A stretch of 64,000 nt of DNA, from positions 1 to 64,000 of IMG/VR virus record IMGVR_UViG_3300032731_000668; one strand, 5' to 3'. This DNA is from a virus. Its lineage: Duplodnaviria > Heunggongvirae > Uroviricota > Caudoviricetes. Positions 1 to 64,000 of this stretch are shown here, piece by piece. Made by a program: the position numbers and the translations under genes. Below the pieces are notes generated by a model. The model saw nothing but the letters and a program-made list of their open reading frames with translations. It was not told the origin of the DNA and made no database searches. Positions within the stretch are counted from its first letter, which is position 1; every line of letters starts with the position of its first letter.

Positions 1-65
1 GAGCCCTTCCCCAGAGTGAGCCCTTCCCCAGAGTGAGCCCTTCCCCAGAGTGAGCCCTTCCCCAG
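1..65. repeat. GC-rich 17-nt tandem repeat gagcccttccccagagt, 3 full copies plus a partial fourth
   Basis: Direct reading of contiguous identical units at the window start; GC-rich in an AT-rich context. Confidence 0.9.
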
Positions 66-69
66 AACA

Positions 70-118
70 AGTTAACACGCAGAACACGCAGAACAAGCAG
101 AACAAGCCAGAACACAAA
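70..118. repeat. degenerate 9-nt tandem repeats (aacacgcag / aacaagcag units)
   Basis: Visible short repeats directly after the 17-mer array. Confidence 0.5.
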
Positions 119-217
119 AATTAACAGCCCTTAAAATCGGTTGTAAGCGGTTTAAAATAGATCGTTGATATAGAATACCCTTAAAAACATGACCTTTAAA
201 AAATCCATTTTTTACCC

Positions 218-246
218 TTGACAAAAAAACAAAAATACTTTAAAAT
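218..246 (+). promoter_or_regulatory. sigma70-like promoter TTGACA-17-TAAAAT
   Basis: TTGACA at 218-223, 17-nt spacer, TAAAAT at 241-246, upstream of CDS 277. Confidence 0.55.
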
Positions 247-276
247 CATTTTTAACGAATCAAGGAAATATAAAAA

Positions 277-474
277 ATGGTTATAAAAAAGAAAATTTTT
301 AAATTGTCAGAGATCAAAAAATATATAACAGATTTTAAAACTTATACGAACGAAAAAATCCCCTCATGGGTTGAATTGCAGGATAACGGTTCTAATAGTT
401 ATAGCGTGTTTGATTGTGTTAATGGTTGTGTTTTTCAGATCGGATACCTTAAAACAAACAAAAAATTATTTTAA
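277..474 (+). CDS. hypothetical small protein (65 aa)
   Basis: ORF with AAGGAA RBS 8 nt upstream; no recognisable domain. Confidence 0.5.
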   Translation: MVIKKKIFKLSEIKKYITDFKTYTNEKIPSWVELQDNGSNSYSVFDCVNGCVFQIGYLKTNKKLF

Positions 475-730
475 CAGAACAAAAAAAGGAAAAAATGGAT
501 AATATAGCTGACAATTACAATAACAAAATTATTAAATGCTATCATCATGATAGTAATACAATTTATGAATTAATAAAAAATGATACAGGGGATATTATGT
601 TAATCTTAATTGCAACGGTGAAAGAACAATTATAATAAAATTCCCCTCATATAACATCGCAGAAAGTACATCATATTTTTTTGCTATTCTATTTTGGGAT
701 GCATTAATTAAAAAAGGGGTAAAATAAAAG

Positions 731-772
731 CGGGAAGATTTTTACGGGAAGATTTTTACGGGAAGATTTTTA
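731..772. repeat. 14-nt tandem repeat cgggaagattttta x3
   Basis: Three contiguous identical units upstream of CDS 798; iteron-like. Confidence 0.85.
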
Positions 773-797
773 ATATAACTAAAAGGAAAATTATAAC

Positions 798-1091
798 ATG
801 GATAATATAAAATTAGAGGGTTATACAATTAACAAAAATAAAATTAAAACTATTAATGTAACTGGAGGTTTTGAAGATATAACGGCAGTGGTAGATCAAC
901 CAGTTAGAGCGATATACTCAAGCAGATTTTATAGCGTAATAATAAGAATTAAAGATCGAGATTGTTTATCAGATTTAGAATTTTCAAACAAAGAAAATGC
1001 TGAAACCATGATAAAATACTTAACAGATCAAAATATTAGAATTATGGGTGAAAAATCCATAACAAAATATAAAAATGAATATTATCAATAA
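798..1091 (+). CDS. hypothetical protein (97 aa)
   Basis: ORF with AAAAGGAAAA RBS; no recognisable domain. Confidence 0.55.
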   Translation: MDNIKLEGYTINKNKIKTINVTGGFEDITAVVDQPVRAIYSSRFYSVIIRIKDRDCLSDLEFSNKENAETMIKYLTDQNIRIMGEKSITKYKNEYYQ

Positions 1092-1118
1092 TAACTGATT
1101 TAAAAAGGAGAACAAAAA

Positions 1119-1382
1119 ATGTCTGAACAAGAAAAAGTATATAATTTTCAAGAATACATTAACAGATCGCCAAAGAATCAACCTGTAAGAATAACTGAAG
1201 AAGTTTTTGATTATTTTTTGGGTGTTCTTCCACCTGTAAGTATGGGGAAAACAATTAAGTTAAATGGTAGAATACAAAAAACATCTTTTGAATTTGCTGA
1301 AGGCTGGGAAAAGACAACAGCTTTTTGGCAAGTCGGAGAAAAATTTTATGCTCAAAAAACAAACAGAACGAATAGAAGTTAA
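1119..1382 (+). CDS. hypothetical protein (87 aa)
   Basis: ORF with AAAGGAG RBS. Confidence 0.55.
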   Translation: MSEQEKVYNFQEYINRSPKNQPVRITEEVFDYFLGVLPPVSMGKTIKLNGRIQKTSFEFAEGWEKTTAFWQVGEKFYAQKTNRTNRS

Positions 1383-1575
1383 TAAAAAAATTAAGCCAAT
1401 AAAAAAAGGAAAATAAATTATGATAACATTAATAAATTTGCCTCTAATAAACTTATATCTGAATGCAAGAAAAGAAATAACGGCTTTAGGTTATTGCGAA
1501 GCAAACGCAAAACAATACAGAAAATTAACAAACGCATTGTTCGTATTAACAAATCAATTTGTATAATTTGTATAT

Positions 1576-1603
1576 AGATAGAGGATTTTTTAATCCTCTA
1601 TCT
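1576..1603 (+). terminator. candidate hairpin terminator (12-bp perfect stem agatagaggatt/aatcctctatct, tttt loop)
   Basis: Perfect inverted repeat followed by tt; AT-rich stem so the terminator role is uncertain. Confidence 0.4.
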
Positions 1604-1638
1604 TTAGGATAAAATTATAAATAAAAGGAATATAAATT

Positions 1639-1890
1639 ATGAAGAAAAAAGAAAGCATATACCATATTGGAGTATGTATCAAGAACAAACAAACATTAAC
1701 GGTACAAGCGAGAAAATCAAAAGATTTTTTATCATGCGAATTAATTGATTATTACGGTGAACATATAACAACCAAAAAAGGGTTGAAAAACCGATTGACT
1801 TCAACAGTTAAAAAATCAATTTTACAAGATTATAATAATCGGTTTGCAGACAATAAACAATACAATTTTAAATATATTCAAATTGATTGA
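1639..1890 (+). CDS. hypothetical protein (83 aa)
   Basis: ORF with AAAAGGAA RBS. Confidence 0.55.
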   Translation: MKKKESIYHIGVCIKNKQTLTVQARKSKDFLSCELIDYYGEHITTKKGLKNRLTSTVKKSILQDYNNRFADNKQYNFKYIQID

Positions 1891-1913
1891 ATAGTAAAAA
1901 AGGAATAACTTAA

Positions 1914-2132
1914 ATGGATAATAAATACAACAATAAATTATACAGAATAACACATAAAACGGGGCGGTGCAGAAGCGGTGCAGATAAAACGGGAGTTATA
2001 ACACATGCGGTTATTGGAAATAATGCTATCTGTGGTCAGAATCCAAAAAAAAGATCGGGTTGGTCAGATAACATTGATAAAATAATCACTTGCAAAAAAT
2101 GCTTAAAAATATTAGAAAAGGAAAATAATTAA
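1914..2132 (+). CDS. hypothetical Cys-containing small protein (72 aa)
   Basis: ORF with AAAAGGAA RBS; CRSG...CGQN...CKKC pattern suggests a zinc ribbon. Confidence 0.5.
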   Translation: MDNKYNNKLYRITHKTGRCRSGADKTGVITHAVIGNNAICGQNPKKRSGWSDNIDKIITCKKCLKILEKENN

Positions 2133-2480
2133 ATGGATAACATTGAAAAAATAAATAACATTGAAAGAATGAATAAAGGCAAGTTAAATAAATCTCTTGA
2201 TCGTAAATACAGATTTTCAACAGGTGTAATGCCCTTGCGTGATTATCTCGAATCAAAAATATGGGTTAGCAAAACAACGTATATAACTAACACAAGCAAA
2301 AAACGTATAAATCTTGAATATAAACAAACAATTGATAAACGCACATATACTTTATGGGATGAGTCTGATATCGGTACAGAAGTTCCAAAAATGGTATATG
2401 ATACCTATAACATACCAGAAAAAATAAAAGATAATCGAATCAAACACGAAAAACTTTTAAATTGGCAATCGTTTAGATAA
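2133..2480 (+). CDS. hypothetical protein (115 aa)
   Basis: ORF start adjacent to the previous stop; GGAAAA RBS. Confidence 0.55.
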   Translation: MDNIEKINNIERMNKGKLNKSLDRKYRFSTGVMPLRDYLESKIWVSKTTYITNTSKKRINLEYKQTIDKRTYTLWDESDIGTEVPKMVYDTYNIPEKIKDNRIKHEKLLNWQSFR

Positions 2481-2490
2481 AACAGGCAAA

Positions 2491-2560
2491 ATATACCTAT
2501 ACGCAAGCACAGGATTGAATCTAACAGGTTTAAAAAGGCACATTGATATATAATGACCTT
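2491..2560 (+). repeat. 70-nt intergenic repeat, copy 1 (promoter-like, contains TGaTATATAAT)
   Basis: About 85% identical to 2866-2935; directly follows a stop codon and contains an extended -10-like TGnTATATAAT. Confidence 0.7.
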
Positions 2561-2620
2561 AAATAATTTTAAAACTGTTAGAACAAACAAACAGGTAGAA
2601 AAATAAAAGGAATAACAAAA

Positions 2621-2866
2621 ATGTATAAATACAAGAAAATTGAAACAGCTATTAAACACGAAAAAAATAAATTAATTATTCGTGTAAACAAAAAAGGAAT
2701 TTATGAAAATTTTGGTCAGAAAGAAGTTAGAAAAATTGGGGATCAATATATTGATAATTCATCATATACGGATGAAACGAACAAACAAAGGGATCAATTA
2801 AGAAATTTTAATAACTGGTGCATGACCTATAACGGAAAAGATCAAACACATAAAAACTGGATATAA
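2621..2866 (+). CDS. hypothetical protein (81 aa)
   Basis: ORF with AAAAGGAA RBS. Confidence 0.55.
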   Translation: MYKYKKIETAIKHEKNKLIIRVNKKGIYENFGQKEVRKIGDQYIDNSSYTDETNKQRDQLRNFNNWCMTYNGKDQTHKNWI

Positions 2867-2935
2867 TATACCTATACGCAAGCATAGAATCAAGTCTAAC
2901 AGGTTTAAAACGTACCATTGATATAGAATGACCTT
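2866..2935 (+). repeat. 70-nt intergenic repeat, copy 2
   Basis: Shares atatacctatacgcaagca...tctaacaggtttaaaa...cattgatata.aatgacctt with copy 1; a partial third copy lies at 3523-3547. Confidence 0.7.
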
Positions 2936-3169
2936 TTATAAACAACAAATCATTAGAAATAAAATTCAGGTAGAGAAAACAAAAAGGAATAGAAAAATGA
3001 CTGATAATCAAGAGAATAAATTAAAAAGCAAGGTTGAACAAGTATTAAAATTCAAGATCAAGAATTTTAACAAATTTTATGATTAGTCAGTTTTTCAGAA
3101 AATTTAAAAACGTGGTCAGTAAATATTTATATCGAAAAATAAATCTCATATAACTTAAAAGGAATTACA

Positions 3170-3436
3170 ATGCCAAAAATTCAAGAATCAAGTTACAACA
3201 ATTTTAACGAATATAACGAATACGAAAATGCTTGCAGTAATACAGATCAAATACCTATGCAATATATTTTTAACAAAAAACCAGATTTAAAAAAATTGCT
3301 TCAAGGTTTATACATTGGTGAGAAAAACACATCAAGGAATTGGAAAGAGATTATAAATGATTTATTTTTAGGGTTTGAAATAAATTTTACAGATCAAGAA
3401 AATAATAATTATTTTGTTAGGATCATTACAAGTTGA
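3170..3436 (+). CDS. hypothetical protein (88 aa)
   Basis: ORF with AAAAGGAA RBS. Confidence 0.55.
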   Translation: MPKIQESSYNNFNEYNEYENACSNTDQIPMQYIFNKKPDLKKLLQGLYIGEKNTSRNWKEIINDLFLGFEINFTDQENNNYFVRIITS

Positions 3437-3567
3437 ACCTTAAAAAATCGGATAAAATGCTTCTTTTATCGTGTTTTTATATGATTTTTGACACTATAAA
3501 ATCAATTCTAACCAATAAAAAACAGTATATTGATAGAATATGACCTTAAAAGAAAAAAACTTATTAG

Positions 3568-3790
3568 AGATAATGTCAGACAATAAAAACAATAAATATA
3601 ATAATTGTTATAAAAAATATAATAACTTTAAAAGATTGTCAGACAAAAATCTTAAGAAATTAGACTTTTTAAGATAAGGGTATTGACAAAATGAAATTAT
3701 TATGAGTGGAAGTAAAATAAATGCAAAAAAAGATTGTCAGACAATTACCTTAAATTATCCGATTTTTTAAGGTTGAGGGATTGACAAGAA
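3568..3790 (+). promoter_or_regulatory. non-coding regulatory region with three GTCAGACAA boxes and two duplicated hairpin + TTGACA modules
   Basis: No ORF between 3437 and 3948. Repeated (g)attgtcagacaa at about 3571, 3634 and 3731, each followed by an inverted repeat (cttaaga.. / ccttaaa..tttaagg) and gggtattgacaa / gggattgacaa. Confidence 0.5.
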
Positions 3791-3809
3791 ATTTTTTAAA
3801 TGTTAAAAT
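3781..3809 (+). promoter_or_regulatory. sigma70-like promoter TTGACA-17-TAAAAT
   Basis: TTGACA 3781-3786, TAAAAT 3804-3809; upstream of CDS 3949. Confidence 0.55.
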
Positions 3810-3948
3810 TTAATGGTAAGCAAAACCAGAACATTAAAATGAAAGGAAAATAAAAAATGAAAAAATGTCCTATATGATCCAGTAACTAATGAGATAGAAA
3901 TCGGGCGTGATATTGTAATTAAAGTAATATATAAAGGAAAAAAATAAA

Positions 3949-4227
3949 ATGAATACTACAAATAAAACAAACAATATAAACCATTTAAACAATGTTCATA
4001 ATTGGTTGGGGGATTTAACAGGTGAGATTGAAAAAGGAATAAATACTATTGATGAAGATTTTATAAAATATAGCAATGGTAATTGTGATGATGAAAAATC
4101 TCATAATGAAAGAGTATTGCAATCGCAATTTAATATTTTTATTATCAATTCAGAAGCATTAAGGGATAGTATTAATGAAATTCAAAGTAATATCATTGAA
4201 GTTATCGGAGAGATCGAATCGGCATAA
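3949..4227 (+). CDS. hypothetical protein (92 aa)
   Basis: ORF with AAAGGAAAAAA RBS. Confidence 0.55.
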   Translation: MNTTNKTNNINHLNNVHNWLGDLTGEIEKGINTIDEDFIKYSNGNCDDEKSHNERVLQSQFNIFIINSEALRDSINEIQSNIIEVIGEIESA

Positions 4228-4588
4228 CAGAAAACCAAATAAAAGGAAAAAATGGAATTAGCAATTAATTATAAACACTTTAAAAGATTTTTTTGTATCA
4301 AGTTTACTAAAAATCCTTGTAGTTATCTATTCTTTCATCAGGATGGAGTATTTAACAATAAGATATATTTAAATGAATTTTGGCGGTAAAATAAAAGGAA
4401 TAATACTATGATGAACAATAACATAAAAACCTATAACAGATTTTATACTATTGTATCAAGTATATTTATAGTGATAGCAATTATATTAAAAATCTTTTTA
4501 GGATAATTTAAGGTTTGCGTAGGATAACAGAACAGTATTAATGATATACTAAAATAAGATACAATAACAGATAAAAGGGCAACAGAAA

Positions 4589-4777
4589 ATGACTAAACAA
4601 GAATTAATCAAGGAACAAGAAAGATTAAAAATCTTAAAAGATTTTATGTTTGAAATCGAAAATGCTCTTGGGTTTGGGCGTATGTGCGAAAAAGATGATA
4701 AAATAATTCATGATTGGTGCAATTCTAAACGTAAAGAAATGAAAAAAAGAATCGAAGAAATATTTTTTGAATTATAA
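4589..4777 (+). CDS. hypothetical protein (62 aa)
   Basis: ORF with AAAAGGG RBS. Confidence 0.5.
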   Translation: MTKQELIKEQERLKILKDFMFEIENALGFGRMCEKDDKIIHDWCNSKRKEMKKRIEEIFFEL

Positions 4778-5066
4778 AAAGGAAAACATGAATAAAGAAA
4801 AAACTTATATTTTTCATAGTGATAGTGGGCATGGTTGGTTAGCAGTAAAGCGAGAAGAATTAATCGAATTGAATATAGAAACCGAAATATCTCAATTCAG
4901 TTTTGAAAAAGGCAAAACAATTTATCTTGAAGAAGATCGAGATTTAACAATATTTTTTATAACATTCAGACAAAAATACGGTCATGATCCTATTTTCAGA
5001 GAATCATATATAGATGGAAGATCACCCATTAGAAGCTATGAAATTTATCAAAACAAATATTTTTAA
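4767..5066 (+). CDS. hypothetical protein (99 aa)
   Basis: ORF with AAAAGGAAAA RBS; overlaps the previous stop. Confidence 0.55.
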   Translation: MNYKKENMNKEKTYIFHSDSGHGWLAVKREELIELNIETEISQFSFEKGKTIYLEEDRDLTIFFITFRQKYGHDPIFRESYIDGRSPIRSYEIYQNKYF

Positions 5067-5081
5067 AAGGAATATAAAAAT

Positions 5082-5291
5082 ATGGTAACAGTAATGAATT
5101 TATGTACTGGTGAAAAAACTATATACAGTTGTGAACCATTGATGGCGGTAATTTGCGCTTATGCTCAGAAACAGAAAAAAGATTTTAGTACATGGGATTA
5201 TAAAAGAAAATATCAATCATTAGTACAAAAAAGTAAATTAACTTTTTTATGTGGTGATTTTTCCGCATTCAAAGATGGCAGAATGTTTTAA
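5082..5291 (+). CDS. hypothetical protein (69 aa)
   Basis: ORF with AAAAGGAA RBS. Confidence 0.5.
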   Translation: MVTVMNLCTGEKTIYSCEPLMAVICAYAQKQKKDFSTWDYKRKYQSLVQKSKLTFLCGDFSAFKDGRMF

Positions 5292-5318
5292 TAAATTTTA
5301 TAAAGGAAAACATATAAA

Positions 5319-5582
5319 ATGAACGTTATGGATAAAGAGTTAAAAGAAATTGGTCAGAACAGAAACACGTTATTATCATTGAACACAACGTTAAAAAATG
5401 ATCTTGATAATAGCGCAAATATATGGCGTGTACCTTATAAAGGATGGCGTTTATGCTTTTTTGGAGATACAGATCAACAGAACACAGCCAAATACGTAGT
5501 TTGTTGGTTGGGATTGGGATCATTATCTGACTGGTTTATTGATTATGATAATCAAATTAAAATTGCATTAGATAATAAGTAA
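5319..5582 (+). CDS. hypothetical protein (87 aa)
   Basis: ORF with AAAGGAAAA RBS. Confidence 0.55.
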   Translation: MNVMDKELKEIGQNRNTLLSLNTTLKNDLDNSANIWRVPYKGWRLCFFGDTDQQNTAKYVVCWLGLGSLSDWFIDYDNQIKIALDNK

Positions 5583-5595
5583 AGGAATAAATAAC

Positions 5596-5826
5596 ATGAA
5601 TCCACGAAAATTATCTAACATAGAAATATTTACGTTGCCCGATAAATGGAAAATAGGAAATTCTATCGGTTGGGAAAATCCGAATGTAGATCAAAAAAAA
5701 TGTAAACCCTATGATTATCTATCTTTTTTTTATAGGGTATGGGAAGTAGATCAAGGCAGATATAAAACAAGTCAAAGAATCGGTAATTTATGCCAAAAAC
5801 ATAATAACAGATTTTATGTTGCATAA
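5596..5826 (+). CDS. hypothetical protein (76 aa)
   Basis: ORF with AAAGGAA RBS. Confidence 0.5.
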   Translation: MNPRKLSNIEIFTLPDKWKIGNSIGWENPNVDQKKCKPYDYLSFFYRVWEVDQGRYKTSQRIGNLCQKHNNRFYVA

Positions 5827-5838
5827 AGGAATAACAGA

Positions 5839-6006
5839 ATGACGGTTGGAGAATATAAAAATAAGTGTAGTGATTGTAAGAAGAAAAAAGAATCTCATCT
5901 TTACCCTTTTATGGTAGACAAAAAATGGGTTTGGTTATGTAAAGAATGTTGGAATCGTATAACCGATAATGAAGATCGAATAAATAAGGAAAAACAGAAT
6001 GAATAA
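5839..6006 (+). CDS. small CxxC...CxxC zinc-ribbon-like protein (55 aa)
   Basis: ORF below the track cutoff, AAAGGAA RBS; CSDC...CKEC pairs. Confidence 0.4.
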   Translation: MTVGEYKNKCSDCKKKKESHLYPFMVDKKWVWLCKECWNRITDNEDRINKEKQNE

Positions 6007-6184
6007 ACTACCAGAAGTATTAAAACAAGCAATTAGATCATACAGTTTTTTGATGAATAAAAATTCTTTTACCGTCAAGGAATTAGCCGAAGCAATCGAA
6101 AAATATTACAAGGAACACAATTTGCATAGTGGCAAAAATATTGTTTGGGCTGATATATATAAGGATCATGTAATAAAAATCTAA
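5999..6184 (+). CDS. hypothetical protein (61 aa)
   Basis: ORF with AAGGAAAAA RBS. Confidence 0.5.
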   Translation: MNKLPEVLKQAIRSYSFLMNKNSFTVKELAEAIEKYYKEHNLHSGKNIVWADIYKDHVIKI

Positions 6185-6289
6185 AACCAAATAAAATTTA
6201 TAAAAGGATATAACAGAATGAATAATAAGGAAAAAGAAAAATATTATAGCGAATATGATTATGCGGATAGTTTTAAAGGATAAAATAAT

Positions 6290-6730
6290 ATGAGTAAAAA
6301 TAAAAACGCAATAACAGCAAATATGAATCCATGTTTGAAAAATTTTTCAAACTTGATGAATACTCCAGACAATAAATTTGATTGTAATATTGGCAAGTTT
6401 GGAATTGAAAAAGAAAAAAAATCACATTTAGTTAATAAAGAACCATTTTTAATTATTGGCACACAATTTTTTTATAATGGTAATATTGGGTATAGGGTGC
6501 TAAGAGAGAGCGATAAACATTTTTTTGGATCACCAGTATCATCAAACAATGTTATTTTTATTAGTAGTAATGAGTTAGACATACTACAAAAAAGATATAA
6601 AAATATCTATAATAGTTATTGTGAAGAAAATTATACTTATTGGAATAGAACAAAAAATAGGTGGGAAGAAAAAATCGGTAGAAGTAATTTATACGGAAAG
6701 CCAAGTAATCAAGGTAGAAGTACCAGATAA
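6290..6730 (+). CDS. hypothetical protein (146 aa); 3' end overlaps an alternative-frame ORF 6621-6836
   Basis: ORF with AAAGGA RBS; C-terminal part low-complexity and overlapped by a second ORF in another frame. Confidence 0.45.
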   Translation: MSKNKNAITANMNPCLKNFSNLMNTPDNKFDCNIGKFGIEKEKKSHLVNKEPFLIIGTQFFYNGNIGYRVLRESDKHFFGSPVSSNNVIFISSNELDILQKRYKNIYNSYCEENYTYWNRTKNRWEEKIGRSNLYGKPSNQGRSTR

Positions 6731-6859
6731 TTTAAAATTTGACGAAGAAAAAATTGCGAAATTGGCGTTTGATAAGTTTGACTATAAATATCAGAATGGT
6801 AATTTAATATATAATTATGTTGCAGAATCAGATTAAATAAGGAATAAAGGAAAACAAAA

Positions 6860-7870
6860 ATGAAAATGAATACGAAAGAATTGAAAAAAGCATTAATAAT
6901 TGTAGGGCAAGCAGTCGCAAAAAGAAATTCACTACCAATATTGCAAAATGTATTAATTACTGCAAATGAGAATGTTAAATTGACTTGTACTGATTTGGAA
7001 TTATGTATTGTTCAGAATGTTGTTTCTGAATACGGTATTCCTTTTAAAACAACGGTCAATTATAAAATGTTGAGAGATACAGTAAAATCAATCAAAAATG
7101 AAACTGTGTCAATCAATTTGATTGATGATGAGTTAGTTATTAACGATATGATTACTCTTGATACAATTCCAGAAAATGAATTTCCTCTTGTTGAAGTTGA
7201 GCAAGCGGTTGATAGTTTTAGAATTGATTTAAAAGCAATCAAAAGAATAATACATTGTAGTTCTAAAGATCAAGCCAGACCAACATTAAACGGAATGTTT
7301 TTAAATAATACAGAAATTTGTTGTACAGATGGATTTAGAGTTGCGAAGAATAAAAATGCAAGTAATTCAAAAAGCAAGTTAGTCATTCCAAACAGCGCAT
7401 TAAAAGCAATTAGCAAGTTGAAAACTGATTTTATTGACGCAATCACATATGATAATAAAATTCATGTGGTTTATAAAAGCGGTTATCTAATCGCTATGTT
7501 GATAGAAGGAAATTATCCAGATTATAATGTTATTTTTAAACAAGCCAAAAATGAATTTACGATGACAGCAGATAAGAACGAATTATTAAATGCGGTAGAT
7601 TTGTTAATTCCTGCCTTGAAAGCAGAAGATCAAGTTGTCATTAAATTGACTTTGGGAAATGATCTAACTATTGACAATAGAGAGGGTGGCAAAGTAAGTG
7701 TAAAAGCGGTTTGCAGTAATCCTCTTGTGATCGGTTTGAATTATCAATATTTTACAGAAGCGATAAAAGCGATTGACGGTGATTTAATTACTATGAAGTA
7801 TAATAAGTGTGATACACCTGTTTTATTCGATAATACAGAATTATTAATGCCTATGCACATAGAAATTTAA
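6860..7870 (+). CDS. dnaN: DNA polymerase III beta sliding clamp homolog (DnaN-like, 336 aa)
   Basis: N-terminal LPILQNVLITA...LTCTDLELCIV matches the bacterial DnaN LPILxNxLL...LxxTDLE signature; length fits a three-domain clamp. Confidence 0.8.
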   Translation: MKMNTKELKKALIIVGQAVAKRNSLPILQNVLITANENVKLTCTDLELCIVQNVVSEYGIPFKTTVNYKMLRDTVKSIKNETVSINLIDDELVINDMITLDTIPENEFPLVEVEQAVDSFRIDLKAIKRIIHCSSKDQARPTLNGMFLNNTEICCTDGFRVAKNKNASNSKSKLVIPNSALKAISKLKTDFIDAITYDNKIHVVYKSGYLIAMLIEGNYPDYNVIFKQAKNEFTMTADKNELLNAVDLLIPALKAEDQVVIKLTLGNDLTIDNREGGKVSVKAVCSNPLVIGLNYQYFTEAIKAIDGDLITMKYNKCDTPVLFDNTELLMPMHIEI

Positions 7871-7927
7871 GGTTTGCGTAGGTTGACTTAACAGGAAGCA
7901 TGATAGAATATTTAAAGGAAAATAAGA

Positions 7928-8092
7928 ATGGAAATCAATAAAATTTGTCCAAACTGTAAAACAGTAATGTTATGTTATGATGATTTTCATGAAACATTCT
8001 CACACTCTGAATATGATGAAACAATACCACATCATTTATATTGTCCAAAGTGCGGAAAAAGAATAAACTTGAAAAGAAATAAAGGAAAATAA
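7928..8092 (+). CDS. small zinc-ribbon protein (54 aa; CPNC...CPKC)
   Basis: ORF with AAAGGAAAA RBS; two CxxC pairs. Confidence 0.4.
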   Translation: MEINKICPNCKTVMLCYDDFHETFSHSEYDETIPHHLYCPKCGKRINLKRNKGK

Positions 8093-8095
8093 ATT

Positions 8096-8362
8096 ATGTC
8101 GAATAAGACCTTTAAGTTACCCATTGATGAAAAATACATTCTGGCTGTGCAAATGGTATCCAATATGCGTAAATCATTCTGGATTTGGGATAAAGATGAA
8201 AGTTTGTTTGAAAGCGATACTTTAGTACGAATTGATACAAATCAAGATAGAATAATATACGTACACTTTTGTTCGGTGGAAAGTATTGACATCATTATTG
8301 AAAGTATTAAACAAATGCACTTTGTAAATAATCAACTATTATATGAATTAATGATGAGATAA
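8096..8362 (+). CDS. hypothetical protein (88 aa)
   Basis: ORF with GGAAAA RBS. Confidence 0.55.
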   Translation: MSNKTFKLPIDEKYILAVQMVSNMRKSFWIWDKDESLFESDTLVRIDTNQDRIIYVHFCSVESIDIIIESIKQMHFVNNQLLYELMMR

Positions 8363-8522
8363 ATAAATAAAATGTCCTTAGAAAAAGCTAAACGCAGAAG
8401 TAAAAAATATCGCAAGAAAAGATATGGTATGCGAATATCTAATAAGGGCATATTTTTGTTGGAAGAAATTAAAAAGAAAAGAGCCGATAGAATTAAAAGG
8501 AAAAAGAAAAGGAAAAAATAAA

Positions 8523-8732
8523 ATGTTATTAAAAATTGATGTAAATAGAGAAGATATTTTGATGAATAAAAAAGGTAGAATTGTTATTAAACTAAATTAT
8601 TATAGTGAGTTTTCTATTGGCGCACATTTGGCTACGGTAAAAGGAAGAACATTAGAAGATTTTGAAAACAACAACATGAGTTATGGCAAAAGTCTTTTTG
8701 TCGGTCAAAATGGTGGTATTTCAGTTAAATAA
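8523..8732 (+). CDS. hypothetical protein (start moved to the internal ATG that has a strong RBS)
   Basis: AAAGGAAAAAA RBS precedes ATG 8523; the longer track ORF 8424 lacks an RBS. Confidence 0.45.
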   Translation: MLLKIDVNREDILMNKKGRIVIKLNYYSEFSIGAHLATVKGRTLEDFENNNMSYGKSLFVGQNGGISVK

Positions 8733-8748
8733 CGCAAAGGAAAATAAA

Positions 8749-9153
8749 ATGAATATAATGCCAATAATACCAACACCATTTGAACGAATGAAAAACTTTT
8801 TAGAAAATGCAGGATATAAGCTACAACATTGTGTTTCTGAATATGGATCAGAGGGATATTTATATTTTCCAGAAACGTCAGATTGTTATGATGTTGCTAT
8901 TTATTTTGGATATCCGTCAGGAAAAGAATACTATTGGCAATTAGAGGGTAAAATCGCAGTAGAAAATCGTGCTTGCTTTGATAAGTGGTCAAAAGCACCC
9001 TTTTATGTTTGGCTTCCAGAGTCAGATAAAAAAGCTGAAAAAATTATGAAAGTTATTGAATTTCTTAAAACAGATCAGGGTATAATATGTCTAATAATTT
9101 TGGCGATATACACATCCTATTTGATTTTGAAATTCCAGAAAGGTAAAAAATGA
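8749..9153 (+). CDS. hypothetical protein with C-terminal TM helix (134 aa)
   Basis: AAAGGAAAATAAA RBS precedes ATG 8749; hydrophobic C-terminus. Confidence 0.5.
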   Translation: MNIMPIIPTPFERMKNFLENAGYKLQHCVSEYGSEGYLYFPETSDCYDVAIYFGYPSGKEYYWQLEGKIAVENRACFDKWSKAPFYVWLPESDKKAEKIMKVIEFLKTDQGIICLIILAIYTSYLILKFQKGKK

Positions 9154-9407
9154 AAAAATCTACTTTAAAATATTACAATGGCGGAGATAATTATAAAGGT
9201 ACTTTCAATATAAATTTGGTCGAAAGAAAACGGTGGCATAAAAAAGCTAAAGAAAGCGGTCAGGTTGGCTATCTGACTGGCTATCATTATGACTATGATG
9301 GGGAAAAATCAAGTGTGGTTTGTTATTTTAGAAAAAAACCATCTTTTGATACCATTAAACTAAGACGCAGAAATGGACTTCTTCGTGCTACGTGGTATTG
9401 GTTATAA
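9150..9407 (+). CDS. hypothetical protein (85 aa)
   Basis: ORF overlapping the previous stop; GGTAAAAA RBS. Confidence 0.5.
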   Translation: MKKSTLKYYNGGDNYKGTFNINLVERKRWHKKAKESGQVGYLTGYHYDYDGEKSSVVCYFRKKPSFDTIKLRRRNGLLRATWYWL

Positions 9408-9435
9408 CAAAACCACATAAAAGAGAGATTTTATT
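9407..9435. repeat. intergenic inverted-repeat element (AACCACATAAAA...ATTTTAT family)
   Basis: caaaaccacataaaagagagattttatt; motif begins at the stop codon of the upstream CDS. Confidence 0.7.
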
Positions 9436-9613
9436 ATGAAAATAAAAACAAAAATATTTATTAATGATATCAATGAATATGCGAAAAATAATCAATTGTT
9501 TTGGGTTTGTGCTATGGCAAAAGATTGCAACAAAATCTTAGTCAATCATTTAGATAAATTGCATGAAAGCGCAAGAATAGCAGTAGAACATTATAATAAT
9601 AAGGAGAATTAAT

Positions 9614-9841
9614 ATGGATAATCACATAGACATGAATCACAAAGAGATCATAACAGATTTAATGGTTAGATTATATTGTGAAAAAGTTAGTCTATACCAT
9701 CAGATTTTTGAGAAACAAGACGTATTGAATAATCAGATCATGATATTGCAAGAATTAATGTTAGCCGAAGGATTAGAGTATGGTATAAATTTTATGAGTT
9801 TCGACAATTTAATTAAGTATGACGTAGAGGAAAAATTTTAA
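9614..9841 (+). CDS. hypothetical protein (75 aa)
   Basis: ORF with AAGGAGAA RBS. Confidence 0.5.
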   Translation: MDNHIDMNHKEIITDLMVRLYCEKVSLYHQIFEKQDVLNNQIMILQELMLAEGLEYGINFMSFDNLIKYDVEEKF

Positions 9842-9842
9842 A

Positions 9843-10142
9843 ATGAACATCAATCAAATCGAAGTAATACACGATAGCAATAAATTATTTTCCTTTTTAG
9901 GCAACAATCCAGATATATTAAAAAGTTATATAAAAGAGCATAAAAAATTGATTGAGGAAGAATACCCCCATACAAATATAAATATCCATTTTGGAGAAAT
10001 AGATTGCAATACAATAATTAAAATGAACGGTAAAACATATAACAGTAATAATATTGGCGTATTAAATGATCCGAATTTTATACCAGAAAATATTTTATTT
10101 TTAGAAGATCAGATTGATTTATGCAACCTTAAAAAATGCTAA
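9843..10142 (+). CDS. hypothetical protein (99 aa)
   Basis: ORF adjacent to the previous stop. Confidence 0.55.
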   Translation: MNINQIEVIHDSNKLFSFLGNNPDILKSYIKEHKKLIEEEYPHTNINIHFGEIDCNTIIKMNGKTYNSNNIGVLNDPNFIPENILFLEDQIDLCNLKKC

Positions 10143-10147
10143 AACAC

Positions 10148-10175
10148 TTGACAAAAATATAAAAAAGTGTATAAT
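10148..10175 (+). promoter_or_regulatory. consensus sigma70-like promoter TTGACA-16-TATAAT
   Basis: TTGACA 10148-10153, TATAAT 10170-10175; drives CDS 10202 onward. Confidence 0.7.
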
Positions 10176-10201
10176 GAAGTAGGAATAAAGGAGAAAATAT
10201 T

Positions 10202-10402
10202 ATGAGAACAAGCAACAAGGTTTTTACAACAGGAGCACATTTATATCCACTTCTTGTTGCCTTTGAAAACGGCAACAAACAATGGCGTTGGGTTGTTAGT
10301 AGATTTGAAGACGATAGTTTTGGTGATGATGGTGAACCAGTTGATATATATGCATATGCAGACACAGAAGAAAAATTATTTGTTCCAGAAGATGAAGGAT
10401 AA
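10202..10402 (+). CDS. small highly acidic protein (66 aa)
   Basis: ORF with AAAGGAGAAAA RBS; Asp/Glu-rich C-terminal half. Confidence 0.55.
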   Translation: MRTSNKVFTTGAHLYPLLVAFENGNKQWRWVVSRFEDDSFGDDGEPVDIYAYADTEEKLFVPEDEG

Positions 10403-10405
10403 AAA

Positions 10406-10591
10406 ATGAAAAAATTTAATGTTTATTCTAACGAAACAGTATTCTATATGCAAACTATTGAAGCCGAAAACGAAAAAGAAGCATATGAAAAAGCCGACCA
10501 TGCAGGGAATTTTCTTCTTGGGGAAGATGATGTACAAGGTGGAATGGATTCTGGTTGGCATGTTGAATTTGTGGAAAAAGTTAAGGAATAA
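10406..10591 (+). CDS. small acidic protein (61 aa)
   Basis: ORF directly after 10202-10402; acidic. Confidence 0.55.
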   Translation: MKKFNVYSNETVFYMQTIEAENEKEAYEKADHAGNFLLGEDDVQGGMDSGWHVEFVEKVKE

Positions 10592-10594
10592 ATT

Positions 10595-11359
10595 ATGATT
10601 AAATCTCAATTACTACCAATACTAAGACAAGCAGTAAAATATGCACCCAAAAAAGATAGATGGGGCGAAACAAAGATACCTATTTTAGCAAATGCAAGAA
10701 TTATGTCTAACAATGGGGTTTTAGCAGTTGAAACAACCAATTTAGAAAAACATTTTGTCGGACATATAAAAGGTTCTGATATTCCCAATACAGAATTTCT
10801 TATTGATGTCAGATGGTTAAAAGATATAATCAACGTAATGGATAAAAAAGTAGATATTGAATTTGAAATTTCTTATCGTTGGCTATCCAGTAATGGGCAT
10901 AGTAAACAAGAACTTACTTCACCAGTATTGATCGTTAAACAAAATAGAACTATATTTAATCTAAAAGTTAGAATGAACTTGGAAGATTTTCCTCTCCATC
11001 CAGTTGATAATAATCTTAAGTATGTTGAAGAAAATATTGATGGCAAAAATTTTACTGGTATACTTTATACTTATGACAATGAAGATGAATATCAAAATCC
11101 TTATAAAATTCATAAAGATAAGAGAAAAGAATTAAATAAACTACTTCCAAAATATTTAGTAATTAATGGTGCTATCGCTATAAAAACAGGAATATCATAT
11201 GATCTTATTCCCAATAATAAGCCCAATTCTTACGACTACAAATATTATGGAAATTACGATTTATCCTATGGTTCAAATATACAAGATGATGTTAGAAAAA
11301 TATCTGTAAATGAAATCAAAAATTATGAAGCAGTTGATACGAAGAAAGAGAGAAAATAA
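10595..11359 (+). CDS. hypothetical protein whose N-terminus resembles the DnaN clamp N-terminus (254 aa)
   Basis: LLPILRQAV...IPILANARIM...LAVETTNLEKHF is reminiscent of the DnaN LPILxNxLL...TDLE region; weak. Confidence 0.6.
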   Translation: MIKSQLLPILRQAVKYAPKKDRWGETKIPILANARIMSNNGVLAVETTNLEKHFVGHIKGSDIPNTEFLIDVRWLKDIINVMDKKVDIEFEISYRWLSSNGHSKQELTSPVLIVKQNRTIFNLKVRMNLEDFPLHPVDNNLKYVEENIDGKNFTGILYTYDNEDEYQNPYKIHKDKRKELNKLLPKYLVINGAIAIKTGISYDLIPNNKPNSYDYKYYGNYDLSYGSNIQDDVRKISVNEIKNYEAVDTKKERK

Positions 11360-11370
11360 TAGGAGAAATA

Positions 11371-11559
11371 ATGTTTTTAATTTTGCTAAGAATTCCAGAA
11401 GTTGATAAATTTTGTATGAGTGTTGAGCATTTACACGTTGTCGAAATACAAAAGTTGTTAAAAAAGGAAAGATGTTTATGGAAAAGATATATTTTGAAAA
11501 AGTTGATCAAAATTGAGTTTGATGAATATAATTTTATGGAAAAGACAAATCAAAATTAG
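11371..11559 (+). CDS. hypothetical protein (62 aa)
   Basis: ORF with AGGAGAAATA RBS. Confidence 0.4.
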   Translation: MFLILLRIPEVDKFCMSVEHLHVVEIQKLLKKERCLWKRYILKKLIKIEFDEYNFMEKTNQN

Positions 11560-11574
11560 CAAAAGGAAAATAAA

Positions 11575-11814
11575 ATGGAACATTTTGAAACAGGCGTATT
11601 TGTTTTATTAGGGATTTTTATATTTTATATTTATAACGAGGGTGTTGGGAGTGATATTGTAAAAGAATCTAAATGGTTAACAGGTCTTTCTGATAGTCAA
11701 TTTATTCGATATATAATTTCCTGTATTGTTAGTTCTTTGACAGTTATAATTGGACTTCCAATATTTTGTGCAATAGCATACGTTTTTGGTTGGATGTTTT
11801 CACTATTTTTTTAA
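11575..11814 (+). CDS. small membrane protein (79 aa, two TM segments)
   Basis: ORF with AAAAGGAAAA RBS; hydrophobic stretches. Confidence 0.5.
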   Translation: MEHFETGVFVLLGIFIFYIYNEGVGSDIVKESKWLTGLSDSQFIRYIISCIVSSLTVIIGLPIFCAIAYVFGWMFSLFF

Positions 11815-12212
11815 AAGGAATAAAAGACAAGAAGCTAAGAGGAAAGAGATAACATGAAAATATGGATTGGACTTATTAGGAAAAGTCTTGCTTTTCGTTA
11901 ATGTAGGTTGTGTAATTATTAAAATTGCGCAAATAATGGCAAGACTATAAAAATCACATAAAATGATAGTTTCTGTGGTACACTAATAACAGATAAGGAG
12001 ATAAAATGTTTTGGTTGATTTTTGGACTATTATTTGCTTGGTTTGCAGACGATTTGCTACAATTTGAATGGAGTAATGCTTTTTTTGAGCCAGATTTTAG
12101 TAGAGTAGTAGCATTTTGTTTTTGTTTAATAATTGTGTATATGAAAGGGGTTTTTGAGGAAGACTAAACAACATAAAATGATAGTTTTATCATATAAAAA
12201 AGGAGATTAGAA

Positions 12213-12458
12213 ATGAAAAATAAAAAAATGAAAAAAATATTAGTTTTACTTATGCTTGTTCTTTTGATTTCATGCGCACCTGCTGATTTATACACATCCT
12301 CAAATTCGTCTTCAAATTCATCTTCAGAAGAATCTACGCAAAGATTAGACAGTAGTACGTTTTATAGGGTTTTCGATGTCGCAGAAATGGGTATCAGGTG
12401 TGTTTTTGTTGATGGATATCAGAATGGTGCAATGTGGTGTGTTGATTTAGATCAGTAA
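12213..12458 (+). CDS. putative lipoprotein (81 aa; signal peptide plus LISC lipobox)
   Basis: N-terminal KKILVLLMLVLLISC lipobox; Ser-rich linker. Confidence 0.55.
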   Translation: MKNKKMKKILVLLMLVLLISCAPADLYTSSNSSSNSSSEESTQRLDSSTFYRVFDVAEMGIRCVFVDGYQNGAMWCVDLDQ

Positions 12459-12647
12459 AAGGAGATTAAAATGGCAAGAAAAATTGTTTTTTATGATTTA
12501 TGTGGTAATACTCTAAGCTATTGCGTTGGCACAGTTGTTGTGGCTTTGATTTTTCATGATGTAAAACTTTTGGCTTTAATGATTCCCTGTATTGTGGGAA
12601 CATTTTCGCTTTATTTCTTGTGGGGTAGAAAGATAGAAGAATAAACA

Positions 12648-12672
12648 AACCACATAAAACGATAATTTTATC
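12648..12672. repeat. intergenic inverted-repeat element (AACCACATAAAA family)
   Basis: aaaccacataaaacgataattttatc. Confidence 0.7.
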
Positions 12673-12686
12673 TGAAAAGGAGAACT

Positions 12687-13463
12687 ATGTTAACAAAAAC
12701 ATTAAGGTTTGATGAACAAGTTTTAACAGTATTAAGGTCAATGGATTGGCAAAATGATGGTGAATTAGGTATTCTTACTTGCGGTCAGTTAGATCGCAAA
12801 ATGTATACTTCGGTAAATAAGGCATTAGACGCAATGGGCGGTAAATGGAATCGAAAATTAGGCGGTCATGTGTTCAAAATCGATCCAAGAAATCAAGTTG
12901 AAGGTCTTTTAGATTCTGGCGAATTGTTAGTAGAAAAAGACGGATTTTTTGAAACTCCCACCGAAGTAATCGATCGAATGTTTGAAGTTGCCCCACCTCT
13001 TATTAATGAAAGAGTATTAGAACCTTCCGCGGGAATCGGTGCGATTGCATTGAGATTAATTGAAGTTAGATATAAAGCTACATACCTTAATTTGATTGAA
13101 AAGAATGCTGTCAGAGTTGATATTTTGAAAGAAAAATTTAATGAAGCATCCATTAGGTGTATGGATTTTTTAAGTTTGAATCCATTGACAACTAACCGAA
13201 AATTTGATAGAATCTATATGAATCCACCATTTGAAAATTTACAAGACATAGATCATGTACAACATGCATATAAATTTTTATCTGATAATGGCATTATGGT
13301 TTCTGTAATGGCTGAATCTGCATTTTTTAGAAGCGATAAAAAATCAGTTGCGTTTAGAGAATGGCTTACTGGATATAACGAAGAACTACCAGAAGGATCA
13401 TTCAAATCATCTGGGACAATGGTCAAAGCTAGATTGGTTGTAATAAAAAGTAAAACCACATAA
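12687..13463 (+). CDS. N6-adenine DNA methyltransferase (258 aa)
   Basis: SAM motif I LEPSAGIGA and catalytic motif IV IYMNPPF (NPPF). Confidence 0.85.
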   Translation: MLTKTLRFDEQVLTVLRSMDWQNDGELGILTCGQLDRKMYTSVNKALDAMGGKWNRKLGGHVFKIDPRNQVEGLLDSGELLVEKDGFFETPTEVIDRMFEVAPPLINERVLEPSAGIGAIALRLIEVRYKATYLNLIEKNAVRVDILKEKFNEASIRCMDFLSLNPLTTNRKFDRIYMNPPFENLQDIDHVQHAYKFLSDNGIMVSVMAESAFFRSDKKSVAFREWLTGYNEELPEGSFKSSGTMVKARLVVIKSKTT

Positions 13464-13480
13464 AATAAGGATTTTATCAT
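13452..13480. repeat. intergenic inverted-repeat element (AACCACATAAAAT...ATTTTATC)
   Basis: aaaaccacataaaataaggattttatcat; the TAA inside the left arm is the MTase stop codon. Confidence 0.75.
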
Positions 13481-13494
13481 AAAAGGAGATTATT

Positions 13495-13905
13495 ATGTTC
13501 AAAAAAATAGTGCAAGAAAAATGTGCAATAGAAACACAAAAAAATAAGGAAGAATTAGAATTACAAAACAAAGAAACAAGGAAAGATATAGTAGAATTTT
13601 TATCCAATCTTTTTGGCGAACAATGGAAAGATATAAAATATGAAGAGCGTGCAAACTATATTTATATTGAATATGATAAATATAACATAGCGTTTCGTCA
13701 AAGTTACTCATGGCAACCTACTACGCAATTTACGCAATCTAAGTATTACTACTGTGTATTTTATCAATGTACTACATGCTTCTATAACGGTAGTTTTAGA
13801 AAAATTTGTAATGCTTGCGATATTGTATCTGTAATCAAACAGGCAGATCAACATAAATGCGAAATCAAAAAAACATTTTTTAGCTTTCTCAAAAGGAAAA
13901 AATGA
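13495..13905 (+). CDS. hypothetical Cys-rich protein (136 aa)
   Basis: ORF with AAAAGGAGA RBS; YYCVFYQCTTCFYNG...CNACD cysteine cluster. Confidence 0.55.
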   Translation: MFKKIVQEKCAIETQKNKEELELQNKETRKDIVEFLSNLFGEQWKDIKYEERANYIYIEYDKYNIAFRQSYSWQPTTQFTQSKYYYCVFYQCTTCFYNGSFRKICNACDIVSVIKQADQHKCEIKKTFFSFLKRKK

Positions 13906-14186
13906 GTTACGTCTTATCAAAATCAGGTCGTAAAATGCCATTACCAAAAAACAAATTTAGATTACGATTAGATTCAGGCAGAAAATGTATGAATGACTTA
14001 AGAGAATTTAATCAATGGCTTATAGATCAATCGGTTGCGGAATGTAAAGCAAATAATGATAGTTACAATATTCTTTTCTTCGAAAATGAGAGTGTAAAAA
14101 ACTTACCACAAGCATCTATCGACCTTATGAATTTATATTTGTTTGATGATGCAGATGGTGTTGATTTAGTAATACATGAAGAATAA
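13902..14186 (+). CDS. hypothetical protein (94 aa)
   Basis: ORF overlapping the previous stop; AAAAGGAAAAAA RBS. Confidence 0.5.
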   Translation: MSYVLSKSGRKMPLPKNKFRLRLDSGRKCMNDLREFNQWLIDQSVAECKANNDSYNILFFENESVKNLPQASIDLMNLYLFDDADGVDLVIHEE

Positions 14187-14209
14187 AACCGAGCAATTTA
14201 ATTAAACCC

Positions 14210-14238
14210 TTGACAAATAAGAAAAATTATGATATACT
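14210..14238 (+). promoter_or_regulatory. sigma70-like promoter TTGACA-17-TATACT
   Basis: TTGACA 14210-14215, TATACT 14233-14238. Confidence 0.6.
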
Positions 14239-14577
14239 AAAGTGCACTTACGAGAAAAAAAGATATACATATATTATTTTTTAAAAAAATGTAATATACG
14301 AAAATTTTGATTGAATAACAAATGTAGATAATCCGAAAAGAAAAACAGATAAAAGAAAGATTTTATTATATAAAAGGAGATTGAGATGAATATTTTTATA
14401 AAAATATTATTTTGGATAATATGGTGTTTATTAAGCGGTAGCGTTGTGGGAAGATGGGTTGCGAATAAAAGGGGCGGGTGGTTTCATCTTATTGTTGCTC
14501 TTATTGCCTTGTCTGTAATAAATTTAGGCATTTTATATTTGATCAATACTTATTTAATAGTATAAAAGGAGATTAAA

Positions 14578-14910
14578 ATGAATTTTGAATTTGGGTGTAG
14601 TGTTTTGATGGTTTTACTTATTATTGGGATGATTATTGGATTTTCGGTGGTAGATTTAGGAAATAAACAAACGCTCGAAGCAACGGTAACAGATACATTT
14701 ATTGATGAAGGGAATACATATTTTGTTTTGCAAAGTGTAGATACGGAAGAAAAATTTGCTTGCGAAAATGAAGATTCACTTTGGTACGGAAAGTGGAATT
14801 CAAATGATTTTATAGTTGATATAGAAGTAGGAAATACTTATCAATTCTTTCTTGTGGGATACAGAGTTCCATTTCTTAGTGCTTTCCCAAACATTGTTTC
14901 TTACAAATAA
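14578..14910 (+). CDS. membrane-anchored protein (110 aa, N-terminal TM)
   Basis: ORF with AAAAGGAGA RBS; hydrophobic N-terminus. Confidence 0.5.
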   Translation: MNFEFGCSVLMVLLIIGMIIGFSVVDLGNKQTLEATVTDTFIDEGNTYFVLQSVDTEEKFACENEDSLWYGKWNSNDFIVDIEVGNTYQFFLVGYRVPFLSAFPNIVSYK

Positions 14911-14911
14911 T

Positions 14912-15100
14912 ATGAGGAAAACTGTATTTGATTGTGTAGATTGTGGAATGGATACTGGCAAAAAAGGTGAGTACTATATGGTTCACGATAAGATATGGAT
15001 GCTTTCTGGATTAGGATCTTATAATAGCAAAATGTTGTGTCTTAATTGTTTAGAAAAAAGAATCGGAAGACCATTAACAAAAGATGATTTTCCAACATGA
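14912..15100 (+). CDS. small zinc-ribbon protein (62 aa; CVDCG...CLNC)
   Basis: Internal ATG coupled to the previous stop; two CxxC pairs. Confidence 0.4.
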   Translation: MRKTVFDCVDCGMDTGKKGEYYMVHDKIWMLSGLGSYNSKMLCLNCLEKRIGRPLTKDDFPT

Positions 15101-15192
15101 AGGCATTACTTATGTAATTTACGAGGATGAGTCTGGATACAAAGTAACATTTACTGAATATCCGATAACACTTATTACTTTAGAGGTAAAAG

Positions 15193-15402
15193 ATGGCACT
15201 AAGGAAAATTAATAAAGCATATAAGAAAGTAAATAATCAAATCGCTTCTCAAATTGATAAGTCCAGCAAGTATTCAAGAGGGCTTGCTTATGAGGGTTAT
15301 CTCGGTGGTTATTTACAGGCTTTGCGTGACGTTACGGCAGTATTGAGAAAAATTCCAGTATCTCATAAAATGGCAATGTATTGGGAAGAGGAGCCAAAAT
15401 GA
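15193..15402 (+). CDS. hypothetical protein (69 aa)
   Basis: ORF with GAGGTAAAAG RBS. Confidence 0.5.
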   Translation: MALRKINKAYKKVNNQIASQIDKSSKYSRGLAYEGYLGGYLQALRDVTAVLRKIPVSHKMAMYWEEEPK

Positions 15403-15752
15403 CTAAAAAATTAAACGAAAAAATGGCGGAAGTGATGGGGTGGCATAAGGGAAAAGGCACTAAATCGGTATTCTCTGGTCTCACGGTTATTTGGTGGCGA
15501 GATAGTAATGATGAAGCACAATGTAAACTTTTCGACTGGAATCCCACAGAGGACTTGAATCAGGCGGTGCGGTGTGTGTTTAAGTCTGGCGCATCAAAGG
15601 TTTCAATTACAGAGGTTGATGTTGATAGGTATATGGCAAGCATTTATCCAGATTGTTTTTCAGACGATAATAAGCCAACATGCAAAATTTCTAATACTGC
15701 TTCACTCGCCATCTGTGAAGCAATCCGAGAAGCGATACTTGAAACAAGATAA
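15399..15752 (+). CDS. hypothetical protein (117 aa) in a locally GC-richer segment
   Basis: GGAG RBS before ATG 15399; composition differs from its neighbours. Confidence 0.5.
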   Translation: MTKKLNEKMAEVMGWHKGKGTKSVFSGLTVIWWRDSNDEAQCKLFDWNPTEDLNQAVRCVFKSGASKVSITEVDVDRYMASIYPDCFSDDNKPTCKISNTASLAICEAIREAILETR

Positions 15753-15786
15753 AATCACGATTTTATCATAAAAAGGAAATAAAATA

Positions 15787-16569
15787 TTGAAAAAAATATT
15801 TTTAATAATATTATTGATATTATTAGTAATTACATCTTGTTCTATGCCAGTAGAGCATGAAATATCTGTTGATAATTCTTTTCCAACTAATGAAGTTGGA
15901 AAAGAATATACTGGCTATGTAACTTTTTGGTTTGACGATGGATATAATTCTACTTATAATGTAGCGTTTCCAGAACTTGAAAAAAGAGGGTGGGATGCAG
16001 TAATTGCTGTACTTGCCGACCGAGAATATGCAGTCAAGGCATTTTACCCAAAAGAAATTATTGCTTGGAACGAATTAGAAATACTTGAAAAAGCTGGATG
16101 GGAAATATCAAGTCATTCGACTCATCATCTTCATTTGAATACATATGGAGAAAAAGACGACAAAATATTTAAAGAAGAAATTACGGACTCTTCAGCAATA
16201 TTAAAAAAAATAGGTTTTGAAGTTGTTTCATTTACATTTCCATATGGAGAACAAGGTGGTACGGCTGGACAAAAATACGTAAAAGACAATTATGATTATT
16301 GGCGATCAAGTCAAAATGGAGTCAATGAATTACCAGCTTGGAAACATCTTTTAGCGTATTCAATTACACCAGATACAACAAAAAATGTAATTAGAAAGTG
16401 GATTACAGAAGCAGAAAATTCTGGATGGCTAATTATTAATTTCCATGATATTAGTGAAATATCCTATGATGATTGGGATCAATCAATAGAACAATTTATA
16501 GAATTATTGAAGATAATTGAGGAATCTAATTTACAAGTAGTTATTCCAAAACAAATATATGGTCAATAA
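15787..16569 (+). CDS. polysaccharide deacetylase (NodB/CE4-like) lipoprotein (260 aa, TTG start)
   Basis: Lipobox LLVITSC; NodB motifs TFWFDDGY and HSTHH. Confidence 0.7.
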   Translation: MKKIFLIILLILLVITSCSMPVEHEISVDNSFPTNEVGKEYTGYVTFWFDDGYNSTYNVAFPELEKRGWDAVIAVLADREYAVKAFYPKEIIAWNELEILEKAGWEISSHSTHHLHLNTYGEKDDKIFKEEITDSSAILKKIGFEVVSFTFPYGEQGGTAGQKYVKDNYDYWRSSQNGVNELPAWKHLLAYSITPDTTKNVIRKWITEAENSGWLIINFHDISEISYDDWDQSIEQFIELLKIIEESNLQVVIPKQIYGQ

Positions 16570-16991
16570 TGATGGCTTGGACAATAGTTCCCGTTAATAT
16601 AATGGAGTTGTGTGTGCAGAGGGTTCGATGGAACAGGGGTGGGGTTGATGCATTAAGGGATATTGGGTGGAATAGGGGAACATATAGAGACATTTTGCAA
16701 CATATATGGGGCAATATTGCCACCATTGTCTTAATGTATATTTATATTGGATGGATATTCTATATGATCAATACGAATAGTTATCATATTTATTATCATT
16801 GGTCTATACTGTTATTAATAATGTTTGGTATGTACGATAAAATATATCGAATAAAAAACTACGTTGATAACTTAAAAATATGTGATTGGTTAATAGCCAT
16901 TATCTTGATGCCAATATATAATCAGGTACAAACTATATTGTTATATATATCTTATGCGCAATCATTTGTGGGAACAAATAAAAATTGGTAA
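16569..16991 (+). CDS. multi-pass membrane protein (140 aa)
   Basis: ORF coupled to the previous stop; several hydrophobic segments. Confidence 0.55.
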   Translation: MMAWTIVPVNIMELCVQRVRWNRGGVDALRDIGWNRGTYRDILQHIWGNIATIVLMYIYIGWIFYMINTNSYHIYYHWSILLLIMFGMYDKIYRIKNYVDNLKICDWLIAIILMPIYNQVQTILLYISYAQSFVGTNKNW

Positions 16992-17253
16992 AAATAATAA
17001 AAGGAAAGGAGAGAAAAATGGATTATGGAATACCTGTACTTCCAGCAGCGGGTGGCGGAATTGCCTTAACAACATTTGGATTTTATAGTAATAATTATAT
17101 TGTCTTAATGTTGGGAGTAGTTTTATTAGCAGTAGTGTTAGTTAGTCATATCAAATTAAGAATAAATGAAAAGTAAGTAATAAATAATTGTTTCGCCGCC
17201 GCCAAAAAATATACGATAAAATCGTACTTTTATTGTGAGAAGAAAAAAATAAA

Positions 17254-17661
17254 ATGACAATTGAAAAAGATTTTTGGAAACATAAAACTTTAACAGAAAT
17301 GTCTTCAGAAGAATGGAACTCATTATGTAGCCGATGCGGAGTTTGTTGTCTATGTAAAATTATTGATACAGACGGAAAAATTCAGTGGACAAATATTGCC
17401 TGTTATTATCTGGATTTTGAAACCCGCACTTGCCAAATATATGATAACAGAAAAAATATATATCCGAGATGCATAAAGCTCACTCCTGACAATGTTAAAG
17501 ATTTTGAATATTTACCAGAAACATGTGTCTATCGTATGCTTGCAGATGGAAAGCCACTACCTGACTGGCATCCATTGATTACAGGTGATCCAAATTCTGT
17601 TTCTCAAAATCCTCATAAGCTTAAACTTGACAATATTATTAAAAAAAGCAAAGATAAATAA
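17254..17661 (+). CDS. CxxCxxCC zinc/iron-chelating domain protein (YkgJ-like, 135 aa)
   Basis: CSRCGVCCLC motif plus further Cys. Confidence 0.6.
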   Translation: MTIEKDFWKHKTLTEMSSEEWNSLCSRCGVCCLCKIIDTDGKIQWTNIACYYLDFETRTCQIYDNRKNIYPRCIKLTPDNVKDFEYLPETCVYRMLADGKPLPDWHPLITGDPNSVSQNPHKLKLDNIIKKSKDK

Positions 17662-17668
17662 AAATATC

Positions 17669-17697
17669 TTGACAGAGAATAAATTATGTGTTATGAT
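17669..17697 (+). promoter_or_regulatory. sigma70-like promoter TTGACA-17-TATGAT
   Basis: TTGACA 17669-17674, TATGAT 17692-17697, upstream of CDS 17715. Confidence 0.6.
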
Positions 17698-17714
17698 ATA
17701 TAGGAGATAATTTT

Positions 17715-17921
17715 ATGGAAAAAATATTAAATATAAATGGTTGTGGTTTTGATTGTCCGAACTTTAGAAGTTGTCCTACGCATAGCGGACAACTTTTTGA
17801 ATGTCTTTTGATAAATGAAAAAGTTTTAATACCTTATATGGATGGTGCTTCAAGCGAGATGGAAGTTTTAAAAAATTGGTTTGAAAATTTATGCACTCTG
17901 ACCAATGCCGAGAAAGAATAA
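17715..17921 (+). CDS. small Cys-containing protein (68 aa)
   Basis: ORF with AGGAGATAA RBS; CGFDCPNFRSCPTH. Confidence 0.5.
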   Translation: MEKILNINGCGFDCPNFRSCPTHSGQLFECLLINEKVLIPYMDGASSEMEVLKNWFENLCTLTNAEKE

Positions 17922-17924
17922 AAT

Positions 17925-18140
17925 ATGATTATTTCTATTTGGTTTAAAGATGGAGAGCGACGAACTCTAAAAAAAACTTCAGAAATATTTTTCGGAAAAT
18001 CAAAAAAGTTAGCAGGTAGTCATATAATGTTATTTGCAAGTGAAAAAGATAATATAATCAAGACTTACTATAGCTATCAAATAAAAAAAGTTACAATAAA
18101 AACACCAAAGGAAAAAAGTAAAAAATATGCCCACCAATAA
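17925..18140 (+). CDS. hypothetical protein (71 aa)
   Basis: ORF adjacent to the previous stop. Confidence 0.5.
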   Translation: MIISIWFKDGERRTLKKTSEIFFGKSKKLAGSHIMLFASEKDNIIKTYYSYQIKKVTIKTPKEKSKKYAHQ

Positions 18141-18780
18141 GAAAATTGTATGTTTTTCCGATACGCATGGACAGCATAGAAACTTAAAACTTAACAAATG
18201 GTTTGAAAATAATCCTGCCGATATTTTGATCTTCGCGGGCGATTGTCAGATGAATGATCAAGACAACGGTGAAGACTTTGTTGATTGGATGTCTAAATTG
18301 CCCTATAGATACAAGCTTGTTGTTCCAGGCAATCATGATAATAATTTTGTACATATAAAAGAATTAATCAAACGTCATTTTAAAGTTTATTTTGTTGTAC
18401 ATGACAGTATAACAGTTGAAGGAATAAGATTTTTTTGTTCAGCTTATAGTCGAACATTTGGGAATTGGTGGTTTATGGAATCAGAGAGTGTTTTAGAATA
18501 TCTTTATGAAAAAATTCCAGAAAATACAGAAATACTTGTAACACATACGCCCCCTTTTGAAAAACTTGACAAAACATTTATGGGAATCAATGCAGGGAGC
18601 GTAAGTCTAGGTGAAAGAATAACAAAATTACCAAATCTTCAATATAATATTTTTGGTCATATCCATGAAAGCAATGGATCTGAAACAATTGATGGTATTC
18701 GATATATCAATTGTAGCGTTACAAATAAGGGATATAATCTTGTAAATATGCCTTATATTTTTGAATTTGAAAAGAAATAA
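18127..18780 (+). CDS. calcineurin-like metallophosphoesterase (217 aa)
   Basis: Motifs FSDTHG, AGD, GNHD, THTPP, GHIHE. Confidence 0.8.
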   Translation: MPTNKKIVCFSDTHGQHRNLKLNKWFENNPADILIFAGDCQMNDQDNGEDFVDWMSKLPYRYKLVVPGNHDNNFVHIKELIKRHFKVYFVVHDSITVEGIRFFCSAYSRTFGNWWFMESESVLEYLYEKIPENTEILVTHTPPFEKLDKTFMGINAGSVSLGERITKLPNLQYNIFGHIHESNGSETIDGIRYINCSVTNKGYNLVNMPYIFEFEKK

Positions 18781-18857
18781 TAAATAAATTTAAAACAACA
18801 AGGAGAATATGATAATTTTTTGGTTAATACTTTTTGTCATAGGAACGATAGGAAGCA

Positions 18858-18883
18858 AATAAAATGACTATTTTATGTGGTTT
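18858..18883. repeat. intergenic inverted-repeat element (ATAAAAT...ATTTTATGTGGTTT)
   Basis: aaataaaatgactattttatgtggttt. Confidence 0.7.
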
Positions 18884-18913
18884 ACTCGGTAGTTTTTATA
18901 GGAGAGAAATAAA

Positions 18914-19549
18914 ATGACAAAAGATTTGAGAACTGGATGGTTGGCAAAATTAAAAATTGGTGATGAGGTAGTGGGTGTTAATGTAATAGGTAAAAAATCG
19001 TCTTTTATTGTAATGGTTATGGGGATATCCTCAAACGGAGATATAAGAGTTACTTCACAGGGAAGAAGATTTTTTTATACATTTAGCCATAAAGGTGAAC
19101 TTAGGTATAAAGGAATGTTTTTAGTGTCTTACCTTAAACAAATGAATACAGCAAGTTTGTATGAAGCCGTAGATCCAAAATGTCGAGATATGGTTGAATT
19201 TTTTAATGAAATGAATATTTCTACAATTAGTTCTTGTCAAGGTCATAATAATCTTCAAAACAATGCCTTTTACGTTATATTTGATGTTTGTGTTACTGAT
19301 AAAGATATTGATAATTTTTTGTCTATGTTTGATAAACATACAATCCATTCTCCGTTTATTGGGACATTTAAAAAATGGATGCGAAAAATCGACGGTATTA
19401 TTACGTCTAATTGGATTTATAGCATTGATTATGGAAAATATAAAATGAATCAAGAATTTGCATTAGAAGATTACAAAACTATGAAAAACAAGCGCGACGA
19501 GATTGACGGCGAATTTAATAATATGCCTAAGCCTTATAATTTGATATAG
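18914..19549 (+). CDS. hypothetical protein (211 aa)
   Basis: ORF with GGAGAGAAATAAA RBS; no recognisable motif. Confidence 0.6.
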   Translation: MTKDLRTGWLAKLKIGDEVVGVNVIGKKSSFIVMVMGISSNGDIRVTSQGRRFFYTFSHKGELRYKGMFLVSYLKQMNTASLYEAVDPKCRDMVEFFNEMNISTISSCQGHNNLQNNAFYVIFDVCVTDKDIDNFLSMFDKHTIHSPFIGTFKKWMRKIDGIITSNWIYSIDYGKYKMNQEFALEDYKTMKNKRDEIDGEFNNMPKPYNLI

Positions 19550-19572
19550 CTAAATAGTTGGGAGTATAAAAA

Positions 19573-19758
19573 ATGAACACGACAATTTTCCCCTATGACT
19601 TAATGCAAAAATTTTTTGATTATTATGCAGATATTGGCTATAGGACAGAATTTATAGTAAAAATGAAAGAACATGATATATCCGAAAGAGAGGCAATTAT
19701 TATTTGGCAGTCTTTTGATGTTGCATATGATAGATTGATAGACGGTATTAGGGAGTAG
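19573..19758 (+). CDS. hypothetical protein (61 aa)
   Basis: ORF with GGGAG RBS. Confidence 0.5.
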   Translation: MNTTIFPYDLMQKFFDYYADIGYRTEFIVKMKEHDISEREAIIIWQSFDVAYDRLIDGIRE

Positions 19759-19760
19759 CT

Positions 19761-19913
19761 ATGAAATGTAGGTATTGTAAAAGGTTAGGGGTAATATATG
19801 ATGAAGATGGACGTGCCGATATTTGTGTAAATTGCTATGGGATAGGTAAAGTAACTTTAAAAATATGGTTAAATCAGTTGTACGAGAAAATCGGACAACT
19901 CAAAACCACATAA
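19761..19913 (+). CDS. small zinc-ribbon protein (50 aa; CRYC...CVNC)
   Basis: Below the track cutoff; its stop codon lies inside the inverted-repeat element 19903-19930. Confidence 0.35.
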   Translation: MKCRYCKRLGVIYDEDGRADICVNCYGIGKVTLKIWLNQLYEKIGQLKTT

Positions 19914-19930
19914 AATTTATCTTTTATCAT
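19903..19930. repeat. intergenic inverted-repeat element (AACCACATAAAAT...TTTTATCAT)
   Basis: aaaaccacataaaatttatcttttatcat. Confidence 0.7.
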
Positions 19931-19968
19931 ACATAATTCTATATAATTGAAATATAAGGAGAAAATAA

Positions 19969-20154
19969 ATGTTAAATATGATCGGGGGTTTTGGATATCC
20001 TTCTTATAATTATGATTCTGCTACTTGGGTTTGTAAAGTATCTATATTTGAAGGAAATGGAGATTACAAAGATATAACAGGTTGTGGGGTCAATATTGCT
20101 CAAGCATTATGTCATTTAGTGATAGAACTTAAACATTATAAGGAAAATAAATGA
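19969..20154 (+). CDS. hypothetical protein (61 aa)
   Basis: ORF with AAGGAGAAAA RBS. Confidence 0.5.
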   Translation: MLNMIGGFGYPSYNYDSATWVCKVSIFEGNGDYKDITGCGVNIAQALCHLVIELKHYKENK

Positions 20155-21284
20155 AAACACTATATCAACTAGACAGCAATAACAATGTAAAGATCTGGAT
20201 GATTGAGGTTGTTAACAAGGACGATTATTCAGAAATGATTGTTAGAAGTGGCAGAAAAGGTGGTTCTTTGGTAGAGAATGTCGCTAAAATTATGGCTGGT
20301 AAAAACATAGGAAGATCCAATGAAACAACTCATTTTACTCAGGCTATTTCACAAATGGAATCTAAGATTGAGGCAAAATTAAAAAAAGGCTATGTTTACG
20401 ATTTAGCCAATGCGAAAAGTTCTTCTGTTTTAGGAAGTGGAATATCTGCCCCTATGTTAGCACAAAAATATAGTTGGGATGGTTCTCAAAAAGGTTCTAA
20501 AACATTGAGGCAGTTAGGAGTTGAAAATAAACCAATTATTGTTCAGCCAAAATTGGACGGGAATAGATGTTTAATTAAAATGGAAGATGGAAAATTGTTT
20601 ATGTACACACGAAAAGGTACAAAAATGACAGTACAACTTTCTCATATTTTAGAGGATTTAAAAGATGATTTATCAGAGGGCTATACTTTAGATGGAGAAT
20701 TGTTTTCAGATTCATTTTCTTTCAATATATTGAATGGTATTATAAAAAGAGAGACCATAACCCCAGAGGAAAAAGAACAACGAAAACTTATTAAATTTCA
20801 TCTGTACGATGTAATGTTGGATAAGGGGTATAAAGAACGTTATCATTATATTTGTAAATTTGTTTCTCCTAATGTAGTTATTGTTCCTAGTTATGAAATA
20901 GTGGCCTCGATTGCAAATATCAACATGTACTTAGAACAATTTCTTGCCGAAGGACACGAAGGACTAATGATACGACAGCTAAATATGAGCTACGAAAATA
21001 AACGATCCTGGCAATTATGTAAGATGAAAGTTTTTGAAGACGCCGAGTTCGAGTTGGTCGATTTTCAGGAAGATGTTAGAGGCGGTTTTGTTGGCTCTTT
21101 TGTCATGAAAGACAAGAATGGTAAAATTTTCAACGCGGGTGCAAGTGGACAAAATGTTGAAAAGAGAACCGCTATGTGGAACAATAAATCCGATTATATT
21201 GGGAAAATGGCTACAGTAGAATTTTTTGGCAAGAGTGAATATGATATTCCCAGATTCCCAAAATTCAAAGGAGTACGAAATTAA
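20151..21284 (+). CDS. ATP-dependent DNA ligase (377 aa)
   Basis: Adenylation motif I KLDGNR, motif IV EGLMIR, motif V LCKMK plus a C-terminal OB-like region. Confidence 0.85.
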   Translation: MKTLYQLDSNNNVKIWMIEVVNKDDYSEMIVRSGRKGGSLVENVAKIMAGKNIGRSNETTHFTQAISQMESKIEAKLKKGYVYDLANAKSSSVLGSGISAPMLAQKYSWDGSQKGSKTLRQLGVENKPIIVQPKLDGNRCLIKMEDGKLFMYTRKGTKMTVQLSHILEDLKDDLSEGYTLDGELFSDSFSFNILNGIIKRETITPEEKEQRKLIKFHLYDVMLDKGYKERYHYICKFVSPNVVIVPSYEIVASIANINMYLEQFLAEGHEGLMIRQLNMSYENKRSWQLCKMKVFEDAEFELVDFQEDVRGGFVGSFVMKDKNGKIFNAGASGQNVEKRTAMWNNKSDYIGKMATVEFFGKSEYDIPRFPKFKGVRN

Positions 21285-21296
21285 GAAATTGCACCC

Positions 21297-21325
21297 TTGA
21301 CAAAAATTGATTTATATGATAGAAT
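21297..21325 (+). promoter_or_regulatory. sigma70-like promoter TTGACA-17-TAGAAT
   Basis: TTGACA 21297-21302, TAGAAT 21320-21325. Confidence 0.6.
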
Positions 21326-21355
21326 ATAGTGTAATAAGAATATAAAAGGAGCAAG

Positions 21356-21547
21356 ATGAATATTCAAGAAGTTATGAAAGCCGGTCTACCTTTTCGCCGC
21401 AGAGGATGGATAGACGATGATGTTTTTATAGTTTATGAAAAAGGCGACATAGTGTTTACAATGGAGGAAGACGATCTTTCGTCAGCCAACATAGATTGCG
21501 AAGACATTCTTTCTGAGGATTGGTATATAAAAAATGACTGTAATTAA
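21356..21547 (+). CDS. small acidic protein (63 aa)
   Basis: ORF with AAAGGAG RBS. Confidence 0.5.
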   Translation: MNIQEVMKAGLPFRRRGWIDDDVFIVYEKGDIVFTMEEDDLSSANIDCEDILSEDWYIKNDCN

Positions 21548-21551
21548 TCTA

Positions 21552-21575
21552 GGCAACTATATACCTGACGCACAA
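21552..21575. repeat. 24-nt direct repeat ggcaactatatacctgacgcacaa, copy 1
   Basis: 22/24 identical to 22091-22114. Confidence 0.7.
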
Positions 21576-21605
21576 GTTATGTCTACAAAAACAATAGGAA
21601 TTTAA

Positions 21606-21782
21606 ATGAGTATTAAAAATAATCTTATAAAAGACAAAGAAACAAACAATTTATCATCTTTAAAAGATGTACTAAAAATTGCTAAAGAAATAGATAGTTT
21701 AAAAGTAATGCATATTTCAAAAGACTTGATTTTTAGAATCGCAATTCAAATTCATTTTTTGAAAAAGATTGAATTACCTTAA
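21606..21782 (+). CDS. hypothetical small protein (58 aa)
   Basis: Below the track cutoff; converges on the minus-strand gene. Confidence 0.35.
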   Translation: MSIKNNLIKDKETNNLSSLKDVLKIAKEIDSLKVMHISKDLIFRIAIQIHFLKKIELP

Positions 21783-21967
21783 TCTTTAATCAATATTGAT
21801 TCAGAAATTGTTTTTAATGTTTTTACATAGGCATTTGTAAACTTTTCAAGAAGTTGCTCTTGTGGTTCATCTGCCGATGAATTTGATACGACCGCTACTT
21901 TGACAATTTCCCAAGCTATAGAGGCATAGGCAACATGTATGTTTTCAGTATTTGGTAAGTCTGACAT
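21779..21967 (-). CDS. hypothetical protein (62 aa); the only minus-strand gene with good support
   Basis: Lies in a gap free of + ORFs; GAAAGGATAATAT-ATG RBS on the minus strand; divergent from the + genes at 22144. Confidence 0.45.
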   Translation of the reverse strand: MSDLPNTENIHVAYASIAWEIVKVAVVSNSSADEPQEQLLEKFTNAYVKTLKTISESILIKD

Positions 21968-22090
21968 ATATTATCCTTTCAAAATAGATTATGAATCAAT
22001 TGTATATTAAAAATTATATATTGTGTCTCAACATTATATATTACAAGAGAAAAGAAAGGAAACAAATTGAAACTAAATTATTTAAAAAAT

Positions 22091-22114
22091 GGTAACTATA
22101 TACTTGACGCACAA
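22091..22114. repeat. 24-nt direct repeat ggtaactatatacttgacgcacaa, copy 2
   Basis: Matches 21552-21575; sits just upstream of CDS 22144. Confidence 0.7.
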
Positions 22115-22143
22115 AATAGATTTTACCCCCTAAAAAGGATAAA

Positions 22144-22719
22144 ATGGGGGTTATGGGAAACTATAAAATACAAGACAGCAAGTTTATTCATTGGGTGCTC
22201 GAAAACATTTCTTGGGATATTTTCAGATGGTTTTGTGATTTATTATTTTCAATTTGCTGTACTCAAAAAATTTTTATCTATCCAAATATTCAAAAATGGT
22301 TACTTGCAATGAATATTCCTATGGTTGTATCAATACTTGGAATATTTATTATTATTTTTGTTATTACTTGGATATTTTTATCGTTGGTTGAGTGGTTGTA
22401 TAAAAAAATTAATTTTATCTTATTTTTGAAAAAACAAAAAGAAATAGTAATAAATACTTGGAATCTAGTAAATATCTCAGTAGAAAATTCTTTGTCATTT
22501 TTACAAGGGGTATCTTATTCAAATGAACCAAGTTTACAAGAACAATGCAAAATAACAAGAAATAGCGGTAAAGAATTGATGGAATATTTTCAAGACAAAG
22601 ATAATGGACTGAGTTGTTTTATAGAGCAAAGAAGAATAAAACAGACGAATTCTATACGCAAATGCCCGATATTGAGGCAGAAATGCGCCTCTATAAAGAC
22701 CAGTTTCGCGGTAAGGTAA
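22144..22719 (+). CDS. membrane protein (191 aa, 2-3 TM)
   Basis: AAAAGGATAAA RBS; hydrophobic segments; first gene of the higher-GC island. Confidence 0.55.
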   Translation: MGVMGNYKIQDSKFIHWVLENISWDIFRWFCDLLFSICCTQKIFIYPNIQKWLLAMNIPMVVSILGIFIIIFVITWIFLSLVEWLYKKINFILFLKKQKEIVINTWNLVNISVENSLSFLQGVSYSNEPSLQEQCKITRNSGKELMEYFQDKDNGLSCFIEQRRIKQTNSIRKCPILRQKCASIKTSFAVR

Positions 22720-22722
22720 TTT

Positions 22723-23925
22723 ATGGCACACATCAATCTCGCTAATGCTAAAAAGGTAAAGAACGACGAATTTTATACGCAATATTTTGATATTCAGAAA
22801 GAAATCTCGACATATTTAGAACACAACCCTGATGTCTTTCGGGGTAAGACTGTGCTTTTACCCTGTGATGACCCTGAATGGAGCAACTTTACCAAGTTTT
22901 TTGCCCAAAATTTTGAGCGGTTCGGGTTGAAAAAACTCATCAGTACAAGCTACGCTGTAAATAGCAAAACCTATAAGGGCGGATACCAACCAACGCTCTT
23001 TGAAACAAGTGCCCTCCAATTTGACGAAAATAAAACTGTGGAAAATGGGAAAATTTTCACACTGACCCACGACAAGACAGGTGACCGCAAGGTTGATGTG
23101 AATGACCTAGAATGGCTCTATCTTAAGGGTGACGGCGATTTTCGTAGCGACGAGATCAAAAAGTTTCGTGACGAAGCCGACATCATCATTACTAATCCAC
23201 CATTTTCGCTTTTCCGTGATTTTTTGGCATGGATAATGGAGGCTGACAAACAATTTGTAATAATAGGTAACCTAAATGCCATTACCTATAAAGAGGTATT
23301 CCCGTTACTTAAAGAAAACAAGGTTTGGTTAGGTAATAATTGTAAAGTAAATGGTGGTGCAATGTTTTATGAGATACCAGAAGACATTGCTAACTTGGAC
23401 CAAGTTCGTGAAATAAGGACAAACGAAATTGGCAAGGAGGTTTATATTACCAGGGTACAAGGTGTTCGTTGGTTTACCAATCTCGACCATGGGCGTCTTC
23501 ATCAACCCTTACCACTAATGACAGAGTCAGAGGTAGTCAAGTTCGTAACGAAAAAGCCATTTGTTAAATATGATAATTACGATGCAATAGAAGTATCGAG
23601 AGTTAAAAACATTCCAAGCGATTACAACGGAGTAATGGGAGTACCGGTTAGCTTTCTCGATAAATACAGTCCAGAACAATTTAAAATTTTGGGGGCAACA
23701 CAAAGAGGTTGTCATGATGAATTCCCTGACACAAAAAAATATAATGACTATAGCGAAGTAAGACAAAATGGGGAAAATACAGGTTCTTCTGGCGGAAAAA
23801 CAAATGAAAATGGGAATTTAGTTGGTAATGACGGAAAAAAGAATTATTTCATAAATGAAGATGGCAGAATAATTCAATCTGTGTATCAAAGAATATTCAT
23901 CAGACATAGGAATAAAACAACATGA
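22723..23925 (+). CDS. N6-adenine DNA methyltransferase, gamma-class-like (400 aa)
   Basis: DEFYTQ (FxTP-like motif X), catalytic [14 protein letters not shown]; local GC about 45%. Confidence 0.85.
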
Positions 23926-25091
23926 AAACAATCTTAATAACTGACATTACTGTCAAAAATATCTGCGAAGGATTTGTCTATAACGAACTTGAGGGCAAAG
24001 GACTATTTGGCTTGTCTGGCAAGTTAACCATCCAGCCAGAGTATCAGCGTAACTATATTTATGCATCCGATGGTGGTAAAAAAGAAGTTGCGGTGATTGA
24101 ATCCCTGCTGAAAGGATACCCATTGGGCTTAATTTATTTTAACAAAGTGAGTGATGAAAAACTGGAAGTGCTTGACGGTCAACAACGTATAACCAGTTTT
24201 GGACGATTTGTAACTAACAAATTTGCTATAAAAGATGAAAATGGCATGGAGCAATATTTCAGTGGTATTGCGGCTGATAAGCAATCTAAGATCTTGACAA
24301 CGGAACTGCTTATTTATGAATGCGAAGGGATTGAAAGTGAGATAAAAGAGTGGTTCAAAACGATCAATATTGCTGGCATACCACTTAATGATCAGGAACA
24401 GCTGAACGCCGTGTTTTCTGGGTCATTCGTGACACTTAGTAAGGCGGAGTTTAGTAACAGTCAGAATGCCAATATCCAAAAATGGAGAGCGTATATTAGA
24501 GGCAGTGTCAATCGACAGCATTTATTGGAACGCGCTCTTGATTGGGTTAGCAAAGGCAACATTGACGATTATATGAGCCGCCATCGGTACGACAACAACA
24601 TTACAGAGTTAAAAACGTATTTCAACAGTGTAATTGATTGGGTTTCAAGCGTATTTGTTGATGTAGAGGGTGAGATGCGCGGATTGGAGTGGGGACGATT
24701 GTACGAAGAGTATCATAATACATCTTATGACCCTGCAAAGGTTTCAAAAGATGTGCAAAAACTTTATGGCGATCCGTATATTAAAAACCGTAAGGGTATT
24801 TTTGAGTACATTCTTGGCGGTTCAATTGATACAAAATTATTAAATGTCCGAGTCTTTGATGATGCAACCAAGAATAATGTTTATTCAACACAGACTGCTA
24901 AGACCGAAGCTAAAGGTGAATCAAACTGTCCGCTCTGTGCTATTGGATATGATGCCAACAAAAGTAAAATCTGGAAGTTGAACGAAATGGATGCCGACCA
25001 TGTATCGGCATGGAGCAAAGGTGGCGCAACAGATATTAGCAATTGTCAAATGTTATGCAAAACTCACAATAGGGCAAAAGGAAATAAATAA
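23922..25091 (+). CDS. DUF262 (DGQQR ParB-like) + C-terminal HNH nuclease, GmrSD/type IV restriction-like (389 aa)
   Basis: LDGQQRITS motif in the N-terminal domain; C-terminal CPLC...[12 protein letters not shown]...[13 protein letters not shown] motif. Confidence 0.85.
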
Positions 25092-25260
25092 ATCAGATTT
25101 GTGCGATAGTTATATAATTACCAAAAATTAGCGTGCTCTATAGCGATTTTTGATAGCAATAATGATTATGAAGTGGCTAAATTCAACTTGTGTGTCAAGT
25201 ATATAGTCGCCTAAATTAATGTTTGCGTATAGATTAACCTCAAATCTTTCCAATAAAATA

Positions 25261-25287
25261 AATACCACATAAAACAAGAATTTTATC
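25261..25287. repeat. intergenic inverted-repeat element (ACCACATAAAA...ATTTTATC)
   Basis: aataccacataaaacaagaattttatc, immediately upstream of promoter 25293. Confidence 0.7.
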
Positions 25288-25292
25288 TGGTC

Positions 25293-25321
25293 TTGACAGG
25301 TTTTGAAATATATGATATAAT
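25293..25321 (+). promoter_or_regulatory. consensus sigma70-like promoter TTGACA-17-TATAAT
   Basis: TTGACA 25293-25298, TATAAT 25316-25321. Confidence 0.65.
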
Positions 25322-25337
25322 AATCAAGAGGAAATAT

Positions 25338-25529
25338 ATGGATAATAAAATTCCAATAGAAGAATTGCTTGAAGACTTTGGGGTAGAGAATGAGGACGAG
25401 CTGTACGCCAAATTAACGGATGATTCTAACACTATTCCATGCATCGTATGCGGGAAAGAAATTCCGATAGAAGAAATTAGAATTGTTGGTGATGATCCAT
25501 ATTGCAAGAGGTGCAAGAATAGTTTATGA
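25338..25529 (+). CDS. small zinc-ribbon protein (63 aa; CIVCG...CKRCK)
   Basis: AAGAGGAAATAT RBS before ATG 25338; the track ORF 25293 would begin inside the promoter. Confidence 0.5.
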   Translation: MDNKIPIEELLEDFGVENEDELYAKLTDDSNTIPCIVCGKEIPIEEIRIVGDDPYCKRCKNSL

Positions 25530-25858
25530 ACATTATTTTGAAATGGGATAGTAGTAGAGTTACTATAGAACAATTCGCCAATATGTGTAGATCTTATGCG
25601 GGACTGATGCCACAATATCAGATAGTTTATCATCTAATTGATATGGTTGCAACAATGGCTTTTGATACAGATATTAATGATTATGTTGATAAAGATGTTG
25701 CTATAAAAGTTTTGACTAAATTTAGTTATTATGATTTTTCTTTATTGGCCAAAGAATTAAATAAACAACAAGAAGAAAACGGGTTATTATTGATGGCACA
25801 AAATTTATTTGGAAATAATGTTAAGTTTTCGGAAACTAAAAAACACAATAAAATATAG
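25526..25858 (+). CDS. hypothetical protein (110 aa)
   Basis: ORF overlapping the previous stop. Confidence 0.55.
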   Translation: MNIILKWDSSRVTIEQFANMCRSYAGLMPQYQIVYHLIDMVATMAFDTDINDYVDKDVAIKVLTKFSYYDFSLLAKELNKQQEENGLLLMAQNLFGNNVKFSETKKHNKI

Positions 25859-25978
25859 ATTTTATGAGGAAATAAGATGAACATATATATTCAAATAGTT
25901 GTTGGTCTGTTGATAATAGTGGCATTTTTTTGCGTTATTTGTATCGGAGTTCTAATGATACAAATGCTAAAAATGAAG

Positions 25979-26007
25979 TAAACACAATAAAATGTACGTT
26001 TTATCAT
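25979..26007. repeat. intergenic inverted-repeat element (AACACAATAAAAT...TTTTATCAT)
   Basis: taaacacaataaaatgtacgttttatcat. Confidence 0.7.
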
Positions 26008-26099
26008 ATAAAAGGAGAATCATATATGGATTAACAGAAAAAATATTGAAGAAAAATAAATAATAAAATAAAAAATAACAATAGGAAGGTTTTATATAG

Positions 26100-27203
26100 A
26101 TGAATAACAATATAGATACACAGAAAGTTAACAGATGGATTAGAAGAGCCGTAAGTGGTGTGGTTGTTTTAATCATACTAGTTGTTTTTTTGGCGAATTC
26201 GTTTGTTTTAAAACGTGTTGAGCCTACTGAAATGGCAATTATTACTAGAGGCGGACAATTACAAAGTGTAGTTGGTTCGGGTACATATACTCAGTTTGGT
26301 TTTTTGAAAAAATCTAAACTCGATACATTCTCGGTTGCTATTATTCCTTTGAATTCTACTGACCCCGAAGTTTTGACGAAACCAACAGACAACAGTAAGA
26401 ATGATGAAAGTTCCGTTGGTATGCCTGTTGGATTTGAAATTGTTGGCGATATTCAGATTCCCACTGATCCCATAACTCTGATGAATAATTGGGCAAGATA
26501 TGGAGTAATGTATAAAAATCCTGAAACTCTTGAAGAAAGAGTTGATAGTTTTACAAGAGAAGCTATGAAAGTTTGTGGTGGTGCATTCACTTTTTATGAA
26601 ATCACTGCCTTAAGACGTGTCGAGTTTGCTACCTGTATTTCTGATGCTGTTACAGACAAGGTTGAAAAAGAGTATAGCGTAAGGGTAACGAATGTTACAA
26701 TTGCTAATATTATTTTAAGTAATACAGTTCTTGAACGTATCAACGCAGTTATTGACTTACAACAGCAGGTGGACTTAGAAAAACAAACAGCAGAACTAGC
26801 TACTGCTACCGGTGAACGAAAAGAAGCGGAAAATACGGCTTCAATTCAAGCTACAATGGCTACAGCGATAGAACAAGCAAAACAAGACGCAATTCTTGCT
26901 GTCCAAGAAGCTATAAGTGTTGCCTCACGACAAGAAGTTGTTATTGCCAAAATAGACTTGATTGCATTACAACAAGATTTGGCAGACGAAGAACTCACAT
27001 TGGCAAAAACAAAAGCTGTTGAACATCTTTCTAATGAAGCTCGTATGGCTGAAATTTTGCAAGGAAGTCCTAACTATTACAGTTTTTTGGTCGCAGAGTT
27101 GAACTCAAAAGCATTACAGAATGTTGACAAATTAATTGTTTCAGATGAAGGAACCGCACCACAAATTGTTATGGGCATAGATACAGTATATTCAGTAAAA
27201 TAA
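26100..27203 (+). CDS. SPFH/band-7 (prohibitin/stomatin/HflK-like) membrane protein with coiled-coil tail (367 aa)
   Basis: N-terminal TM, then a band-7-like core (VEPTEMAIITRGGQL...), then an Ala/Gln/Glu-rich coiled coil; GC-richer than the phage backbone. Confidence 0.7.
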   Translation: MNNNIDTQKVNRWIRRAVSGVVVLIILVVFLANSFVLKRVEPTEMAIITRGGQLQSVVGSGTYTQFGFLKKSKLDTFSVAIIPLNSTDPEVLTKPTDNSKNDESSVGMPVGFEIVGDIQIPTDPITLMNNWARYGVMYKNPETLEERVDSFTREAMKVCGGAFTFYEITALRRVEFATCISDAVTDKVEKEYSVRVTNVTIANIILSNTVLERINAVIDLQQQVDLEKQTAELATATGERKEAENTASIQATMATAIEQAKQDAILAVQEAISVASRQEVVIAKIDLIALQQDLADEELTLAKTKAVEHLSNEARMAEILQGSPNYYSFLVAELNSKALQNVDKLIVSDEGTAPQIVMGIDTVYSVK

Positions 27204-27223
27204 ACTATAGATAGAATTAATAG

Positions 27224-27279
27224 GGAAGGCTTTAGTTGGCGGAACATTACGTTTGCGAGTTCGAATCTCGCCCTTCCTT
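27224..27279 (+). tRNA. tRNA-like element lacking a D-arm (acceptor stem + anticodon-like hairpin + canonical T-arm), about 56 nt; pseudo-tRNA or recombination remnant
   Basis: 7-bp acceptor gggaagg/ccttcct, 5-bp hairpin with a 7-nt loop, T-stem gcgag/ctcgc with the consensus T-loop TTCGAAT; too short for a canonical tRNA and no CCA. Confidence 0.45.
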
Positions 27280-27581
27280 ATAAATAAAAAAATAAACATA
27301 AAGGAGGCAACATAAACATGATAAACTGGACTGATTTTTTATGCCTTGTTTTACCGCTTGTAATATTATTAATAGTAGCATTATGTGTACCGCTTATAAG
27401 GAAAAAATAAAATGACTCAAAAAATAAAAGAAATGCGTGTTTTTAAAGACGGAGATGCATGGTGTTTTGTGTTATCGGATTTTAAAAATTTACAAGAGTC
27501 TCCTTCTGCATGGCTTGATGAAACAGACACCAATATGGATATTATTCATGAACAATTGGTTGAAACAATGGAAGAAGACGG

Positions 27582-27606
27582 ATAAAATGTATATTTTATG
27601 TGGTTT
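27582..27606. repeat. intergenic inverted-repeat element (ATAAAAT...ATTTTATGTGGTTT)
   Basis: ataaaatgtatattttatgtggttt. Confidence 0.7.
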
Positions 27607-28365
27607 AAGGCAATAGTGAATAAGAAAAATTTGTTAATATGGGGTATTATAGGGTTGTTGTTATTTGGTGCATGCGGACAACCCTTTGATCTTCAAGTAT
27701 CTGAGCGGTTGCAATCTGCTCCTATAGCAAATATTGCCGAAGAAGCTATTGCGGAAGTCGCTGTTTGTGAGACTCCCCAGACTCGTTTTTTGAAAGATTA
27801 TCCCGATATTGCAATTGCACTTGGGGACAGTATTTCTATTGAAGATTATGATAGCGAAGTTGTCCAACTACACCTAACCGATTTGAATAAATTTCCTCCA
27901 GATATTCTAAGGGAAATTAAAAATTTTGGGTATAGGATTAGAGTTGGGGATAAAACAGTTACCGATTTCTCTGGGTTTGAGCATTTGAAAGGTTTGACCC
28001 CTCGTGGATGGGAAGGGACAGGACTAACTTGGGATGATGCTGCGGGGTGCAATAGCCGAAGCAAAATAACTGTAATCCTTGGTAATGGAATTCATTCATC
28101 TTCGAGTCTTGCATTACATGAAATAGCTCATGCGATTGACCATGTAATGGGAATAACCAAACTCCCCGAAATGGAATATTTTCATAAAAAAGCGTACAAT
28201 GGACTTGATGAATATTTTAAGCAAGATGGTCCTGGTGGTGAAATAGGAATGAAGGAGATGTTTGCTGAAAGCGTAGCCAATATTTTTCAAGATCAAGACT
28301 ATTGGAGTAAAGAATATGAACAGTTTGTTAAAGATATATTAGGAGTAAAAGAGGGTGGTTATTGA
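27598..28365 (+). CDS. secreted lipoprotein zinc metalloprotease, HExxH (anthrax lethal factor / M34-like) (255 aa)
   Basis: Signal peptide plus LLFGAC lipobox; LALHEIAHAIDH zinc-binding motif; GC-richer. Confidence 0.7.
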   Translation: MWFKAIVNKKNLLIWGIIGLLLFGACGQPFDLQVSERLQSAPIANIAEEAIAEVAVCETPQTRFLKDYPDIAIALGDSISIEDYDSEVVQLHLTDLNKFPPDILREIKNFGYRIRVGDKTVTDFSGFEHLKGLTPRGWEGTGLTWDDAAGCNSRSKITVILGNGIHSSSSLALHEIAHAIDHVMGITKLPEMEYFHKKAYNGLDEYFKQDGPGGEIGMKEMFAESVANIFQDQDYWSKEYEQFVKDILGVKEGGY

Positions 28366-28397
28366 GAAAACACGATAAGATAATGGTTTTATTGCAC

Positions 28398-28426
28398 TTG
28401 ACAAATATTGAATTATGTGATACAAT
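28398..28426 (+). promoter_or_regulatory. sigma70-like promoter TTGACA-17-TACAAT
   Basis: TTGACA 28398-28403, TACAAT 28421-28426. Confidence 0.6.
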
Positions 28427-28447
28427 TATATGTTTAGAGAATAAAAA

Positions 28448-28639
28448 ATGAATGAACAAATGACATTCGAACAAATTCATGAAATAACCGAGCCTTATTG
28501 TATTCACGGCGATGAATTCTATGGCAATTTAACATCCATAATTATTTTTTTACGTCAATTTGATACAATGGTTGATGTAAATAAGGTTGGCGTAAGCAAA
28601 TGGTTCAAAATAACACCAACAAATATGTGGTTAAATTGA
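28448..28639 (+). CDS. hypothetical protein (63 aa)
   Basis: ORF downstream of promoter 28398. Confidence 0.5.
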   Translation: MNEQMTFEQIHEITEPYCIHGDEFYGNLTSIIIFLRQFDTMVDVNKVGVSKWFKITPTNMWLN

Positions 28640-28656
28640 CAGGAGATTTCTTATAA

Positions 28657-28845
28657 ATGACTTATGTATATCAATGTAAAAAATGCAAAAAAGAATTTGA
28701 ACTTGTTGCTGGTTTTTTAACAATCTTATCATTAGAAAAACAATGTCCTCATTGTGGATCTAAAAAAGTGGCAAGAAAATTTGTTCCTATTGATTTTATT
28801 TTAAAGGGAAATGATTTTTATAGAAACAACAAAGAAGACAAGTGA
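28657..28845 (+). CDS. FmdB-type zinc-ribbon protein (62 aa)
   Basis: YQCKKCKKEF...CPHCGS pattern. Confidence 0.5.
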   Translation: MTYVYQCKKCKKEFELVAGFLTILSLEKQCPHCGSKKVARKFVPIDFILKGNDFYRNNKEDK

Positions 28846-30149
28846 ACATAGATCAAAAAATTATAAATTTTATTAAAGAGATAGAAAAAGATTTACGCAT
28901 TCCTGCATGTGTTCATAATAACTTTGACAATTTTGTACCCTATGAGACCCCTGTTTACTATTCTGGGCCATATTGGAATGATTTAGAAATTTTGGTGGCA
29001 ATTAAAACATTGATTTTGGGCGATTGGATTAGCGCAGGAAAGAATGTTCAAGAATTCGAAAAACAATTTGCAAAAGTTATTGATGAAAAATATGGAATAA
29101 TGGTAAACAGTGGTTCATCTGCAAACCTAGTAATGATTACAGCTTTAAAAAAATATTTTAATTGGAATGATGGTGATGAGATAATAGTGTCAGCAGTGGG
29201 GTTCCCGACTACAACCTCTGTTATTGTCCAAAACAATTTGACACCCATATTTATTGACATAGAAATGCAAACTCTAAATTTTGATTTGAATTTAATTAAA
29301 GAAAAAATTACCAAAAAAACAAGAGCAATATTCCTGTCCCCCGTTTTAGGCAATTCTCCCGATATCGATGTAATAAAAGAAATATGTATGAAGTATAACC
29401 TACAACTAATTTTAGATGATTGCGATTCTCTGGGAAGTAAATGGGATGGAAAATTTTTAAATAAATACTGTGTTGCTTCTTCTCATTCCTTTTATGCAGC
29501 CCATACAATTTCCACAGGAGAAGGTGGAATGATTGTTACTAGCAATGCGAAAATTGCTAAAATTGCCAGAAGTTTAGTGAACTGGGGTCGTGATTGCCAT
29601 TGTTATGGAAGTGAAGGATTAATTCCTGATGGGGCTTGCGGACATAGATTTTCAAATTGGCTCAGAAATTATAACGGGATTGTAGATCATAGGTATGTTT
29701 TTTCTAATATGGGATATAATTTCAAGCCATTGGATTTGCAGGGTGGTATCGGAAACGTCCAATTGACTAAACTAGAAGAAATATATCAAAAAAGAAATAT
29801 AAGCAAACAAAAAATCACCGAAATATTTAGTCGAATAGAGGGTGTAGATAACCCGATACAATTAAATAAGGCTAATACTATATGGTTCGGCACCCCTTTT
29901 ATCTGTCAAAATAAAAAATTAAAACAAAATCTTGTGTCATTTTTAGAAAGTAACAAGATTCAGACCAGAAATTATTTCGCGGGAAATATATTACTTCATG
30001 AAGGATATGAAACTTTAGGTAATTTCAATGATTATCCTAACGCAAATTTAGTGTTGGACTTAGTATTTTTTGTCGGGGCTTCGCCTCATTATAATGATAA
30101 AATATTTGACTATTTTAAATCTGTTTTGAAGGAATTTAAAAATGAATAA
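28842..30149 (+). CDS. DegT/DnrJ/EryC1/StrS-family sugar aminotransferase (435 aa)
   Basis: DGDEIIVSAVGFPTT...IFIDIE and SFYAAHTISTGEGGMIVT (PLP-lysine region) motifs. Confidence 0.85.
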   Translation: MNIDQKIINFIKEIEKDLRIPACVHNNFDNFVPYETPVYYSGPYWNDLEILVAIKTLILGDWISAGKNVQEFEKQFAKVIDEKYGIMVNSGSSANLVMITALKKYFNWNDGDEIIVSAVGFPTTTSVIVQNNLTPIFIDIEMQTLNFDLNLIKEKITKKTRAIFLSPVLGNSPDIDVIKEICMKYNLQLILDDCDSLGSKWDGKFLNKYCVASSHSFYAAHTISTGEGGMIVTSNAKIAKIARSLVNWGRDCHCYGSEGLIPDGACGHRFSNWLRNYNGIVDHRYVFSNMGYNFKPLDLQGGIGNVQLTKLEEIYQKRNISKQKITEIFSRIEGVDNPIQLNKANTIWFGTPFICQNKKLKQNLVSFLESNKIQTRNYFAGNILLHEGYETLGNFNDYPNANLVLDLVFFVGASPHYNDKIFDYFKSVLKEFKNE

Positions 30150-30840
30150 TGGCATTATTGTTCTTGGATATGGATTACTCGGAAAAGAAATAACAAAACA
30201 AACCGATTGGAACTATATAAGTCGCAAGGAACACGGTATCGATTTTAATAAAACTGATTGGTATCATCACATTCAACGTTATGATACAATTATAAATTGT
30301 ATTGCAAATACTAACACATATTCACACGAAAGAGAAGACCATTGGCCGACCAATTATATAAGCGTAATGAATTTAGTAGACTGGTGTAATGAAAATAATA
30401 AAAAAGCTATACAAATTTCTACAGACTATATTTACAGTGGGTCTAATCGTAATGCCTCTGAGGAAGACATTCCTCTACATAATAAAACTTGGTATACATA
30501 TACAAAACTACTTAGCGACGCCTATGTACAAGCAAGGGCAAAAAATTATTTGTTGATTCGAACATCTTTTAAGCCAACACCTTTTCCATACCCCGAAGCA
30601 ATTGTTACTCAGACTGGTAATTTTGATTATGTCGATAAAATATCAAAATTGATTATTGAACTTATTAATAAAAATGCTTTCGGTGTTTTTAATGTGGGAA
30701 CACGGAGGAAAACTATATATGATCTAGCAACTAAAACTAATCCAAATATTATAGGTGCATTTCGAATATTAAATAAAGAAATGCCAAGAGATGTAACAAT
30801 GAATGTTTCAAAAATGGAGAATTTTTTAAATGAAAGTTAG
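30142..30840 (+). CDS. RmlD-like dTDP-4-dehydrorhamnose reductase family protein, short form (232 aa)
   Basis: ISTDYIYSG (RmlD STDYVF motif), YTYTKLLSD (YxxxK), LLIRTSF. Confidence 0.7.
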   Translation: MNNGIIVLGYGLLGKEITKQTDWNYISRKEHGIDFNKTDWYHHIQRYDTIINCIANTNTYSHEREDHWPTNYISVMNLVDWCNENNKKAIQISTDYIYSGSNRNASEEDIPLHNKTWYTYTKLLSDAYVQARAKNYLLIRTSFKPTPFPYPEAIVTQTGNFDYVDKISKLIIELINKNAFGVFNVGTRRKTIYDLATKTNPNIIGAFRILNKEMPRDVTMNVSKMENFLNES

Positions 30841-31570
30841 CATAGCAATTCCAGTTTATGAAATGGGTGGAAGAGGTACAGAATTTTTAAAATACTGTCT
30901 TCGCTCTATTTTATTGCAAACGCATCCTGTGTATGAGATAGTCATCTCAGATCATTCAAAAAATGATGACATTCTTGATCTTTGTAGTCCATGGCCACCA
31001 AACGTAAAATATGTTCGAAATAAAGAAAATTACGGTGTTTTTGCGTCCAACATGAATAATTGTTTTAGTTATTGTACCGGCGATATTATTAAAATTATGC
31101 ATCAGGACGACTTCTTTTATAGAATGGATTCTTTATCGAAAATTGTAAACAATTTTGATTTAGATAAAGGTTGGTTACTAACTACATATTATCATTCTAG
31201 AAATGGGAAAGATCTTTTTAAATTACATACCCCAAGTATTAAGGAATGTCCTTTGTTTATTAATAAAATTGGTGCACCTACCTGCCTAACAATTAAGAAT
31301 GAAGATATTCTTTATTTTGATGAAAATTTAAAGTGGTATGTAGACAGTGATTACTACGTAAGGTTGTTGACAAAATATGGACTCCCTGTGATTTTAGAAA
31401 AGCCAACAGTGGTACAGCGATTATGGGAAGGACAGGTTACTAATACAATAATACATAAGGATGTGATTACAGAAGAAATATTGTATTTATATAAAAAGCA
31501 TGACGTAAAACTAGAAGACCTGACTGAAATAATAGGAAGACTTGGGTATTGTGAGGCATATGAAGATTAG
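30830..31570 (+). CDS. family 2 glycosyltransferase (246 aa)
   Basis: VSIAIPVYEMGGRG...ISDHSKNDD GT-A N-terminal signature; paralog of the next gene. Confidence 0.75.
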   Translation: MKVSIAIPVYEMGGRGTEFLKYCLRSILLQTHPVYEIVISDHSKNDDILDLCSPWPPNVKYVRNKENYGVFASNMNNCFSYCTGDIIKIMHQDDFFYRMDSLSKIVNNFDLDKGWLLTTYYHSRNGKDLFKLHTPSIKECPLFINKIGAPTCLTIKNEDILYFDENLKWYVDSDYYVRLLTKYGLPVILEKPTVVQRLWEGQVTNTIIHKDVITEEILYLYKKHDVKLEDLTEIIGRLGYCEAYED

Positions 31571-32258
31571 TATTGCGATTCCTACTTATGAAATGAGTGA
31601 TCGTGGAGTCGAATGTTTAGACTACAATTTTAAAAAAATTCACCAACAAACGTTCAAAGACTTCAACGTGATCATCTCTGATCATTCGAAAGATGATAAA
31701 ATTTTTCATTTATGTAATATGTGGGGCAAAAAATTGAATATCAAATATATCAAAAATGAAAAAGATAGAGGTTCGCTATCAAGTAACTTAAACAGTTGTA
31801 TAAAAAATTGTAGCGGAGAAATAATTAAGTTCATAATGCAGGATGATTATTTTTACCATAAAAATTCATTAGAAAAAATTGTAAATAGGTTTGGTATAGG
31901 CAAAAGATGGCTGGTGTCTTCGTATTTTCATACAAATGACAGAATAAAACTTTTTCGTTTGCATATACCTGAAATTAGTAAAGACATGCTTCTTATTAAT
32001 CGTATCGGAACCCCTACATGTCTTACTATAAAAAATAATATTGATATTAAATTTGACTTGAAATTAAACTGGTATGTAGATTCAGATTATTATACACAAT
32101 TATATAAAACATATGGTAAGCCAGTTATTTTAAGAGATCCAACTGCGGTACAACTTCTTTGGGAAGGCCAAACAACGAACACAATTATCAATGAGAAAAT
32201 TATTAAAAATGAAGAAATATATCTTATGAAAAAATATGGGGCATATAGAAATGGATAA
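31560..32258 (+). CDS. family 2 glycosyltransferase, tandem paralog (232 aa)
   Basis: ISIAIPTYEMSDRG...ISDHSKDDK; about 45% identical to 30830-31570. Confidence 0.75.
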   Translation: MKISIAIPTYEMSDRGVECLDYNFKKIHQQTFKDFNVIISDHSKDDKIFHLCNMWGKKLNIKYIKNEKDRGSLSSNLNSCIKNCSGEIIKFIMQDDYFYHKNSLEKIVNRFGIGKRWLVSSYFHTNDRIKLFRLHIPEISKDMLLINRIGTPTCLTIKNNIDIKFDLKLNWYVDSDYYTQLYKTYGKPVILRDPTAVQLLWEGQTTNTIINEKIIKNEEIYLMKKYGAYRNG

Positions 32259-32910
32259 AATTCAAATTCCTGAATTAACCCTTATCGCTGTATCATCTAT
32301 AAAAATAGATGAAACTATTTTGGCTTTACAGAAGAGTTATAAAGATATTTTATTTGGATCTATAAAACTAATTACACATGAACGCCCAGAAATTTTACCT
32401 AAAGAAATTAGTTTTGAAGAATGTCCTAAATTAGATGATATAAATAAATATAATCATTATGTTTTTATAGAATTAGGTAAACACGTAAAAACAAGTCATT
32501 GTTTATTAATCCAACATGATTCTTGGGTATTAAGCCCCAAGTTATGGGACGATGATTGGTTGCAATATGATTATTGTGGTAGTCCGTGGGAATGGAAAAC
32601 TAATTCATACCAAACAGATTATGGAGAACATGTCAGAGTAGGAAATGGCGGATTTTCTCTGAGATCTAAAAAGCTTTTAGATATACCTAAAAAACATAAT
32701 ATGTATCTAAAATCTGAGAAGGGGTGGAAAAACGAAGATGGACAAATTTGCGTTTATTGGCGAAAAGAATTATTAGATTATGGAATCAAATATGCACCCG
32801 TTGAAATAGCATCAAAATTTTCTTATGAAAATCCAGTTCCTGAGAATAACTTTGGGAAGATGAAAACTTTTGGATTTCATAAGAATTTAAATACAGGGAA
32901 TAAGAGATAG
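32236..32910 (+). CDS. hypothetical protein in the glycan locus (224 aa)
   Basis: ORF overlapping the previous stop; no confident motif. Confidence 0.55.
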   Translation: MGHIEMDKIQIPELTLIAVSSIKIDETILALQKSYKDILFGSIKLITHERPEILPKEISFEECPKLDDINKYNHYVFIELGKHVKTSHCLLIQHDSWVLSPKLWDDDWLQYDYCGSPWEWKTNSYQTDYGEHVRVGNGGFSLRSKKLLDIPKKHNMYLKSEKGWKNEDGQICVYWRKELLDYGIKYAPVEIASKFSYENPVPENNFGKMKTFGFHKNLNTGNKR

Positions 32911-32916
32911 GCCAAA

Positions 32917-33903
32917 ATGATTATTTCTAAAACAGTTTTTGTTCAAGTGGCAGGACAACGTTCTTATTATATTAATAAAGGATACAATCTGACGCCATAC
33001 ATGTACAAAAATAGAAAGGGGAAAATGGTAATACCCCGCGGAACAATTATTGAAGTAAGGGTAGACGACCTTCCGCCGCGAAGTTCAAGAAAAGTTTTAG
33101 CCCAATGCGATAATCCAAAATGTAAAAAAGAACGTTGGGTAGAATACGAAAAGTATACCTCTCTATGCCATAGATGCGCTCTACAAACAGAATCTTATAA
33201 AACTAATAATGGAAATGCAAATAGAGGTAAAAAAAGAACTGCTGGCCAAAAAGAAAGAAAGAGAAAACCAAACTATCTGGTTAGAGGCAAAAATAACATT
33301 AATTGGAATAAAAATATATCTGAAAAAGACAGGCTAAAAACAAACGAAAAAAGTAGGAATAGCGTAGAATATAGAGCGTGGAGATTGTCTGTTTTTAGAA
33401 AAAATTGTTATCAATGCCAAAATTGTGGGTATACCGGTAGAAAAATAAATGCCCATCATATAGAAAGTTATTTTACAAATAAAGACTTAAGGTTTGATGC
33501 TGACAACGGAATAGTATTGTGTACAAATTGCCACAAATTGTTTCACAGCACATATGGAAAAACAGGAAATCATAAGTACCAACTCGATAAATTTTTAAAA
33601 AATAATAAAAACAAAAAAGAATTTGTTAAGTTAAAATTTGATATTCATAAAGATACTCGCCAAGGAAGAAAAAATGTAAACAACAATGATTCCAGCATAT
33701 ATGTTGGTGTATCAAAAAATAAAAACAGAAAAAAATGGGAGGCCGGAATATACCATGATAAAATAAAATATTATTTAGGAATGTTTGAATATGAAGTTGA
33801 GGCGGCAATGGCCTATAATGAAGCGGCGTCAGAAATATGGGGATGGAAAGCAATCTTAAATAAAATAACAGAAGACGATATTATTAAATTATGGGAAAAC
33901 TAA
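32917..33903 (+). CDS. HNH homing endonuclease with C-terminal AP2 DNA-binding domain (328 aa)
   Basis: CQNCGY...HHIESY...NGIVLCTNCHKLFH HNH motif; YVGVSKNKNRKKWEAGIYHDKIKYYLGMFEYEVEAAMAYNEAA AP2-like. Confidence 0.85.
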   Translation: MIISKTVFVQVAGQRSYYINKGYNLTPYMYKNRKGKMVIPRGTIIEVRVDDLPPRSSRKVLAQCDNPKCKKERWVEYEKYTSLCHRCALQTESYKTNNGNANRGKKRTAGQKERKRKPNYLVRGKNNINWNKNISEKDRLKTNEKSRNSVEYRAWRLSVFRKNCYQCQNCGYTGRKINAHHIESYFTNKDLRFDADNGIVLCTNCHKLFHSTYGKTGNHKYQLDKFLKNNKNKKEFVKLKFDIHKDTRQGRKNVNNNDSSIYVGVSKNKNRKKWEAGIYHDKIKYYLGMFEYEVEAAMAYNEAASEIWGWKAILNKITEDDIIKLWEN

Positions 33904-34625
33904 TGCCTTCTATTGCTTTTCAAACATCGTGTTACGAAAAATCATATAAACATTTACTTAAAAATGGAGTTCTAAATCACTATCTTTCATTATTTCAAGA
34001 TATTGATTTTGAAGAAAAGACGGTTATAGTAAATAATGTTTCAGACCATAATAATATCAAATCCTTATTTAAAAATTTCAATAATATCGATTTTATTTTT
34101 TCTGAAAAAAATCCAGAAACAGTTTTAAGTTTTTTCAATTTATCTTTGTTGGATTTTCAGATAGGATTATATTATTCTATTCAGCATTTTACGGGAATTT
34201 ATTATACACAATGCGATTACTTGTTTCATGTTAGTGAAGATTGTGGGATCGATAATCTTGATTCTAACTTTATAAAAGAATCTGTAGAAATGCTAGAATC
34301 AAATGAAAAATATATTATTGCTATGCCGAGATGGTGTGAAGACGACAACGCAATTGAAAAAACTGAACCGGAGAGTGATAAATTTTTTATACAATATGGA
34401 TTTACTGATCAAATATATATTATAAAAACAAAAAAATTCAAAGAAGATATATACCATTATAGCCACCCTATGTCTGAAAGATATCCTAAGTATGGTGGCG
34501 AATGCTTTGAAAAAAGAATCGATTCTTTTATGAGATGCAATCAACATTATGGAGTTGTACATAAAAATTATATTTATGACAGCAAACATTATGATGCAAT
34601 AATAAAACAATATAAGGAGATATAA
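33891..34625 (+). CDS. hypothetical protein in the glycan locus (244 aa)
   Basis: ORF overlapping the previous stop. Confidence 0.55.
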   Translation: MGKLMPSIAFQTSCYEKSYKHLLKNGVLNHYLSLFQDIDFEEKTVIVNNVSDHNNIKSLFKNFNNIDFIFSEKNPETVLSFFNLSLLDFQIGLYYSIQHFTGIYYTQCDYLFHVSEDCGIDNLDSNFIKESVEMLESNEKYIIAMPRWCEDDNAIEKTEPESDKFFIQYGFTDQIYIIKTKKFKEDIYHYSHPMSERYPKYGGECFEKRIDSFMRCNQHYGVVHKNYIYDSKHYDAIIKQYKEI

Positions 34626-34628
34626 AAA

Positions 34629-35978
34629 TTGAAAAATAATAATCCATACGGAATGAAAGTTCCAGAATCTTTTTTTGTTGTCTCTAATTGGAATAACGAT
34701 GTTTCTTGGGTAGAAAAATATACAGATAACTATATTATATATGATAAAAGTAACACGTTGCCAGCCAATGATAGAACCATTAAACTAAAAAATGTTGGCT
34801 ATAATGTTTATGATATGGCTCATTTTATTGTCAACAATTATGATAATCTCCCCGAACTAACTGCCTTTCTTCAGGGAAATCCCTTTGACCATTGCAAGAA
34901 AGAAACATTCGATAGGTTGATTTATAACACATGTTTTACTCCACTTGAAGATTATACAGATGTGCCAGAATCAAACGCCCATATAAAAGATGTTGACGGT
35001 GGCTATATGGAAATTAATAATTCTTGGTATTTCAGAACGCATAGACAAGAACATGGTGCCGAAGTTGAAAAATATGTAACATCATATAATCGATTTCTAG
35101 ATGAAATATTCGAAAGTCCAGAGCATTTAAAATGGATTAGGTTTGCGCCTGGCGCGCAATATATTGTACCAAAAGAAAATATATTGTTTTATAGTAAAGA
35201 ATTTTATAGAAAATTGATGAGGTATGTTGACTATCATAGAATACCGTCGGAAGGATTCGCTTTAGAACGAGCAATGTATTATATTTTCACTAATAGATGG
35301 AGAGAAAGAATGAATGATGAGAAAAAAGAGTTAAATGAATTAGACATATTGGCAAGAAAGTATGGGACAGATAAAAGAACCAACGACACACTCCCAAGCA
35401 TTTATCATGGGTACACAGATACTTATTATAATTATTTATTTCCCGGAAAACTTGGGATAAAGAATCTGTTAGAAATTGGTGTAAGTAAAGGGTCATCTCA
35501 TTATATGTGGGCAGATTTTTTACCTAATGCTATGATTTATGGAATCGATAATTTTTTAGATCCTTCCTGTACTGTCAGTAAAGAGGAACTTGAATCAAAT
35601 CCACGAATAAAGATTATTGTTGGCGATCAATCAGATAAACTTGTTTTGAATAAATTTAAAGAAATTCCGTTAGATGTTATAATAGATGACGGTTCTCATT
35701 TTTCCTGGGATCAACAAAGAAGTTTCGATGTTCTTTGGGACTTTTTATTGCCAGGAGGATATTATTTTTTTGAGGACTTGGGGGAAAGTTTTAATAATGA
35801 CTTTAGAGAATTTGAGGATATGCGTTCTGCCACCGTTAGATGGCTACATACAATGAAAAAAGGAAAGGTTCCGTTTTCATATTATACTAGAGAAAGCAAG
35901 ATGGAAAGAATTTTTAAAGAGATTCTATCAGTAAAAGCTTTTGGCGAACTTGTTGTAATCCAGAAAAAGATTATATGA
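34629..35978 (+). CDS. two-domain protein: N-terminal domain paralogous to 36565-37212, C-terminal class I SAM methyltransferase (CmcI/TylF-like) (449 aa)
   Basis: LLEIGVSKGSS...IIDDGSH SAM-MTase motifs; N-domain shares LPELTAFLQGNPFDHCKKETFDRLIYNTCFTPLEDY with the 36565 ORF. Confidence 0.65.
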   Translation: MKNNNPYGMKVPESFFVVSNWNNDVSWVEKYTDNYIIYDKSNTLPANDRTIKLKNVGYNVYDMAHFIVNNYDNLPELTAFLQGNPFDHCKKETFDRLIYNTCFTPLEDYTDVPESNAHIKDVDGGYMEINNSWYFRTHRQEHGAEVEKYVTSYNRFLDEIFESPEHLKWIRFAPGAQYIVPKENILFYSKEFYRKLMRYVDYHRIPSEGFALERAMYYIFTNRWRERMNDEKKELNELDILARKYGTDKRTNDTLPSIYHGYTDTYYNYLFPGKLGIKNLLEIGVSKGSSHYMWADFLPNAMIYGIDNFLDPSCTVSKEELESNPRIKIIVGDQSDKLVLNKFKEIPLDVIIDDGSHFSWDQQRSFDVLWDFLLPGGYYFFEDLGESFNNDFREFEDMRSATVRWLHTMKKGKVPFSYYTRESKMERIFKEILSVKAFGELVVIQKKII

Positions 35979-36568
35979 ATAAAAAAGAAGTATTAGAACA
36001 TGCATTGTCGTTTAAGTATGGCGGGATGTTGGAAGTTGAATTGGGTTATGTCTATGACATATGCGCCAACAAAAACGTTTTAGAGTTGGGAAGCATGGTA
36101 GGCATGAGTAGCTATGTTATTGCTTCTGTCGCAAAAAGTCTTTCATGTGTTGATGTATGGTCTGATACATGGGAACATCTAGCACACGATCCAATACAAC
36201 AAAAGATTTACGAGCAATTTACAGGTGTTATTTTATCTATGCATGAAAGTTTTAAAAGAAACTGCAAAACTTTTATTGATTCTAAAAAAATTAGAATGTA
36301 CAAGGGAAATACAAGAGAGATGGTCGATAAATTCTTAGATGAAAGCTTTGACGTTATTTTAATAGATGCCGACCATTCTTATGAAGGTGTATTACGTGAT
36401 TTTAATCTTTATCAAAATAAAATAAAAGATAATGGATATATTGTTTTTCATGATTATGGTGATTCTATGTGGACAGGAATTGCCCAATTGGCAAATGAAA
36501 TGGCTTCTCAAAATAAGATAAAAATAGTGGGAAGAGTTGAAAGAATAGGAGTGTTTAAAAAAATATGA
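35975..36568 (+). CDS. class I SAM-dependent O-methyltransferase (197 aa)
   Basis: VLELGSMVGMSS (motif I) ... ILIDADHSYEGV ... IVFHDY. Confidence 0.75.
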   Translation: MNKKEVLEHALSFKYGGMLEVELGYVYDICANKNVLELGSMVGMSSYVIASVAKSLSCVDVWSDTWEHLAHDPIQQKIYEQFTGVILSMHESFKRNCKTFIDSKKIRMYKGNTREMVDKFLDESFDVILIDADHSYEGVLRDFNLYQNKIKDNGYIVFHDYGDSMWTGIAQLANEMASQNKIKIVGRVERIGVFKKI

Positions 36569-37212
36569 AACAACCAAAAGCTAAAATAATTATAAGTCGC
36601 TTCAAAGAGGATTTTGATTGGGTAAAAGAATATACCGAAGATTATCTTATATATAATAAAGGTGAGCCTATTGATGATCCACATATAATAAATACAAAAA
36701 ATATTGGAGGAAATCAAAGAGATATTTTTAAGTTTATCCATGATTTTTATGATGACCTACCCGATCTGATGGCTTTTATGCAGGCATATCCATTCGACCA
36801 CTGTAAAAAAGAAACGTTTGACAAACTAATTTATAACGAGTGTTTTACTTCGCTTGAGGACTATGGGGTAATACCCGCAAACGCATATGAAAAAAGAGAT
36901 CACGATGGCGGGTTCCTGGAAAGAAATAATAGCTGGTATATAGAAGCCAACAATGCAACCTACAATGTTGGTTGTAAATATTCTTCTTTTGATCAGTTTA
37001 TGGAAAAATTCTTTTCAAACTATAAAACAGGTGCACATGTTAGATTTGCGCCAGGTTCTCAATATATTATAGAAAAAAAACAAGCGTTACATTATCCAAA
37101 AATATTTTGGAGAAGTTTAATGAATGAACTTCCGGAGAACTTTATGTCTGAAGCACATATTATTGAAAGATCTTTATGGACGATACTGCAATGTGGCTTA
37201 ATAATGAGGTAG
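36565..37212 (+). CDS. hypothetical protein paralogous to the N-domain of 34629-35978 (215 aa)
   Basis: Shared conserved block ...AFMQAYPFDHCKKETFDKLIYNECFTSLEDY. Confidence 0.55.
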   Translation: MKQPKAKIIISRFKEDFDWVKEYTEDYLIYNKGEPIDDPHIINTKNIGGNQRDIFKFIHDFYDDLPDLMAFMQAYPFDHCKKETFDKLIYNECFTSLEDYGVIPANAYEKRDHDGGFLERNNSWYIEANNATYNVGCKYSSFDQFMEKFFSNYKTGAHVRFAPGSQYIIEKKQALHYPKIFWRSLMNELPENFMSEAHIIERSLWTILQCGLIMR

Positions 37213-37215
37213 ATT

Positions 37216-38142
37216 ATGAATTATAAAGAATATAGACCAGGCGTACACAAATTATTACGTCATTTAGGACATTTAGATTCCATTGTTAAAGGAGTCCCCG
37301 TAGCCCCAATTCATATTTCTGTTTGGCCAACCAATAAATGTCAATTAAATTGTGATTATTGTTGTTGTAGAAACACAATGCGAAATGATTCTGAGCTAGA
37401 TATCGAGCTATATAAAAAGGCATTGCTTATTTTTTCAAAATATGGGACAAAGGCTATAGAAATGTCCGGTGGGGGCGAACCTCTTTTATGGAAACATATA
37501 GACGAAGGAGTTGATTTTGCACATTCGATTGGGATGAAACAATCTTTGATAACTAATGGACTTGCCCTAGCGGATACATCCGTAGACACTTTACGCAAGT
37601 TTGAATGGATTAGGATTAGTGTTCAATCGGTAATTCATGCAAAAAAGATAGACTATGATTCCATACCAGTAAAAACCAGTTTATCATATATGGTTTCTAG
37701 TAATATTTGTTTATCTGATTTAATGGATCTACATGAATTTTCTAAAAGTATAAATATCCCAACGAGAATAGCTGTAGTTCGCCCGTGTTCAAAAGAAAGA
37801 GTAAGTGAAATAGAAAATATTGTTGACAATTTAGGGGCACCGGTTTTCTTTTCTAATAAAAAGTTAGGCAAGCCTAAAGGATGTTACATGGCATGGATAC
37901 GTGCCGCAATAGATTGGAATGGCAACTTTTTTCCGTGTCCTTCGATTCAATTAAATAAAGAGAACGAAGGATTTATTCCCGACAGTTTTATCCTATGCAA
38001 CATTAAAAATATAGAAAAGTGGATATTAAATAACTCCCCGCATGATTTAGGATATCAATGTTCATTTTGTAATTGTGGCAAAGAAGAAAATGATTTTATA
38101 CATGAATTATTGGAGGACACTATAGATGCCGATTTCGTTTAA
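37216..38142 (+). CDS. radical SAM enzyme with Cys-rich C-terminal (SPASM/twitch-like) region (308 aa)
   Basis: CQLNCDYCCC (CxxxCxxC) cluster; glycine-rich GGGEPLL; extra C-terminal cysteines. Confidence 0.8.
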   Translation: MNYKEYRPGVHKLLRHLGHLDSIVKGVPVAPIHISVWPTNKCQLNCDYCCCRNTMRNDSELDIELYKKALLIFSKYGTKAIEMSGGGEPLLWKHIDEGVDFAHSIGMKQSLITNGLALADTSVDTLRKFEWIRISVQSVIHAKKIDYDSIPVKTSLSYMVSSNICLSDLMDLHEFSKSINIPTRIAVVRPCSKERVSEIENIVDNLGAPVFFSNKKLGKPKGCYMAWIRAAIDWNGNFFPCPSIQLNKENEGFIPDSFILCNIKNIEKWILNNSPHDLGYQCSFCNCGKEENDFIHELLEDTIDADFV

Positions 38143-38773
38143 ATTAGATGGCTCTTTTTATGATGAAGACTATTTTGAAAATGGAAGAGCCACCAAAAAA
38201 AGTTGGTATACAAACTATCGTTGGTTGCCGCAAAGAAGTTTCCGAGAAGCATTCGTCTATCTTGACTATTTAAAACTAGATAAAGACAGTTATGTTTTAG
38301 ACTATGGTACAGCGAAGGGTTTTTTGGTAAGAGCTTTTCGTGAATTAGGTATAAAGGCTGATGGTTGTGATATTAGTAAATACGCACTATCATTTGCTCC
38401 AGAAGGATGTTGGAATTGCTCAGACTTATCACAGTGGAAAAATCGTAATTATTCCCACGTTGTTGTCAAAGATGTTTTTGAACACCTAAATGAAAGTCAA
38501 TTAGAAAGCACATTTGATCAATTGTCTAAAATTTCATTAAAAATGATGTGTGTTATTCCAATGGGAGATAATGGTACTTACAGAATAAAAGAATATCATA
38601 CAGATGTATCGCATCTAATTGCAGAGAATGAATCTTGGTGGCGCAATAAGTTCTATAACTCAGGATGGAAAATTATTGGAGAATCCTATTATGTCAAAGG
38701 ACTAAAAGATAACTGGATTTATATTCCTGAAGGAAATCGTGTTTTTGTGTTGGAGAACAATGATAAGAAATAG
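38126..38773 (+). CDS. class I SAM-dependent methyltransferase (215 aa)
   Basis: VLDYGTAKGFLVRAF...GCDIS motif I / post-I. Confidence 0.7.
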   Translation: MPISFKLDGSFYDEDYFENGRATKKSWYTNYRWLPQRSFREAFVYLDYLKLDKDSYVLDYGTAKGFLVRAFRELGIKADGCDISKYALSFAPEGCWNCSDLSQWKNRNYSHVVVKDVFEHLNESQLESTFDQLSKISLKMMCVIPMGDNGTYRIKEYHTDVSHLIAENESWWRNKFYNSGWKIIGESYYVKGLKDNWIYIPEGNRVFVLENNDKK

Positions 38774-39473
38774 TGAAAAAGAATTCTTTAAGTCAATTAA
38801 AAATACTTGTAAGGTTATTTTTGATATAGGTTGCAGGGAAGATATATATTATATTAAAAATAGCGAAGGTAAAGAAATTTATTTATTTGAACCAAATCTT
38901 ATCTCTTTTAATAATTGTAAGAAAGAGATAAATGCTTTTATTAAAGAATATGGCACCAACTTGAATAAAATTCGTCTATATAACTTTGGAATAGGAAATA
39001 TAAGTGAGACCAGACACTATTATGCAGACACTCAATCATTCTTTAAAAGACATCCTTATCCAAGTGTTGATTTCAAGCCTTGTGTTGCTATCATCAAGAA
39101 GTTTTCCGAGTTTTTAAAAGAGAACGACATTAAGTTTATTGATTTTTTAAAAATAGATACAGAGGGCTGCGAACCAGATATATTGTTGGACGATATTGAA
39201 TTTATAAAAACTAAAGTTCAATATATTCAGTTCGAGTGGGCGACTACATGGTTTGATAGAGATGACAATATTGCTTTTGCAGATATATTTAATGAGTATA
39301 TAAATAATTTTGAATTTTGGTTTTTATATGATGAAGACCATCCTTTATCTAGCAAATATGAAGAAATGTTATCTTCTATAATAACCCAAGAAGATTTCGA
39401 AGAATTGAATGAGAATATTTGTTTGGGGTATGGATTAGATATCGTTATGATAAAAAGAAAGAGGAATAAATGA
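38739..39473 (+). CDS. FkbM-family methyltransferase (244 aa)
   Basis: FDIGC...YLFEPN and LKIDTEGCEPDIL signature. Confidence 0.75.
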   Translation: MFLCWRTMIRNSEKEFFKSIKNTCKVIFDIGCREDIYYIKNSEGKEIYLFEPNLISFNNCKKEINAFIKEYGTNLNKIRLYNFGIGNISETRHYYADTQSFFKRHPYPSVDFKPCVAIIKKFSEFLKENDIKFIDFLKIDTEGCEPDILLDDIEFIKTKVQYIQFEWATTWFDRDDNIAFADIFNEYINNFEFWFLYDEDHPLSSKYEEMLSSIITQEDFEELNENICLGYGLDIVMIKRKRNK

Positions 39474-40315
39474 TAACTGTTGATCTTACTGGAAATATAG
39501 GTGATCATATTACAAGATATTTGCTATGCAGGACGGTTGCCGAGAAAAACAATTATGAATGGAGCATTAATAAAAAAACATCTCATGATTATTATGGTGG
39601 GCAGGAACAAATGAGTTTTTTTGATATAGATTATGGGCTTCCAAATGACACTCCTTACGGACAAATGCCTGAAGGAATAATGAATGTTTGGGAAGAAAAA
39701 TATGAACATCATGACACGTATGATTATCAACCCTATCAGCCAGATGTATTTAGCGTTCCCGACAACACAAAATTGGTAATTCGATGTGCCCATGACGCAA
39801 ATTATTATGATAAAGATAAAGTAATTGAATGGCTCAAGATTAAAGAAAATAATGCAAAAGAATATGAGATACTTTTATCAGAATTTAATGTTGATTTAAA
39901 AGATGAAAATCTTTGTGTATTAAATTGTCGTGGGGGAGAATATAGAGGTGTTCCTTCTTTATTTCTAGAAGAAAATTACTGGCGAAACGCAATCGGCAAC
40001 ATGTTAAATAAAAATTCAAAGATGAAATTTATTGTTATTACTGATGATCCAGAATATTTTAAAGACGTTTTTAATTATCCAACTTACCATTTTGATATTG
40101 GTTGTGATTATTATGTTGTTAATAATGCAAAAAACTTAATTATTTCTAACTCGGCATTTGGCATTTTTTCGACTTGGACAAACAGTAATAAACCTTATGT
40201 GATAGCGCCAAAATATTGGGCAAGACATAATGTGAGCGACGGATACTGGGCTAATAGTGATATGCAATCTTTTGGATGGAGTTTTATGGATCGGAGTGGA
40301 GATATAGATGGATAG
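39470..40315 (+). CDS. putative fucosyltransferase-like GT (GT11-like) (281 aa)
   Basis: CVLNCRGGEY resembles the HxRRGDY motif; IISNSAFGIFSTW resembles the GT11 SNSTFSWW motif; moderate. Confidence 0.55.
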   Translation: MITVDLTGNIGDHITRYLLCRTVAEKNNYEWSINKKTSHDYYGGQEQMSFFDIDYGLPNDTPYGQMPEGIMNVWEEKYEHHDTYDYQPYQPDVFSVPDNTKLVIRCAHDANYYDKDKVIEWLKIKENNAKEYEILLSEFNVDLKDENLCVLNCRGGEYRGVPSLFLEENYWRNAIGNMLNKNSKMKFIVITDDPEYFKDVFNYPTYHFDIGCDYYVVNNAKNLIISNSAFGIFSTWTNSNKPYVIAPKYWARHNVSDGYWANSDMQSFGWSFMDRSGDIDG

Positions 40316-41189
40316 AAAAGTTTACTGTTGTTTTATGTTTTTTAATGAACTTGAATTGTTAAAATTAAAGTTTGAAGAATTATATGATGCTGTTGACTAT
40401 TTCGTACTTTCGGAAAGTACAAAAACCCATAGCGGATTGGACAAACCATTATATTTTAAAGAAAACAAGCATTTATTTTCTAAATATACCGACAAAATTA
40501 TTCATCAGGTTGTTACAGATACACCCGCAAGCTTTCAGACTCTTATGAGTATGAATCCGATTAATAATTCTCATAGAAAAATAATTGACGATATAAAAAA
40601 ATCCTATTGGTTTGATAAAAAAGTAGAGGGCTATATACGAGACACATATGAAAAAGAAATGTTATTTCTACCCTTGACAAAATGTAAGGATTATGATATA
40701 ATTATTTTAGGTGATTGTGATGAGATTCCTAAAGCAAGTGCGATTAAGGAAATTCTAGGGAGTTTTGATGACAATCAGATTTATCATTTACAACATGATG
40801 TATTTTACTATTATTTAAATTTACGAAAGAATGAACCTTGGTATGGAAATATCATTCTGTCGTTTAGGAGTTTTACAATGAACTCATTTAATGAATTGCG
40901 CCACGCAAAGAGGGGAGTACTTATTGAAAATGGAGGATGGCATTTTTCCTATATGGGCGGACATGATAAGGTAAAACTTAAGATAGAGTCATTTGGTGAA
41001 CAAAGTTGTAATACAGAGAAGGTTAAAATCGAATTAAAAAATAGCATAGAAAATGCAGTAAATTTAAATAGAGATCTATATAATCGCCCGTGCAAATTTT
41101 GGATTGAAGAATTATCATATAAAACCCATCCTAAATATTTAGTTGACAACCAAGATGAATTTAAAAATTTTATTTATAAGGAGGTATAG
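40308..41189 (+). CDS. GT17-family glycosyltransferase (beta-1,4-GlcNAc-transferase-like) (293 aa)
   Basis: FMFFNELELLKLKFEEL..VDYFVLSES.KTHSG.DKPLYF matches the GT17 N-terminal signature. Confidence 0.75.
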   Translation: MDRKVYCCFMFFNELELLKLKFEELYDAVDYFVLSESTKTHSGLDKPLYFKENKHLFSKYTDKIIHQVVTDTPASFQTLMSMNPINNSHRKIIDDIKKSYWFDKKVEGYIRDTYEKEMLFLPLTKCKDYDIIILGDCDEIPKASAIKEILGSFDDNQIYHLQHDVFYYYLNLRKNEPWYGNIILSFRSFTMNSFNELRHAKRGVLIENGGWHFSYMGGHDKVKLKIESFGEQSCNTEKVKIELKNSIENAVNLNRDLYNRPCKFWIEELSYKTHPKYLVDNQDEFKNFIYKEV

Positions 41190-41831
41190 TTGAAATTCAC
41201 CGAACTATTCCCACTGATAACTTATATCAACTTAGATTCTCGTCAAGATAGAGATAGATTAGCCAAAAAAGAATTTGAAAAATTGGCTATAGATCCGACA
41301 AGAGTATCTGGAACAGTGATAAGAGCTACAGACAACCCTATGTGGAATGGAGTTTTAGGATGTACCTTATCCCATATCAGATGTTTAGAAATGGCATTGG
41401 AACAGAGACAAAACATATTTATTTTTGAAGATGATATAAAACTTGTTGATGACAGTTTTCAGGATATAGATAAGTGTTTCGATGAAATAAATAAAATAGA
41501 TTGGGACATGCTATATCTTGGAGGCAATGTCCTTAAACCAATATATCAAAAAACTGAACATGTTGGAAAACTCACCCATTGCCAAAGCACAGTAGCATAC
41601 GGAGTCAACAAAAATTTTTTAAAAAAACTAATATCATATATTCCAAGAAACAATATAATCCCGATCGATCTTGTCTATACAAATAAAGTAATTCCGAACA
41701 ATAATTGTTTTATCAGTATCCCTATGACTATAGTTCAAAGAGATTCTTTTAGCGATATAGAGGGAAAACAAGTACAGTATGAATCGTATCTTCAAAAAAG
41801 ATATAACAAAAATCTAATTTATTTAAAATAA
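41190..41831 (+). CDS. GT25-family (LPS/Lic2B-like) glycosyltransferase (213 aa, TTG start)
   Basis: ITYINLDSRQDRD...GVLGCTLSHIRCLE...IFIFEDDIKL. Confidence 0.65.
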   Translation: MKFTELFPLITYINLDSRQDRDRLAKKEFEKLAIDPTRVSGTVIRATDNPMWNGVLGCTLSHIRCLEMALEQRQNIFIFEDDIKLVDDSFQDIDKCFDEINKIDWDMLYLGGNVLKPIYQKTEHVGKLTHCQSTVAYGVNKNFLKKLISYIPRNNIIPIDLVYTNKVIPNNNCFISIPMTIVQRDSFSDIEGKQVQYESYLQKRYNKNLIYLK

Positions 41832-41846
41832 GGAGTATACTAATAT

Positions 41847-42713
41847 ATGAAAATTTATGATTGTTTCGGGTTTTTTAACGAACTAGATCTTCTAGAACTA
41901 CGTCTAGAAATGATGGCGCCTATAGTAGATCATTTTGTTATTACTGAATATACCATTACATATAAAGGAGACCCTAAGCCCCTATATTATAATGAAAATA
42001 AAGAAAGATATAAGAAATTTGAAGGTAAAATTATCCATCAAGTTATTGACGATGTTCCGATGGATTATGTTAATCTATCGTTAGATATGGGGAAAGACGA
42101 ACTACATACGCAAGTAATTGATCGTGTTATGAAAATGACTCATTTCCCCAAGACCCATGTTCCTTATGGAATCAATAGTTATGGAAAAGAATGTGTAATT
42201 AGAGCGCTGGGCGAATGTGCTGACGGAGATATTATAATGTATTCTGACTTGGACGAAATTCCGAACAACGTTACAGTGCAACAGATTATTGAAAATTTTG
42301 ATCACAGAAATATATATAATTTACGCCAAAAAATGTATTATTATTATATGAATTGTGAAAAAAATGAAATGTGGAATGGGGGATGGCTTATGGACTGGCA
42401 TAATTTTAACAAAATACCTGTCTCCGAGCAAAAGGTTAAACGCTATGGGGAATTTGTATACAATGGGGGTTGGCATTTTGGATTCTTGGGAGGGTCAGAA
42501 GGAATAAGAGCAAAGATGATGACGTGTGATGAGCCTTCATTTAATATCCCCGAACTTTTGAAAAATATTGAATATAGAGTTGAAAATTGTCAAACATGCG
42601 GAGTAGATATTTACAATAGAAGTGCAAAGTTTAATTTTGTTAGTGTGGAAGAAATGCCACAGTATGTTCAGGACAATTATGAAAAATATGAAAAATACTT
42701 TCGGTTCAAATAA
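41847..42713 (+). CDS. GT17-family glycosyltransferase, paralog (288 aa)
   Basis: YDCFGFFNELDLLELRLEMM..VDHFVITEY.ITYKGDPKPLYY. Confidence 0.75.
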   Translation: MKIYDCFGFFNELDLLELRLEMMAPIVDHFVITEYTITYKGDPKPLYYNENKERYKKFEGKIIHQVIDDVPMDYVNLSLDMGKDELHTQVIDRVMKMTHFPKTHVPYGINSYGKECVIRALGECADGDIIMYSDLDEIPNNVTVQQIIENFDHRNIYNLRQKMYYYYMNCEKNEMWNGGWLMDWHNFNKIPVSEQKVKRYGEFVYNGGWHFGFLGGSEGIRAKMMTCDEPSFNIPELLKNIEYRVENCQTCGVDIYNRSAKFNFVSVEEMPQYVQDNYEKYEKYFRFK

Positions 42714-42737
42714 AAAATCATTGAGGAGTATATTATA

Positions 42738-43718
42738 GTGTTATTACCAGATTATATTAGAAAAGTTTTCGTTACAGGAGGAGCGGGATTTATTGGAAGC
42801 CATGTTGTAGATATGTTGCTAGAAGGAGGGTATCAAGTTACTGCATTTGATAATCTATCCACCGGTAAAAAATGCTGGATTGAGCAACATCTTGATAACG
42901 ATAATTTTCAATTTATACAAGCTGAATTACTAAGTTTGGATGACGTAAAAAATTCAATGCAGGGAAGCGATTTGGTTTGGCACTTAGCCGCCAATACAAA
43001 TATCCCAATAGGTTTTACAAAGACTGACATTGATCTAAAAAGCAATGTAATTGGCACCTATAACGTATTAGAATCTATGCGCTTAAATAATATTCAGCCT
43101 ATACTATTCTCATCAACTGGAGCGATATATGGCGACTTATGCAAAAAGAATTCCGTGACGGAAAATGTTGGACCAATTTTGCCAGTATCTTTATATGGAG
43201 GTAGCAAATTAGGATGTGAAGGGTTTATTGCCGCATATTGTAGTCTATTTAATCTAAGGGCATGGATGTTTAGATTTGGGAATGTTGTTGGTGGTCGTAT
43301 GAAGCGCGGGGCGATTTATGATTTTATTAAGAAGTTAAATACAAACTCCGCAGAACTAGAAATATTGGGAGACGGTAAACAAGAAAAGAATTATTTTCTT
43401 GTAGAAGAATGTATTGATGGAATGATCTATGCGTTAAAAAACGCTAAACTTACTGATGAAAATCCTTGTGATATTTTTAATTTAGGAGCTGATTCGACCA
43501 CAAGAGTCACTACAATAGCCCAACTAGTTATTGAAGGAATGAAGTTAAAAAATGTGGGTACCTATTTTACGGGCGGTGAAAAGGGATGGGAGGGTGATCA
43601 ACCCCAAGTCCATATACTTTCTAATAAAATGCATGGTTTAGGCTGGCAGACAAAACATACTTCAAATGAGGCCGTAAGAATAGCCATAAAAAGGTTGTTA
43701 AAAGAATATGAAAAATAA
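42738..43718 (+). CDS. NAD-dependent sugar epimerase/dehydratase (GalE/SDR family) (326 aa, GTG start)
   Basis: VTGGAGFIGSHV Rossmann motif and YGGSKLGCE (YxxxK). Confidence 0.85.
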   Translation: MLLPDYIRKVFVTGGAGFIGSHVVDMLLEGGYQVTAFDNLSTGKKCWIEQHLDNDNFQFIQAELLSLDDVKNSMQGSDLVWHLAANTNIPIGFTKTDIDLKSNVIGTYNVLESMRLNNIQPILFSSTGAIYGDLCKKNSVTENVGPILPVSLYGGSKLGCEGFIAAYCSLFNLRAWMFRFGNVVGGRMKRGAIYDFIKKLNTNSAELEILGDGKQEKNYFLVEECIDGMIYALKNAKLTDENPCDIFNLGADSTTRVTTIAQLVIEGMKLKNVGTYFTGGEKGWEGDQPQVHILSNKMHGLGWQTKHTSNEAVRIAIKRLLKEYEK

Positions 43719-44544
43719 AACAATAGCGGTAATATTTAGCAAAAATAGAGCAATGCAATTAGATTGTTGCCTAAAAACTTTTTATAGGGAATGCCTAGAT
43801 GCAGATAAGATCAATGTATTTATCTTATACACTACAACAAACAAAAATCATGAAAGAGCATATGACATTCTTGAACAAGAATATCCTGACGTAAGTTTCA
43901 TTAAAGAAAGTAATTTCAAAGAAGATTTATTAGAAATTACATCAGGGAATGTTCACCTCTTATTCATTGTTGACGACACCATCTTTATCGATGAATTTTA
44001 TATTGCCGATATGACCGACTCTCTTGCATATCGCCACAACAAATATACTTTGGGTGTGAGTCTGCGTCTTGGTACAAACACCACATACTGTTATCCCCTA
44101 AGCAAAACTCAACAAATTCCTAAACTAATAAATGGGTGGTATGGACTTCAAAAATTTGACTGGACGAAAGCAGAGTACGATTTTAATTATCCACTAGAAT
44201 TGTCATCTAGCCTTTATAGATATAATGACTTAAAATTTATTTTGGAACAAACCTATTATAATAATCCAAATGAATTAGAATATTTATTAAGTATTAATTC
44301 GGTGGTTGTAAAAAAGGATTATTTATTATGTTATGAAAATTCTATGGCATTTTCTAATCCGCTTAACAAAGTTCAAAATACGAATAACAATAAATTCGCA
44401 ATTGAATCAATACATACCCCAGAATTTCTTTTATCAATGTTTCTAGATGAATTCAGAATAGAAACAACTATGTTTGAAGAATTTATGCCTTCGGGATGCC
44501 ACGAAGAAATAGAATTCTTATTTATAAAGGAGAAAAATGACTAA
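43708..44544 (+). CDS. hypothetical protein, possible GT-A fold (278 aa)
   Basis: ORF overlapping the previous stop; weak glycosyltransferase-like N-terminus. Confidence 0.5.
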   Translation: MKNKTIAVIFSKNRAMQLDCCLKTFYRECLDADKINVFILYTTTNKNHERAYDILEQEYPDVSFIKESNFKEDLLEITSGNVHLLFIVDDTIFIDEFYIADMTDSLAYRHNKYTLGVSLRLGTNTTYCYPLSKTQQIPKLINGWYGLQKFDWTKAEYDFNYPLELSSSLYRYNDLKFILEQTYYNNPNELEYLLSINSVVVKKDYLLCYENSMAFSNPLNKVQNTNNNKFAIESIHTPEFLLSMFLDEFRIETTMFEEFMPSGCHEEIEFLFIKEKND

Positions 44545-44983
44545 AAACTCTATATCAATCATTCTTGCTGTTCATAATCAAGAAAAACTTATTGGAGATG
44601 TTATAAAGGGAATTTTTAATAACATGTCAAACAATGTAATAGATATGTTTGTAATTCTTGAGGACTGTACAGATAATTCTGAAAATGAAATTTTAGTTGC
44701 TTTAGCAAAGCATAAAAAAGACGGTTTCTTTGATGTAAAGTTAGTGTATTCAGACTATAACAACAAATTAATAGCAAACAATATAGGATGTCAATCGTCA
44801 GAGAATGAATATTCTTTAATAGTTCCAGATAATATGATTATCGATGAGATGGATTTTGACAAAAGATTGTTGGAATCATTTGAATCAAGTAAGACCTTTA
44901 TAGAGGCTAGGGAGGGAAATATTTTGGTATTGTTGAAAAATAGTGAATTACCAGAATTGAATTTTGACGGAGTAGAACTATGA
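44537..44983 (+). CDS. short GT2-like protein (148 aa)
   Basis: ISIILAVHNQEKLIGDVIKGI GT2-like start. Confidence 0.5.
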   Translation: MTKNSISIILAVHNQEKLIGDVIKGIFNNMSNNVIDMFVILEDCTDNSENEILVALAKHKKDGFFDVKLVYSDYNNKLIANNIGCQSSENEYSLIVPDNMIIDEMDFDKRLLESFESSKTFIEAREGNILVLLKNSELPELNFDGVEL

Positions 44984-45759
44984 GTTTAAAAGAATTATCA
45001 AAAAAAGACATAGATAAATTTTGGGACAGTGTTGTAAAAAATGAAAGTAATAATTGTTGGGACTGGCGTGGAATTAAAGACAGGAACAACAGGGGAATAA
45101 TGTTTGCGGTGAATAAAAAAAATATTGTTTATAGTGCCGCACATATTTCATTGTTTTTGAATCGCAACATAGATGTTAGTGGTACACCGATAAGAAGATT
45201 GTGTGAAAATATGTGGTGCTGTAAGCCAGATCATTTGGTTATAAAGAAAAAAGATTTGAGTATACCTTTAGATATTGTTTTGACAAAAAAACGATTAAGA
45301 AATTTTTGGGCACGAGTAAAAATAAAAGATAAAGATGAATGTTGGGAATGGCAAGGATGCAAGGATAAAAAGGGTTATGGACAAATTAATTTAAATTATA
45401 AAACTTATAGGACGCACAGATTATCCTATATGATAAAACACAATTTAAGTTATATTTCTGGCGGAATGTGTGTTTTACATAAATGCGATAATCCCGTCTG
45501 TGTTAATCCCGACCACTTATGGCTTGGCACCAATTTTGATAATGTTCAAGATCGCCATGCAAAAGGAAGAAGTAGTGCTTCTAAAGGTGAATCTAGCCAT
45601 TTTCATAAACTCAATGAGAAAACGGTAAGAAAAATTAGGCAAGATTATAAAACCGGTAATTTTACAACAAGAAAGCTTGCTGTCAAATATAATACTTCGA
45701 AATCAAATATAGGCCACATTGTTCACAATAAAACATGGAGGGACATATCAATTGAGTAA
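44980..45759 (+). CDS. HNH homing endonuclease (tandem HNH_3-like repeats) (259 aa)
   Basis: Two CWxW...C.NxxCxNPDHL modules (CKPDHLVI, CVNPDHLWLGTNFDNVQDR). Confidence 0.8.
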   Translation: MSLKELSKKDIDKFWDSVVKNESNNCWDWRGIKDRNNRGIMFAVNKKNIVYSAAHISLFLNRNIDVSGTPIRRLCENMWCCKPDHLVIKKKDLSIPLDIVLTKKRLRNFWARVKIKDKDECWEWQGCKDKKGYGQINLNYKTYRTHRLSYMIKHNLSYISGGMCVLHKCDNPVCVNPDHLWLGTNFDNVQDRHAKGRSSASKGESSHFHKLNEKTVRKIRQDYKTGNFTTRKLAVKYNTSKSNIGHIVHNKTWRDISIE

Positions 45760-46585
45760 AAGAAAACGTACAAAGTATATAAATCTTGCAGAACCATTGG
45801 TAAGTGTAATAGTTCCGATTTATAATAGATTTAATTTTTTAGTCTTAACATTACAGTCTTTAAAAAATCAATCATATGATAATATTCAAGTTGTATGTGT
45901 GAATGATGGTGGCAAAAGTGCTGAGAAATATATTAAGGATTTAAATGATCCAAGATTTGAATACTATGAACACGAGGTCAACGGTGGATTGCCGAAGGCC
46001 CGTAATACAGCCTTAAAACACGCAAAGGGTTCTTATATTTCATTATTAGATTCAGATGATATTTATATGAAATATGCAATAGAATTTAGGATGTATATGA
46101 TGAAGAAGTTAAATGCCGAAATAGTTTTTACAAGATCTTTGCAAAACATTATGGATAAAGTAAAATTGCCGAATGGACAGGAAGTGTATAAAACTATTCA
46201 CTCCCAATTGTACTGGAATTCTGGGTTTTCTCGTGATCTTCTCTTAATCCAAAATGTTTCGCCGTGTTGCAATGTTTGTTTTTCTAGAAAATCCTGGGAA
46301 GATTCGGGTTATTGGTTCGATGAAACTATGACTAGTTCAGAGGATCATGATTTTTGGTGTGCTCTGAGTAGAAAGCATGACTTTGAGCCATTAGAATTGC
46401 TTGATACAGAATGTTCGCTTCGCCGAGACGGCAGTAATATGACGGGGACAATTAACTTTGTTCCAAACTGGATTAAAATTTTTAAAAAATGGAGACATAC
46501 CGCAGAAGATTTAGACTATGTTACGGATGCCCAAAATCGTATTTTGCAATCTGTCAACATTGACCCAAAAGAATATGGACTTTAA
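45752..46585 (+). CDS. family 2 glycosyltransferase (277 aa, TTG start)
   Basis: VSVIVPIYNRFNFLVLTLQSLKNQSY...VNDGG; start moved to the TTG with a GGAGGG RBS. Confidence 0.75.
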   Translation: MSKRKRTKYINLAEPLVSVIVPIYNRFNFLVLTLQSLKNQSYDNIQVVCVNDGGKSAEKYIKDLNDPRFEYYEHEVNGGLPKARNTALKHAKGSYISLLDSDDIYMKYAIEFRMYMMKKLNAEIVFTRSLQNIMDKVKLPNGQEVYKTIHSQLYWNSGFSRDLLLIQNVSPCCNVCFSRKSWEDSGYWFDETMTSSEDHDFWCALSRKHDFEPLELLDTECSLRRDGSNMTGTINFVPNWIKIFKKWRHTAEDLDYVTDAQNRILQSVNIDPKEYGL

Positions 46586-46601
46586 GGACTTATAGAGAAA
46601 T

Positions 46602-47531
46602 ATGACACCTATGAATGACTTAAAGGGAATGAAATATGGACTATTGACGGTCTTGCATAAAGTTAGTCGTCCAAGTTGGGCAAAAAATAAAAGTATTTAT
46701 TGGTTTTGTAGATGTGATTGTGGAAAAGAATTAATTATTTCTGCGTCTCGACTGAGGAGTAAGGGAAAACGGTCGTGTGGATGTGCACGATACAATGATT
46801 TAAGTGGAAAGATATTTGGGATTTTAACAGTTCTTATGGAGTATGGAAAAGATAAGAACGGGAAAAGGCTATGGATATGCAAGTGTGAGTGCGGAAATGA
46901 AAAAGAAGTAAAAGGAAGTTCCTTAAAATCCGGGAATACAAAATCTTGCGGGTGTTTAAGTAAAAATATGTTCCTGTCTAGCGCCGAGGATTTAGTTGAA
47001 CGAAGATTTGAGAGATTGGTTGTTCTAGAGATTGTTAAGGCTAATAAAACAGGATCTCATTGGTTATGTCAATGCGATTGCGGGAATAAAAAGGTTATTG
47101 CCGCAAAAAATTTAAAGCAGGGGTATACAAAGTCTTGCGGGTGTTTAAAAAAAGAAAGAGTAAGCGCTGCCCACAGATTAGAGGTATCGGAGGCGGCATT
47201 TAATGCAGTATTTTATGAATATAAAAGCAGCGCAAAAGCAAGGGGTTTTGAATTTCTTTTAAGTAAGAATAAATTTCGTATACTGACAGAACAAAATTGT
47301 TATTATTGTGGCTGTTCGCCAAGCAATGTCAGAAAAGCACAAAACAATAATGGAAACTATATTTATAGCGGAATAGACAGGGTTGATAATTTCAAAGGAT
47401 ACACAATAAAAAATACTGTGCCTTGTTGTAAAGATTGCAATTGGGCAAAAAAAGACAAGTCTTTGGGAGAATTTAAAAATTGGGTTAAATTAATTTATAA
47501 AAATTTTATTAAAAACAAGGAGCAAGAATGA
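46602..47531 (+). CDS. HNH-type endonuclease with repeated SCGC zinc-finger-like modules (309 aa)
   Basis: Three KRSCGC/KSCGC repeats; C-terminal YYCGC...IDRVDN...CCKDCNWAK HNH-like. Confidence 0.6.
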   Translation: MTPMNDLKGMKYGLLTVLHKVSRPSWAKNKSIYWFCRCDCGKELIISASRLRSKGKRSCGCARYNDLSGKIFGILTVLMEYGKDKNGKRLWICKCECGNEKEVKGSSLKSGNTKSCGCLSKNMFLSSAEDLVERRFERLVVLEIVKANKTGSHWLCQCDCGNKKVIAAKNLKQGYTKSCGCLKKERVSAAHRLEVSEAAFNAVFYEYKSSAKARGFEFLLSKNKFRILTEQNCYYCGCSPSNVRKAQNNNGNYIYSGIDRVDNFKGYTIKNTVPCCKDCNWAKKDKSLGEFKNWVKLIYKNFIKNKEQE

Positions 47532-48754
47532 ATCTCGTTTACGTGTACGCGGACCAGCCACAAACTGAAAATTGTTCAAAATGGAATTGTTATTATCCAG
47601 CGGAAGCGGTCAATAGAACTAAAGATCATCGTGCTAGTATTATGCACGTTAATCAATTCTCACAAAATACTTCAGAAGTAAATAAAATGTGTGCAAAGGC
47701 CGATATTCTTATCATTGAAAGAAATTTATTTGGCGACGTGCTTACTTTTATGACTTATTGGCGCATTAGAAATAAAACTGTATTGGCAATTTTTGATGAT
47801 GGTTATGATTGTATGACGGAAGACAATCCTGCATATGCATTTTGGCATCGAAATGAAATAAAAGTTATAGCGAACAATATTGCCAACAGTACTCTTAACC
47901 AAATGAATTCTCAAAAACAAAACAATGTTTTATGGAATAATATCCCTATGGAAGATAGAGACAAAATGATTGCGTTAGCTACATCAATGTTTGAAGGGAA
48001 GATGCCCATAGGACCAGAAACTAAAGTTTCAGATATTCCCTTTATGTCACAATTCAAATGGGGTTTAAAAATAGCAAAAGGAATACAAGTTCCGTCTAAG
48101 CGATTAGCTAATGACTGGAAAAAATATAACAAAACTTATTTTGTACATAATTATCTTGATATCAAACAATATATGAATGTTGAACCATTAATAAAACACG
48201 ATGATATATTTATTGGTTGGTGCGGAAGCCTGACTCACCTGCCCAGTTTTGTTGAAAGTGGCGCTATAGAAGCAATTAAAAACATTGTCGCTAAATACAA
48301 TAATGTAAAACTATTAATAGGTGGAGACAAAAAAGTATTTGATGCAATAGACATTCCAGAGGATAAGAAAATATTTCAAAAATATGTTCCTCATGAGCAA
48401 TGGACTAGCCTGTTAAAATCTATCGATATAGGATTGGCGCCATTGGCAACTGTTTATGATCGCAGACGCAGTTGGATTAAGGCACTTGAATATATGGCTC
48501 TTAAGACACCATGGATTGCATCAGACTTTCCTCCATATAAAGAATTACAAGGTTACGGAAAAATAGTTCAAAATTCAGTTGCTTCATGGGAAAATGCATT
48601 AGCGGACATGATTGACAATTTGCAAGACCATAGAGATAAAGCAGCAGCCGAACCATATGACTTTGCATTAACTCAAACCACCGACAAGAATATCTTGAAA
48701 ACTATTGCCTTATACCAAAAAATTATTGATGCGCCTTATCGCTGGCCAGCTTGA
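47528..48754 (+). CDS. GT-B fold glycosyltransferase (GT4-like) (408 aa)
   Basis: C-terminal EQWTSLLKSIDIGLAPL...IKALEYMALKTPWIASD resembles the GT4 EX7E region. Confidence 0.65.
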   Translation: MNLVYVYADQPQTENCSKWNCYYPAEAVNRTKDHRASIMHVNQFSQNTSEVNKMCAKADILIIERNLFGDVLTFMTYWRIRNKTVLAIFDDGYDCMTEDNPAYAFWHRNEIKVIANNIANSTLNQMNSQKQNNVLWNNIPMEDRDKMIALATSMFEGKMPIGPETKVSDIPFMSQFKWGLKIAKGIQVPSKRLANDWKKYNKTYFVHNYLDIKQYMNVEPLIKHDDIFIGWCGSLTHLPSFVESGAIEAIKNIVAKYNNVKLLIGGDKKVFDAIDIPEDKKIFQKYVPHEQWTSLLKSIDIGLAPLATVYDRRRSWIKALEYMALKTPWIASDFPPYKELQGYGKIVQNSVASWENALADMIDNLQDHRDKAAAEPYDFALTQTTDKNILKTIALYQKIIDAPYRWPA

Positions 48755-48779
48755 CAAAATAATAATTATGTGATAGAAT
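48751..48779 (+). promoter_or_regulatory. sigma70-like promoter TTGACA-17-TAGAAT (overlaps the stop of the previous gene)
   Basis: TTGACA 48751-48756, TAGAAT 48774-48779. Confidence 0.6.
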
Positions 48780-48784
48780 AAATT

Positions 48785-49357
48785 ATGAAAAAAAATATAA
48801 TAGAATCAGACAACAAAACATATGATACAGTTGGTGAAATGTTTGATGACATGAAAAAAGAATTCAAAAATAATCATCCGTTTCAATATTGGATTGACCA
48901 TTCTTTGTTTTCGGCGAAAGGATTTTTTGGTTATGCACCACACGTCTTTTTTATACGACCATGGATAGCCATAGAATTTGTTTGGGGGCATGTAGTATGG
49001 GCTTGGCAAAGAGTGTTTAATGGCTATGATGATCGTGTTATATGGGGTATAGATTTTTATTTATCTCGAATGATGCCGCTTTGGTTACAACAACTGAAGG
49101 AGAAAAAACATGGGGTTCCTGGAATAATGTTTGAAGAAGAAGATCATGATAAAAACGGGAATGTTTTAGACGATTCATTAGAAAAAAGATTAAAAGAATA
49201 CAATGCTATTCTTGACAAAATTATTTTGGGTTTTAAATCTTATACTGAATTAGACAACCGGTGTGATATTAGGAGCAAAGAATATAAAGTTTTACGGAAA
49301 AATTTTGATCAGGGATTTGATTTGCTAAAAAAATATTATGGTACTTTATGGGATTGA
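48785..49357 (+). CDS. hypothetical protein (190 aa)
   Basis: ORF downstream of promoter 48751. Confidence 0.55.
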   Translation: MKKNIIESDNKTYDTVGEMFDDMKKEFKNNHPFQYWIDHSLFSAKGFFGYAPHVFFIRPWIAIEFVWGHVVWAWQRVFNGYDDRVIWGIDFYLSRMMPLWLQQLKEKKHGVPGIMFEEEDHDKNGNVLDDSLEKRLKEYNAILDKIILGFKSYTELDNRCDIRSKEYKVLRKNFDQGFDLLKKYYGTLWD

Positions 49358-49366
49358 ATGAAAGAA

Positions 49367-49399
49367 AAAACACAATAAAATACAGGTTTTATGTGGTTT
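49367..49399. repeat. intergenic inverted-repeat element (AAACACAATAAAAT...TTTTATGTGGTTT)
   Basis: aaaacacaataaaatacaggttttatgtggttt. Confidence 0.75.
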
Positions 49400-49616
49400 A
49401 GAAAGGAAAAATGACTATTGAAAGTCAGTTTGATAATGAATATGATTGTATAGAACAAGAATTTGAAGAAGGTTTGATTGATGAAGATGAATATATTCGG
49501 CGCATGAAAAATCTTGAAGAAGAAGGAAGGCAAGCGAATATATTCGCAGACAACGATTTGCCTTTTTAGCAATAAAACTAAATAAAATTCAGATTTTATT
49601 GTATAAGGAGTAATAA

Positions 49617-49859
49617 ATGAACAAAGTGGTAGGCGAATATTCAACAGTAATTGAATTTGAAAATGAAGAGCCAAAAGAAATTTGCAAATTAGGTCTTGGC
49701 CAAGAATGTTGTGCCTTTCTGGTTTGTGGATTTACCGGATTTGAATGTTGGAGAATGAATTACCCCGACAATACAACAATTTTTAGTAGATTGGAAGCGG
49801 GAACAATGAACGCAAAAGGAATAGGAGAATGGGCAGGATGTCCTTGGAAAGATGAATAA
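49617..49859 (+). CDS. small Cys-rich protein (80 aa)
   Basis: AAGGAG RBS; CKLGLGQECCAFLVCGFTGFEC...CPW. Confidence 0.5.
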   Translation: MNKVVGEYSTVIEFENEEPKEICKLGLGQECCAFLVCGFTGFECWRMNYPDNTTIFSRLEAGTMNAKGIGEWAGCPWKDE

Positions 49860-50073
49860 ATTTCAAAAACTGTGGTATAATACAATAGGGAAAATAGCTA
49901 ATGCAAGAATCAGATTCTTCGTCAGGATGGCAGGATTTTGCAATGTAGATATGATGAAGATTGTTTGTACAAATAAACATGATCAAACAACTGTCACTAT
50001 GGATAGGGATGGAGCCATTCATAGAATTATTAGTATGAAAATCAATATAGATGTTGATAAAATTTTAAATTAA
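49852..50073 (+). CDS. hypothetical protein (73 aa)
   Basis: ORF overlapping the previous stop. Confidence 0.45.
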   Translation: MNKFQKLWYNTIGKIANARIRFFVRMAGFCNVDMMKIVCTNKHDQTTVTMDRDGAIHRIISMKINIDVDKILN

Positions 50074-50189
50074 TATGAGGTAATATGTCTGCTGATAATG
50101 GAATTTATATTCTTGAAATGAAAGATCAATCAAGAGTTATTCATACTCAAAATATTGAAAACCTATGGTAGTCTAATTTAGCCAATAGG

Positions 50190-50486
50190 ATGTGCAAAAA
50201 TATGGTTCCTACACGTATCATAGATTATTATGGTGACGCAAAATCAATGACTACTTCAGAAGCAAATGCTAAGGCAAGAGATATTTATGATGAAATTATG
50301 GATGATGATTTTTGTCCCATAGTAGAATATGGAATTTGTTATTTTAAAATAAATAAAACTTGGAAACAAATTTTCAAAGAGGCTAAGAAATTGGCGACTA
50401 AAGAACTAAAAATCTTGCAAAAAAATAATGAAGATAATTTCTATGAACATGAAATTAGGGTGTTGCAAAATATAATAAAAGAGTAA
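50190..50486 (+). CDS. hypothetical protein (98 aa)
   Basis: ORF with AGGATG-context start. Confidence 0.5.
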   Translation: MCKNMVPTRIIDYYGDAKSMTTSEANAKARDIYDEIMDDDFCPIVEYGICYFKINKTWKQIFKEAKKLATKELKILQKNNEDNFYEHEIRVLQNIIKE

Positions 50487-50513
50487 TTTTATTTGGTTTA
50501 AAAAGAAAATGAA

Positions 50514-50786
50514 ATGAAAAAAATAACTAAACACTTTATTTGGGCAAATATATTCGATGCTATTAGCACAGGTTTTGCCTTAAGCCAAGGCTGTGTCGAG
50601 ATGAATATTCTTGTGAATAGGTATGGATGGATTGTTGGCTGCGTAGCTAAAATCTTGGCGACAATACTTGTGGCCTATGTTTTAGAAAGAGTCAAAGAGT
50701 GGTGGTTTTTTTGGGTTCTTCCTATACTTATATGGTTGATTGTTGTATGGAATATTTTCAATGGTATTATGGTGGCAACACAATAA
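50514..50786 (+). CDS. small membrane protein (90 aa, 2-3 TM)
   Basis: Hydrophobic segments. Confidence 0.5.
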   Translation: MKKITKHFIWANIFDAISTGFALSQGCVEMNILVNRYGWIVGCVAKILATILVAYVLERVKEWWFFWVLPILIWLIVVWNIFNGIMVATQ

Positions 50787-50807
50787 AATAACTATTTTAT
50801 GTGGTTT
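50777..50807. repeat. intergenic inverted-repeat element (AACACAATAAAAT...ATTTTATGTGGTTT)
   Basis: aacacaataaaataactattttatgtggttt; left arm contains the stop of 50514-50786. Confidence 0.75.
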
Positions 50808-50820
50808 AAGAAGAGGAAAG

Positions 50821-51039
50821 ATGAAAATAAAAAACACTTATAGAAAATTAAACAAAGTAGAATATAGTTTTTCTAAACAAGATATTTTAAAAGCATTATC
50901 GAATCATTTTAAAATAAAAGTTGTGAATGAAAAATATGATTTTAGTATCTTTGAAGAACTTGATGATGCCAAAGGTTTTGGTTCAGGAACGTGTGCATCA
51001 TTGGTAGTATCTTATGAAGAACCAAGAGAGGAAAAATGA
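50821..51039 (+). CDS. hypothetical protein (72 aa; start moved to the ATG with an AGAGGAAAG RBS)
   Basis: RBS precedes ATG 50821; the track ORF 50740 begins inside the hairpin element. Confidence 0.45.
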   Translation: MKIKNTYRKLNKVEYSFSKQDILKALSNHFKIKVVNEKYDFSIFEELDDAKGFGSGTCASLVVSYEEPREEK

Positions 51040-51287
51040 AATTTAGAAAGAAACCAATAGTCGTTGAGGCCGAACAGTTTACAATGGATTCAAAAGATCA
51101 AGTGTTTAATTGGGTAAACTGCAATAGATATGCCGACTTTGTTGACGGCAAACCTGTATTGATAATACAAACACTTGAAGGCGATATGACTGTAAGCATT
51201 GGCGATTGGGTTATCGAAGGTATCAATGGAGAATTTTATCCTTGCAAACCAGATATTTTTGAAAAGACTTATGAAAAGGTAGAATAG
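51036..51287 (+). CDS. hypothetical protein (83 aa)
   Basis: ORF overlapping the previous stop. Confidence 0.5.
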   Translation: MKFRKKPIVVEAEQFTMDSKDQVFNWVNCNRYADFVDGKPVLIIQTLEGDMTVSIGDWVIEGINGEFYPCKPDIFEKTYEKVE

Positions 51288-51313
51288 CAGAATGACTTTA
51301 TGAGGAAAAAATA

Positions 51314-52579
51314 ATGAAAGAATTTTTTGAAAATTTCTTAAAAATATTACAAGAAAACCAGGTTCTTTTGACCACATTAGGTATCGGTGGTGCTGGAACA
51401 ATTATAATGTGGTTGAAGGGTGTGCCCCAAACATTTTTCAATTTATTAAAAAGAGAATTTACAACCGAGATGACTATCACTAGTCAAAATATTTCATTTT
51501 TTAATGTTATAAAATTGTTAGAAAAAACCTACGCAGATAAAAAATGGAGAAAATTAAAAGTTATGAACGGAAGATGGGGGGCTGAAGAAACTGTTCTTGG
51601 GATTGGATATGGACATCATACTTTGATATACAAAAAAAACCTTCTTTTTATAACCTTGGTAAAAGAATCTGCAAATCAAACCAATTATGACAAAGATTCA
51701 CTAACTTTTTTAAAGTTGGGCAGAGACTATGGACTTTTTAAACAAATTATAAGTGATGCTGATGAAATAGCAGAAGATAAAAGTTCTAACAAAATATACA
51801 AAATGGAGGACGGATGGCGCTATGTAAAAGACCAGAAAAAAAGGGCTTTAAGTAGTGTGTTTTTAGAAAAAACTAAGAAGAAATATTTATTAGAAACCAT
51901 AGATAAATTTATATCTAGCGAAGAATGGTATCTTTCACATGGTATTCCTTATCAATTAGGAATATTGTTATATGGTTCGCCTGGAACAGGTAAGACTAGC
52001 TTAATTAAGGCAATAGCGGCATATTTAAACTACTCAATTTATTATTTACCTAGTTCAAGATTATACAAAATTGAAAAAGCAGTGTCTTTATTGCCAGACA
52101 ATTCTATTTTGGTGATTGAAGATATTGATACTAATGATATTACTAATAGAAGAGACAATGGATGGGATCAACCAGACGTACCCGAAGGTGCAAGTGGGAC
52201 TGCTCCAACAACATCCAATAACAAATCTTCTGATGATAGAGACTTTGAAACTTTTTTGAAGATGGGATTGTCCGAGATACTAAATTCTTTAGATGGCATT
52301 TTTGCTACTCACGGAAGAATTTTAATTGCTACCACAAACTACCTAGAATCATTGGATTCTGCATTAATTCGTCCTGGCAGAATAGATATAAAAATAGAAG
52401 TAGGATATGTAAACAACGAAGTATTGAAAGAGTTTTGCAATAGTTTCTTTCCCGAAAACAAAATTAATTTTGATGAAATAAAGATTAAGAAAAATAAACT
52501 TACCGTAGCATTATTGCAAAATATGATACTTGAAGGTAAAACATTACAAAATATTTTAGACTTTGTAGAAACCCAATAA
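51314..52579 (+). CDS. BCS1-like AAA+ ATPase with N-terminal TM segment (421 aa)
   Basis: Walker A GSPGTGKTS, Walker B LVIEDIDT; BCS1-type LSEILNSLDGIF...ATTNYLESLDSALIRPGRIDIKIEVGY. Confidence 0.8.
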   Translation: MKEFFENFLKILQENQVLLTTLGIGGAGTIIMWLKGVPQTFFNLLKREFTTEMTITSQNISFFNVIKLLEKTYADKKWRKLKVMNGRWGAEETVLGIGYGHHTLIYKKNLLFITLVKESANQTNYDKDSLTFLKLGRDYGLFKQIISDADEIAEDKSSNKIYKMEDGWRYVKDQKKRALSSVFLEKTKKKYLLETIDKFISSEEWYLSHGIPYQLGILLYGSPGTGKTSLIKAIAAYLNYSIYYLPSSRLYKIEKAVSLLPDNSILVIEDIDTNDITNRRDNGWDQPDVPEGASGTAPTTSNNKSSDDRDFETFLKMGLSEILNSLDGIFATHGRILIATTNYLESLDSALIRPGRIDIKIEVGYVNNEVLKEFCNSFFPENKINFDEIKIKKNKLTVALLQNMILEGKTLQNILDFVETQ

Positions 52580-52604
52580 AAGAATGATTTTATGAGATAA
52601 GATA

Positions 52605-52790
52605 ATGTATAAATATAAACATACCATCACAAAAGAAATTATTGAGATAGAAGATATTATTGTTGATAGCAATATAAATTATTTCGATTCTCAGTTTGTT
52701 GAATGGTGGTGCCACATAAATGACATAACTAAAGAAATAGATAAATGGTCTGCAACTTATACGATTAGTGATAACGGTATGTTTAAGTAA
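52605..52790 (+). CDS. hypothetical protein (61 aa)
   Basis: ORF after element 52572-52597. Confidence 0.45.
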   Translation: MYKYKHTITKEIIEIEDIIVDSNINYFDSQFVEWWCHINDITKEIDKWSATYTISDNGMFK

Positions 52791-52791
52791 A

Positions 52792-53094
52792 ATGAAGTAT
52801 CAAACAACGAAAGAGATCGAATTTGCTTGTATTAAACATGTTTGGAACGGCGGATCTTATCTTATAATCCCGAATGTAAAAGATGGGTTCTTTGGGAAAA
52901 GAGAAGCTGACTTATTGGTTATTACTCCATCAAATTATCTGTTTGAAATTGAAATCAAGATAAGTATGGCTGACCTAAAAAAGATGGTCAAAAAAATTTA
53001 TTGCTACAAGATATATACTCTAATGATCTTAGAATCAAGAAAAAAATTTTTGCAATACCTGAAGAAATGTTTAATAAATATGAAGATAAAATAA
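52792..53094 (+). CDS. hypothetical protein with PD-(D/E)xK-like EADLL...EIEIK motif (100 aa); may continue by frameshift into 53001-53366
   Basis: GKREADLLVITPSNYLFEIEIKIS nuclease-like motif; overlaps the next ORF across an A7 tract. Confidence 0.45.
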   Translation: MKYQTTKEIEFACIKHVWNGGSYLIIPNVKDGFFGKREADLLVITPSNYLFEIEIKISMADLKKMVKKIYCYKIYTLMILESRKKFLQYLKKCLINMKIK

Positions 53095-53366
53095 TTAAGT
53101 TATTGCCTAATTATGCAGGTTTATGGGTGGTTAAGAAATCAGGTGGTTATGTGGTTGAGAAATTAAAGGCTAAAAATAAAATAGGTGCCCGTAAATTGTC
53201 CGACAAAGAAAAAAATACTTTAATGAGACTAGGTTGTTTGAGGCTTTGGGGAATAAAGGGAAAATCTGTAGAGATTGACAGTATTAAAAAAGATATAAGA
53301 AAGGTATTAAAAGGCGAAGATGTCAAAATATTGAAACAATATGTTGAAAAAAAGAAATATTGGTAG
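53001..53366 (+). CDS. hypothetical protein (TTG start in the track); possibly the C-terminal part of a frameshifted gene
   Basis: Frame opens at 52980 inside the previous ORF; no independent RBS. Confidence 0.4.
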   Translation: MLQDIYSNDLRIKKKIFAIPEEMFNKYEDKIIKLLPNYAGLWVVKKSGGYVVEKLKAKNKIGARKLSDKEKNTLMRLGCLRLWGIKGKSVEIDSIKKDIRKVLKGEDVKILKQYVEKKKYW

Positions 53367-53391
53367 TATTTACCCTTGAAGAAAAATAGAC

Positions 53392-54111
53392 ATGATAATA
53401 TATTTAACGACCAATAATATAAAAGGTAAAGTATACGTCGGCAAGCTGGTTGACGAAAGTAAGTCAACTTATCTCGGTTCTGGAACATGTGTTGGACGAG
53501 CGATCAAGCAATACGGTAAAGAAAATTTTAGCAGAATAACCTTAGAAGGCGGAATTACTGACCATGATTATTTGTGCAAAAGAGAAATTTATTGGATAGA
53601 ATTCTATGATTCTACTAATCCAGAGATAGGATATAACCTTAGCGAAGGCGGACGCGGAGGTTATTCTGGATGTAAACATACGCCAGAAACACTTGAAAAA
53701 ATGTCCGAAGCACAAAAGGGCGAAAACCACCCCATGTATGGGAAAAGAGGAAAAGAAACAGGTATGTTTGGAAAACACCATACGGAAGAGGCGCGTAAAA
53801 AAATGTCTGAAGCAAACAAAGGCAAAAATCATCCAATGTACGGAAAACATCACACAGAAGAAGCATGTAAAAACATGTCTAAGTCGGCCAGAAATAGACC
53901 TCCTGCGTCTGAAGAAACATGCAAGAAAATATCGGAATCGAAAAGGGGAATAAATAATCCCAATGTCCTTGAAAAGGGAATGGTGTTGAATGTTTTAAAA
54001 CTATTGAAAGATAATGTTTCTATGAAAAATATAACTAAAGAATTAAAAGTTTGCAATAGAACTATCCACAAAGTTAAAAACGGTGGCTATGATGATATTT
54101 ATGATTTGTGA
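53392..54111 (+). CDS. GIY-YIG homing endonuclease with NUMOD3 repeats (239 aa)
   Basis: IIYLTTNNIKGKVYVGKL...YLGSG GIY-YIG core; repeated GKHHTEEARKKMSEANKG NUMOD3-like modules. Confidence 0.85.
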   Translation: MIIYLTTNNIKGKVYVGKLVDESKSTYLGSGTCVGRAIKQYGKENFSRITLEGGITDHDYLCKREIYWIEFYDSTNPEIGYNLSEGGRGGYSGCKHTPETLEKMSEAQKGENHPMYGKRGKETGMFGKHHTEEARKKMSEANKGKNHPMYGKHHTEEACKNMSKSARNRPPASEETCKKISESKRGINNPNVLEKGMVLNVLKLLKDNVSMKNITKELKVCNRTIHKVKNGGYDDIYDL

Positions 54112-54118
54112 AAGTGTC

Positions 54119-54147
54119 TTGACAAAACGCAAATAGTATGATATGAT
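54119..54147 (+). promoter_or_regulatory. sigma70-like promoter TTGACA-17-TATGAT
   Basis: TTGACA 54119-54124, TATGAT 54142-54147; upstream of the recombinase gene. Confidence 0.65.
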
Positions 54148-54173
54148 ACTATCATTAACTATGGAGGTTTTCG

Positions 54174-55091
54174 GTGAATAAATCTTTTATTGAATTAGAA
54201 AAATATTATGAATTAAAATCCATTGATTGTACTAAGGCGACCCTTTTTTATTATAAAAATACACTTGATAAATTTGTTTTATATTTTGATATAAAAAACA
54301 TTAGTGATTTATCAAATATAAAATCCGAGGATATACAACAGTACATGTATTTCTTAGCCAATAATAAAAATGCTAAAAATTCTAATACTGCAAAAAATTC
54401 CGCCAATGCTCATTTTCGGGTTATTAAAGCTTTCTGTAACTGGTTAATAGAACAAGATTATCTTGCAAAATCACCATGTGAAGGTATTAAACAATTTAAG
54501 ATAGCTAAAGAAATAAAATTTTATTTAAAGAAAGATGAAATAAAATCTATTTTGTTGAATTGTAGAAGCGCAAAAGATAAACTTATAATTGCTCTATTAT
54601 TATATACCGGTATTCGTGTTGGGGAAATATCCAAGATAAAAATTTCTGATATTGACGATAACCATCTTTTGATTCACGGCAAGGGACGTAAGGAGAGAAA
54701 TGTAATTCTGATTCCTTATATTATAGATTTATTAGGAAAATACTTAGAAACAAGATCAGATGAAAACGAATTTTTACTTGTTTCTAGAAAGAATTTTGGA
54801 AAAAGGTCAAGGGAATTACACAGTGTTACACCCCAAGCTGTCAGAGATGTTATTAAAAAAATAGCCAAAAGATCTGACATTGATACAAATAGAATAAATA
54901 ACATTACGCCCCATACATTTAGACGAACGTTTGCTGTCAATCTTGCCAAAAATGGACACGCTTCTTCTTTTCAAATTCAAAAAGCATTGGGGCATTCAAA
55001 TATTCAAACTACCCAAATTTATCTTGAGGCGGCCGGAGCCGAGATTTCAGATTCGGCATTATTAGGTCAGGTTGTGCCTATTGGAATATAA
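54174..55091 (+). CDS. tyrosine recombinase/integrase (XerC/D-like) (305 aa, GTG start)
   Basis: C-terminal catalytic region HTFRRTFAV...LGHSNIQTTQIYL (R..HxxR..Y); GGAGG RBS. Confidence 0.85.
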   Translation: MNKSFIELEKYYELKSIDCTKATLFYYKNTLDKFVLYFDIKNISDLSNIKSEDIQQYMYFLANNKNAKNSNTAKNSANAHFRVIKAFCNWLIEQDYLAKSPCEGIKQFKIAKEIKFYLKKDEIKSILLNCRSAKDKLIIALLLYTGIRVGEISKIKISDIDDNHLLIHGKGRKERNVILIPYIIDLLGKYLETRSDENEFLLVSRKNFGKRSRELHSVTPQAVRDVIKKIAKRSDIDTNRINNITPHTFRRTFAVNLAKNGHASSFQIQKALGHSNIQTTQIYLEAAGAEISDSALLGQVVPIGI

Positions 55092-55276
55092 TAAAAGGAG
55101 AACTTATTATGGTTGGTATTTTAAGATTTATCAGCAACATGTTCGTGACACTTATAGTTGTTCAGGAATTGTTTTTTCCAGAATTACTTAAACCTTGGGC
55201 ATGGTATAAATGGGTGTTCTTGGCAATTGGTGTTATTATTGTTAATTATCAAGAATAGTAATAAAAGGAGGATTTT

Positions 55277-55552
55277 ATGCAAGAATATAAAGGAACAGTC
55301 AGACGAGAAGAGAGTGAAGATTTAGAGGTTTTGAATCTTGTTCCGTCTTTTCACGAGAGTAATATCAAACGTCAGTCAGTTTGTATAGCTCCATTAACGA
55401 GACATGAAACTTCAATTATAATGTCAAAGACAAATGAAAAAGGAGGGTCTTCATTCTGTCATTTCATATTTACCGAAAGAGAAACAGACATGTTGATTGA
55501 GGCTCTGCAAGAAGTAAAAACTAGATGGAAAGAGAATAAGGTAATAGAATGA
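55277..55552 (+). CDS. hypothetical protein (91 aa)
   Basis: ORF with AAAAGGAGGA RBS. Confidence 0.5.
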   Translation: MQEYKGTVRREESEDLEVLNLVPSFHESNIKRQSVCIAPLTRHETSIIMSKTNEKGGSSFCHFIFTERETDMLIEALQEVKTRWKENKVIE

Positions 55553-55558
55553 AGAAAG

Positions 55559-55753
55559 ATGGTTTTTATGCATACTAATATAAAAAAGTTAAAAAAGATG
55601 ATAGGGTATTTTCAGGGATTTTCCGACGAAGAAGTTGTAGAAGTTGAAGTTGGAGATGTTAAAAAAGCATTATTAGACCTTTTAGAGTTAAAAGAAATGG
55701 TTGATGTTATTGCTCGCCAGGTTGAGAAATATTACGGAATACCAATAGGATAA
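55559..55753 (+). CDS. hypothetical protein (64 aa)
   Basis: ORF adjacent to the previous stop. Confidence 0.45.
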   Translation: MVFMHTNIKKLKKMIGYFQGFSDEEVVEVEVGDVKKALLDLLELKEMVDVIARQVEKYYGIPIG

Positions 55754-55776
55754 AAGAAACATTTTATGAGGTTTAA

Positions 55777-55980
55777 ATGGAAGAAAAAGTAATTAATGGA
55801 GTTTTATGTTTCTCTAAAGATAGCGATTTGAAAGGTGGCGAAACAGAATGGGTTCCTTATACGCTTGAATCATTGACAACTGCTTTTAGGGCAATGAGAT
55901 CAATGTATGAATCTGCTGATCGAAGAGCAAATAAATTAAATTGCATTGTTGAAAATGTTAGAAAAGATGTTAGATGGTAA
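55777..55980 (+). CDS. hypothetical protein (67 aa)
   Basis: ORF with GAGG RBS. Confidence 0.5.
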   Translation: MEEKVINGVLCFSKDSDLKGGETEWVPYTLESLTTAFRAMRSMYESADRRANKLNCIVENVRKDVRW

Positions 55981-56201
55981 CATCCTATTCAAGAGGCCAT
56001 AAAACATATTACAATGGGAGTGAGTGGCTATATTGTGATAACAATAAGCCAGAAGACGAAATGAGACCATGCGCAAGGTGCGGGAAGTCTCCCACGCCAG
56101 AAGGATATGATGCTTGCTTAGGTTATATTGAGGGAGTTAAAAGTGCTTGTTGTGGGCATGGAGTGTCTGTTGTAATAGAAATGAAAGATGAAACACAATA
56201 A
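55974..56201 (+). CDS. Cys-rich small protein (75 aa)
   Basis: CARCGKSP...CLGY...CCGHG cysteines. Confidence 0.5.
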   Translation: MVTSYSRGHKTYYNGSEWLYCDNNKPEDEMRPCARCGKSPTPEGYDACLGYIEGVKSACCGHGVSVVIEMKDETQ

Positions 56202-56224
56202 AATTACAATTTTATGTGGTTTTA
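56191..56224. repeat. intergenic inverted-repeat element (AAACACAATAAAAT...ATTTTATGTGGTTTT)
   Basis: aaacacaataaaattacaattttatgtggtttt; embeds the stop of 55974-56201. Confidence 0.75.
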
Positions 56225-56233
56225 GGAAAACTT

Positions 56234-56722
56234 ATGGAAATAAAAAAAGTTAAAGCCCCAGTTTACAAAAATATTATAGATGGATATAAGGAAGTAAACG
56301 TTTATATAACTTCCGATGGACAAAAATTTTCGGAACGCGATAAAGATGACGCTAACCGACACGAACATAGACTAAATTACGAAAAAAGATTATCTGATAT
56401 AGAACAAGTAACTATCGAAAACATGTTTGATATGGTCCCTGAAAAATGGTTTTATGCTTCTACCAAAGAAGATTTGGATTTTTTGACAAACCTAAAAGAA
56501 GACAAATATAGAAAAGTAGAAATAAACGGAGACTTAAAAGTTGGCGAATGGATAGGGTGTTATGTTTTTGATTGTGGAGACTCAGGAGAAACTGCAATGT
56601 ATTATACTCTTTCTTATATAAGGAGCAAAACTATTGAGTTTTTGGAAGATGTTATGAGTAAAACAAATTTAACTATATCTGATAATCGCGAAGAACTTAA
56701 TCGGAAAGATACTTCCGACTAG
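56234..56722 (+). CDS. hypothetical protein (162 aa)
   Basis: AGGAAAA RBS before ATG 56234. Confidence 0.5.
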   Translation: MEIKKVKAPVYKNIIDGYKEVNVYITSDGQKFSERDKDDANRHEHRLNYEKRLSDIEQVTIENMFDMVPEKWFYASTKEDLDFLTNLKEDKYRKVEINGDLKVGEWIGCYVFDCGDSGETAMYYTLSYIRSKTIEFLEDVMSKTNLTISDNREELNRKDTSD

Positions 56723-56776
56723 AAGCATAAAACGTACTTAATCGGCAATATGTTGCCGATTAAAAAAGGAGAAATA

Positions 56777-56992
56777 ATGACATTAACAAACGAAGATTTA
56801 AATAATAGATTTACATATCATAAGCCAAATGAAAAAACTATAATGACCCATCAACTAATTCGTAATTTTGGTTTAGAATTAGCCAATGAATTAAACAATC
56901 TTTTGCCCGATGGACGAGAAAAGTCTTTGGCAATTACAAAATTAGAAGAAGTAGTTATGTGGGCAAACGCTTCTTTAGCGAGGAATAGCTAA
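56777..56992 (+). CDS. small conserved protein, tandem paralog A (71 aa)
   Basis: AAAAAGGAGAAATA RBS; about 60% identical to 57041-57256. Confidence 0.5.
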   Translation: MTLTNEDLNNRFTYHKPNEKTIMTHQLIRNFGLELANELNNLLPDGREKSLAITKLEEVVMWANASLARNS

Positions 56993-57019
56993 AACCACAT
57001 AAAAGATTGATTTTATATG
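56991..57019. repeat. intergenic inverted-repeat element (AAAACCACATAAAA...ATTTTAT)
   Basis: aaaaccacataaaagattgattttatatg. Confidence 0.7.
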
Positions 57020-57040
57020 ATTTAGAAAAGGAAAAATAAA

Positions 57041-57256
57041 ATGACATTAGACGAAAAAGATTTATTAAATAGATTTACTTATCATGCACCAAACGAAAGA
57101 GATGTATTAAACCATGAAGCAATTCGAAATTTTGGATTAGATTTAGCGAGAATATTGAATGACTTATTACCAGACTCAAGAGAAAAGTCATTAGCTATGA
57201 CAAAACTTGAAGAAGCTATAATGTGGGCAAATGCTGCAATAGCGAGGAATAAGTAA
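57041..57256 (+). CDS. small conserved protein, tandem paralog B (71 aa)
   Basis: AAAGGAAAAATAAA RBS; RFTYHxPNE...AIRNFGL.LA..LN.LLPD.REKSLA.TKLEE..MWANA shared with paralog A. Confidence 0.5.
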   Translation: MTLDEKDLLNRFTYHAPNERDVLNHEAIRNFGLDLARILNDLLPDSREKSLAMTKLEEAIMWANAAIARNK

Positions 57257-57283
57257 AACCACATAAAAATATAATTTTATCAT
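57255..57283. repeat. intergenic inverted-repeat element (AAAACCACATAAAAAT...ATTTTATCAT)
   Basis: aaaaccacataaaaatataattttatcat. Confidence 0.7.
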
Positions 57284-57309
57284 ATTTTAAAGAGGCTACG
57301 AACATATAA

Positions 57310-57843
57310 ATGAATAGAAAAAAATACATTAATAGATACGATATTCAGAAACGTGTCGAAGAATTGGCGATTGAAATAGATTGTGATTATAGCGGTTTGG
57401 ATGATCGTATTTGTATTGTCGGCATTTTGCGTGGCGCTTTTATTTTCTTGGCGGATATGTCAAGATTATTAGATACGAGACACACTATTGATTTTATTTC
57501 AATTGGTAGTTATGATAAAGATAATTCAGGAAATGTTAGGTTATTGATGGATACAAGAACCGATGTTTCAGGAAAACATGTTCTTATTGTAGAAGACATT
57601 ATTGATAGCGGCAAAACAATTAATTATCTTGTTGACTTATTTTTAAATCGAAATGTAGCAAGTGTAAAAACATGTACCTTATTTAGAAAAAATGGATCAA
57701 AAGAAACCTCTAACATAGATTATATTGGATTTGATGTCCCTAAAGAACATTGGCTCGTTGGTTATGGCTTAGATTTTGATAATAAATATAGAACATTACC
57801 AGATGTCGAAATATTAAAACAATCAGATGAGGAGCTAAATTAA
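57310..57843 (+). CDS. hpt: hypoxanthine(-guanine) phosphoribosyltransferase (177 aa)
   Basis: PRPP-binding motif VLIVEDIIDSGKT and LVGYGLDFDNKYRTLP match bacterial Hpt closely. Confidence 0.9.
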   Translation: MNRKKYINRYDIQKRVEELAIEIDCDYSGLDDRICIVGILRGAFIFLADMSRLLDTRHTIDFISIGSYDKDNSGNVRLLMDTRTDVSGKHVLIVEDIIDSGKTINYLVDLFLNRNVASVKTCTLFRKNGSKETSNIDYIGFDVPKEHWLVGYGLDFDNKYRTLPDVEILKQSDEELN

Positions 57844-58910
57844 TGCATAGAGGCGCATATATTATTGTCGGTGCACAATGGGGCGATGAGGCAAAAGGAA
57901 TGGTGAGTGCTTATTTGTCCATAAGAGAAAATGCTAAAATTGTTTGTAGGGCTGGAACTGGACCAAACGCAGAACATGGTGTTTTTCTAAAAGATGAAAA
58001 AACATATATAAAAACAAATCAGTTGCCTTTAGGTTGGATATTCAATCCTGATATTCAAATTCGTATTGGGTCTGGTGTAGCCGTTGATCCAGTCAAACTA
58101 ATGTATGAAATAAATAAATATAAATTACATAATCGTGTAAAAATAGATTATCGTTGTCCTATTATTACATCAGAACACATTAAAGCAGAGAAAAACAGCA
58201 AGGGAATGGCCTCTATTGGCTCAACATTTAGTGGAACCGGTTATTGTCGAGCAGACTTTATTTTACGAAAAGCAAAGCAGGCACGAGACATAGAAGCATT
58301 AAAAGACTATATAACGGATTGTAGCACTGAGATAAATAATGAGGCTAGAACTGAAATTGTAATTATAGAGTCTTCACAAGGAACATTTCTTTCATTAGCT
58401 TTAAGCGAAGATTATCCAAACACAACCTCCGATAATGTTACTGCAATGGCTGCCGCCGATGACGTATTGTTAAATTGGAAAAACTTAAAAGAAGTAATTT
58501 TAGTTGTAAAAGCATTACCTACTCGCGAAGGTAGCGGAGATATAGGAGCAAGAGAATTATCGTCTGAAGAAATTATTTCTAAAGGGTTGGTTGAACCAAG
58601 TTCAATTGGCGGGAAAACAAGAAGAAAAGCCGAGGGAATTAATTTCGACATGCTAAAATATGCAGTAGAAGTAAATGGGGCAACACAAATCGCACTTACA
58701 TTTTGTGATCATTATGACCCTCAAATTAAAAATGCTAAAGCAATAAGTAAAATTACTCCAAGAATATGGGAATTGATTTATGAAATCGAAACTTCTACTG
58801 GTGTACCGGTTACTATTCTAAATACAGGTAAACCGTATAATTGTATTATTGATCGAACTGAAAATTCTGTTGATTGGGAGAGTATAGATAACAATATTCT
58901 GAAATTATGA
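57843..58910 (+). CDS. purA: adenylosuccinate synthetase family protein, short form (PurA-like; PurZ candidate) (355 aa)
   Basis: N-terminal P-loop IIVGAQWGDEAKG (PurA VxGxQWGDEGKG); conserved blocks IGSGVAVDP, ESSQGTFLS; about 75 aa shorter than bacterial PurA; guanine-specificity TKLD region reads TFCD. Confidence 0.85.
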   Translation: MHRGAYIIVGAQWGDEAKGMVSAYLSIRENAKIVCRAGTGPNAEHGVFLKDEKTYIKTNQLPLGWIFNPDIQIRIGSGVAVDPVKLMYEINKYKLHNRVKIDYRCPIITSEHIKAEKNSKGMASIGSTFSGTGYCRADFILRKAKQARDIEALKDYITDCSTEINNEARTEIVIIESSQGTFLSLALSEDYPNTTSDNVTAMAAADDVLLNWKNLKEVILVVKALPTREGSGDIGARELSSEEIISKGLVEPSSIGGKTRRKAEGINFDMLKYAVEVNGATQIALTFCDHYDPQIKNAKAISKITPRIWELIYEIETSTGVPVTILNTGKPYNCIIDRTENSVDWESIDNNILKL

Positions 58911-59227
58911 CAAAATTTATAAGAAAATTTATGGGAATATTTAAAAAACCCGAAGCTAAAAAACCTGATGACAAATATACCAAAGTTTTTAGGCAATTGG
59001 TGCAAGCTCCTAAGATAGACAAAGACATTGCAAATCTTCGTCGGTTTGGTAAGGGATATGTGCTTTCCAATCCAGAGGAGGGTCTATTCTGGGGGAATGA
59101 TGAGAAAACAGCCATCAGGATTTACATGGATGAGGAAGCAGCTACTTTTGACCGAGACCGCTTGCCATCTTCCGATGGTTGGCGTGTTTTTTCGGTTGCA
59201 GTATTTTATACAGGCAAGAATAGTTAA
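58907..59227 (+). CDS. hypothetical protein (106 aa)
   Basis: ORF overlapping the previous stop. Confidence 0.5.
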   Translation: MTKFIRKFMGIFKKPEAKKPDDKYTKVFRQLVQAPKIDKDIANLRRFGKGYVLSNPEEGLFWGNDEKTAIRIYMDEEAATFDRDRLPSSDGWRVFSVAVFYTGKNS

Positions 59228-59233
59228 GATAAA

Positions 59234-59563
59234 ATGATTAAAATTTCAAAAAACAACAGGTGGCCTAGACCTAATAGTACTAGATTGCGTATGATGCATG
59301 AAAATAATCCTTGTTGTATTTGGTGTGGGGAAAAAACAGTTTTATATGAAAAATATATCGCGTATTTATCAGACGATGCGGCAACAGTAGACCATCTGTT
59401 TGTCAGAAAAGATCCTCGAAGAATATATTGCAAAAAACATGGAATTCCATCTTTACTTATTTTAGCTTGCCATAAGTGTAACCAAAGAAGAGACGATATG
59501 CTTTGGGAAAGATTTTGCAGAATAAAGAAAGTTGATATAAATTTTGATTTTGTTTATTGTTAG
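59234..59563 (+). CDS. HNH endonuclease (109 aa)
   Basis: CCIWCG...VDHLFVRKD...ACHKCNQRR HNH/zinc motif. Confidence 0.75.
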   Translation: MIKISKNNRWPRPNSTRLRMMHENNPCCIWCGEKTVLYEKYIAYLSDDAATVDHLFVRKDPRRIYCKKHGIPSLLILACHKCNQRRDDMLWERFCRIKKVDINFDFVYC

Positions 59564-59751
59564 GAGTAATCATGAAAAGAGATAAGGACAAATTGACGAT
59601 GAATTTTATAGAAGAGTGGTGCTATAAAGAAGCGGTTCTTGATGCCTATGACGACTTTGGTTTGGAACTTACCGAAGATGAGGTAATGGAATATTATCAT
59701 CATCTTTTAAAACGAATCGATAAAAGGAGTAGAGATGAAACAATATGTTGA
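59557..59751 (+). CDS. hypothetical protein (64 aa)
   Basis: ORF with AGGAG RBS. Confidence 0.45.
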   Translation: MLGVIMKRDKDKLTMNFIEEWCYKEAVLDAYDDFGLELTEDEVMEYYHHLLKRIDKRSRDETIC

Positions 59752-59880
59752 ATTTACTGTGTGGAATTATAAAGAGGAAAGACCCGCCACCGAAGAAGAA
59801 ATAAAAGAACACATTTATATTATATATCATAATGGAAAATGTGTTGTCGAGTGCGATAATGATTATAGCCTGTTGATGGA

Positions 59881-59905
59881 ATAAAATTGAGATTTTATGT
59901 GGTTT
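59881..59905. repeat. intergenic inverted-repeat element (ATAAAAT...ATTTTATGTGGTTT)
   Basis: ataaaattgagattttatgtggttt. Confidence 0.7.
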
Positions 59906-59908
59906 AAT

Positions 59909-60094
59909 ATGAAACATTTGCGAAACGACACTTGGACAAAACGATTGAAGGGTATTAGAAGAAAAGGAATTAGATGGGACTATAATTTAGACGGAAGATC
60001 TGATCATGAAGAGATGTCTTCTTATTGGAAAAAGTATTGGCGTAGGTGGCGAAGAAGAAAATCGCGCAAGGAGATTGATTTTGAAAACAATTGA
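59909..60094 (+). CDS. small basic Arg/Trp-rich protein (61 aa)
   Basis: ATG after the hairpin element; overlaps the next ORF, so one of the two may be spurious. Confidence 0.35.
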   Translation: MKHLRNDTWTKRLKGIRRKGIRWDYNLDGRSDHEEMSSYWKKYWRRWRRRKSRKEIDFENN

Positions 60095-60353
60095 TAAAAA
60101 ATATTTTAAAAATCCAGAAAAATATATCCCAAAGGGAATATACTGCTATAAAACAACTTCTATTACTTATGACGATAGTGGATATCCACAAATTCATACT
60201 GATATTTGTCCTTTTTTTGAGTGGCTAATAAATAAAGAAGGGGCATATTGTCACTACGAAGAGTCTAGCGACGATATATTTTTATCGGATCAAGTAAAAA
60301 TATGTAATATCAATCATTATACCGATGAAGAAATGACGGAGATGAATGAATGA
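60081..60353 (+). CDS. hypothetical protein (start uncertain: TTG 60081 with an AGGAG RBS, or ATG 60006)
   Basis: Overlaps 59909-60094 in another frame. Confidence 0.35.
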   Translation: MKTIDKKYFKNPEKYIPKGIYCYKTTSITYDDSGYPQIHTDICPFFEWLINKEGAYCHYEESSDDIFLSDQVKICNINHYTDEEMTEMNE

Positions 60354-60553
60354 TAAAAATATTGACAATAGGAAAACATAGTTTGATATTTCAAAATAAA
60401 AGATTTTATATTGTTTTAAATAGACAATTATGGTTTTGGTCTGATAAATGGCAAGAAAGCGAAAAACAAGTTGATCAAGATATAAAAGACGGCAATATTC
60501 AAACATTCAATAGTGTTGATGAATTTTTTGATGGTTTAAAAGAAGAGGAATAA
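60350..60553 (+). CDS. hypothetical protein (67 aa)
   Basis: ORF overlapping the previous stop. Confidence 0.45.
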   Translation: MIKILTIGKHSLIFQNKRFYIVLNRQLWFWSDKWQESEKQVDQDIKDGNIQTFNSVDEFFDGLKEEE

Positions 60554-60554
60554 A

Positions 60555-61148
60555 ATGAATGATAAAGAAAGAATACTTACTACAATTTTAGATCAATTTT
60601 ATTATACTCAAACTTTATGTTTTCATTCCCCCAAAGAAAATGATTTTATTAAAAGTGGTGGTGATACATATGTTCATTTTGGCGCATATGATGATCGTAA
60701 AATTAAAGTGGGCGATTTAGTTATGGGGAAAACTGGTAAGGTTCATGATTTCAAAATAGGATTTGTTCATGAAATTTTGTCTAAATTTGAGATGGTTATC
60801 AGGGAGATAGGTAGCAACAAATTGTGTAATTATTCTAATGAATCGTTCACAAGAATTGTTGGACTTAAACCAAGTGACTTATATGAAAAAGGCCAATATG
60901 GTTTCTATCAAAAAGTATTAAAAGCTTTTACAAGAGGGAATGAATATTCTTATAGATATGGTGGACTAGAATTTTTAGGAGATAATATTGCAAAAATTTG
61001 GATTAGAGAGGCGTTCGGTGGTTTTGGGGAGTGTAAATCAAGTCCTTTTTCTTTTAAAATAGAATGGAATAAAAGAACAACAATAAAAGAAATACTCAAC
61101 CTAATGATTGAAAATGGATATGGAACAAAAAAATTTGAAAGGGAATAA
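60555..61148 (+). CDS. hypothetical protein (197 aa)
   Basis: ORF adjacent to the previous stop. Confidence 0.55.
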   Translation: MNDKERILTTILDQFYYTQTLCFHSPKENDFIKSGGDTYVHFGAYDDRKIKVGDLVMGKTGKVHDFKIGFVHEILSKFEMVIREIGSNKLCNYSNESFTRIVGLKPSDLYEKGQYGFYQKVLKAFTRGNEYSYRYGGLEFLGDNIAKIWIREAFGGFGECKSSPFSFKIEWNKRTTIKEILNLMIENGYGTKKFERE

Positions 61149-61836
61149 AACATTGGAACTAAATAAAATTTATTTTGGTGATAATTTAGAGTATGATATC
61201 GATGTTGTTCCAGATCTTGTTTTTGCTGATATGATTTATGAAAACCTTGATTTTAGATGGGTCGAAAAGTATTGGTGTATTTTGAGACATGACGGAATAT
61301 TTATTGTTATGACAGACTATCATACCGTTGCCCAATTAAAAATATTTATGGATCAATTAGAAAAATCTACCTTTGTAAATTGGTGTATCTATAAGCAAGA
61401 GTGGGGCGGGGTGCCAAAGAAGTCTTTTCCACATAAGCATGACGATATTCTTATATATTGCAAGGGCAAAGATTATAAGTGGTATGGGGACAGAATCCAA
61501 ATTCCAAAAGTTACCGCAGGTACAAAATTAGATAAAAAGGGAACTGGATTAAAAACTCCGTGCTCAGTGTTTGATGATCTTGGAAATTTCAGTACTATTA
61601 GTCGAGAGAGAGTGAAAAAAGACGATGGCCACAATATTCAATGGCAGAAACCCCTAAAACTAATGGACAGATTATTGTTGCCCTTTACCGACGAAGGAGA
61701 TTTGATTATAGATCCGTTTTTCGGTTCTGGAACAACTGGCGAATGGTGTATAAAAAATAACCGTAATTTTATTGGGATTGAAAATTGTCAAGAACCTTAT
61801 GAGATAGCCCTGAAAAGAATGAAGTTAAACAAATGA
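61114..61836 (+). CDS. beta-class N4/N6 DNA methyltransferase homolog with a degenerate catalytic motif (DPPY replaced by DMIY)
   Basis: DLVFADMIYENL at the position of DLIFxDPPY; C-terminal DPFFGSGTTG SAM motif I. Confidence 0.7.
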   Translation: MDMEQKNLKGNKTLELNKIYFGDNLEYDIDVVPDLVFADMIYENLDFRWVEKYWCILRHDGIFIVMTDYHTVAQLKIFMDQLEKSTFVNWCIYKQEWGGVPKKSFPHKHDDILIYCKGKDYKWYGDRIQIPKVTAGTKLDKKGTGLKTPCSVFDDLGNFSTISRERVKKDDGHNIQWQKPLKLMDRLLLPFTDEGDLIIDPFFGSGTTGEWCIKNNRNFIGIENCQEPYEIALKRMKLNK

Positions 61837-62111
61837 AAATATTAAAATCAATCATGGTAGAAAAAGCAGAAACGGTCGCAATTGTATGTAATAAATGCGG
61901 TACACAATTTGATTGTGAAAAAGATCTTGCCGCCAATCTAATTCATGGATTTCACATACAGTTTTGTTACGGAAGTAAACATGATTTAGAAGAATGGTAT
62001 TTTGATTTATGTGAAAAATGTATAGATAAATTGACGGGTTCTTTTAAAATTAAGCCCACAAAACTTGAAATAGGTCCATTCGGCGAACAATACGGAAGAG
62101 AGTTAAAATGA
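61833..62111 (+). CDS. small zinc-ribbon-like protein (92 aa; CNKCG...CEKC)
   Basis: ORF overlapping the previous stop. Confidence 0.5.
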   Translation: MKILKSIMVEKAETVAIVCNKCGTQFDCEKDLAANLIHGFHIQFCYGSKHDLEEWYFDLCEKCIDKLTGSFKIKPTKLEIGPFGEQYGRELK

Positions 62112-62371
62112 CTACACAAATAGAACATATAGAATGGCATAGTGCAGAGAATCCGCCCAAAACGGACGGTGTCCACAGCGTACCGATATTGGCTCAGTCA
62201 GCAGATAGACAATATAAAAGTACGTCTTATATGAGTGTATTAAAACATGGAGAACCAACCAGAGAATGGTTTTATGCTTGGTCTGAATACGATGCAGATA
62301 ATTATTGTTATAAACAAAAGGAAGTTATCGCATGGGCAGAGAGACCTAAAGGTTGGCAGGAGACAAAATGA
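62108..62371 (+). CDS. hypothetical protein (87 aa)
   Basis: ORF overlapping the previous stop. Confidence 0.5.
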   Translation: MTTQIEHIEWHSAENPPKTDGVHSVPILAQSADRQYKSTSYMSVLKHGEPTREWFYAWSEYDADNYCYKQKEVIAWAERPKGWQETK

Positions 62372-62583
62372 GTATGTACTTGATTGGAGAAATGTCGTTT
62401 GATCCATATTATATGAGTCGTGGTGGGCCACTAATTGAACTTTGGAATGGTGAAATCTATCACACTAAATCTAGAGCCGGAAAAGAACTAAAGAAATTAA
62501 AAAAACGATTAGCCGACGAAGGAAATCCTTATCCTCAGCTTTGTCTTATTGACGACGATAAATATAATGTAATTAAAGAATAA
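62353..62583 (+). CDS. hypothetical protein (76 aa)
   Basis: ORF overlapping the previous stop. Confidence 0.5.
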   Translation: MAGDKMSMYLIGEMSFDPYYMSRGGPLIELWNGEIYHTKSRAGKELKKLKKRLADEGNPYPQLCLIDDDKYNVIKE

Positions 62584-62613
62584 AACACAATAAAATCACA
62601 GTTTTATGTGTTT
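62582..62613. repeat. intergenic inverted-repeat element (AAAACACAATAAAAT...TTTTATGTGTTT) running into a TTGACA -35
   Basis: aaaacacaataaaatcacagttttatgtgttt, followed directly by promoter 62612. Confidence 0.75.
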
Positions 62614-62640
62614 GACAAAAATGGCAATCTATGTTACACT
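62612..62640 (+). promoter_or_regulatory. sigma70-like promoter TTGACA-17-TACACT
   Basis: TTGACA 62612-62617, TACACT 62635-62640. Confidence 0.6.
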
Positions 62641-62664
62641 GAATAGTGTATAAGTTGGAATAAA

Positions 62665-62994
62665 ATGAAAAAACGAAAATGGATTTATATACAGAAACCA
62701 CAGAGTTATGGAGTTTCTTGTAATTTGTGCAAAGGAATAAATATTGAGTGGTCTGAATATGAGCATATGATATGGTGCTTTGATTGTGAGAAAGACGTAT
62801 CGGGTACAGATGGAATATTTAATGGGCCAATGTTAATGCATACATCTAATTTGTTGGGCATGAATTTTGATAGAATAGAACTAAAAACCGGACAACGATT
62901 ATATATGACGCGAAGAGGCGATAAGTTTATTTGGTGTCATAAAAAACCTAATCCAAAATATGATCCACAATACATAAAAAGAAAAGGTAAATAA
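62665..62994 (+). CDS. Cys-containing protein (109 aa)
   Basis: CNLCKG...CFDCEKD. Confidence 0.55.
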   Translation: MKKRKWIYIQKPQSYGVSCNLCKGINIEWSEYEHMIWCFDCEKDVSGTDGIFNGPMLMHTSNLLGMNFDRIELKTGQRLYMTRRGDKFIWCHKKPNPKYDPQYIKRKGK

Positions 62995-62997
62995 ATT

Positions 62998-63228
62998 ATG
63001 AATAATCAAATAGTTAAAAATTGGGAAGAGATTTTCTTAGAATATGCCGATCATATGGCAAAAGAATACGGAGAGAAGGCACGTACCGATACTGATATGC
63101 GTGGAGCATGGTTTTCGCGTGGAGTTGCTAGCGCATACGAAGCACTAAAAGTGGAATTTTATTGTGCAAAGCATGGAATTGAGCTTGTTCAACCTGAAAC
63201 GATCGCATCAGAAAAAGCATTGGAGTAG
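62998..63228 (+). CDS. hypothetical protein (76 aa)
   Basis: ORF adjacent to the previous stop. Confidence 0.5.
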   Translation: MNNQIVKNWEEIFLEYADHMAKEYGEKARTDTDMRGAWFSRGVASAYEALKVEFYCAKHGIELVQPETIASEKALE

Positions 63229-63497
63229 TGATGAAGAAACCATTTAAGATGAGGTTTTTAATCCACCAGAAACATTCGGCTGTAATCAATGGGAGACGAA
63301 AGATGACTAAAGAAATTGAAATAAACAATGTCGAGGTGCTAAAAGAAATACGCAGAAAACAGTGTATTAATATTGCAAGGCTAACCGCAGAAAACAGCAA
63401 ACTTAAAGACCTTATCCGTAGTCTTTACAGCGATTATTGCGAAGATATGCTTGATAAAATAAGCCTAAGTGTTTTGAGCGAGGAAAACAACAGATGA
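63228..63497 (+). CDS. hypothetical protein (89 aa)
   Basis: ORF overlapping the previous stop. Confidence 0.5.
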   Translation: MMKKPFKMRFLIHQKHSAVINGRRKMTKEIEINNVEVLKEIRRKQCINIARLTAENSKLKDLIRSLYSDYCEDMLDKISLSVLSEENNR

Positions 63498-63778
63498 TTG
63501 AATTTGTAAGGTATAGTTTACCAAACGGAAGAAGGACAACCGAAACGATATCCATTGACCCAGAAACAGATCGGCTTGGAAATAAATTGATTGAATCCGG
63601 CATTGTTTTTTCGACTGAAATTCTAACAACTGGAATGGTTGCACTGTACGCAATAAATAAAAATCTTCCAGATGCCGAAGAACAGGAACTTTGTTACATT
63701 TCACAAAACGGGCCAGAAATAATTGGCAAGGTGAGAGATATGATAAATGAAGCATCTAAAATGTGGAATAAACAATAA
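63494..63778 (+). CDS. hypothetical protein (94 aa)
   Basis: ORF overlapping the previous stop. Confidence 0.5.
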   Translation: MIEFVRYSLPNGRRTTETISIDPETDRLGNKLIESGIVFSTEILTTGMVALYAINKNLPDAEEQELCYISQNGPEIIGKVRDMINEASKMWNKQ

Positions 63779-63969
63779 TGAAAAAATTATTTATATTGTT
63801 TATATTATTTTTATTCAAAAAAACCATAAAGATTTCAATGTATGACAATATTGGAGGGTATTTTGTTGACGAGATAGAAGTATCTCAACATGCCCACGGA
63901 GAAGAAAAAATTAGAATTACATTAAGGTCAAGGCAAAACACAATAAAACCACAATTTTATAAGGTTTAA
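63778..63969 (+). CDS. hypothetical protein (63 aa); C-terminal codons coincide with a hairpin element
   Basis: ORF overlapping the previous stop; element 63945-63967 lies inside its 3' end. Confidence 0.45.
   Translation: MKKLFILFILFLFKKTIKISMYDNIGGYFVDEIEVSQHAHGEEKIRITLRSRQNTIKPQFYKV
63945..63967. repeat. inverted-repeat element (AAAACACAATAAAA...ATTTTAT)
   Basis: aaaacacaataaaaccacaattttataaggttt. Confidence 0.65.
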
Positions 63970-63972
63970 AAA

Positions 63973-64000
63973 ATGAATCAAATAACTTTAGAACTAGTAA
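63973..64000 (+). CDS. 5' end of a CDS running off the window
   Basis: ATG 63973 after AAGG; truncated by the window edge. Confidence 0.3.

Follow-up and report, generated by a model that had tools for sequence, protein, structure and literature searches.

An SPFH/Band_7 protein and a predicted exported, PPEP-like M34 endopeptidase as accessory genes of a large uncultivated phage

Why would a phage encode a band-7 membrane protein and, shortly behind it, a zinc protease with a signal-like N-terminus, and do the two belong together? To answer this, we analysed a window of 64 kb, that is the whole stretch of DNA considered here, from a large uncultivated phage with ~31% GC whose longest contig measures 168 kb. 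Both genes hold up as genuine and intact, yet neither represents a type of gene that is new to phages: SPFH ORFs have been recorded in the T4-like phages 44RR, Aeh1 and RB43 since 2006 (PMC1524935), and some head proteins of phages carry relatives of the protease domain as fusions, so that the preliminary description overstated the case in regarding neither gene as expected in a phage.

Setting of the two genes in the phage genome

The genes of the window all lie on one strand and include homing endonucleases, an integrase-family gene (54174-55091), a sliding clamp, a ligase and several PHROG matches, which bears out the initial proposal of accessory cargo in a phage-like genome. As no structural genes were seen within the 64-kb window, the term phage rests on the replication, homing-endonuclease and PHROG evidence. 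GenBank phages gave no match, neither by DNA search nor by tblastn with the SPFH protein or the protease; scans of IMG/VR with the two proteins yielded no confirmed relatives, and NCBIfam gave no match for either of them.

Apart from the hairpin repeats, for which no strand is given, all features with coordinates below are on the plus strand. The SPFH and protease genes are 412 nt apart and share one promoter-bounded unit. Its predicted upstream boundary is a sigma-70-type promoter at 25293..25321 (TTGACA-17-TATAAT with a TG extension, 12/12 consensus positions), and a second predicted promoter of this type at 28398..28426 (TTGACA-17-TACAAT with TG, 11/12) opens the next unit, which leads into a sugar-modification cluster. 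These promoters are consensus matches only and thus predictions; matches of at least 11/12 occur 14 times on the plus strand and once on the minus strand, with 2.8 per strand expected from shuffles. The phage apparently relies on host RNA polymerase for its transcription. Directly upstream of the unit lies a type II restriction-modification pair (PADLOC; MTase_II E=1.6e-87, REase_II E=1.4e-79), whose GC3 exceeds that of all other genes in the window; the promoter lies between this pair and the SPFH/protease unit.

The first gene of the unit (25338..25529; gene call as in the identical contig L003) encodes an acidic 63-aa protein resembling DksA/TraR-type C4 zinc fingers, with a weak PF01258 match (E=2.5e-4) that is under the curated cut-off. 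It is followed by a 110-aa protein of unassigned function (25526..25858; no family match in Pfam, PHROG, PADLOC or NCBIfam) and by an ORF for a 34-aa hydrophobic peptide with a single TM segment (25877..25981). The leader of the SPFH gene contains a mini-ORF, ATG-GAT-TAA (26026..26034), with AGGAG upstream at 26013-26017; at this position the related locus L008 reads ATG-GGT-TAA. Downstream of the SPFH gene lie i) a tRNA-like fragment, ii) an ORF for a 30-aa hydrophobic peptide, MINWTDFLCLVLPLVILLIVALCVPLIRKK (27318..27410), with AGGAGG upstream, and iii) a gene for a 57-aa acidic protein of unassigned function (27412..27585; no family match in Pfam, PHROG or PADLOC). The 34-aa and 30-aa ORFs were read from the sequence and are absent from the JGI gene list of L003.

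The tRNA-like fragment comprises 56 nt (27223..27278). An acceptor-like stem (GGGAAGG/CCTTCC(T)) and a perfect T-arm (GCGAG-TTCGAAT-CTCGC, 27255-27271) agree with its original designation as a tRNA-like element, but there is no anticodon arm and it is not a tRNA. ARAGORN detected no tRNA in the entire 64-kb window, and Rfam returned for the fragment just a 12.6-bit match to the tmRNA 3' end; its folding energy is -20.9 kcal/mol (z = -2.2). Since nine tRNA genes follow right after the SPFH gene in the related phage contig L010, the fragment is probably a decayed tRNA, although comparison with these nine tRNAs identified no parent and the T-arm alone aligns. As a relic of a tRNA array, it would have no role in the SPFH/protease pair. 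We also considered the fragment as an attP core and rejected this, because both acceptor strands are present, the integrase-family gene is 27 kb away and the tRNA array behind the SPFH gene of L010 offers a counterpart.

Both genes had further been described as GC-richer than the backbone. This holds for total GC (0.365 for the SPFH gene and 0.384 for the protease gene versus a mean of 0.318; ranks 6 and 4 among 60 ORFs), but GC3 equals that of the backbone (z of -0.38 and +0.40, respectively). The elevated GC of both genes is an effect of amino-acid composition. With a GC3 like the backbone, a recent foreign acquisition of the two genes was rejected, and their base composition rather points to a long residence in the phage lineage.

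The SPFH protein and the protease

The SPFH/Band_7 protein (367 aa, 26100..27203) was correctly recognized from the beginning: in the Pfam profile search, Band_7 (PF01145) is matched with E=1.3e-11 and 45.3 bits against a cut-off of 23.6, with residues 39-232 spanning profile positions 2-173 of 176, and among the PHROG families phrog_200 is matched with E=6.5e-13. A single N-terminal TM segment (residues 18-36, Kyte-Doolittle 2.72) precedes the SPFH domain and a long helical tail follows it. Within this tail, residues 239-321 form a run of 83 residues without Pro or Gly that is probably helical, which is in line with the long coiled coil suggested earlier, but heptad periodicity is weak. From the modest bias of the charges flanking the TM segment (+4/-1 before, +3/-2 after) we infer an N-in topology.

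The protein belongs to a narrow subfamily of only nine clusters with 170 invariant alignment columns, beyond which there is a gap to 26% identity. Its carriers are exclusively Chloroflexota MAGs and two other AT-rich phage-like contigs, and among 185,579 species-representative genomes the gene was found in a single one, a Chloroflexota MAG. The Chloroflexota carriers have 49-54% GC versus 31% in the phage, and the cellular SPFH loci are mutually syntenic; the SPFH protein of L008 is 76% identical to that of the window. With hhalign, no significant similarity to E. coli HflK, HflC or QmcA was detected (probabilities of 8.3%, 0.6% and 1.6%), and PDB sequences yielded a single chance-level match (E=0.64) with the protein and none with the SPFH profile. 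Regarding possible partners, no NfeD or second Band_7 gene was found by Pfam among the scanned neighbours of the phage SPFH gene and no FtsH partner gene near it. The cellular loci L001 and L011 have no paired hflK/hflC or NfeD partner either, and in L002 a second Band_7 gene is located ~5.7 kb off, across four opposite-strand genes, and hence not in the same operon.

For the protease gene (27616..28365), an alternative start at ATG 27598 (255 aa) was rejected, as this codon lies inside the hairpin repeat 27582-27607 and is directly followed by a TGA in the related loci L007 and L009. The homologues P0002 and P0003 begin at the position equivalent to GTG 27616, and therefore the protease has 249 and not 255 residues. 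It consists of a hydrophobic N-terminus, a low-confidence linker of ~35 aa and the catalytic domain. The assignment as an M34/anthrax-LF-like protease was confirmed by Pfam (ATLF, PF07737, E=8.3e-18, 65.2 bits against a cut-off of 27.4), and the zinc-protease motif LALHEIAHAIDH is indeed present in the ORF ending at 28365. ATLF is the sole domain and begins near residue 55, behind the signal-like segment. Across 150 family sequences, H174, E175, H178, Y206 and E220 (255-aa numbering) are conserved in 149-150, and the P-R-G-W of the S-loop (P135-R136-G137-W138, same numbering) in 126-144.

Structure prediction, proposed at the outset as a check, recovered the PPEP/LF fold. The AF2 model based on a 65-sequence alignment reached a pLDDT of 88.4 and >95 across the domain, while a 3-sequence alignment gave a useless model with a pLDDT of 36. 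In Foldseek, the top 41 matches are all PPEP-1/2/3 (E = 2.6e-9 to 3e-6, target TM-score <=0.77), followed by anthrax LF; the best matches among PDB sequences are likewise PPEP-1/2 (E ~1e-15). The BFVD fold search gave one match with E=3e-5 and otherwise weak matches to polyvalent proteins. Judged by sequence and model, the protein is an M34 zinc endopeptidase of the anthrax-LF/PPEP fold with the full predicted catalytic set of HExxH, Glu ligand and oxyanion Tyr.

The hydrophobic N-terminus, MNKKNLLIWGIIGLLLFGAC, contains a lipobox-like match. The earlier term lipoprotein has a basis in LFGAC, which conforms to a permissive lipobox pattern, but both close homologues have another residue in place of the Cys (LLFGVFG). 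What is conserved in P0002 and P0003 is the hydrophobic N-terminal segment, as a putative export signal or anchor, and not the lipobox Cys. Such a segment occurs in three of 68 short relatives and in essentially none of the 81 fused ones. Export or membrane anchoring of the protease is thus predicted, and as a free-standing, putatively exported enzyme it seems unusual among its sequence relatives.

Hairpin-bounded cassettes and possible roles

A hairpin repeat of the type ATAAAAT-N4-ATTTTAT is found at 25848..25865, at 25987..26004 and, in its full form ATAAAATGTATATTTTATGTGGTTTA, at 27582..27607. Where 0.87 occurrences are expected, we count 37, and of 28 distinct copies 23 lie between genes. 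Homology with L008 begins at the second of these copies (25981) and homology with L007 and L009 at the third (27581), which overlaps ATG 27598. Upstream of the protease gene, L007 and L009 carry a different gene and miss that of the 57-aa protein; after the SPFH gene, L010 has tRNA genes and no protease gene; and in the cellular SPFH loci no protease gene is adjacent. Because synteny with L007, L009 and L008 breaks at hairpins and the neighbours differ, the SPFH and protease genes are best read as two independent, hairpin-bounded accessory ("moron") cassettes in a variable region. The three breakpoints also suggest a role of the hairpins in recombination.

Our preferred explanation, which we hold with moderate confidence, combines these independent cassettes with early expression by the host polymerase, an SPFH scaffold and an exported envelope protease. 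Host RNA polymerase would transcribe both genes early. The SPFH protein would insert N-in, assemble into an oligomeric membrane scaffold like other SPFH proteins and supplement or replace the host's own copy during infection. The protease would be exported and remain attached to the outside of the cytoplasmic membrane, through a lipid in the phage protease and through an uncleaved anchor in those related to it, and could there cut proline-containing stretches in envelope or surface proteins of the host. The likeliest benefit would be the removal of receptors or adhesins, resulting in superinfection exclusion, in progeny freed from debris or in release of the cell from its substrate, by analogy with PPEP-1 in C. 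difficile (PMC8610288; PMC12828418).

A partnership with a protease is the best-established role of prokaryotic SPFH proteins. It is therefore conceivable that both proteins form one module, in which an SPFH cage on the outer face encloses and regulates the tethered protease in the manner of HflK/C-FtsH or stomatin-NfeD. The close spacing within one promoter-bounded unit and the predicted extracytoplasmic orientation of both proteins are consistent with this, as is the annotation of E. coli hflK/hflC as "regulator of FtsH protease". However, their adjacency is not conserved in L007, L009, L010 or the cellular SPFH loci, a hairpin repeat, the tRNA relic and two small ORFs lie between the genes, and the SPFH protein has neither significant similarity to HflK/HflC/QmcA nor an NfeD-like protein among its scanned neighbours, which makes a joint module unlikely. 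Its most elaborate version, an early two-part envelope module with a Chloroflexota-derived SPFH cage corralling a PPEP-like protease on a lipid tether, by which proline-rich surface proteins or receptors are shaved, is in our view quite unlikely. If true, it would imply protease-based receptor destruction or superinfection exclusion and the enzyme would be without precedent, as a Pro-Pro-type endopeptidase, both in viruses and outside Firmicutes.

Alternatively, the protease might not be exported at all and act inside the newly infected cell, as a virion-packaged or cytoplasmic effector or processing enzyme. Its closest sequence relatives are C-terminal domains of phage Mu-F/portal proteins (E = 4e-33 and weaker), which score 131 bits versus 61 bits for PPEP-1, and in 24 of the 77 long relatives the domain is joined to a Mu-F, portal or minor-capsid protein of a phage. 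Metallopeptidase domains of this kind occur in MuF polymorphic toxins and polyvalent proteins, and autoprocessing or a role as injected effector has been proposed for them (PMC5576092; PMC5512222). Against this, the phage protease is free-standing with a hydrophobic N-terminus missing from these relatives, its gene sits in an early-type unit among accessory and not head genes, and its S-loop matches the secreted PPEPs, so that we consider an internal enzyme decidedly less plausible than an exported one, and improbable as such.

A lysogenic-conversion or virulence cargo, expressed from a prophage to the benefit of the host, would fit the integrase-family gene, the host-type promoters that could work in a lysogen, and the finding that PPEP-1 modulates adhesion in the pathogen C. 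difficile (PMC8610288). We regard this as very unlikely, since every occurrence is in metagenomes from the environment, neither a prophage junction nor an attachment site turned up, the tRNA-like piece is unlike an attP core given its two acceptor strands and its distance to the integrase gene, and GenBank phages contain no homologue; nothing supports the virulence role raised initially, with all sources being environmental metagenomes or MAGs. Finally, defence genes tend to cluster and the unit is directly downstream of the restriction-modification pair, but this pair differs in composition and is set apart by a promoter, and none of the PADLOC models recognizes the SPFH protein, the protease or the 57-aa protein, which leaves the abortive-infection-like module of the preliminary description unsupported and a phage-borne defence, abortive-infection or superinfection-exclusion system against other phages highly improbable.

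Returning to independent cassettes with an exported protease, the findings do not overturn current views; what they offer is an enzyme open to testing and a hint at the host. Phage ATLF-like domains described so far are fusions to head proteins and thought to be intracellular or intravirion. Provided that the protease is exported and active, M34 peptidases of the PPEP-like branch would no longer be confined to Firmicutes and would include a viral member, and the enzyme would be a phage example of an envelope-directed protease produced during infection. Among the few links at sequence level that tie this AT-rich phage lineage to Chloroflexota, a candidate host phylum with few known phages, is the SPFH gene. 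Furthermore, the putative hairpin-bounded cassettes illustrate accessory-gene shuffling among related phages.

Comparison with known systems

With prokaryotic SPFH proteins (HflK/HflC, QmcA, YqiK/flotillins), the phage protein has the Band_7 domain, the N-terminal TM segment and the long helical tail in common, but it stands apart from HflK/HflC/QmcA by the lack of significant profile similarity and of a nearby NfeD/FtsH partner gene. The SPFH ORFs of T4-like phages are similar in being phage-encoded, yet tblastn with our protein finds no match in GenBank phages. T4-like phages also contain gene cassettes bounded by promoter-stem-loops (PeSL), which resemble the arrangement described here in that short intergenic hairpin repeats lie beside promoters or RBS and gene content varies there; the sequence of the hairpins is different.

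Anthrax lethal factor, the founder of M34, is a eukaryote-directed toxin that is carried into host cells by protective antigen. It shares the Pfam ATLF domain, the fold and HExxH + Glu + Tyr with the phage protease, but is distant (Foldseek E ~1e-4, 12-17% identity) and, with >700 residues (solved chains 661-747 aa) versus 249, much larger.

The PPEPs compared here are PPEP-1 (Zmp1, C. difficile), PPEP-2 (Paenibacillus alvei) and PPEP-3 (Geobacillus thermodenitrificans) (MEROPS M34, EC 3.4.24.89), an enzyme type reported from the orders Clostridiales and Bacillales only (PMC8610288); none encoded by a phage came up in a literature search. Like them, the phage protease is built of a single domain of ~200 aa, preceded by a hydrophobic, putative export segment where the PPEPs have an export signal, and it shares with them HExxH with a following H (HAIDH), the Glu ligand and the oxyanion Tyr. 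The PPEP S-loop P-[K/R]-G-W is shared, including a 13-mer, PRGWEGTGLTWDD, that is the same in PPEP-2. With the roles of Lys/Arg101, Trp/Tyr103 and the S1-pocket Pro and Trp (PPEP numbering) taken from PMC12828418, the alignment places P135, R136, W138 and W145 at the S-loop and S1-pocket positions, with W145 corresponding to the S1-pocket Trp. On the other hand, identity is only 25-27%, the spacing from Tyr to the Glu ligand is 14 residues as compared to seven in PPEPs, with a conserved GGPGG-type loop, K219 takes the place of E184 in the Glu184-Glu185 tandem of PPEP-1, and the S1' position is Ala instead of Val. Since the Tyr-Glu spacing and K219 differ from true PPEPs, Pro-Pro specificity is not assured; in addition, and unlike the PPEP-1 and PPEP-2 loci, none of the eight neighbouring products contains a Pro-Pro motif.

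The domains of MuF and polyvalent proteins are likewise phage-encoded and have the same Y-x-x-Q-x-G-P-G-G-x-x-G-x-x-E loop. These nearest relatives are virion-associated and cytoplasmic, and the phage protease might have an intracellular role if its N-terminal helix is not a signal. They are fused to Mu-F, portal or minor-capsid proteins or to ART or NUDIX domains and have no export signals, whereas the phage protease is free-standing. Its S-loop contains one extra residue that is missing in 138 of 150 relatives, and in length and sequence this loop is that of the secreted PPEPs.

Genomic setting and cassette structure

The SPFH gene (26100-27203, + strand, 367 aa) and the protease gene (27616-28365, + strand, 249 aa) lie in a window of 31.2% GC that is about 92% coding, with nearly all genes on the + strand. 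Its gene content includes a DNA sliding clamp (two DNA polymerase III beta-like ORFs, 6860-7870 and 10595-11359, the latter shorter and a weak match), an ATP-dependent ligase and DNA methyltransferases. The window also codes for several homing endonucleases, an integrase-family protein and a PurZ-like protein, and about 20 kb of it are taken up by a sugar-modification cluster. There are no virion genes within the 64 kb, and the best PHROG-matching protein is an AAA+ ATPase with at most 30% identity to proteins of jumbo phages (Brevundimonas, Caulobacter and Serratia phages). Both genes recur in identical form on metagenomic contigs, the longest of which has 168 kb, and we take the window to belong to a large uncultivated phage.

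Some of this gene content deserves a closer description. The sugar-modification run (28842-48754) comprises a DegT aminotransferase, an RmlD-like protein, several GT2, two GT17, GT25, DUF5672, two DUF3431, FkbM-type and other methyltransferases, a radical SAM protein and an epimerase/dehydratase, and is broken up by homing endonucleases at 32917-33903 (HNH-AP2), 44980-45759 and 46602-47531. The tyrosine integrase-family gene (54174-55091; phrog_1, E=1e-53) is preceded by a sigma-70-type promoter at 54119, and no attachment site was identified for it. The PurZ-like ORF (57310-58910) matches phrog_1211 '2-aminooxy adenylosuccinate synthetase' (E=3.9e-47) and adjoins a phosphoribosyl-transferase-like ORF, which might point to DNA containing 2-aminoadenine (Z-base).

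Across the window, we found 37 matches to a hairpin repeat (0.87 expected) with the approximate consensus AAAAC(C/A)ACATAAAAT-N4-ATTTTAT, in which GTGGTTTA is optional. Intergenic copies account for 23 of the 28 distinct ones and usually sit at the stop codon of the preceding gene, 10-40 nt ahead of the following start codon; near the two genes, copies occur at 25848-25865, 25987-26004 and 27582-27607. Homology to related AT-rich contigs sets in at such hairpins: two contigs with the protease gene (L007 and L009) match the window from 27581 onwards and a contig with the SPFH gene (L008) from 25981 onwards, and upstream of these points the DNA is unrelated to the window. Besides, the protease gene in L007 and L009 is preceded by another gene, and the SPFH gene in the phage-like contig L010 has tRNA genes downstream. 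Because of these breakpoints and differing neighbours, we regard the two genes as separate cassettes that are neighbours by chance here. That they form a true joint module in spite of this is rather unlikely, as their adjacency is not conserved.

Sigma-70-type extended -10 promoters (TTGACA-17-TGnTATAAT) scoring at least 11/12 number 14 on the + strand and one on the - strand, compared to 2.8 per strand in shuffled sequences (further examples at 10148, 17669, 21297, 40674 and 48751). This strand bias suggests that host polymerase may transcribe much of the window. Between a 12/12 site at 25293 and an 11/12 site at 28398 lies a 3.1-kb unit. In it, genes for a 63-aa zinc-finger-like protein, a 110-aa protein and a 34-aa TM peptide precede the SPFH gene, which is followed by a putative tRNA relic and then by genes for a 30-aa TM peptide, a 57-aa acidic protein and, last, the protease; the consensus matches suggest that the unit would be expressed early by host polymerase. 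Both TM peptides, which flank the SPFH gene (25877-25981 and 27318-27410, the latter with a strong AGGAGG), have a single hydrophobic helix.

The preliminary description had called the two genes GC-richer than the backbone, which is true for total GC (ranks 6 for SPFH and 4 for the protease among 60 ORFs) but not for GC3, which is ordinary (z = -0.38 and +0.40); the source of the GC excess is amino-acid composition. GC3 peaks instead in a neighbouring phage-borne type II restriction-modification pair (22723-25091; ranks 3 and 1 of 60 ORFs), which therefore looks recently acquired. Its two members are an EcoRI-like methylase, with a Pfam match at E=4e-119, and a GmrSD_N+HNH protein matching REase_II in PADLOC (E=1.4e-79).

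The SPFH gene and its carriers

The SPFH ORF exists as described and matches Pfam Band_7 above the curated cut-off (E=1.3e-11). The protein has a single TM segment (residues 18-36), the Band_7 domain (39-232) and a long tail free of Pro and Gly; a modest positive-inside bias would favour an N-in orientation. Sequence similarity to E. coli HflK, HflC and QmcA and to solved structures is not significant. The leader contains, 65 nt ahead of the start codon, a mini-ORF ATG-GAT-TAA with its own AGGAG (26013-26034; ATG-GGT-TAA in L008), which may be a translational control element.

A word-indexed search of 5.8 billion proteins yielded nine clusters of this subfamily, mutually 62-89% identical, and a profile built from them recovered the same nine, followed by a single protein at 26% identity. 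Of 185,579 species-representative genomes, a Chloroflexota MAG is the only one to carry the gene. The carriers comprise Chloroflexota-type contigs of 49-54% GC (L001, L002, L011-L013) and AT-rich phage-like contigs (the window, L008 and L010). L001, L011 and L012 share a gene order in which the SPFH gene is followed by a pair of acetyltransferase/SCP2 genes in the opposite orientation and then by the gene for an RRM_1 protein; in L001, an S1-domain protein is additionally encoded upstream. The three sequence groups are about equidistant, which fits more than one direction and number of transfers. A partner protease or NfeD gene is absent beside the SPFH gene at all carrier loci. A phage SPFH gene is not new in kind, as SPFH ORFs have been recorded in T4-like phages since 2006 (PMC1524935) and a PHROG family matches the protein.

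The tRNA-like element reported between the two genes did not hold up as a tRNA, since ARAGORN predicts none in the window and Rfam gives just a 12.6-bit match to a tmRNA 3' end. The stretch at 27223-27278 has an acceptor-like stem as well as a perfect T-arm but lacks an anticodon arm. In L010 (SPFH 67% identical), nine intact tRNA genes (Phe, four Leu, Cys, Ile and two Asp; L010:4546-6746) directly follow the SPFH gene, and the fragment is therefore best read as the relic of a tRNA array, for which no parent tRNA can be named. The L010 array fits an AT-rich phage offsetting a GC-richer host.

Start, fold and relatives of the protease

The protease ORF is present, with a Pfam ATLF match above the curated cut-off (E=8.3e-18). 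Its formerly assumed start, ATG 27598, sits within the repeated intergenic hairpin at 27582-27607 and is directly followed by TGA in L007 and L009, and the homologues begin where GTG 27616 stands; the protein is therefore 249 aa long with the N-terminus MNKKNLLIWGIIGLLLFGAC. It had been described as a lipoprotein, and LFGAC is compatible with a permissive lipobox pattern; both close homologues, however, have another residue at the position of the Cys (LLFGVFG), so that the conserved feature is a predicted hydrophobic export/anchor segment rather than lipidation. Such a segment is rare among the relatives (3 of 68 short and essentially none of 81 fused ones).

An exhaustive HMMER search gave 813 family representatives, among which the protease forms its own cluster with P0002 (79% identity) and P0003 (73%), set apart from the next match at E=3.8e-33. 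Residues H174, E175, H178, Y206 and E220 (numbered from ATG 27598) are kept in 149-150 of 150 domain sequences and a P-R-G-W motif in 126-144. The AF2 model (65-sequence alignment) reaches a pLDDT of 88.4 overall and >95 over residues 50-245, and consists of an N-terminal helix, a low-confidence linker of about 35 residues and the catalytic domain. Foldseek matches 1-41 in the PDB are all PPEP-1, PPEP-2 or PPEP-3, with anthrax lethal factor next. A sequence comparison places PPEP-1/Zmp1 and PPEP-2, both Pro-Pro endopeptidases, closest among proteins of solved structure (E ~1e-15).

The nearest relatives by sequence are phage proteins of a different kind. Among 77 long relatives, 17 carry Phage_Mu_F, 6 a portal and 1 a minor-capsid domain, others have ART, NUDIX or 2'-5' RNA ligase domains, and a bacterial toxin-delivery domain occurs in none. 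Since nearly all of the relatives lack a hydrophobic N-terminus, we regard the phage protease as a free-standing, predicted exported version of a phage-associated M34 domain. It is unlikely that the enzyme, with its hydrophobic N-terminus, has an intracellular or virion role as in the fused relatives. A Gly-rich motif, ...KGGxGSGxxGHxGRPGKxGGS..., opens six short ATLF-domain relatives (P0026, P0034, P0054, P0062, P0152, P0155), and one Mu-F fusion (P0035) contains an intein.

Possible roles and comparison with known systems

The observation of two cargo-like genes in the preliminary description was real and its domain calls were right, but its interpretation is only partly supported. The SPFH protein could form a membrane scaffold, adding to the host's own copy. 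The protease would be exported, remain attached to the membrane on its outer side and there may cleave host envelope proteins within proline-containing segments; the phage would most plausibly gain from the removal of receptors or adhesins. The suggested lysogenic conversion or virulence cargo appears improbable, and a defence system made of both genes, for which PADLOC gives no match, highly improbable.

Both genes are of kinds already met in phages. The main points of interest are a viral PPEP-like protease with predicted export, and the link between Chloroflexota and phage SPFH genes as a host clue. Zincin-like peptidase domains are common in MuF polymorphic toxins and polyvalent proteins (PMC5576092, PMC5512222), and the long relatives of the phage protease have that architecture. 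[quoted passage not shown] The phage protease differs from PPEPs in two features. Its Tyr precedes the Glu ligand by 14 residues instead of 7, with a conserved GGPGG-type loop between the two, which is common to its nearest sequence relatives, and Lys219 takes the place of the first Glu of the Glu184-Glu185 tandem. Because it departs from PPEPs in these two defining features, we file it as M34/ATLF and not as a PPEP, an assignment from sequence and model with predicted activity; no neighbouring gene product contains a Pro-Pro motif. The free-standing phage protease resembles the secreted PPEPs in its S-loop, having equivalents of Lys/Arg101, Trp103 and the S1-pocket Pro and Trp, and it shares the identical 13-mer PRGWEGTGLTWDD with PPEP-2.

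What the first reader, a model, noticed from the sequence alone, without database searches (positions are those of the whole stretch)
28842..48754. Phage-borne glycan assembly locus of about 20 kb (nucleotide-sugar tailoring, five methyltransferases, seven to eight glycosyltransferases)
One co-directional block encodes a DegT-type sugar aminotransferase, an RmlD-like reductase, a GalE-like SDR epimerase/dehydratase and a radical SAM/SPASM enzyme. It also encodes five SAM-dependent methyltransferases (FkbM, TylF/CmcI-like and class I types). The glycosyltransferases are GT2 (x3-4), GT17 (two copies), GT25, GT11-like and GT4-like. The gene content predicts a branched oligosaccharide containing amino, 6-deoxy and heavily O-methylated sugars. 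No nucleotidyltransferase (RmlA/GalU) is present, so the precursor must come from the host. In a phage this could glycosylate virion proteins, the host surface (receptor masking or superinfection exclusion) or possibly DNA. The GT17/GT25/GT11 combination with multiple O-methyltransferases is unusual for phages and more typical of giant-virus capsid glycosylation.
Basis: partly seen in the sequence, partly recalled or inferred. Interest (0 to 1): 0.8.

Follow-up and report, generated by a model that had tools for sequence, protein, structure and literature searches.

The report
Phage sugar-chain assembly gene block
A large uncultured aquatic phage carries a 20-kb operon of soluble enzymes that should build a methylated, dideoxy-sugar-containing oligosaccharide. 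The block is real, but it belongs to a kind of phage "LPS-like" gene cluster known since 2005, and what the glycan is attached to is still unknown.

Summary
Window 28448-48754 is one co-directional unit of 26 ORFs bracketed by two sigma70-like promoter matches, and at least 19 of the ORFs have carbohydrate-related assignments.

- The "DegT aminotransferase" is an E1/RfbH-type PMP and Fe-S 3-dehydrase. It has His in place of the PLP lysine and four conserved Cys, so it predicts a 3,6-dideoxyhexose, not an amino sugar.
- There are four methyltransferases, not five.
- Three HNH homing endonucleases sit between the genes.
- The unknowns add glycosyltransferase candidates: 43708 has a GT-A fold, and the two DUF3431 copies are GT-A-like.

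No protein in the block has a membrane segment. There is no priming transferase, flippase, polymerase or transporter.

The block is not unusual for phages. The core RfbH-RmlD-GT2-DUF5672-DUF3431-GT11-GT17 recurs, collinear in several cases, in a 642-kb huge phage, many IMG/VR contigs and cultured Synechococcus myoviruses. Three other large uncultured phage contigs carry a 10-13-gene version. The GT11-DUF5672-GT17 trio also occurs in Lachnospiraceae chromosomes.

The acceptor is unresolved. I slightly favour phage virion proteins (about 0.4) over host envelope glycan (about 0.35). DNA glycosylation is unlikely. Verdict: a new member of a known kind, of moderate interest.

The parts
28398..28426 (+). 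Sigma70-like promoter match (TTGACA-17-TACAAT, TG-extended), 22 nt upstream of the first small ORF of the unit
   Evidence: Window-wide there are 14 matches of at least 11/12 on the + strand and 1 on the - strand. Nine of the 14 are intergenic, although only 8% of the window is intergenic.
28448..28639 (+). Small ORF (63 aa), function unknown
   Evidence: Sequence read; ORF call.
28657..28845 (+). Small CxxC...CxxC zinc-ribbon-type ORF (62 aa). Its stop overlaps the start of the next gene.
   Evidence: phrog_15827, E 1e-4. A Zn_ribbon_8 ORF also flanks the homologous block in L058.
28842..30149 (+). E1/RfbH/DdhC-type PMP-dependent, Fe-S NDP-4-keto-6-deoxyhexose 3-dehydrase (not an aminotransferase)
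   Evidence: Pfam DegT E 3e-69. NCBIfam RfbH E 7e-99, 331 bits against a cutoff of 423. PDB 3BCX E1 E 8e-68, ColD E 5e-42. His221 and Cys194/252/254/266 are invariant in 11 phage homologues.
30142..30840 (+). Short RmlD-like SDR, a putative NDP-4-ketosugar 4-reductase. It is always adjacent to the 3-dehydrase.
   Evidence: Pfam RmlD_sub_bind E 1e-15. TIGR01214 E 6e-15. PDB 2GGS E 4e-8. The pair is conserved at 49-52% identity in L053, L009, L012 and L015.
30830..31570 (+). GT2 glycosyltransferase (copy a)
   Evidence: Pfam E 2e-18. 52% identical to copy b.
31542..32258 (+). GT2 glycosyltransferase (copy b, tandem paralogue)
   Evidence: Pfam E 7e-12.
32236..32910 (+). DUF5672 protein, a presumed glycosyltransferase-like partner of GT17 and GT11
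   Evidence: Pfam E 2e-20. It lies adjacent to GT17 in 73 of 80 bacterial loci and to GT11-like in 68 of 80. There is no PDB sequence match.
32917..33903 (+). HNH plus AP2-domain homing endonuclease, absent at this position in related phages
   Evidence: Pfam HNH E 1e-5, AP2 E 2e-6. L058 has DUF5672 directly followed by DUF3431.
33891..34625 (+). Unassigned 244-aa protein
   Evidence: No Pfam, NCBIfam or PHROG hit. Homologues at 25-29% identity lie next to GT17 in L007/L008 and L009. The PDB profile search found nothing meaningful. hhalign against the 43708 family gave 3% probability.
34629..35978 (+). DUF3431 (GT-A-like) domain fused to a Methyltransf_24 domain
   Evidence: Pfam DUF3431 E 9e-10, MT24 E 2e-7. 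The N-terminal domain is 41% identical to 36565.
35975..36568 (+). Methyltransf_24 / TylF-CmcI-like SAM methyltransferase
   Evidence: Pfam E 1e-17.
36565..37212 (+). DUF3431 protein with a divergent nucleotide-diphospho-sugar-transferase (GT-A-like) fold
37216..38142 (+). Radical SAM enzyme with a C-terminal four-Cys auxiliary motif. The reaction is unknown. It is always paired with the next methyltransferase.
   Evidence: Pfam E 2e-12. C42/46/49 and C223/241/282/285 are invariant. The rSAM-MT23 pair also occurs in L058, L059, L060, L061 and cyanophage SynMITS9220M01.
38126..38773 (+). Class I SAM methyltransferase (Methyltransf_23-like)
   Evidence: Pfam E 1e-5, below the cutoff. Homologues at 58-62% identity in L058 and L059. 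The homologue in L060 hits PF13489 and PF13649.
38739..39473 (+). FkbM-family methyltransferase
   Evidence: Pfam E 4e-12. 42% identical homologue in L059.
39470..40315 (+). Divergent GT11-family (fucosyltransferase-like) glycosyltransferase
   Evidence: Own Pfam E 2e-3. 16 of 21 homologues hit PF01531, best 7.5e-31. Invariant R154, with G155 and G156 at least 90% conserved.
40308..41189 (+). GT17-family glycosyltransferase (copy a). It contains an internal 12/12 sigma70-like match at 40674-40702.
   Evidence: Pfam E 9e-23.
41190..41831 (+). GT25-family glycosyltransferase
   Evidence: Pfam E 3e-12. Homologues in L058 and L059.
41847..42713 (+). GT17-family glycosyltransferase (copy b, 36% identical to copy a)
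   Evidence: Pfam E 5e-21.
42738..43718 (+). GalE-like extended SDR (nucleotide-sugar 4-epimerase type, not a 4,6-dehydratase)
   Evidence: Pfam Epimerase E 2e-41. PDB 3EHE GalE-1 E 5e-78. From established knowledge of 4,6-dehydratases: the motif reads SSTGAIYG and lacks the Asp-Glu pair.
43708..44544 (+). GT-A-fold glycosyltransferase of a family with no Pfam model
   Evidence: AF2 pLDDT 92.6. Foldseek PDB hits: GnT-I 1FOA E 2.5e-9, plus SpsA, TarP and POMGnT1. D89 and D90 are invariant. Some family members are fused to a methyltransferase.
44537..44983 (+). 148-aa GT2-like fragment, possibly a remnant
   Evidence: Pfam 20.7 bits, below the cutoff. Weak hit to phrog_22973. No homologue in any fetched locus.
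44980..45759 (+). His-Me finger / HNH_3 homing endonuclease
   Evidence: Pfam E 3e-10 and 1e-6.
45719..46585 (+). GT2 glycosyltransferase (copy c)
   Evidence: Pfam E 1.5e-26. 51-57% identical homologues in L058 and L059, where the gene lies directly next to the GT4 gene.
46602..47531 (+). Cys-repeat HNH endonuclease inserted between GT2c and GT4
   Evidence: phrog_374 HNH endonuclease E 8e-55.
47528..48754 (+). GT4-like (GT-B, Glycos_transf_1) glycosyltransferase, the last gene of the unit
   Evidence: Pfam E 4e-8. 46% identical homologues in L058 and L059.
48751..48779 (+). Next sigma70-like promoter match (TTGACA-17-TAGAAT, TG). It marks the downstream boundary.

Best explanation
The block is a single, probably host-RNA-polymerase-transcribed operon that encodes a fully soluble, cytoplasmic glycan assembly line.

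Step 1, partly shown. An NDP-4-keto-6-deoxyhexose is converted to an NDP-3,6-dideoxyhexose by the Fe-S/PMP 3-dehydrase (28842) and the adjacent RmlD-like 4-reductase (30142). The substrate comes from the host or from phage genes outside the window. Cytidylyltransferase and 4,6-dehydratase genes accompany the homologue in cyanophages, so the substrate is probably CDP-linked. A GalE-like epimerase (42738) supplies a second sugar epimer.

Step 2, inferred from families and folds. Ten to thirteen glycosyltransferase-type proteins add sugars one at a time to build a branched hetero-oligosaccharide. These are GT2 three times, DUF5672, DUF3431 twice, GT11-like, GT17 twice, GT25, the GT-A protein 43708 and GT4. 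The fucosyltransferase-like GT11 member is the natural candidate to transfer the deoxy or dideoxy sugar.

Step 3, inferred. Four SAM methyltransferases and a radical SAM enzyme with its partner methyltransferase tailor the sugars. One methyltransferase is fused to a DUF3431 domain.

Step 4, inferred, and the least certain. The system encodes no lipid-carrier priming enzyme, flippase, polymerase, ligase or transporter. The same core is kept by phages of very different lineages, and related cassettes occur in Gram-positive bacteria. I therefore think the acceptor is most likely a protein made by the phage itself, such as capsid, tail or fibre proteins. That would give a glycosylated virion, as in mycobacteriophages and giant viruses.

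My confidence in steps 1-3 is about 0.85. My confidence in the whole statement, including the virion acceptor, is about 0.4.
For: Enzyme identities.

Folds of the unknowns.

No hydrophobic 19-residue window typical of a membrane helix in any of the 25 proteins.

Transcription unit bracketed by promoter-like sites of the class seen at the start of the rightward gene array.

Conservation:
- The core RfbH-RmlD-GT2-DUF5672-DUF3431-GT11-GT17 recurs in LR756502 (642 kb) and in IMG/VR loci such as L009, L012 and L015, collinear in LR756502 and L015.
- Of these seven genes, five recur in a different order in cultured cyanomyoviruses S-B05 and S-H68, which have no RmlD-like or DUF3431 match.
- 10-13 of the genes recur in three other large uncultured phage contigs: L058 (119 kb), L059 (136 kb) and L060 (305 kb).
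- Outside the block, almost none of the window's genes match the other viral loci; the one exception is the DNA methyltransferase at 61108-61836. The module therefore moves between phage lineages.
- The 3-dehydrase gene carries an intein in L059 and L060, and the window copy of the block holds three free-standing HNH genes. From general knowledge, this is typical of conserved phage genes.

Bacterial counterpart: the GT11-like/DUF5672/GT17 trio occurs in Lachnospiraceae, which have no LPS. In Butyrivibrio JL13D10 the four-GT cassette sits among housekeeping genes with no export genes nearby.

Precedents:
- Mycobacteriophage virion glycosylation, Freeman 2023, as cited in PMC12801897.
- Giant-virus glycans, PMC9614988.
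Against: - No structural gene lies within the 64-kb window or within 10 kb of the module in the other viral loci examined. There the neighbours are further sugar-tailoring enzymes.
- In mycobacteriophages the glycosyltransferase genes sit next to the structural genes.
- The promoter class suggests early or middle rather than late expression.
- No recognisable protein-initiating glycosyltransferase was identified.
- Soluble phage glycosyltransferases can act on lipid-linked host polymers; TarP is among the fold matches.
- The window carries a tyrosine integrase, which would fit classical lysogenic surface conversion.
- No virion glycan has been reported for the cyanophages that carry the homologous core.
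- The 3-dehydrase scores below the NCBIfam RfbH equivalog cutoff, and no E3 reductase partner was found.
Confidence: 0.4

Rival explanations
1. Host envelope remodelling. The soluble phage enzymes work at the cytoplasmic face on a host lipid-linked intermediate, such as Und-PP-GlcNAc, an O-unit or a teichoic-acid-type polymer. The host's own flippase or ABC transporter and ligase then display the new, dideoxy- and O-methyl-capped glycan on the cell. This masks receptors and excludes competing phages during a long latent period, pseudolysogeny or lysogeny.
For: - This is the standing hypothesis for the homologous cyanophage and jumbo-phage clusters (PMC1079782, PMC7824862, PMC7029224, PMC12801897).
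- The promoter is of the early/middle sigma70-like class.
- The block sits among early, replication and DNA-modification genes rather than structural genes.
- The window holds a tyrosine integrase and a polysaccharide deacetylase at 15787-16569.
- From established knowledge, 3,6-dideoxyhexoses are classic O-antigen sugars and GT25 is an LPS/LOS family.
- There is a precedent for a soluble phage glycosyltransferase acting on a host polymer: TarP appears among the fold matches.
Against: - None of the more than 10 phage versions examined carries a priming phosphoglycosyl transferase, Wzx, Wzy, WaaL, Wzm/Wzt or any membrane protein.
- From established knowledge, all experimentally proven phage seroconversion systems (GtrABC, Oac, O-polymerases) use membrane proteins.
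- The same glycosyltransferase set is kept by phages of presumably very different hosts, and the trio occurs in Gram-positive Lachnospiraceae. A host-specific O-unit acceptor is therefore hard to reconcile.
- Infected cells have limited time and growth in which to renew their surface.
Confidence: 0.35
2. Another soluble or unconventional target. The glycan might be built on a small molecule, a lipid or a host cytoplasmic protein. Or the pathway might mainly drain host nucleotide sugars or the lipid carrier to shut down host wall synthesis.
For: - No acceptor-defining enzyme was identified.
- The bacterial four-GT cassette has no export or acceptor genes nearby.
- In other phages the module is accompanied by tailoring of a natural-product type: B12-radical SAM enzymes and an SDR plus C-methyltransferase fusion.
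Against: - There are no lipid, polyketide or peptide scaffold genes in or near the block.
- A 10-13-glycosyltransferase line is excessive for a metabolic sink.
- No precedent in phages is known to me.
Confidence: 0.1
3. DNA hypermodification. The glycosyltransferases attach a glycan to a modified base in phage DNA to evade restriction.
For: - The block lies among DNA methyltransferase, ligase, clamp and nucleotide-metabolism genes.
- Phage glycosyltransferases related to LPS enzymes do glycosylate 5hmC with mono- to trisaccharides (bioRxiv 10.1101/2023.12.21.572611).
Against: - No C5-cytosine methyltransferase, TET/5mYOX, dCMP hydroxymethylase or thymidylate-synthase-like enzyme was found among the window ORFs of at least 100 aa or next to the block in L058, L059 and L060.
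- Known DNA glycans have at most three sugars, whereas this block has 10-13 glycosyltransferase-type proteins plus dideoxy and methyl tailoring.
- The phage itself encodes a GmrSD_N-HNH protein. From established knowledge, that family attacks sugar-modified DNA.
- The bacterial homologues of the glycosyltransferase trio are chromosomal and not linked to DNA-modification genes.
Confidence: 0.04
4. Not phage. The block is a fragment of a bacterial O-antigen or capsule locus, or an assembly chimera.
For: - No capsid, portal or terminase gene is in the window.
- The window's own contig was not returned from IMG/VR.
- Several genes have close bacterial relatives.
Against: - The window holds 136 tightly packed + strand genes, mostly tiny ORFs with no database match, plus HNH and GIY-YIG endonucleases, phage-type families (phrog_947, 114, 7485, 374), a DnaN clamp and a ligase closest to huge phages.
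- GC content is uniform at about 30% across the block and its flanks.
- Sequences identical to window proteins, in the same gene order, were assembled independently in at least six samples, and on a contig of 168 kb.
- Three other large uncultured contigs carry the same block in the same kind of context.
Confidence: 0.03

Closest known systems
Cyanomyovirus "LPS / cell-wall" gene clusters (P-SSM2, S-SCSM1, S-SCSM2R). The closest are the roughly 17-kb clusters of Synechococcus phages S-B05, S-H68, S-B43, RN05-S and RB11-B.
   Same: - Phage-borne, co-directional cluster of nucleotide-sugar enzymes, O-methyltransferase and GT11, GT17, GT25 and GT2 genes.
- Six window proteins have homologues there: 3-dehydrase 52%, DUF5672 38%, GT2 31-35%, GT11-like 29%, GT17 26-28% and SDR 29% identity.
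- No export genes are present.
- The function is untested.
   Different: - The cyanophage clusters also carry a cytidylyltransferase, a 4,6-dehydratase and RmlC, which the window lacks.
- They sit beside tail-fibre and baseplate genes in T4-like genomes.
- They have no tblastn match to the DUF3431 proteins.
- They have no match of E 1e-10 or better to the radical SAM protein.
- Their annotation lists no HNH genes.
- The window phage is not T4-like in its clamp, which is DnaN-type.
Huge phage LR756502 (642 kb; an uncultured-phage record in the phage collection; to my knowledge from the 2020 huge-phage survey of Al-Shayeb et al.) and IMG/VR contigs such as L015, L009 and L012
   Same: - The core RfbH-RmlD-GT2-DUF5672-DUF3431-GT11-GT17(-SDR) is collinear with the window in LR756502 and L015.
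- L009 and L012 carry most of these genes in a different order.
- Identities to the window are 31-61%.
   Different: - The core there is compact, about 6.6 kb with single copies.
- The window version is expanded by duplications of GT2, DUF3431 and GT17.
- It also has extra glycosyltransferases (GT25, 43708, GT2c, GT4), the methyltransferase and radical SAM sub-cluster, and three homing endonucleases.
Salmonella / Yersinia 3,6-dideoxyhexose pathway (DdhA-D / RfbFGHI, AscA-F)
   Same: An E1-type 3-dehydrase with His in place of Lys and a Cys motif for a 2Fe-2S cluster, followed by a 4-reductase step.
   Different: - No nucleotidyltransferase, 4,6-dehydratase or E3 reductase is in the window.
- The last Cys spacing is X11 instead of X7.
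- The score is below the RfbH equivalog cutoff.
- The reductase is RmlD-like, not RfbJ/Prt-like.
- The pathway is not embedded in a Wzx/Wzy O-antigen locus.
Virion glycosylation systems of mycobacteriophages and of giant viruses (chlorovirus PBCV-1 A064R and others; Mimivirus fibril glycan clusters)
   Same: - Virus-encoded soluble glycosyltransferases and sugar methyltransferases that work without the host export or ER machinery.
- A glycosyltransferase-methyltransferase fusion (34629-35978). From my own knowledge, its architecture is analogous to A064R.
- Rare bacterial-type sugars (PMC9614988).
   Different: - No homology to those enzymes was demonstrated beyond shared folds.
- Mycobacteriophage glycosyltransferase genes are few and lie next to the structural genes.
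- No virion glycan data exist for this phage or its relatives.
Lachnospiraceae / Butyrivibrio chromosomal GT11-like/DUF5672/GT2/GT17 cassettes
   Same: - The same glycosyltransferase trio or quartet is present. GT17 is found with DUF5672 in 73 of 80 loci and GT11-like in 68 of 80, at 26-46% identity.
- There are likewise no export genes nearby.
   Different: - The context is a cellular chromosome.
- Only 1 of 80 loci has a 3-dehydrase.
- There is no methyltransferase and radical SAM sub-cluster.
- The function is also unknown.

Membership tests
E1 / RfbH / DdhC CDP-6-deoxy-L-threo-D-glycero-4-hexulose 3-dehydrase | DegT/aspartate-aminotransferase fold, closest to E1 rather than to transaminases | tested here: met
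   PDB 3BCX E 8e-68 over residues 50-432. The best true aminotransferase scores E 4e-32. NCBIfam RfbH is the top hit, E 7e-99.
E1 / RfbH / DdhC CDP-6-deoxy-L-threo-D-glycero-4-hexulose 3-dehydrase | Histidine replaces the Schiff-base lysine (PMP rather than PLP chemistry) | tested here: met
   SFYAAH221 aligns with SFYPAH220 of wild-type E1. The H220K mutant entry 3BB8 shows K at that position. The His is invariant in 11 phage homologues.
E1 / RfbH / DdhC CDP-6-deoxy-L-threo-D-glycero-4-hexulose 3-dehydrase | Cys motif C-X57-C-X1-C-X7-C for the 2Fe-2S cluster (motif recalled from the literature) | tested here: inconclusive
   C194-X57-C252-X1-C254-X11-C266. All four Cys are invariant in the phage homologues, but the last spacing is X11, not X7.
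E1 / RfbH / DdhC CDP-6-deoxy-L-threo-D-glycero-4-hexulose 3-dehydrase | Reaches the curated equivalog score | tested here: not met
   331.4 bits against the cutoff of 423. It is a divergent relative, so substrate and nucleotide specificity cannot be assumed.
E1 / RfbH / DdhC CDP-6-deoxy-L-threo-D-glycero-4-hexulose 3-dehydrase | Dedicated E3 (DdhD/AscD) reductase partner and upstream DdhA/DdhB | tested here: not met
   None was found among the window ORFs of at least 100 aa. Cyanophage versions do carry a cytidylyltransferase and a 4,6-dehydratase.
Phage-encoded polysaccharide ("LPS") gene clusters of cyanomyoviruses and jumbo phages | Located in a phage genome | tested here: met
   The flanks are phage-type. 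Identical proteins occur on a 168-kb contig.
Phage-encoded polysaccharide ("LPS") gene clusters of cyanomyoviruses and jumbo phages | Clustered nucleotide-sugar-modifying enzymes plus several glycosyltransferase families | tested here: met
   The literature description is in PMC7824862 and PMC1079782.
Phage-encoded polysaccharide ("LPS") gene clusters of cyanomyoviruses and jumbo phages | Sequence homology of component genes to a described cluster | tested here: met
   Six genes match the S-B05 and S-H68 clusters at 26-52% identity.
Bacterial O-antigen / capsule locus (Wzx/Wzy- or ABC-transporter-dependent) | Priming phosphoglycosyl transferase, flippase, polymerase or ABC transporter, chain-length regulator | tested here: not met
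   There are no such Pfam families and no membrane-helix-like segment in any of the 25 proteins.
Phage seroconversion modules (GtrABC, Oac, phage Wzy) | Integral-membrane GtrA/GtrB/Gtr-type or acyltransferase_3 proteins | tested here: not met
Mycobacteriophage-type virion glycosylation | Glycosyltransferase genes adjacent to the capsid and tail genes they modify | tested here: not met
   There are no structural genes in the 64-kb window, and none within 10 kb in L058-L060.
Mycobacteriophage-type virion glycosylation | Glycans detected on virion proteins | not testable with these tools
   This needs purified virions. The phage is uncultured.
Phage DNA sugar-hypermodification gene clusters | Enzyme that makes the reactive base (C5-methyltransferase plus TET/5mYOX, or dCMP/dUMP hydroxymethylase) linked to the glycosyltransferases | tested here: not met
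   It is absent from the window ORFs of at least 100 aa and from the flanks of the block in L058-L060.
GT11 (alpha-1,2-fucosyltransferase family) for ORF 39470 | Match to PF01531 above the gathering score | tested here: inconclusive
   The protein's own score is 17.9 bits against a cutoff of 23.9. Sixteen of 21 aligned homologues match, best E 7.5e-31. The invariant Arg followed by two nearly invariant Gly resembles the HxRRGDY motif, which I recall from memory.
SPASM/twitch radical SAM enzymes for ORF 37216 | CX3CX2C core plus a C-terminal Cys-rich auxiliary-cluster domain | tested here: inconclusive
   The core is present and invariant. Four C-terminal Cys are invariant. Pfam SPASM is not hit, and database matches cover only residues 30-140.

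The most novel reading that the evidence does not exclude
The conserved core is the 3-dehydrase, the reductase, GT2, DUF5672, DUF3431, GT11 and GT17. With its methylation and radical SAM add-ons, it could be a host-independent virion-glycosylation system. It is shared horizontally by many large aquatic phages, including T4-like cyanophages, 300-640-kb huge phages and this clade of at least 168 kb. That would make it the phage counterpart of giant-virus capsid glycosylation. The so-called cyanophage "LPS genes" would then be mis-assigned, and many environmental phage particles would carry a dideoxy- and O-methyl-sugar coat.
Probability: 0.33. Interest if true: 0.8.

Novelty: new member of a known kind. 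Interest (0 to 1): 0.5.

Why it matters
Large phage "LPS-like" clusters have been annotated for twenty years without any experimental function.

This block is one of the most elaborate examples: about 20 carbohydrate genes, 10-13 of them glycosyltransferase-type.

Comparison shows it is an expanded copy of a compact core that moves between unrelated phage lineages and has a cellular counterpart in Gram-positive bacteria. That undermines the "LPS" label. It also points to experiments on cultured carriers of the core (Synechococcus phages S-B05, S-H68 and S-B43) that could settle whether the glycan goes on virions or on the host surface.

It also corrects a common mis-annotation, in which DegT-family proteins with His at the lysine position are called aminotransferases. 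And it gives first fold-level assignments for DUF3431 and for a family with no Pfam model.

Tried and rejected
- Megablast of the whole block against 50,697 phage records found no match. Relatives are only detectable at the protein level.
- Profile searches of PDB sequences with alignments of DUF5672, the GT11-like family and ORF 33891 gave no hits or only chance hits.
- hhalign of the ORF 33891 family against the ORF 43708 family gave 3% probability. ORF 33891 stays unassigned.
- I tried to walk out of the window to find structural genes. A TTG-start methyltransferase was not on record. The downstream and upstream look-ups showed only small ORFs, YAcAr and GIY-YIG, and showed that window position 1 coincides with the start of a 45-kb JGI contig.
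- Large ORFs next to the module in other viral loci were checked for tail-fibre or capsid domains. They are further sugar-tailoring enzymes, ClpB or a helicase.
- I considered whether the 148-aa GT2 fragment and GT2c are halves of one gene split by the HNH gene. I rejected this because GT2c has a complete GT2 domain and full-length homologues.
- I considered whether the SDR 42738 is the missing 4,6-dehydratase. I rejected this because it is GalE-like and lacks the Asp-Glu pair.
- The literature holds nothing functional on DUF5672 or DUF3431.
- I considered calling the adenylosuccinate-synthetase-like gene PurZ. This is not justified, because it is far closer to archaeal PurA than to solved PurZ structures.

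Full report
**What is there**

The window has about 30% GC throughout. It is packed with 136 + strand genes that cover 92% of the sequence.

Between 28842 and 48754 lie 24 consecutive, mostly overlapping + strand ORFs. Pfam, NCBIfam and PHROG scans give the following order:

1. DegT-family protein
2. RmlD-like SDR
3. GT2
4. GT2
5. DUF5672
6. HNH+AP2 endonuclease
7. Unassigned 244-aa ORF
8. DUF3431 fused to Methyltransf_24
9. Methyltransf_24
10. DUF3431
11. Radical SAM
12. Methyltransf_23-like
13. FkbM
14. GT11-like
15. GT17
16. GT25
17. GT17
18. GalE-like SDR
19. Unassigned 278-aa ORF
20. 148-aa GT2-like fragment
21. His-Me/HNH endonuclease
22. GT2
23. HNH endonuclease (phrog_374, E 8e-55)
24. 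GT4-like

GT2a/GT2b, the two DUF3431 domains and GT17a/GT17b are paralogue pairs, at 52%, 41% and 36% identity.

- I find four methyltransferases rather than five.
- Pfam SPASM is not hit, although four C-terminal Cys are invariant in the radical SAM family.
- Three of the ORFs are homing endonucleases.

**Boundaries and transcription**

Matches of at least 11/12 to TTGACA-17-TAnnAT, usually with an extended -10 TG, occur 14 times on the + strand and once on the - strand. Nine of the 14 are intergenic, although only 8% of the window is intergenic.

- One match sits at 218-246, at the head of the rightward gene array.
- One sits at 28398-28426. It is 22 nt before two small ORFs, one of them a zinc ribbon, that run into the first enzyme gene.
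- One sits at 48751-48779, immediately after the GT4 stop.

I infer that the block is one operon (28448-48754) read by host-type sigma70 RNA polymerase, from the same promoter class as the presumptive early genes. This is inference from consensus matches, not a measurement.

**The key correction**

The DegT-family protein is not a transaminase.

- Its best NCBIfam hit is RfbH (E 7e-99).
- Its best solved relative is Yersinia E1, CDP-6-deoxy-L-threo-D-glycero-4-hexulose 3-dehydrase (3BCX, E 8e-68). Next comes ColD (E 5e-42), and true aminotransferases score E 1e-32 or weaker.
- In the alignment the PLP lysine is replaced by His221. The engineered H220K entry 3BB8 shows the difference at exactly that column.
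- Cys194, 252, 254 and 266 align with the E1 cysteines.
- All five residues are invariant in 11 phage homologues, giving C-X57-C-X1-C-X11-C.

With the always-adjacent RmlD-like reductase, this predicts conversion of an NDP-4-keto-6-deoxyhexose to an NDP-3,6-dideoxyhexose. It does not predict an amino sugar.

Caveats:
- The score is below the RfbH equivalog cutoff.
- The last Cys spacing differs from E1.
- No E3 reductase, 4,6-dehydratase or nucleotidyltransferase is encoded among the window ORFs of at least 100 aa.
- The second SDR is GalE-like (3EHE, E 5e-78) and lacks the dehydratase Asp-Glu pair.

In cyanophage S-H68 the homologous dehydrase is accompanied by a cytidylyltransferase and a 4,6-dehydratase. 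This suggests a CDP-linked pathway whose first steps this phage leaves to the host or encodes elsewhere.

**The unknowns**

- **ORF 43708.** It belongs to a family with no Pfam model. An AlphaFold model (pLDDT 92.6) matches GT-A glycosyltransferases: GnT-I at E 2.5e-9, plus SpsA, TarP and POMGnT1. It has an invariant Asp-Asp.
- **GT11-like ORF (39470).** On its own it is sub-threshold, but 16 of 21 homologues hit PF01531.
- **DUF5672.** It has no solved relative by sequence.
- **ORF 33891.** It stays unassigned.

None of the 25 proteins has a membrane-helix-like segment.

The block therefore encodes 10-13 glycosyltransferase-type proteins and nothing for priming on a lipid carrier, flipping, polymerising, ligating or exporting.

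**Relatives**

A scan of IMG/VR with GT17 returned 45 loci. tblastn of all window ORFs against them shows that, with one exception (the DNA methyltransferase at 61108-61836), only block genes are shared.

- A core RfbH-RmlD-GT2-DUF5672-DUF3431-GT11-GT17(-SDR) is present in the 642-kb huge phage LR756502 and in contigs L015, L009 and L012, at 31-61% identity. It is collinear with the window in LR756502 and L015.
- Five of these core genes, plus an SDR match, occur in a different order in cultured Synechococcus myoviruses S-B05, S-H68, S-B43, RN05-S and RB11-B. The 3-dehydrase is 52% identical there.
- Look-ups of radical SAM homologues revealed three large uncultured phage-type contigs with 10-13 of the same genes in nearly the same order: L058 (119 kb), L059 (136 kb) and L060 (305 kb).
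- Identical window proteins occur on a 168-kb contig and in at least six samples. One of these is the Lake A (High Arctic) co-assembly.
- In L059 and L060 the dehydrase gene carries an intein.
- The radical SAM-methyltransferase pair recurs in all of these, in L061, and distantly in cyanophage SynMITS9220M01.

The window copy is thus an expanded version of a mobile, conserved phage module. It is peppered with homing endonucleases.

**Cellular counterpart**

A scan of one genome per GTDB species with the DUF5672 profile found more than 512 relatives. In the 80 loci kept, GT17 accompanies DUF5672 in 73 and GT11-like in 68. Most of these loci are from Lachnospiraceae and Butyrivibrio.

In the complete Butyrivibrio JL13D10 chromosome, the four glycosyltransferase genes sit between genes matching SAM synthetase and asparagine synthase on one side and an aminotransferase and genes matching HrcA, Hsp70 (DnaK) and DnaJ on the other. 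No export genes are nearby.

The glycosyltransferase trio is therefore not LPS-specific.

**Literature**

- Large phage sugar clusters were reported in P-SSM2 in 2005: 24 "LPS genes" (PMC1079782).
- They were reviewed for jumbo phages, with at least eight glycosyltransferase families (PMC7824862).
- They are described in pelagimyophages (PMC7029224).
- They are described in S-SCSM2R, with 13 glycosyltransferases including GT11 and GT25 (PMC12801897).
- In every case the proposed role, host-surface modification, is a hypothesis.

The claim that this combination is unusual for phages is therefore not supported.

**Mechanism and target**

The enzyme identities are shown, as are the soluble nature of all components, the conservation and the mobility.

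The rest is inferred: stepwise assembly of a branched oligosaccharide that contains a 3,6-dideoxyhexose and O-methyl (possibly C-modified) sugars.

The acceptor cannot be read from the sequence. Arguments for a phage-encoded acceptor, that is virion glycosylation (about 0.4):
- Export and priming functions are absent in every phage version.
- The same glycosyltransferase set is retained across phages of presumably very different hosts, and in Gram-positive bacteria.
- Proven systems exist in mycobacteriophages and giant viruses.

Arguments for host-envelope remodelling (about 0.35):
- The promoter is of the early class.
- The block is located away from any structural gene.
- An integrase and a polysaccharide deacetylase are in the window.
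- The sugars are of the O-antigen type.
- TarP is a precedent for a soluble phage glycosyltransferase acting on a host polymer.

DNA glycosylation is unlikely (about 0.04):
- No base-activating enzyme is present.
- The number of glycosyltransferases far exceeds the mono- to trisaccharides known on DNA.
- The phage encodes a GmrSD-type nuclease domain.

A bacterial origin of the fragment is very unlikely.

**Verdict**

This is a real, well-delimited and unusually large phage glycan operon. It is a new, expanded member of the known class of phage "LPS-like" clusters.

Its interest lies in three things:
- the corrected chemistry, a dideoxy sugar rather than an amino sugar
- the recognition of a conserved mobile core shared with cultured cyanophages
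- the open and now testable question of what the glycan decorates

Noticed in passing
window 57310-58910: A phosphoribosyltransferase gene is followed by a short (355 aa) adenylosuccinate-synthetase-like gene. PHROGs labels the second gene with its PurZ family (phrog_1211, E 4e-47). However, it is much closer to archaeal PurA (5K7X, E 1.5e-67) than to solved PurZ structures (6FM1, E 4e-11). A homologue lies right next to the glycan block in L058. Whether this phage makes 2-aminoadenine DNA is open.
   Followed up: partly
window, whole length (for example 218-246, 10148-10175, 21297-21325, 28398-28426, 48751-48779, 54119-54147): Sigma70-like TTGACA-17-TAnnAT sites, usually with TG-extended -10 elements, occur 14 times on the + strand and once on the - strand. 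Nine of the 14 are intergenic. They probably represent the phage's host-polymerase promoter set.
   Followed up: partly
L059:3274-6045 and L060:2872-5337: The 3-dehydrase gene of two other phage contigs that carry the block is interrupted by an intein with a LAGLIDADG domain (923 and 821 aa, against 435 aa here). This is an unusual host gene for an intein.
   Followed up: no
window 22723-25091: An EcoRI-type adenine methyltransferase (E 4e-119) is immediately followed by a GmrSD_N (DUF262) plus HNH protein. This is a phage-borne methylase and modification-dependent-nuclease-like pair.
   Followed up: no
window 26100-28365: An SPFH/Band-7 protein and a protein with an anthrax-lethal-factor-type (ATLF) domain lie directly upstream of the glycan operon.
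   Followed up: no
window 15381-16569: A phage ABA-sandwich domain ORF is followed by a polysaccharide deacetylase (PF01522, E 4e-13). The pair lies 12 kb upstream of the block and might act on the same or another glycan.
   Followed up: no
window 6860-7870 and 10595-11359: There is a complete DnaN-type beta clamp, plus a second, weak and partial clamp-like ORF. The phage uses a bacterial-type rather than a T4-type clamp.
   Followed up: no
window 53392-55091: A homing endonuclease (phrog_314) is followed by a tyrosine integrase that has its own promoter-like site. This may indicate a temperate lifestyle or a mobile element.
   Followed up: no
L077:8952-12844 (Butyrivibrio sp. JL13D10 chromosome) and 67 other bacterial loci: A compact GT11-like/DUF5672/GT2/GT17 cassette occurs in Lachnospiraceae. 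In Butyrivibrio JL13D10 it lies between housekeeping genes with no export genes. Its acceptor is unknown.
   Followed up: partly
L007:10902-16638, L009:14943-16901, L053:25892-28495: In other phages the same core is accompanied by B12-binding radical SAM enzymes, an SDR plus sugar C-methyltransferase fusion, and a nucleotidyltransferase-kinase fusion. The tailoring set around the core varies between phages.
   Followed up: no
window 48785-49357 and 28657-28845; L058:3134-3679 and 16086-16277: A 190-aa ORF and a zinc-ribbon ORF flank the block in both the window and L058, but on opposite sides. The block and its flanks look circularly permuted between the two phages.
   Followed up: no
window 1-300: Window position 1 coincides with position 1 of a 45-kb JGI contig. 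A - strand gene end at 2-115 is followed by a strand switch and the first promoter-like site. The window therefore starts at the head of a long rightward, early-type gene array.
   Followed up: no
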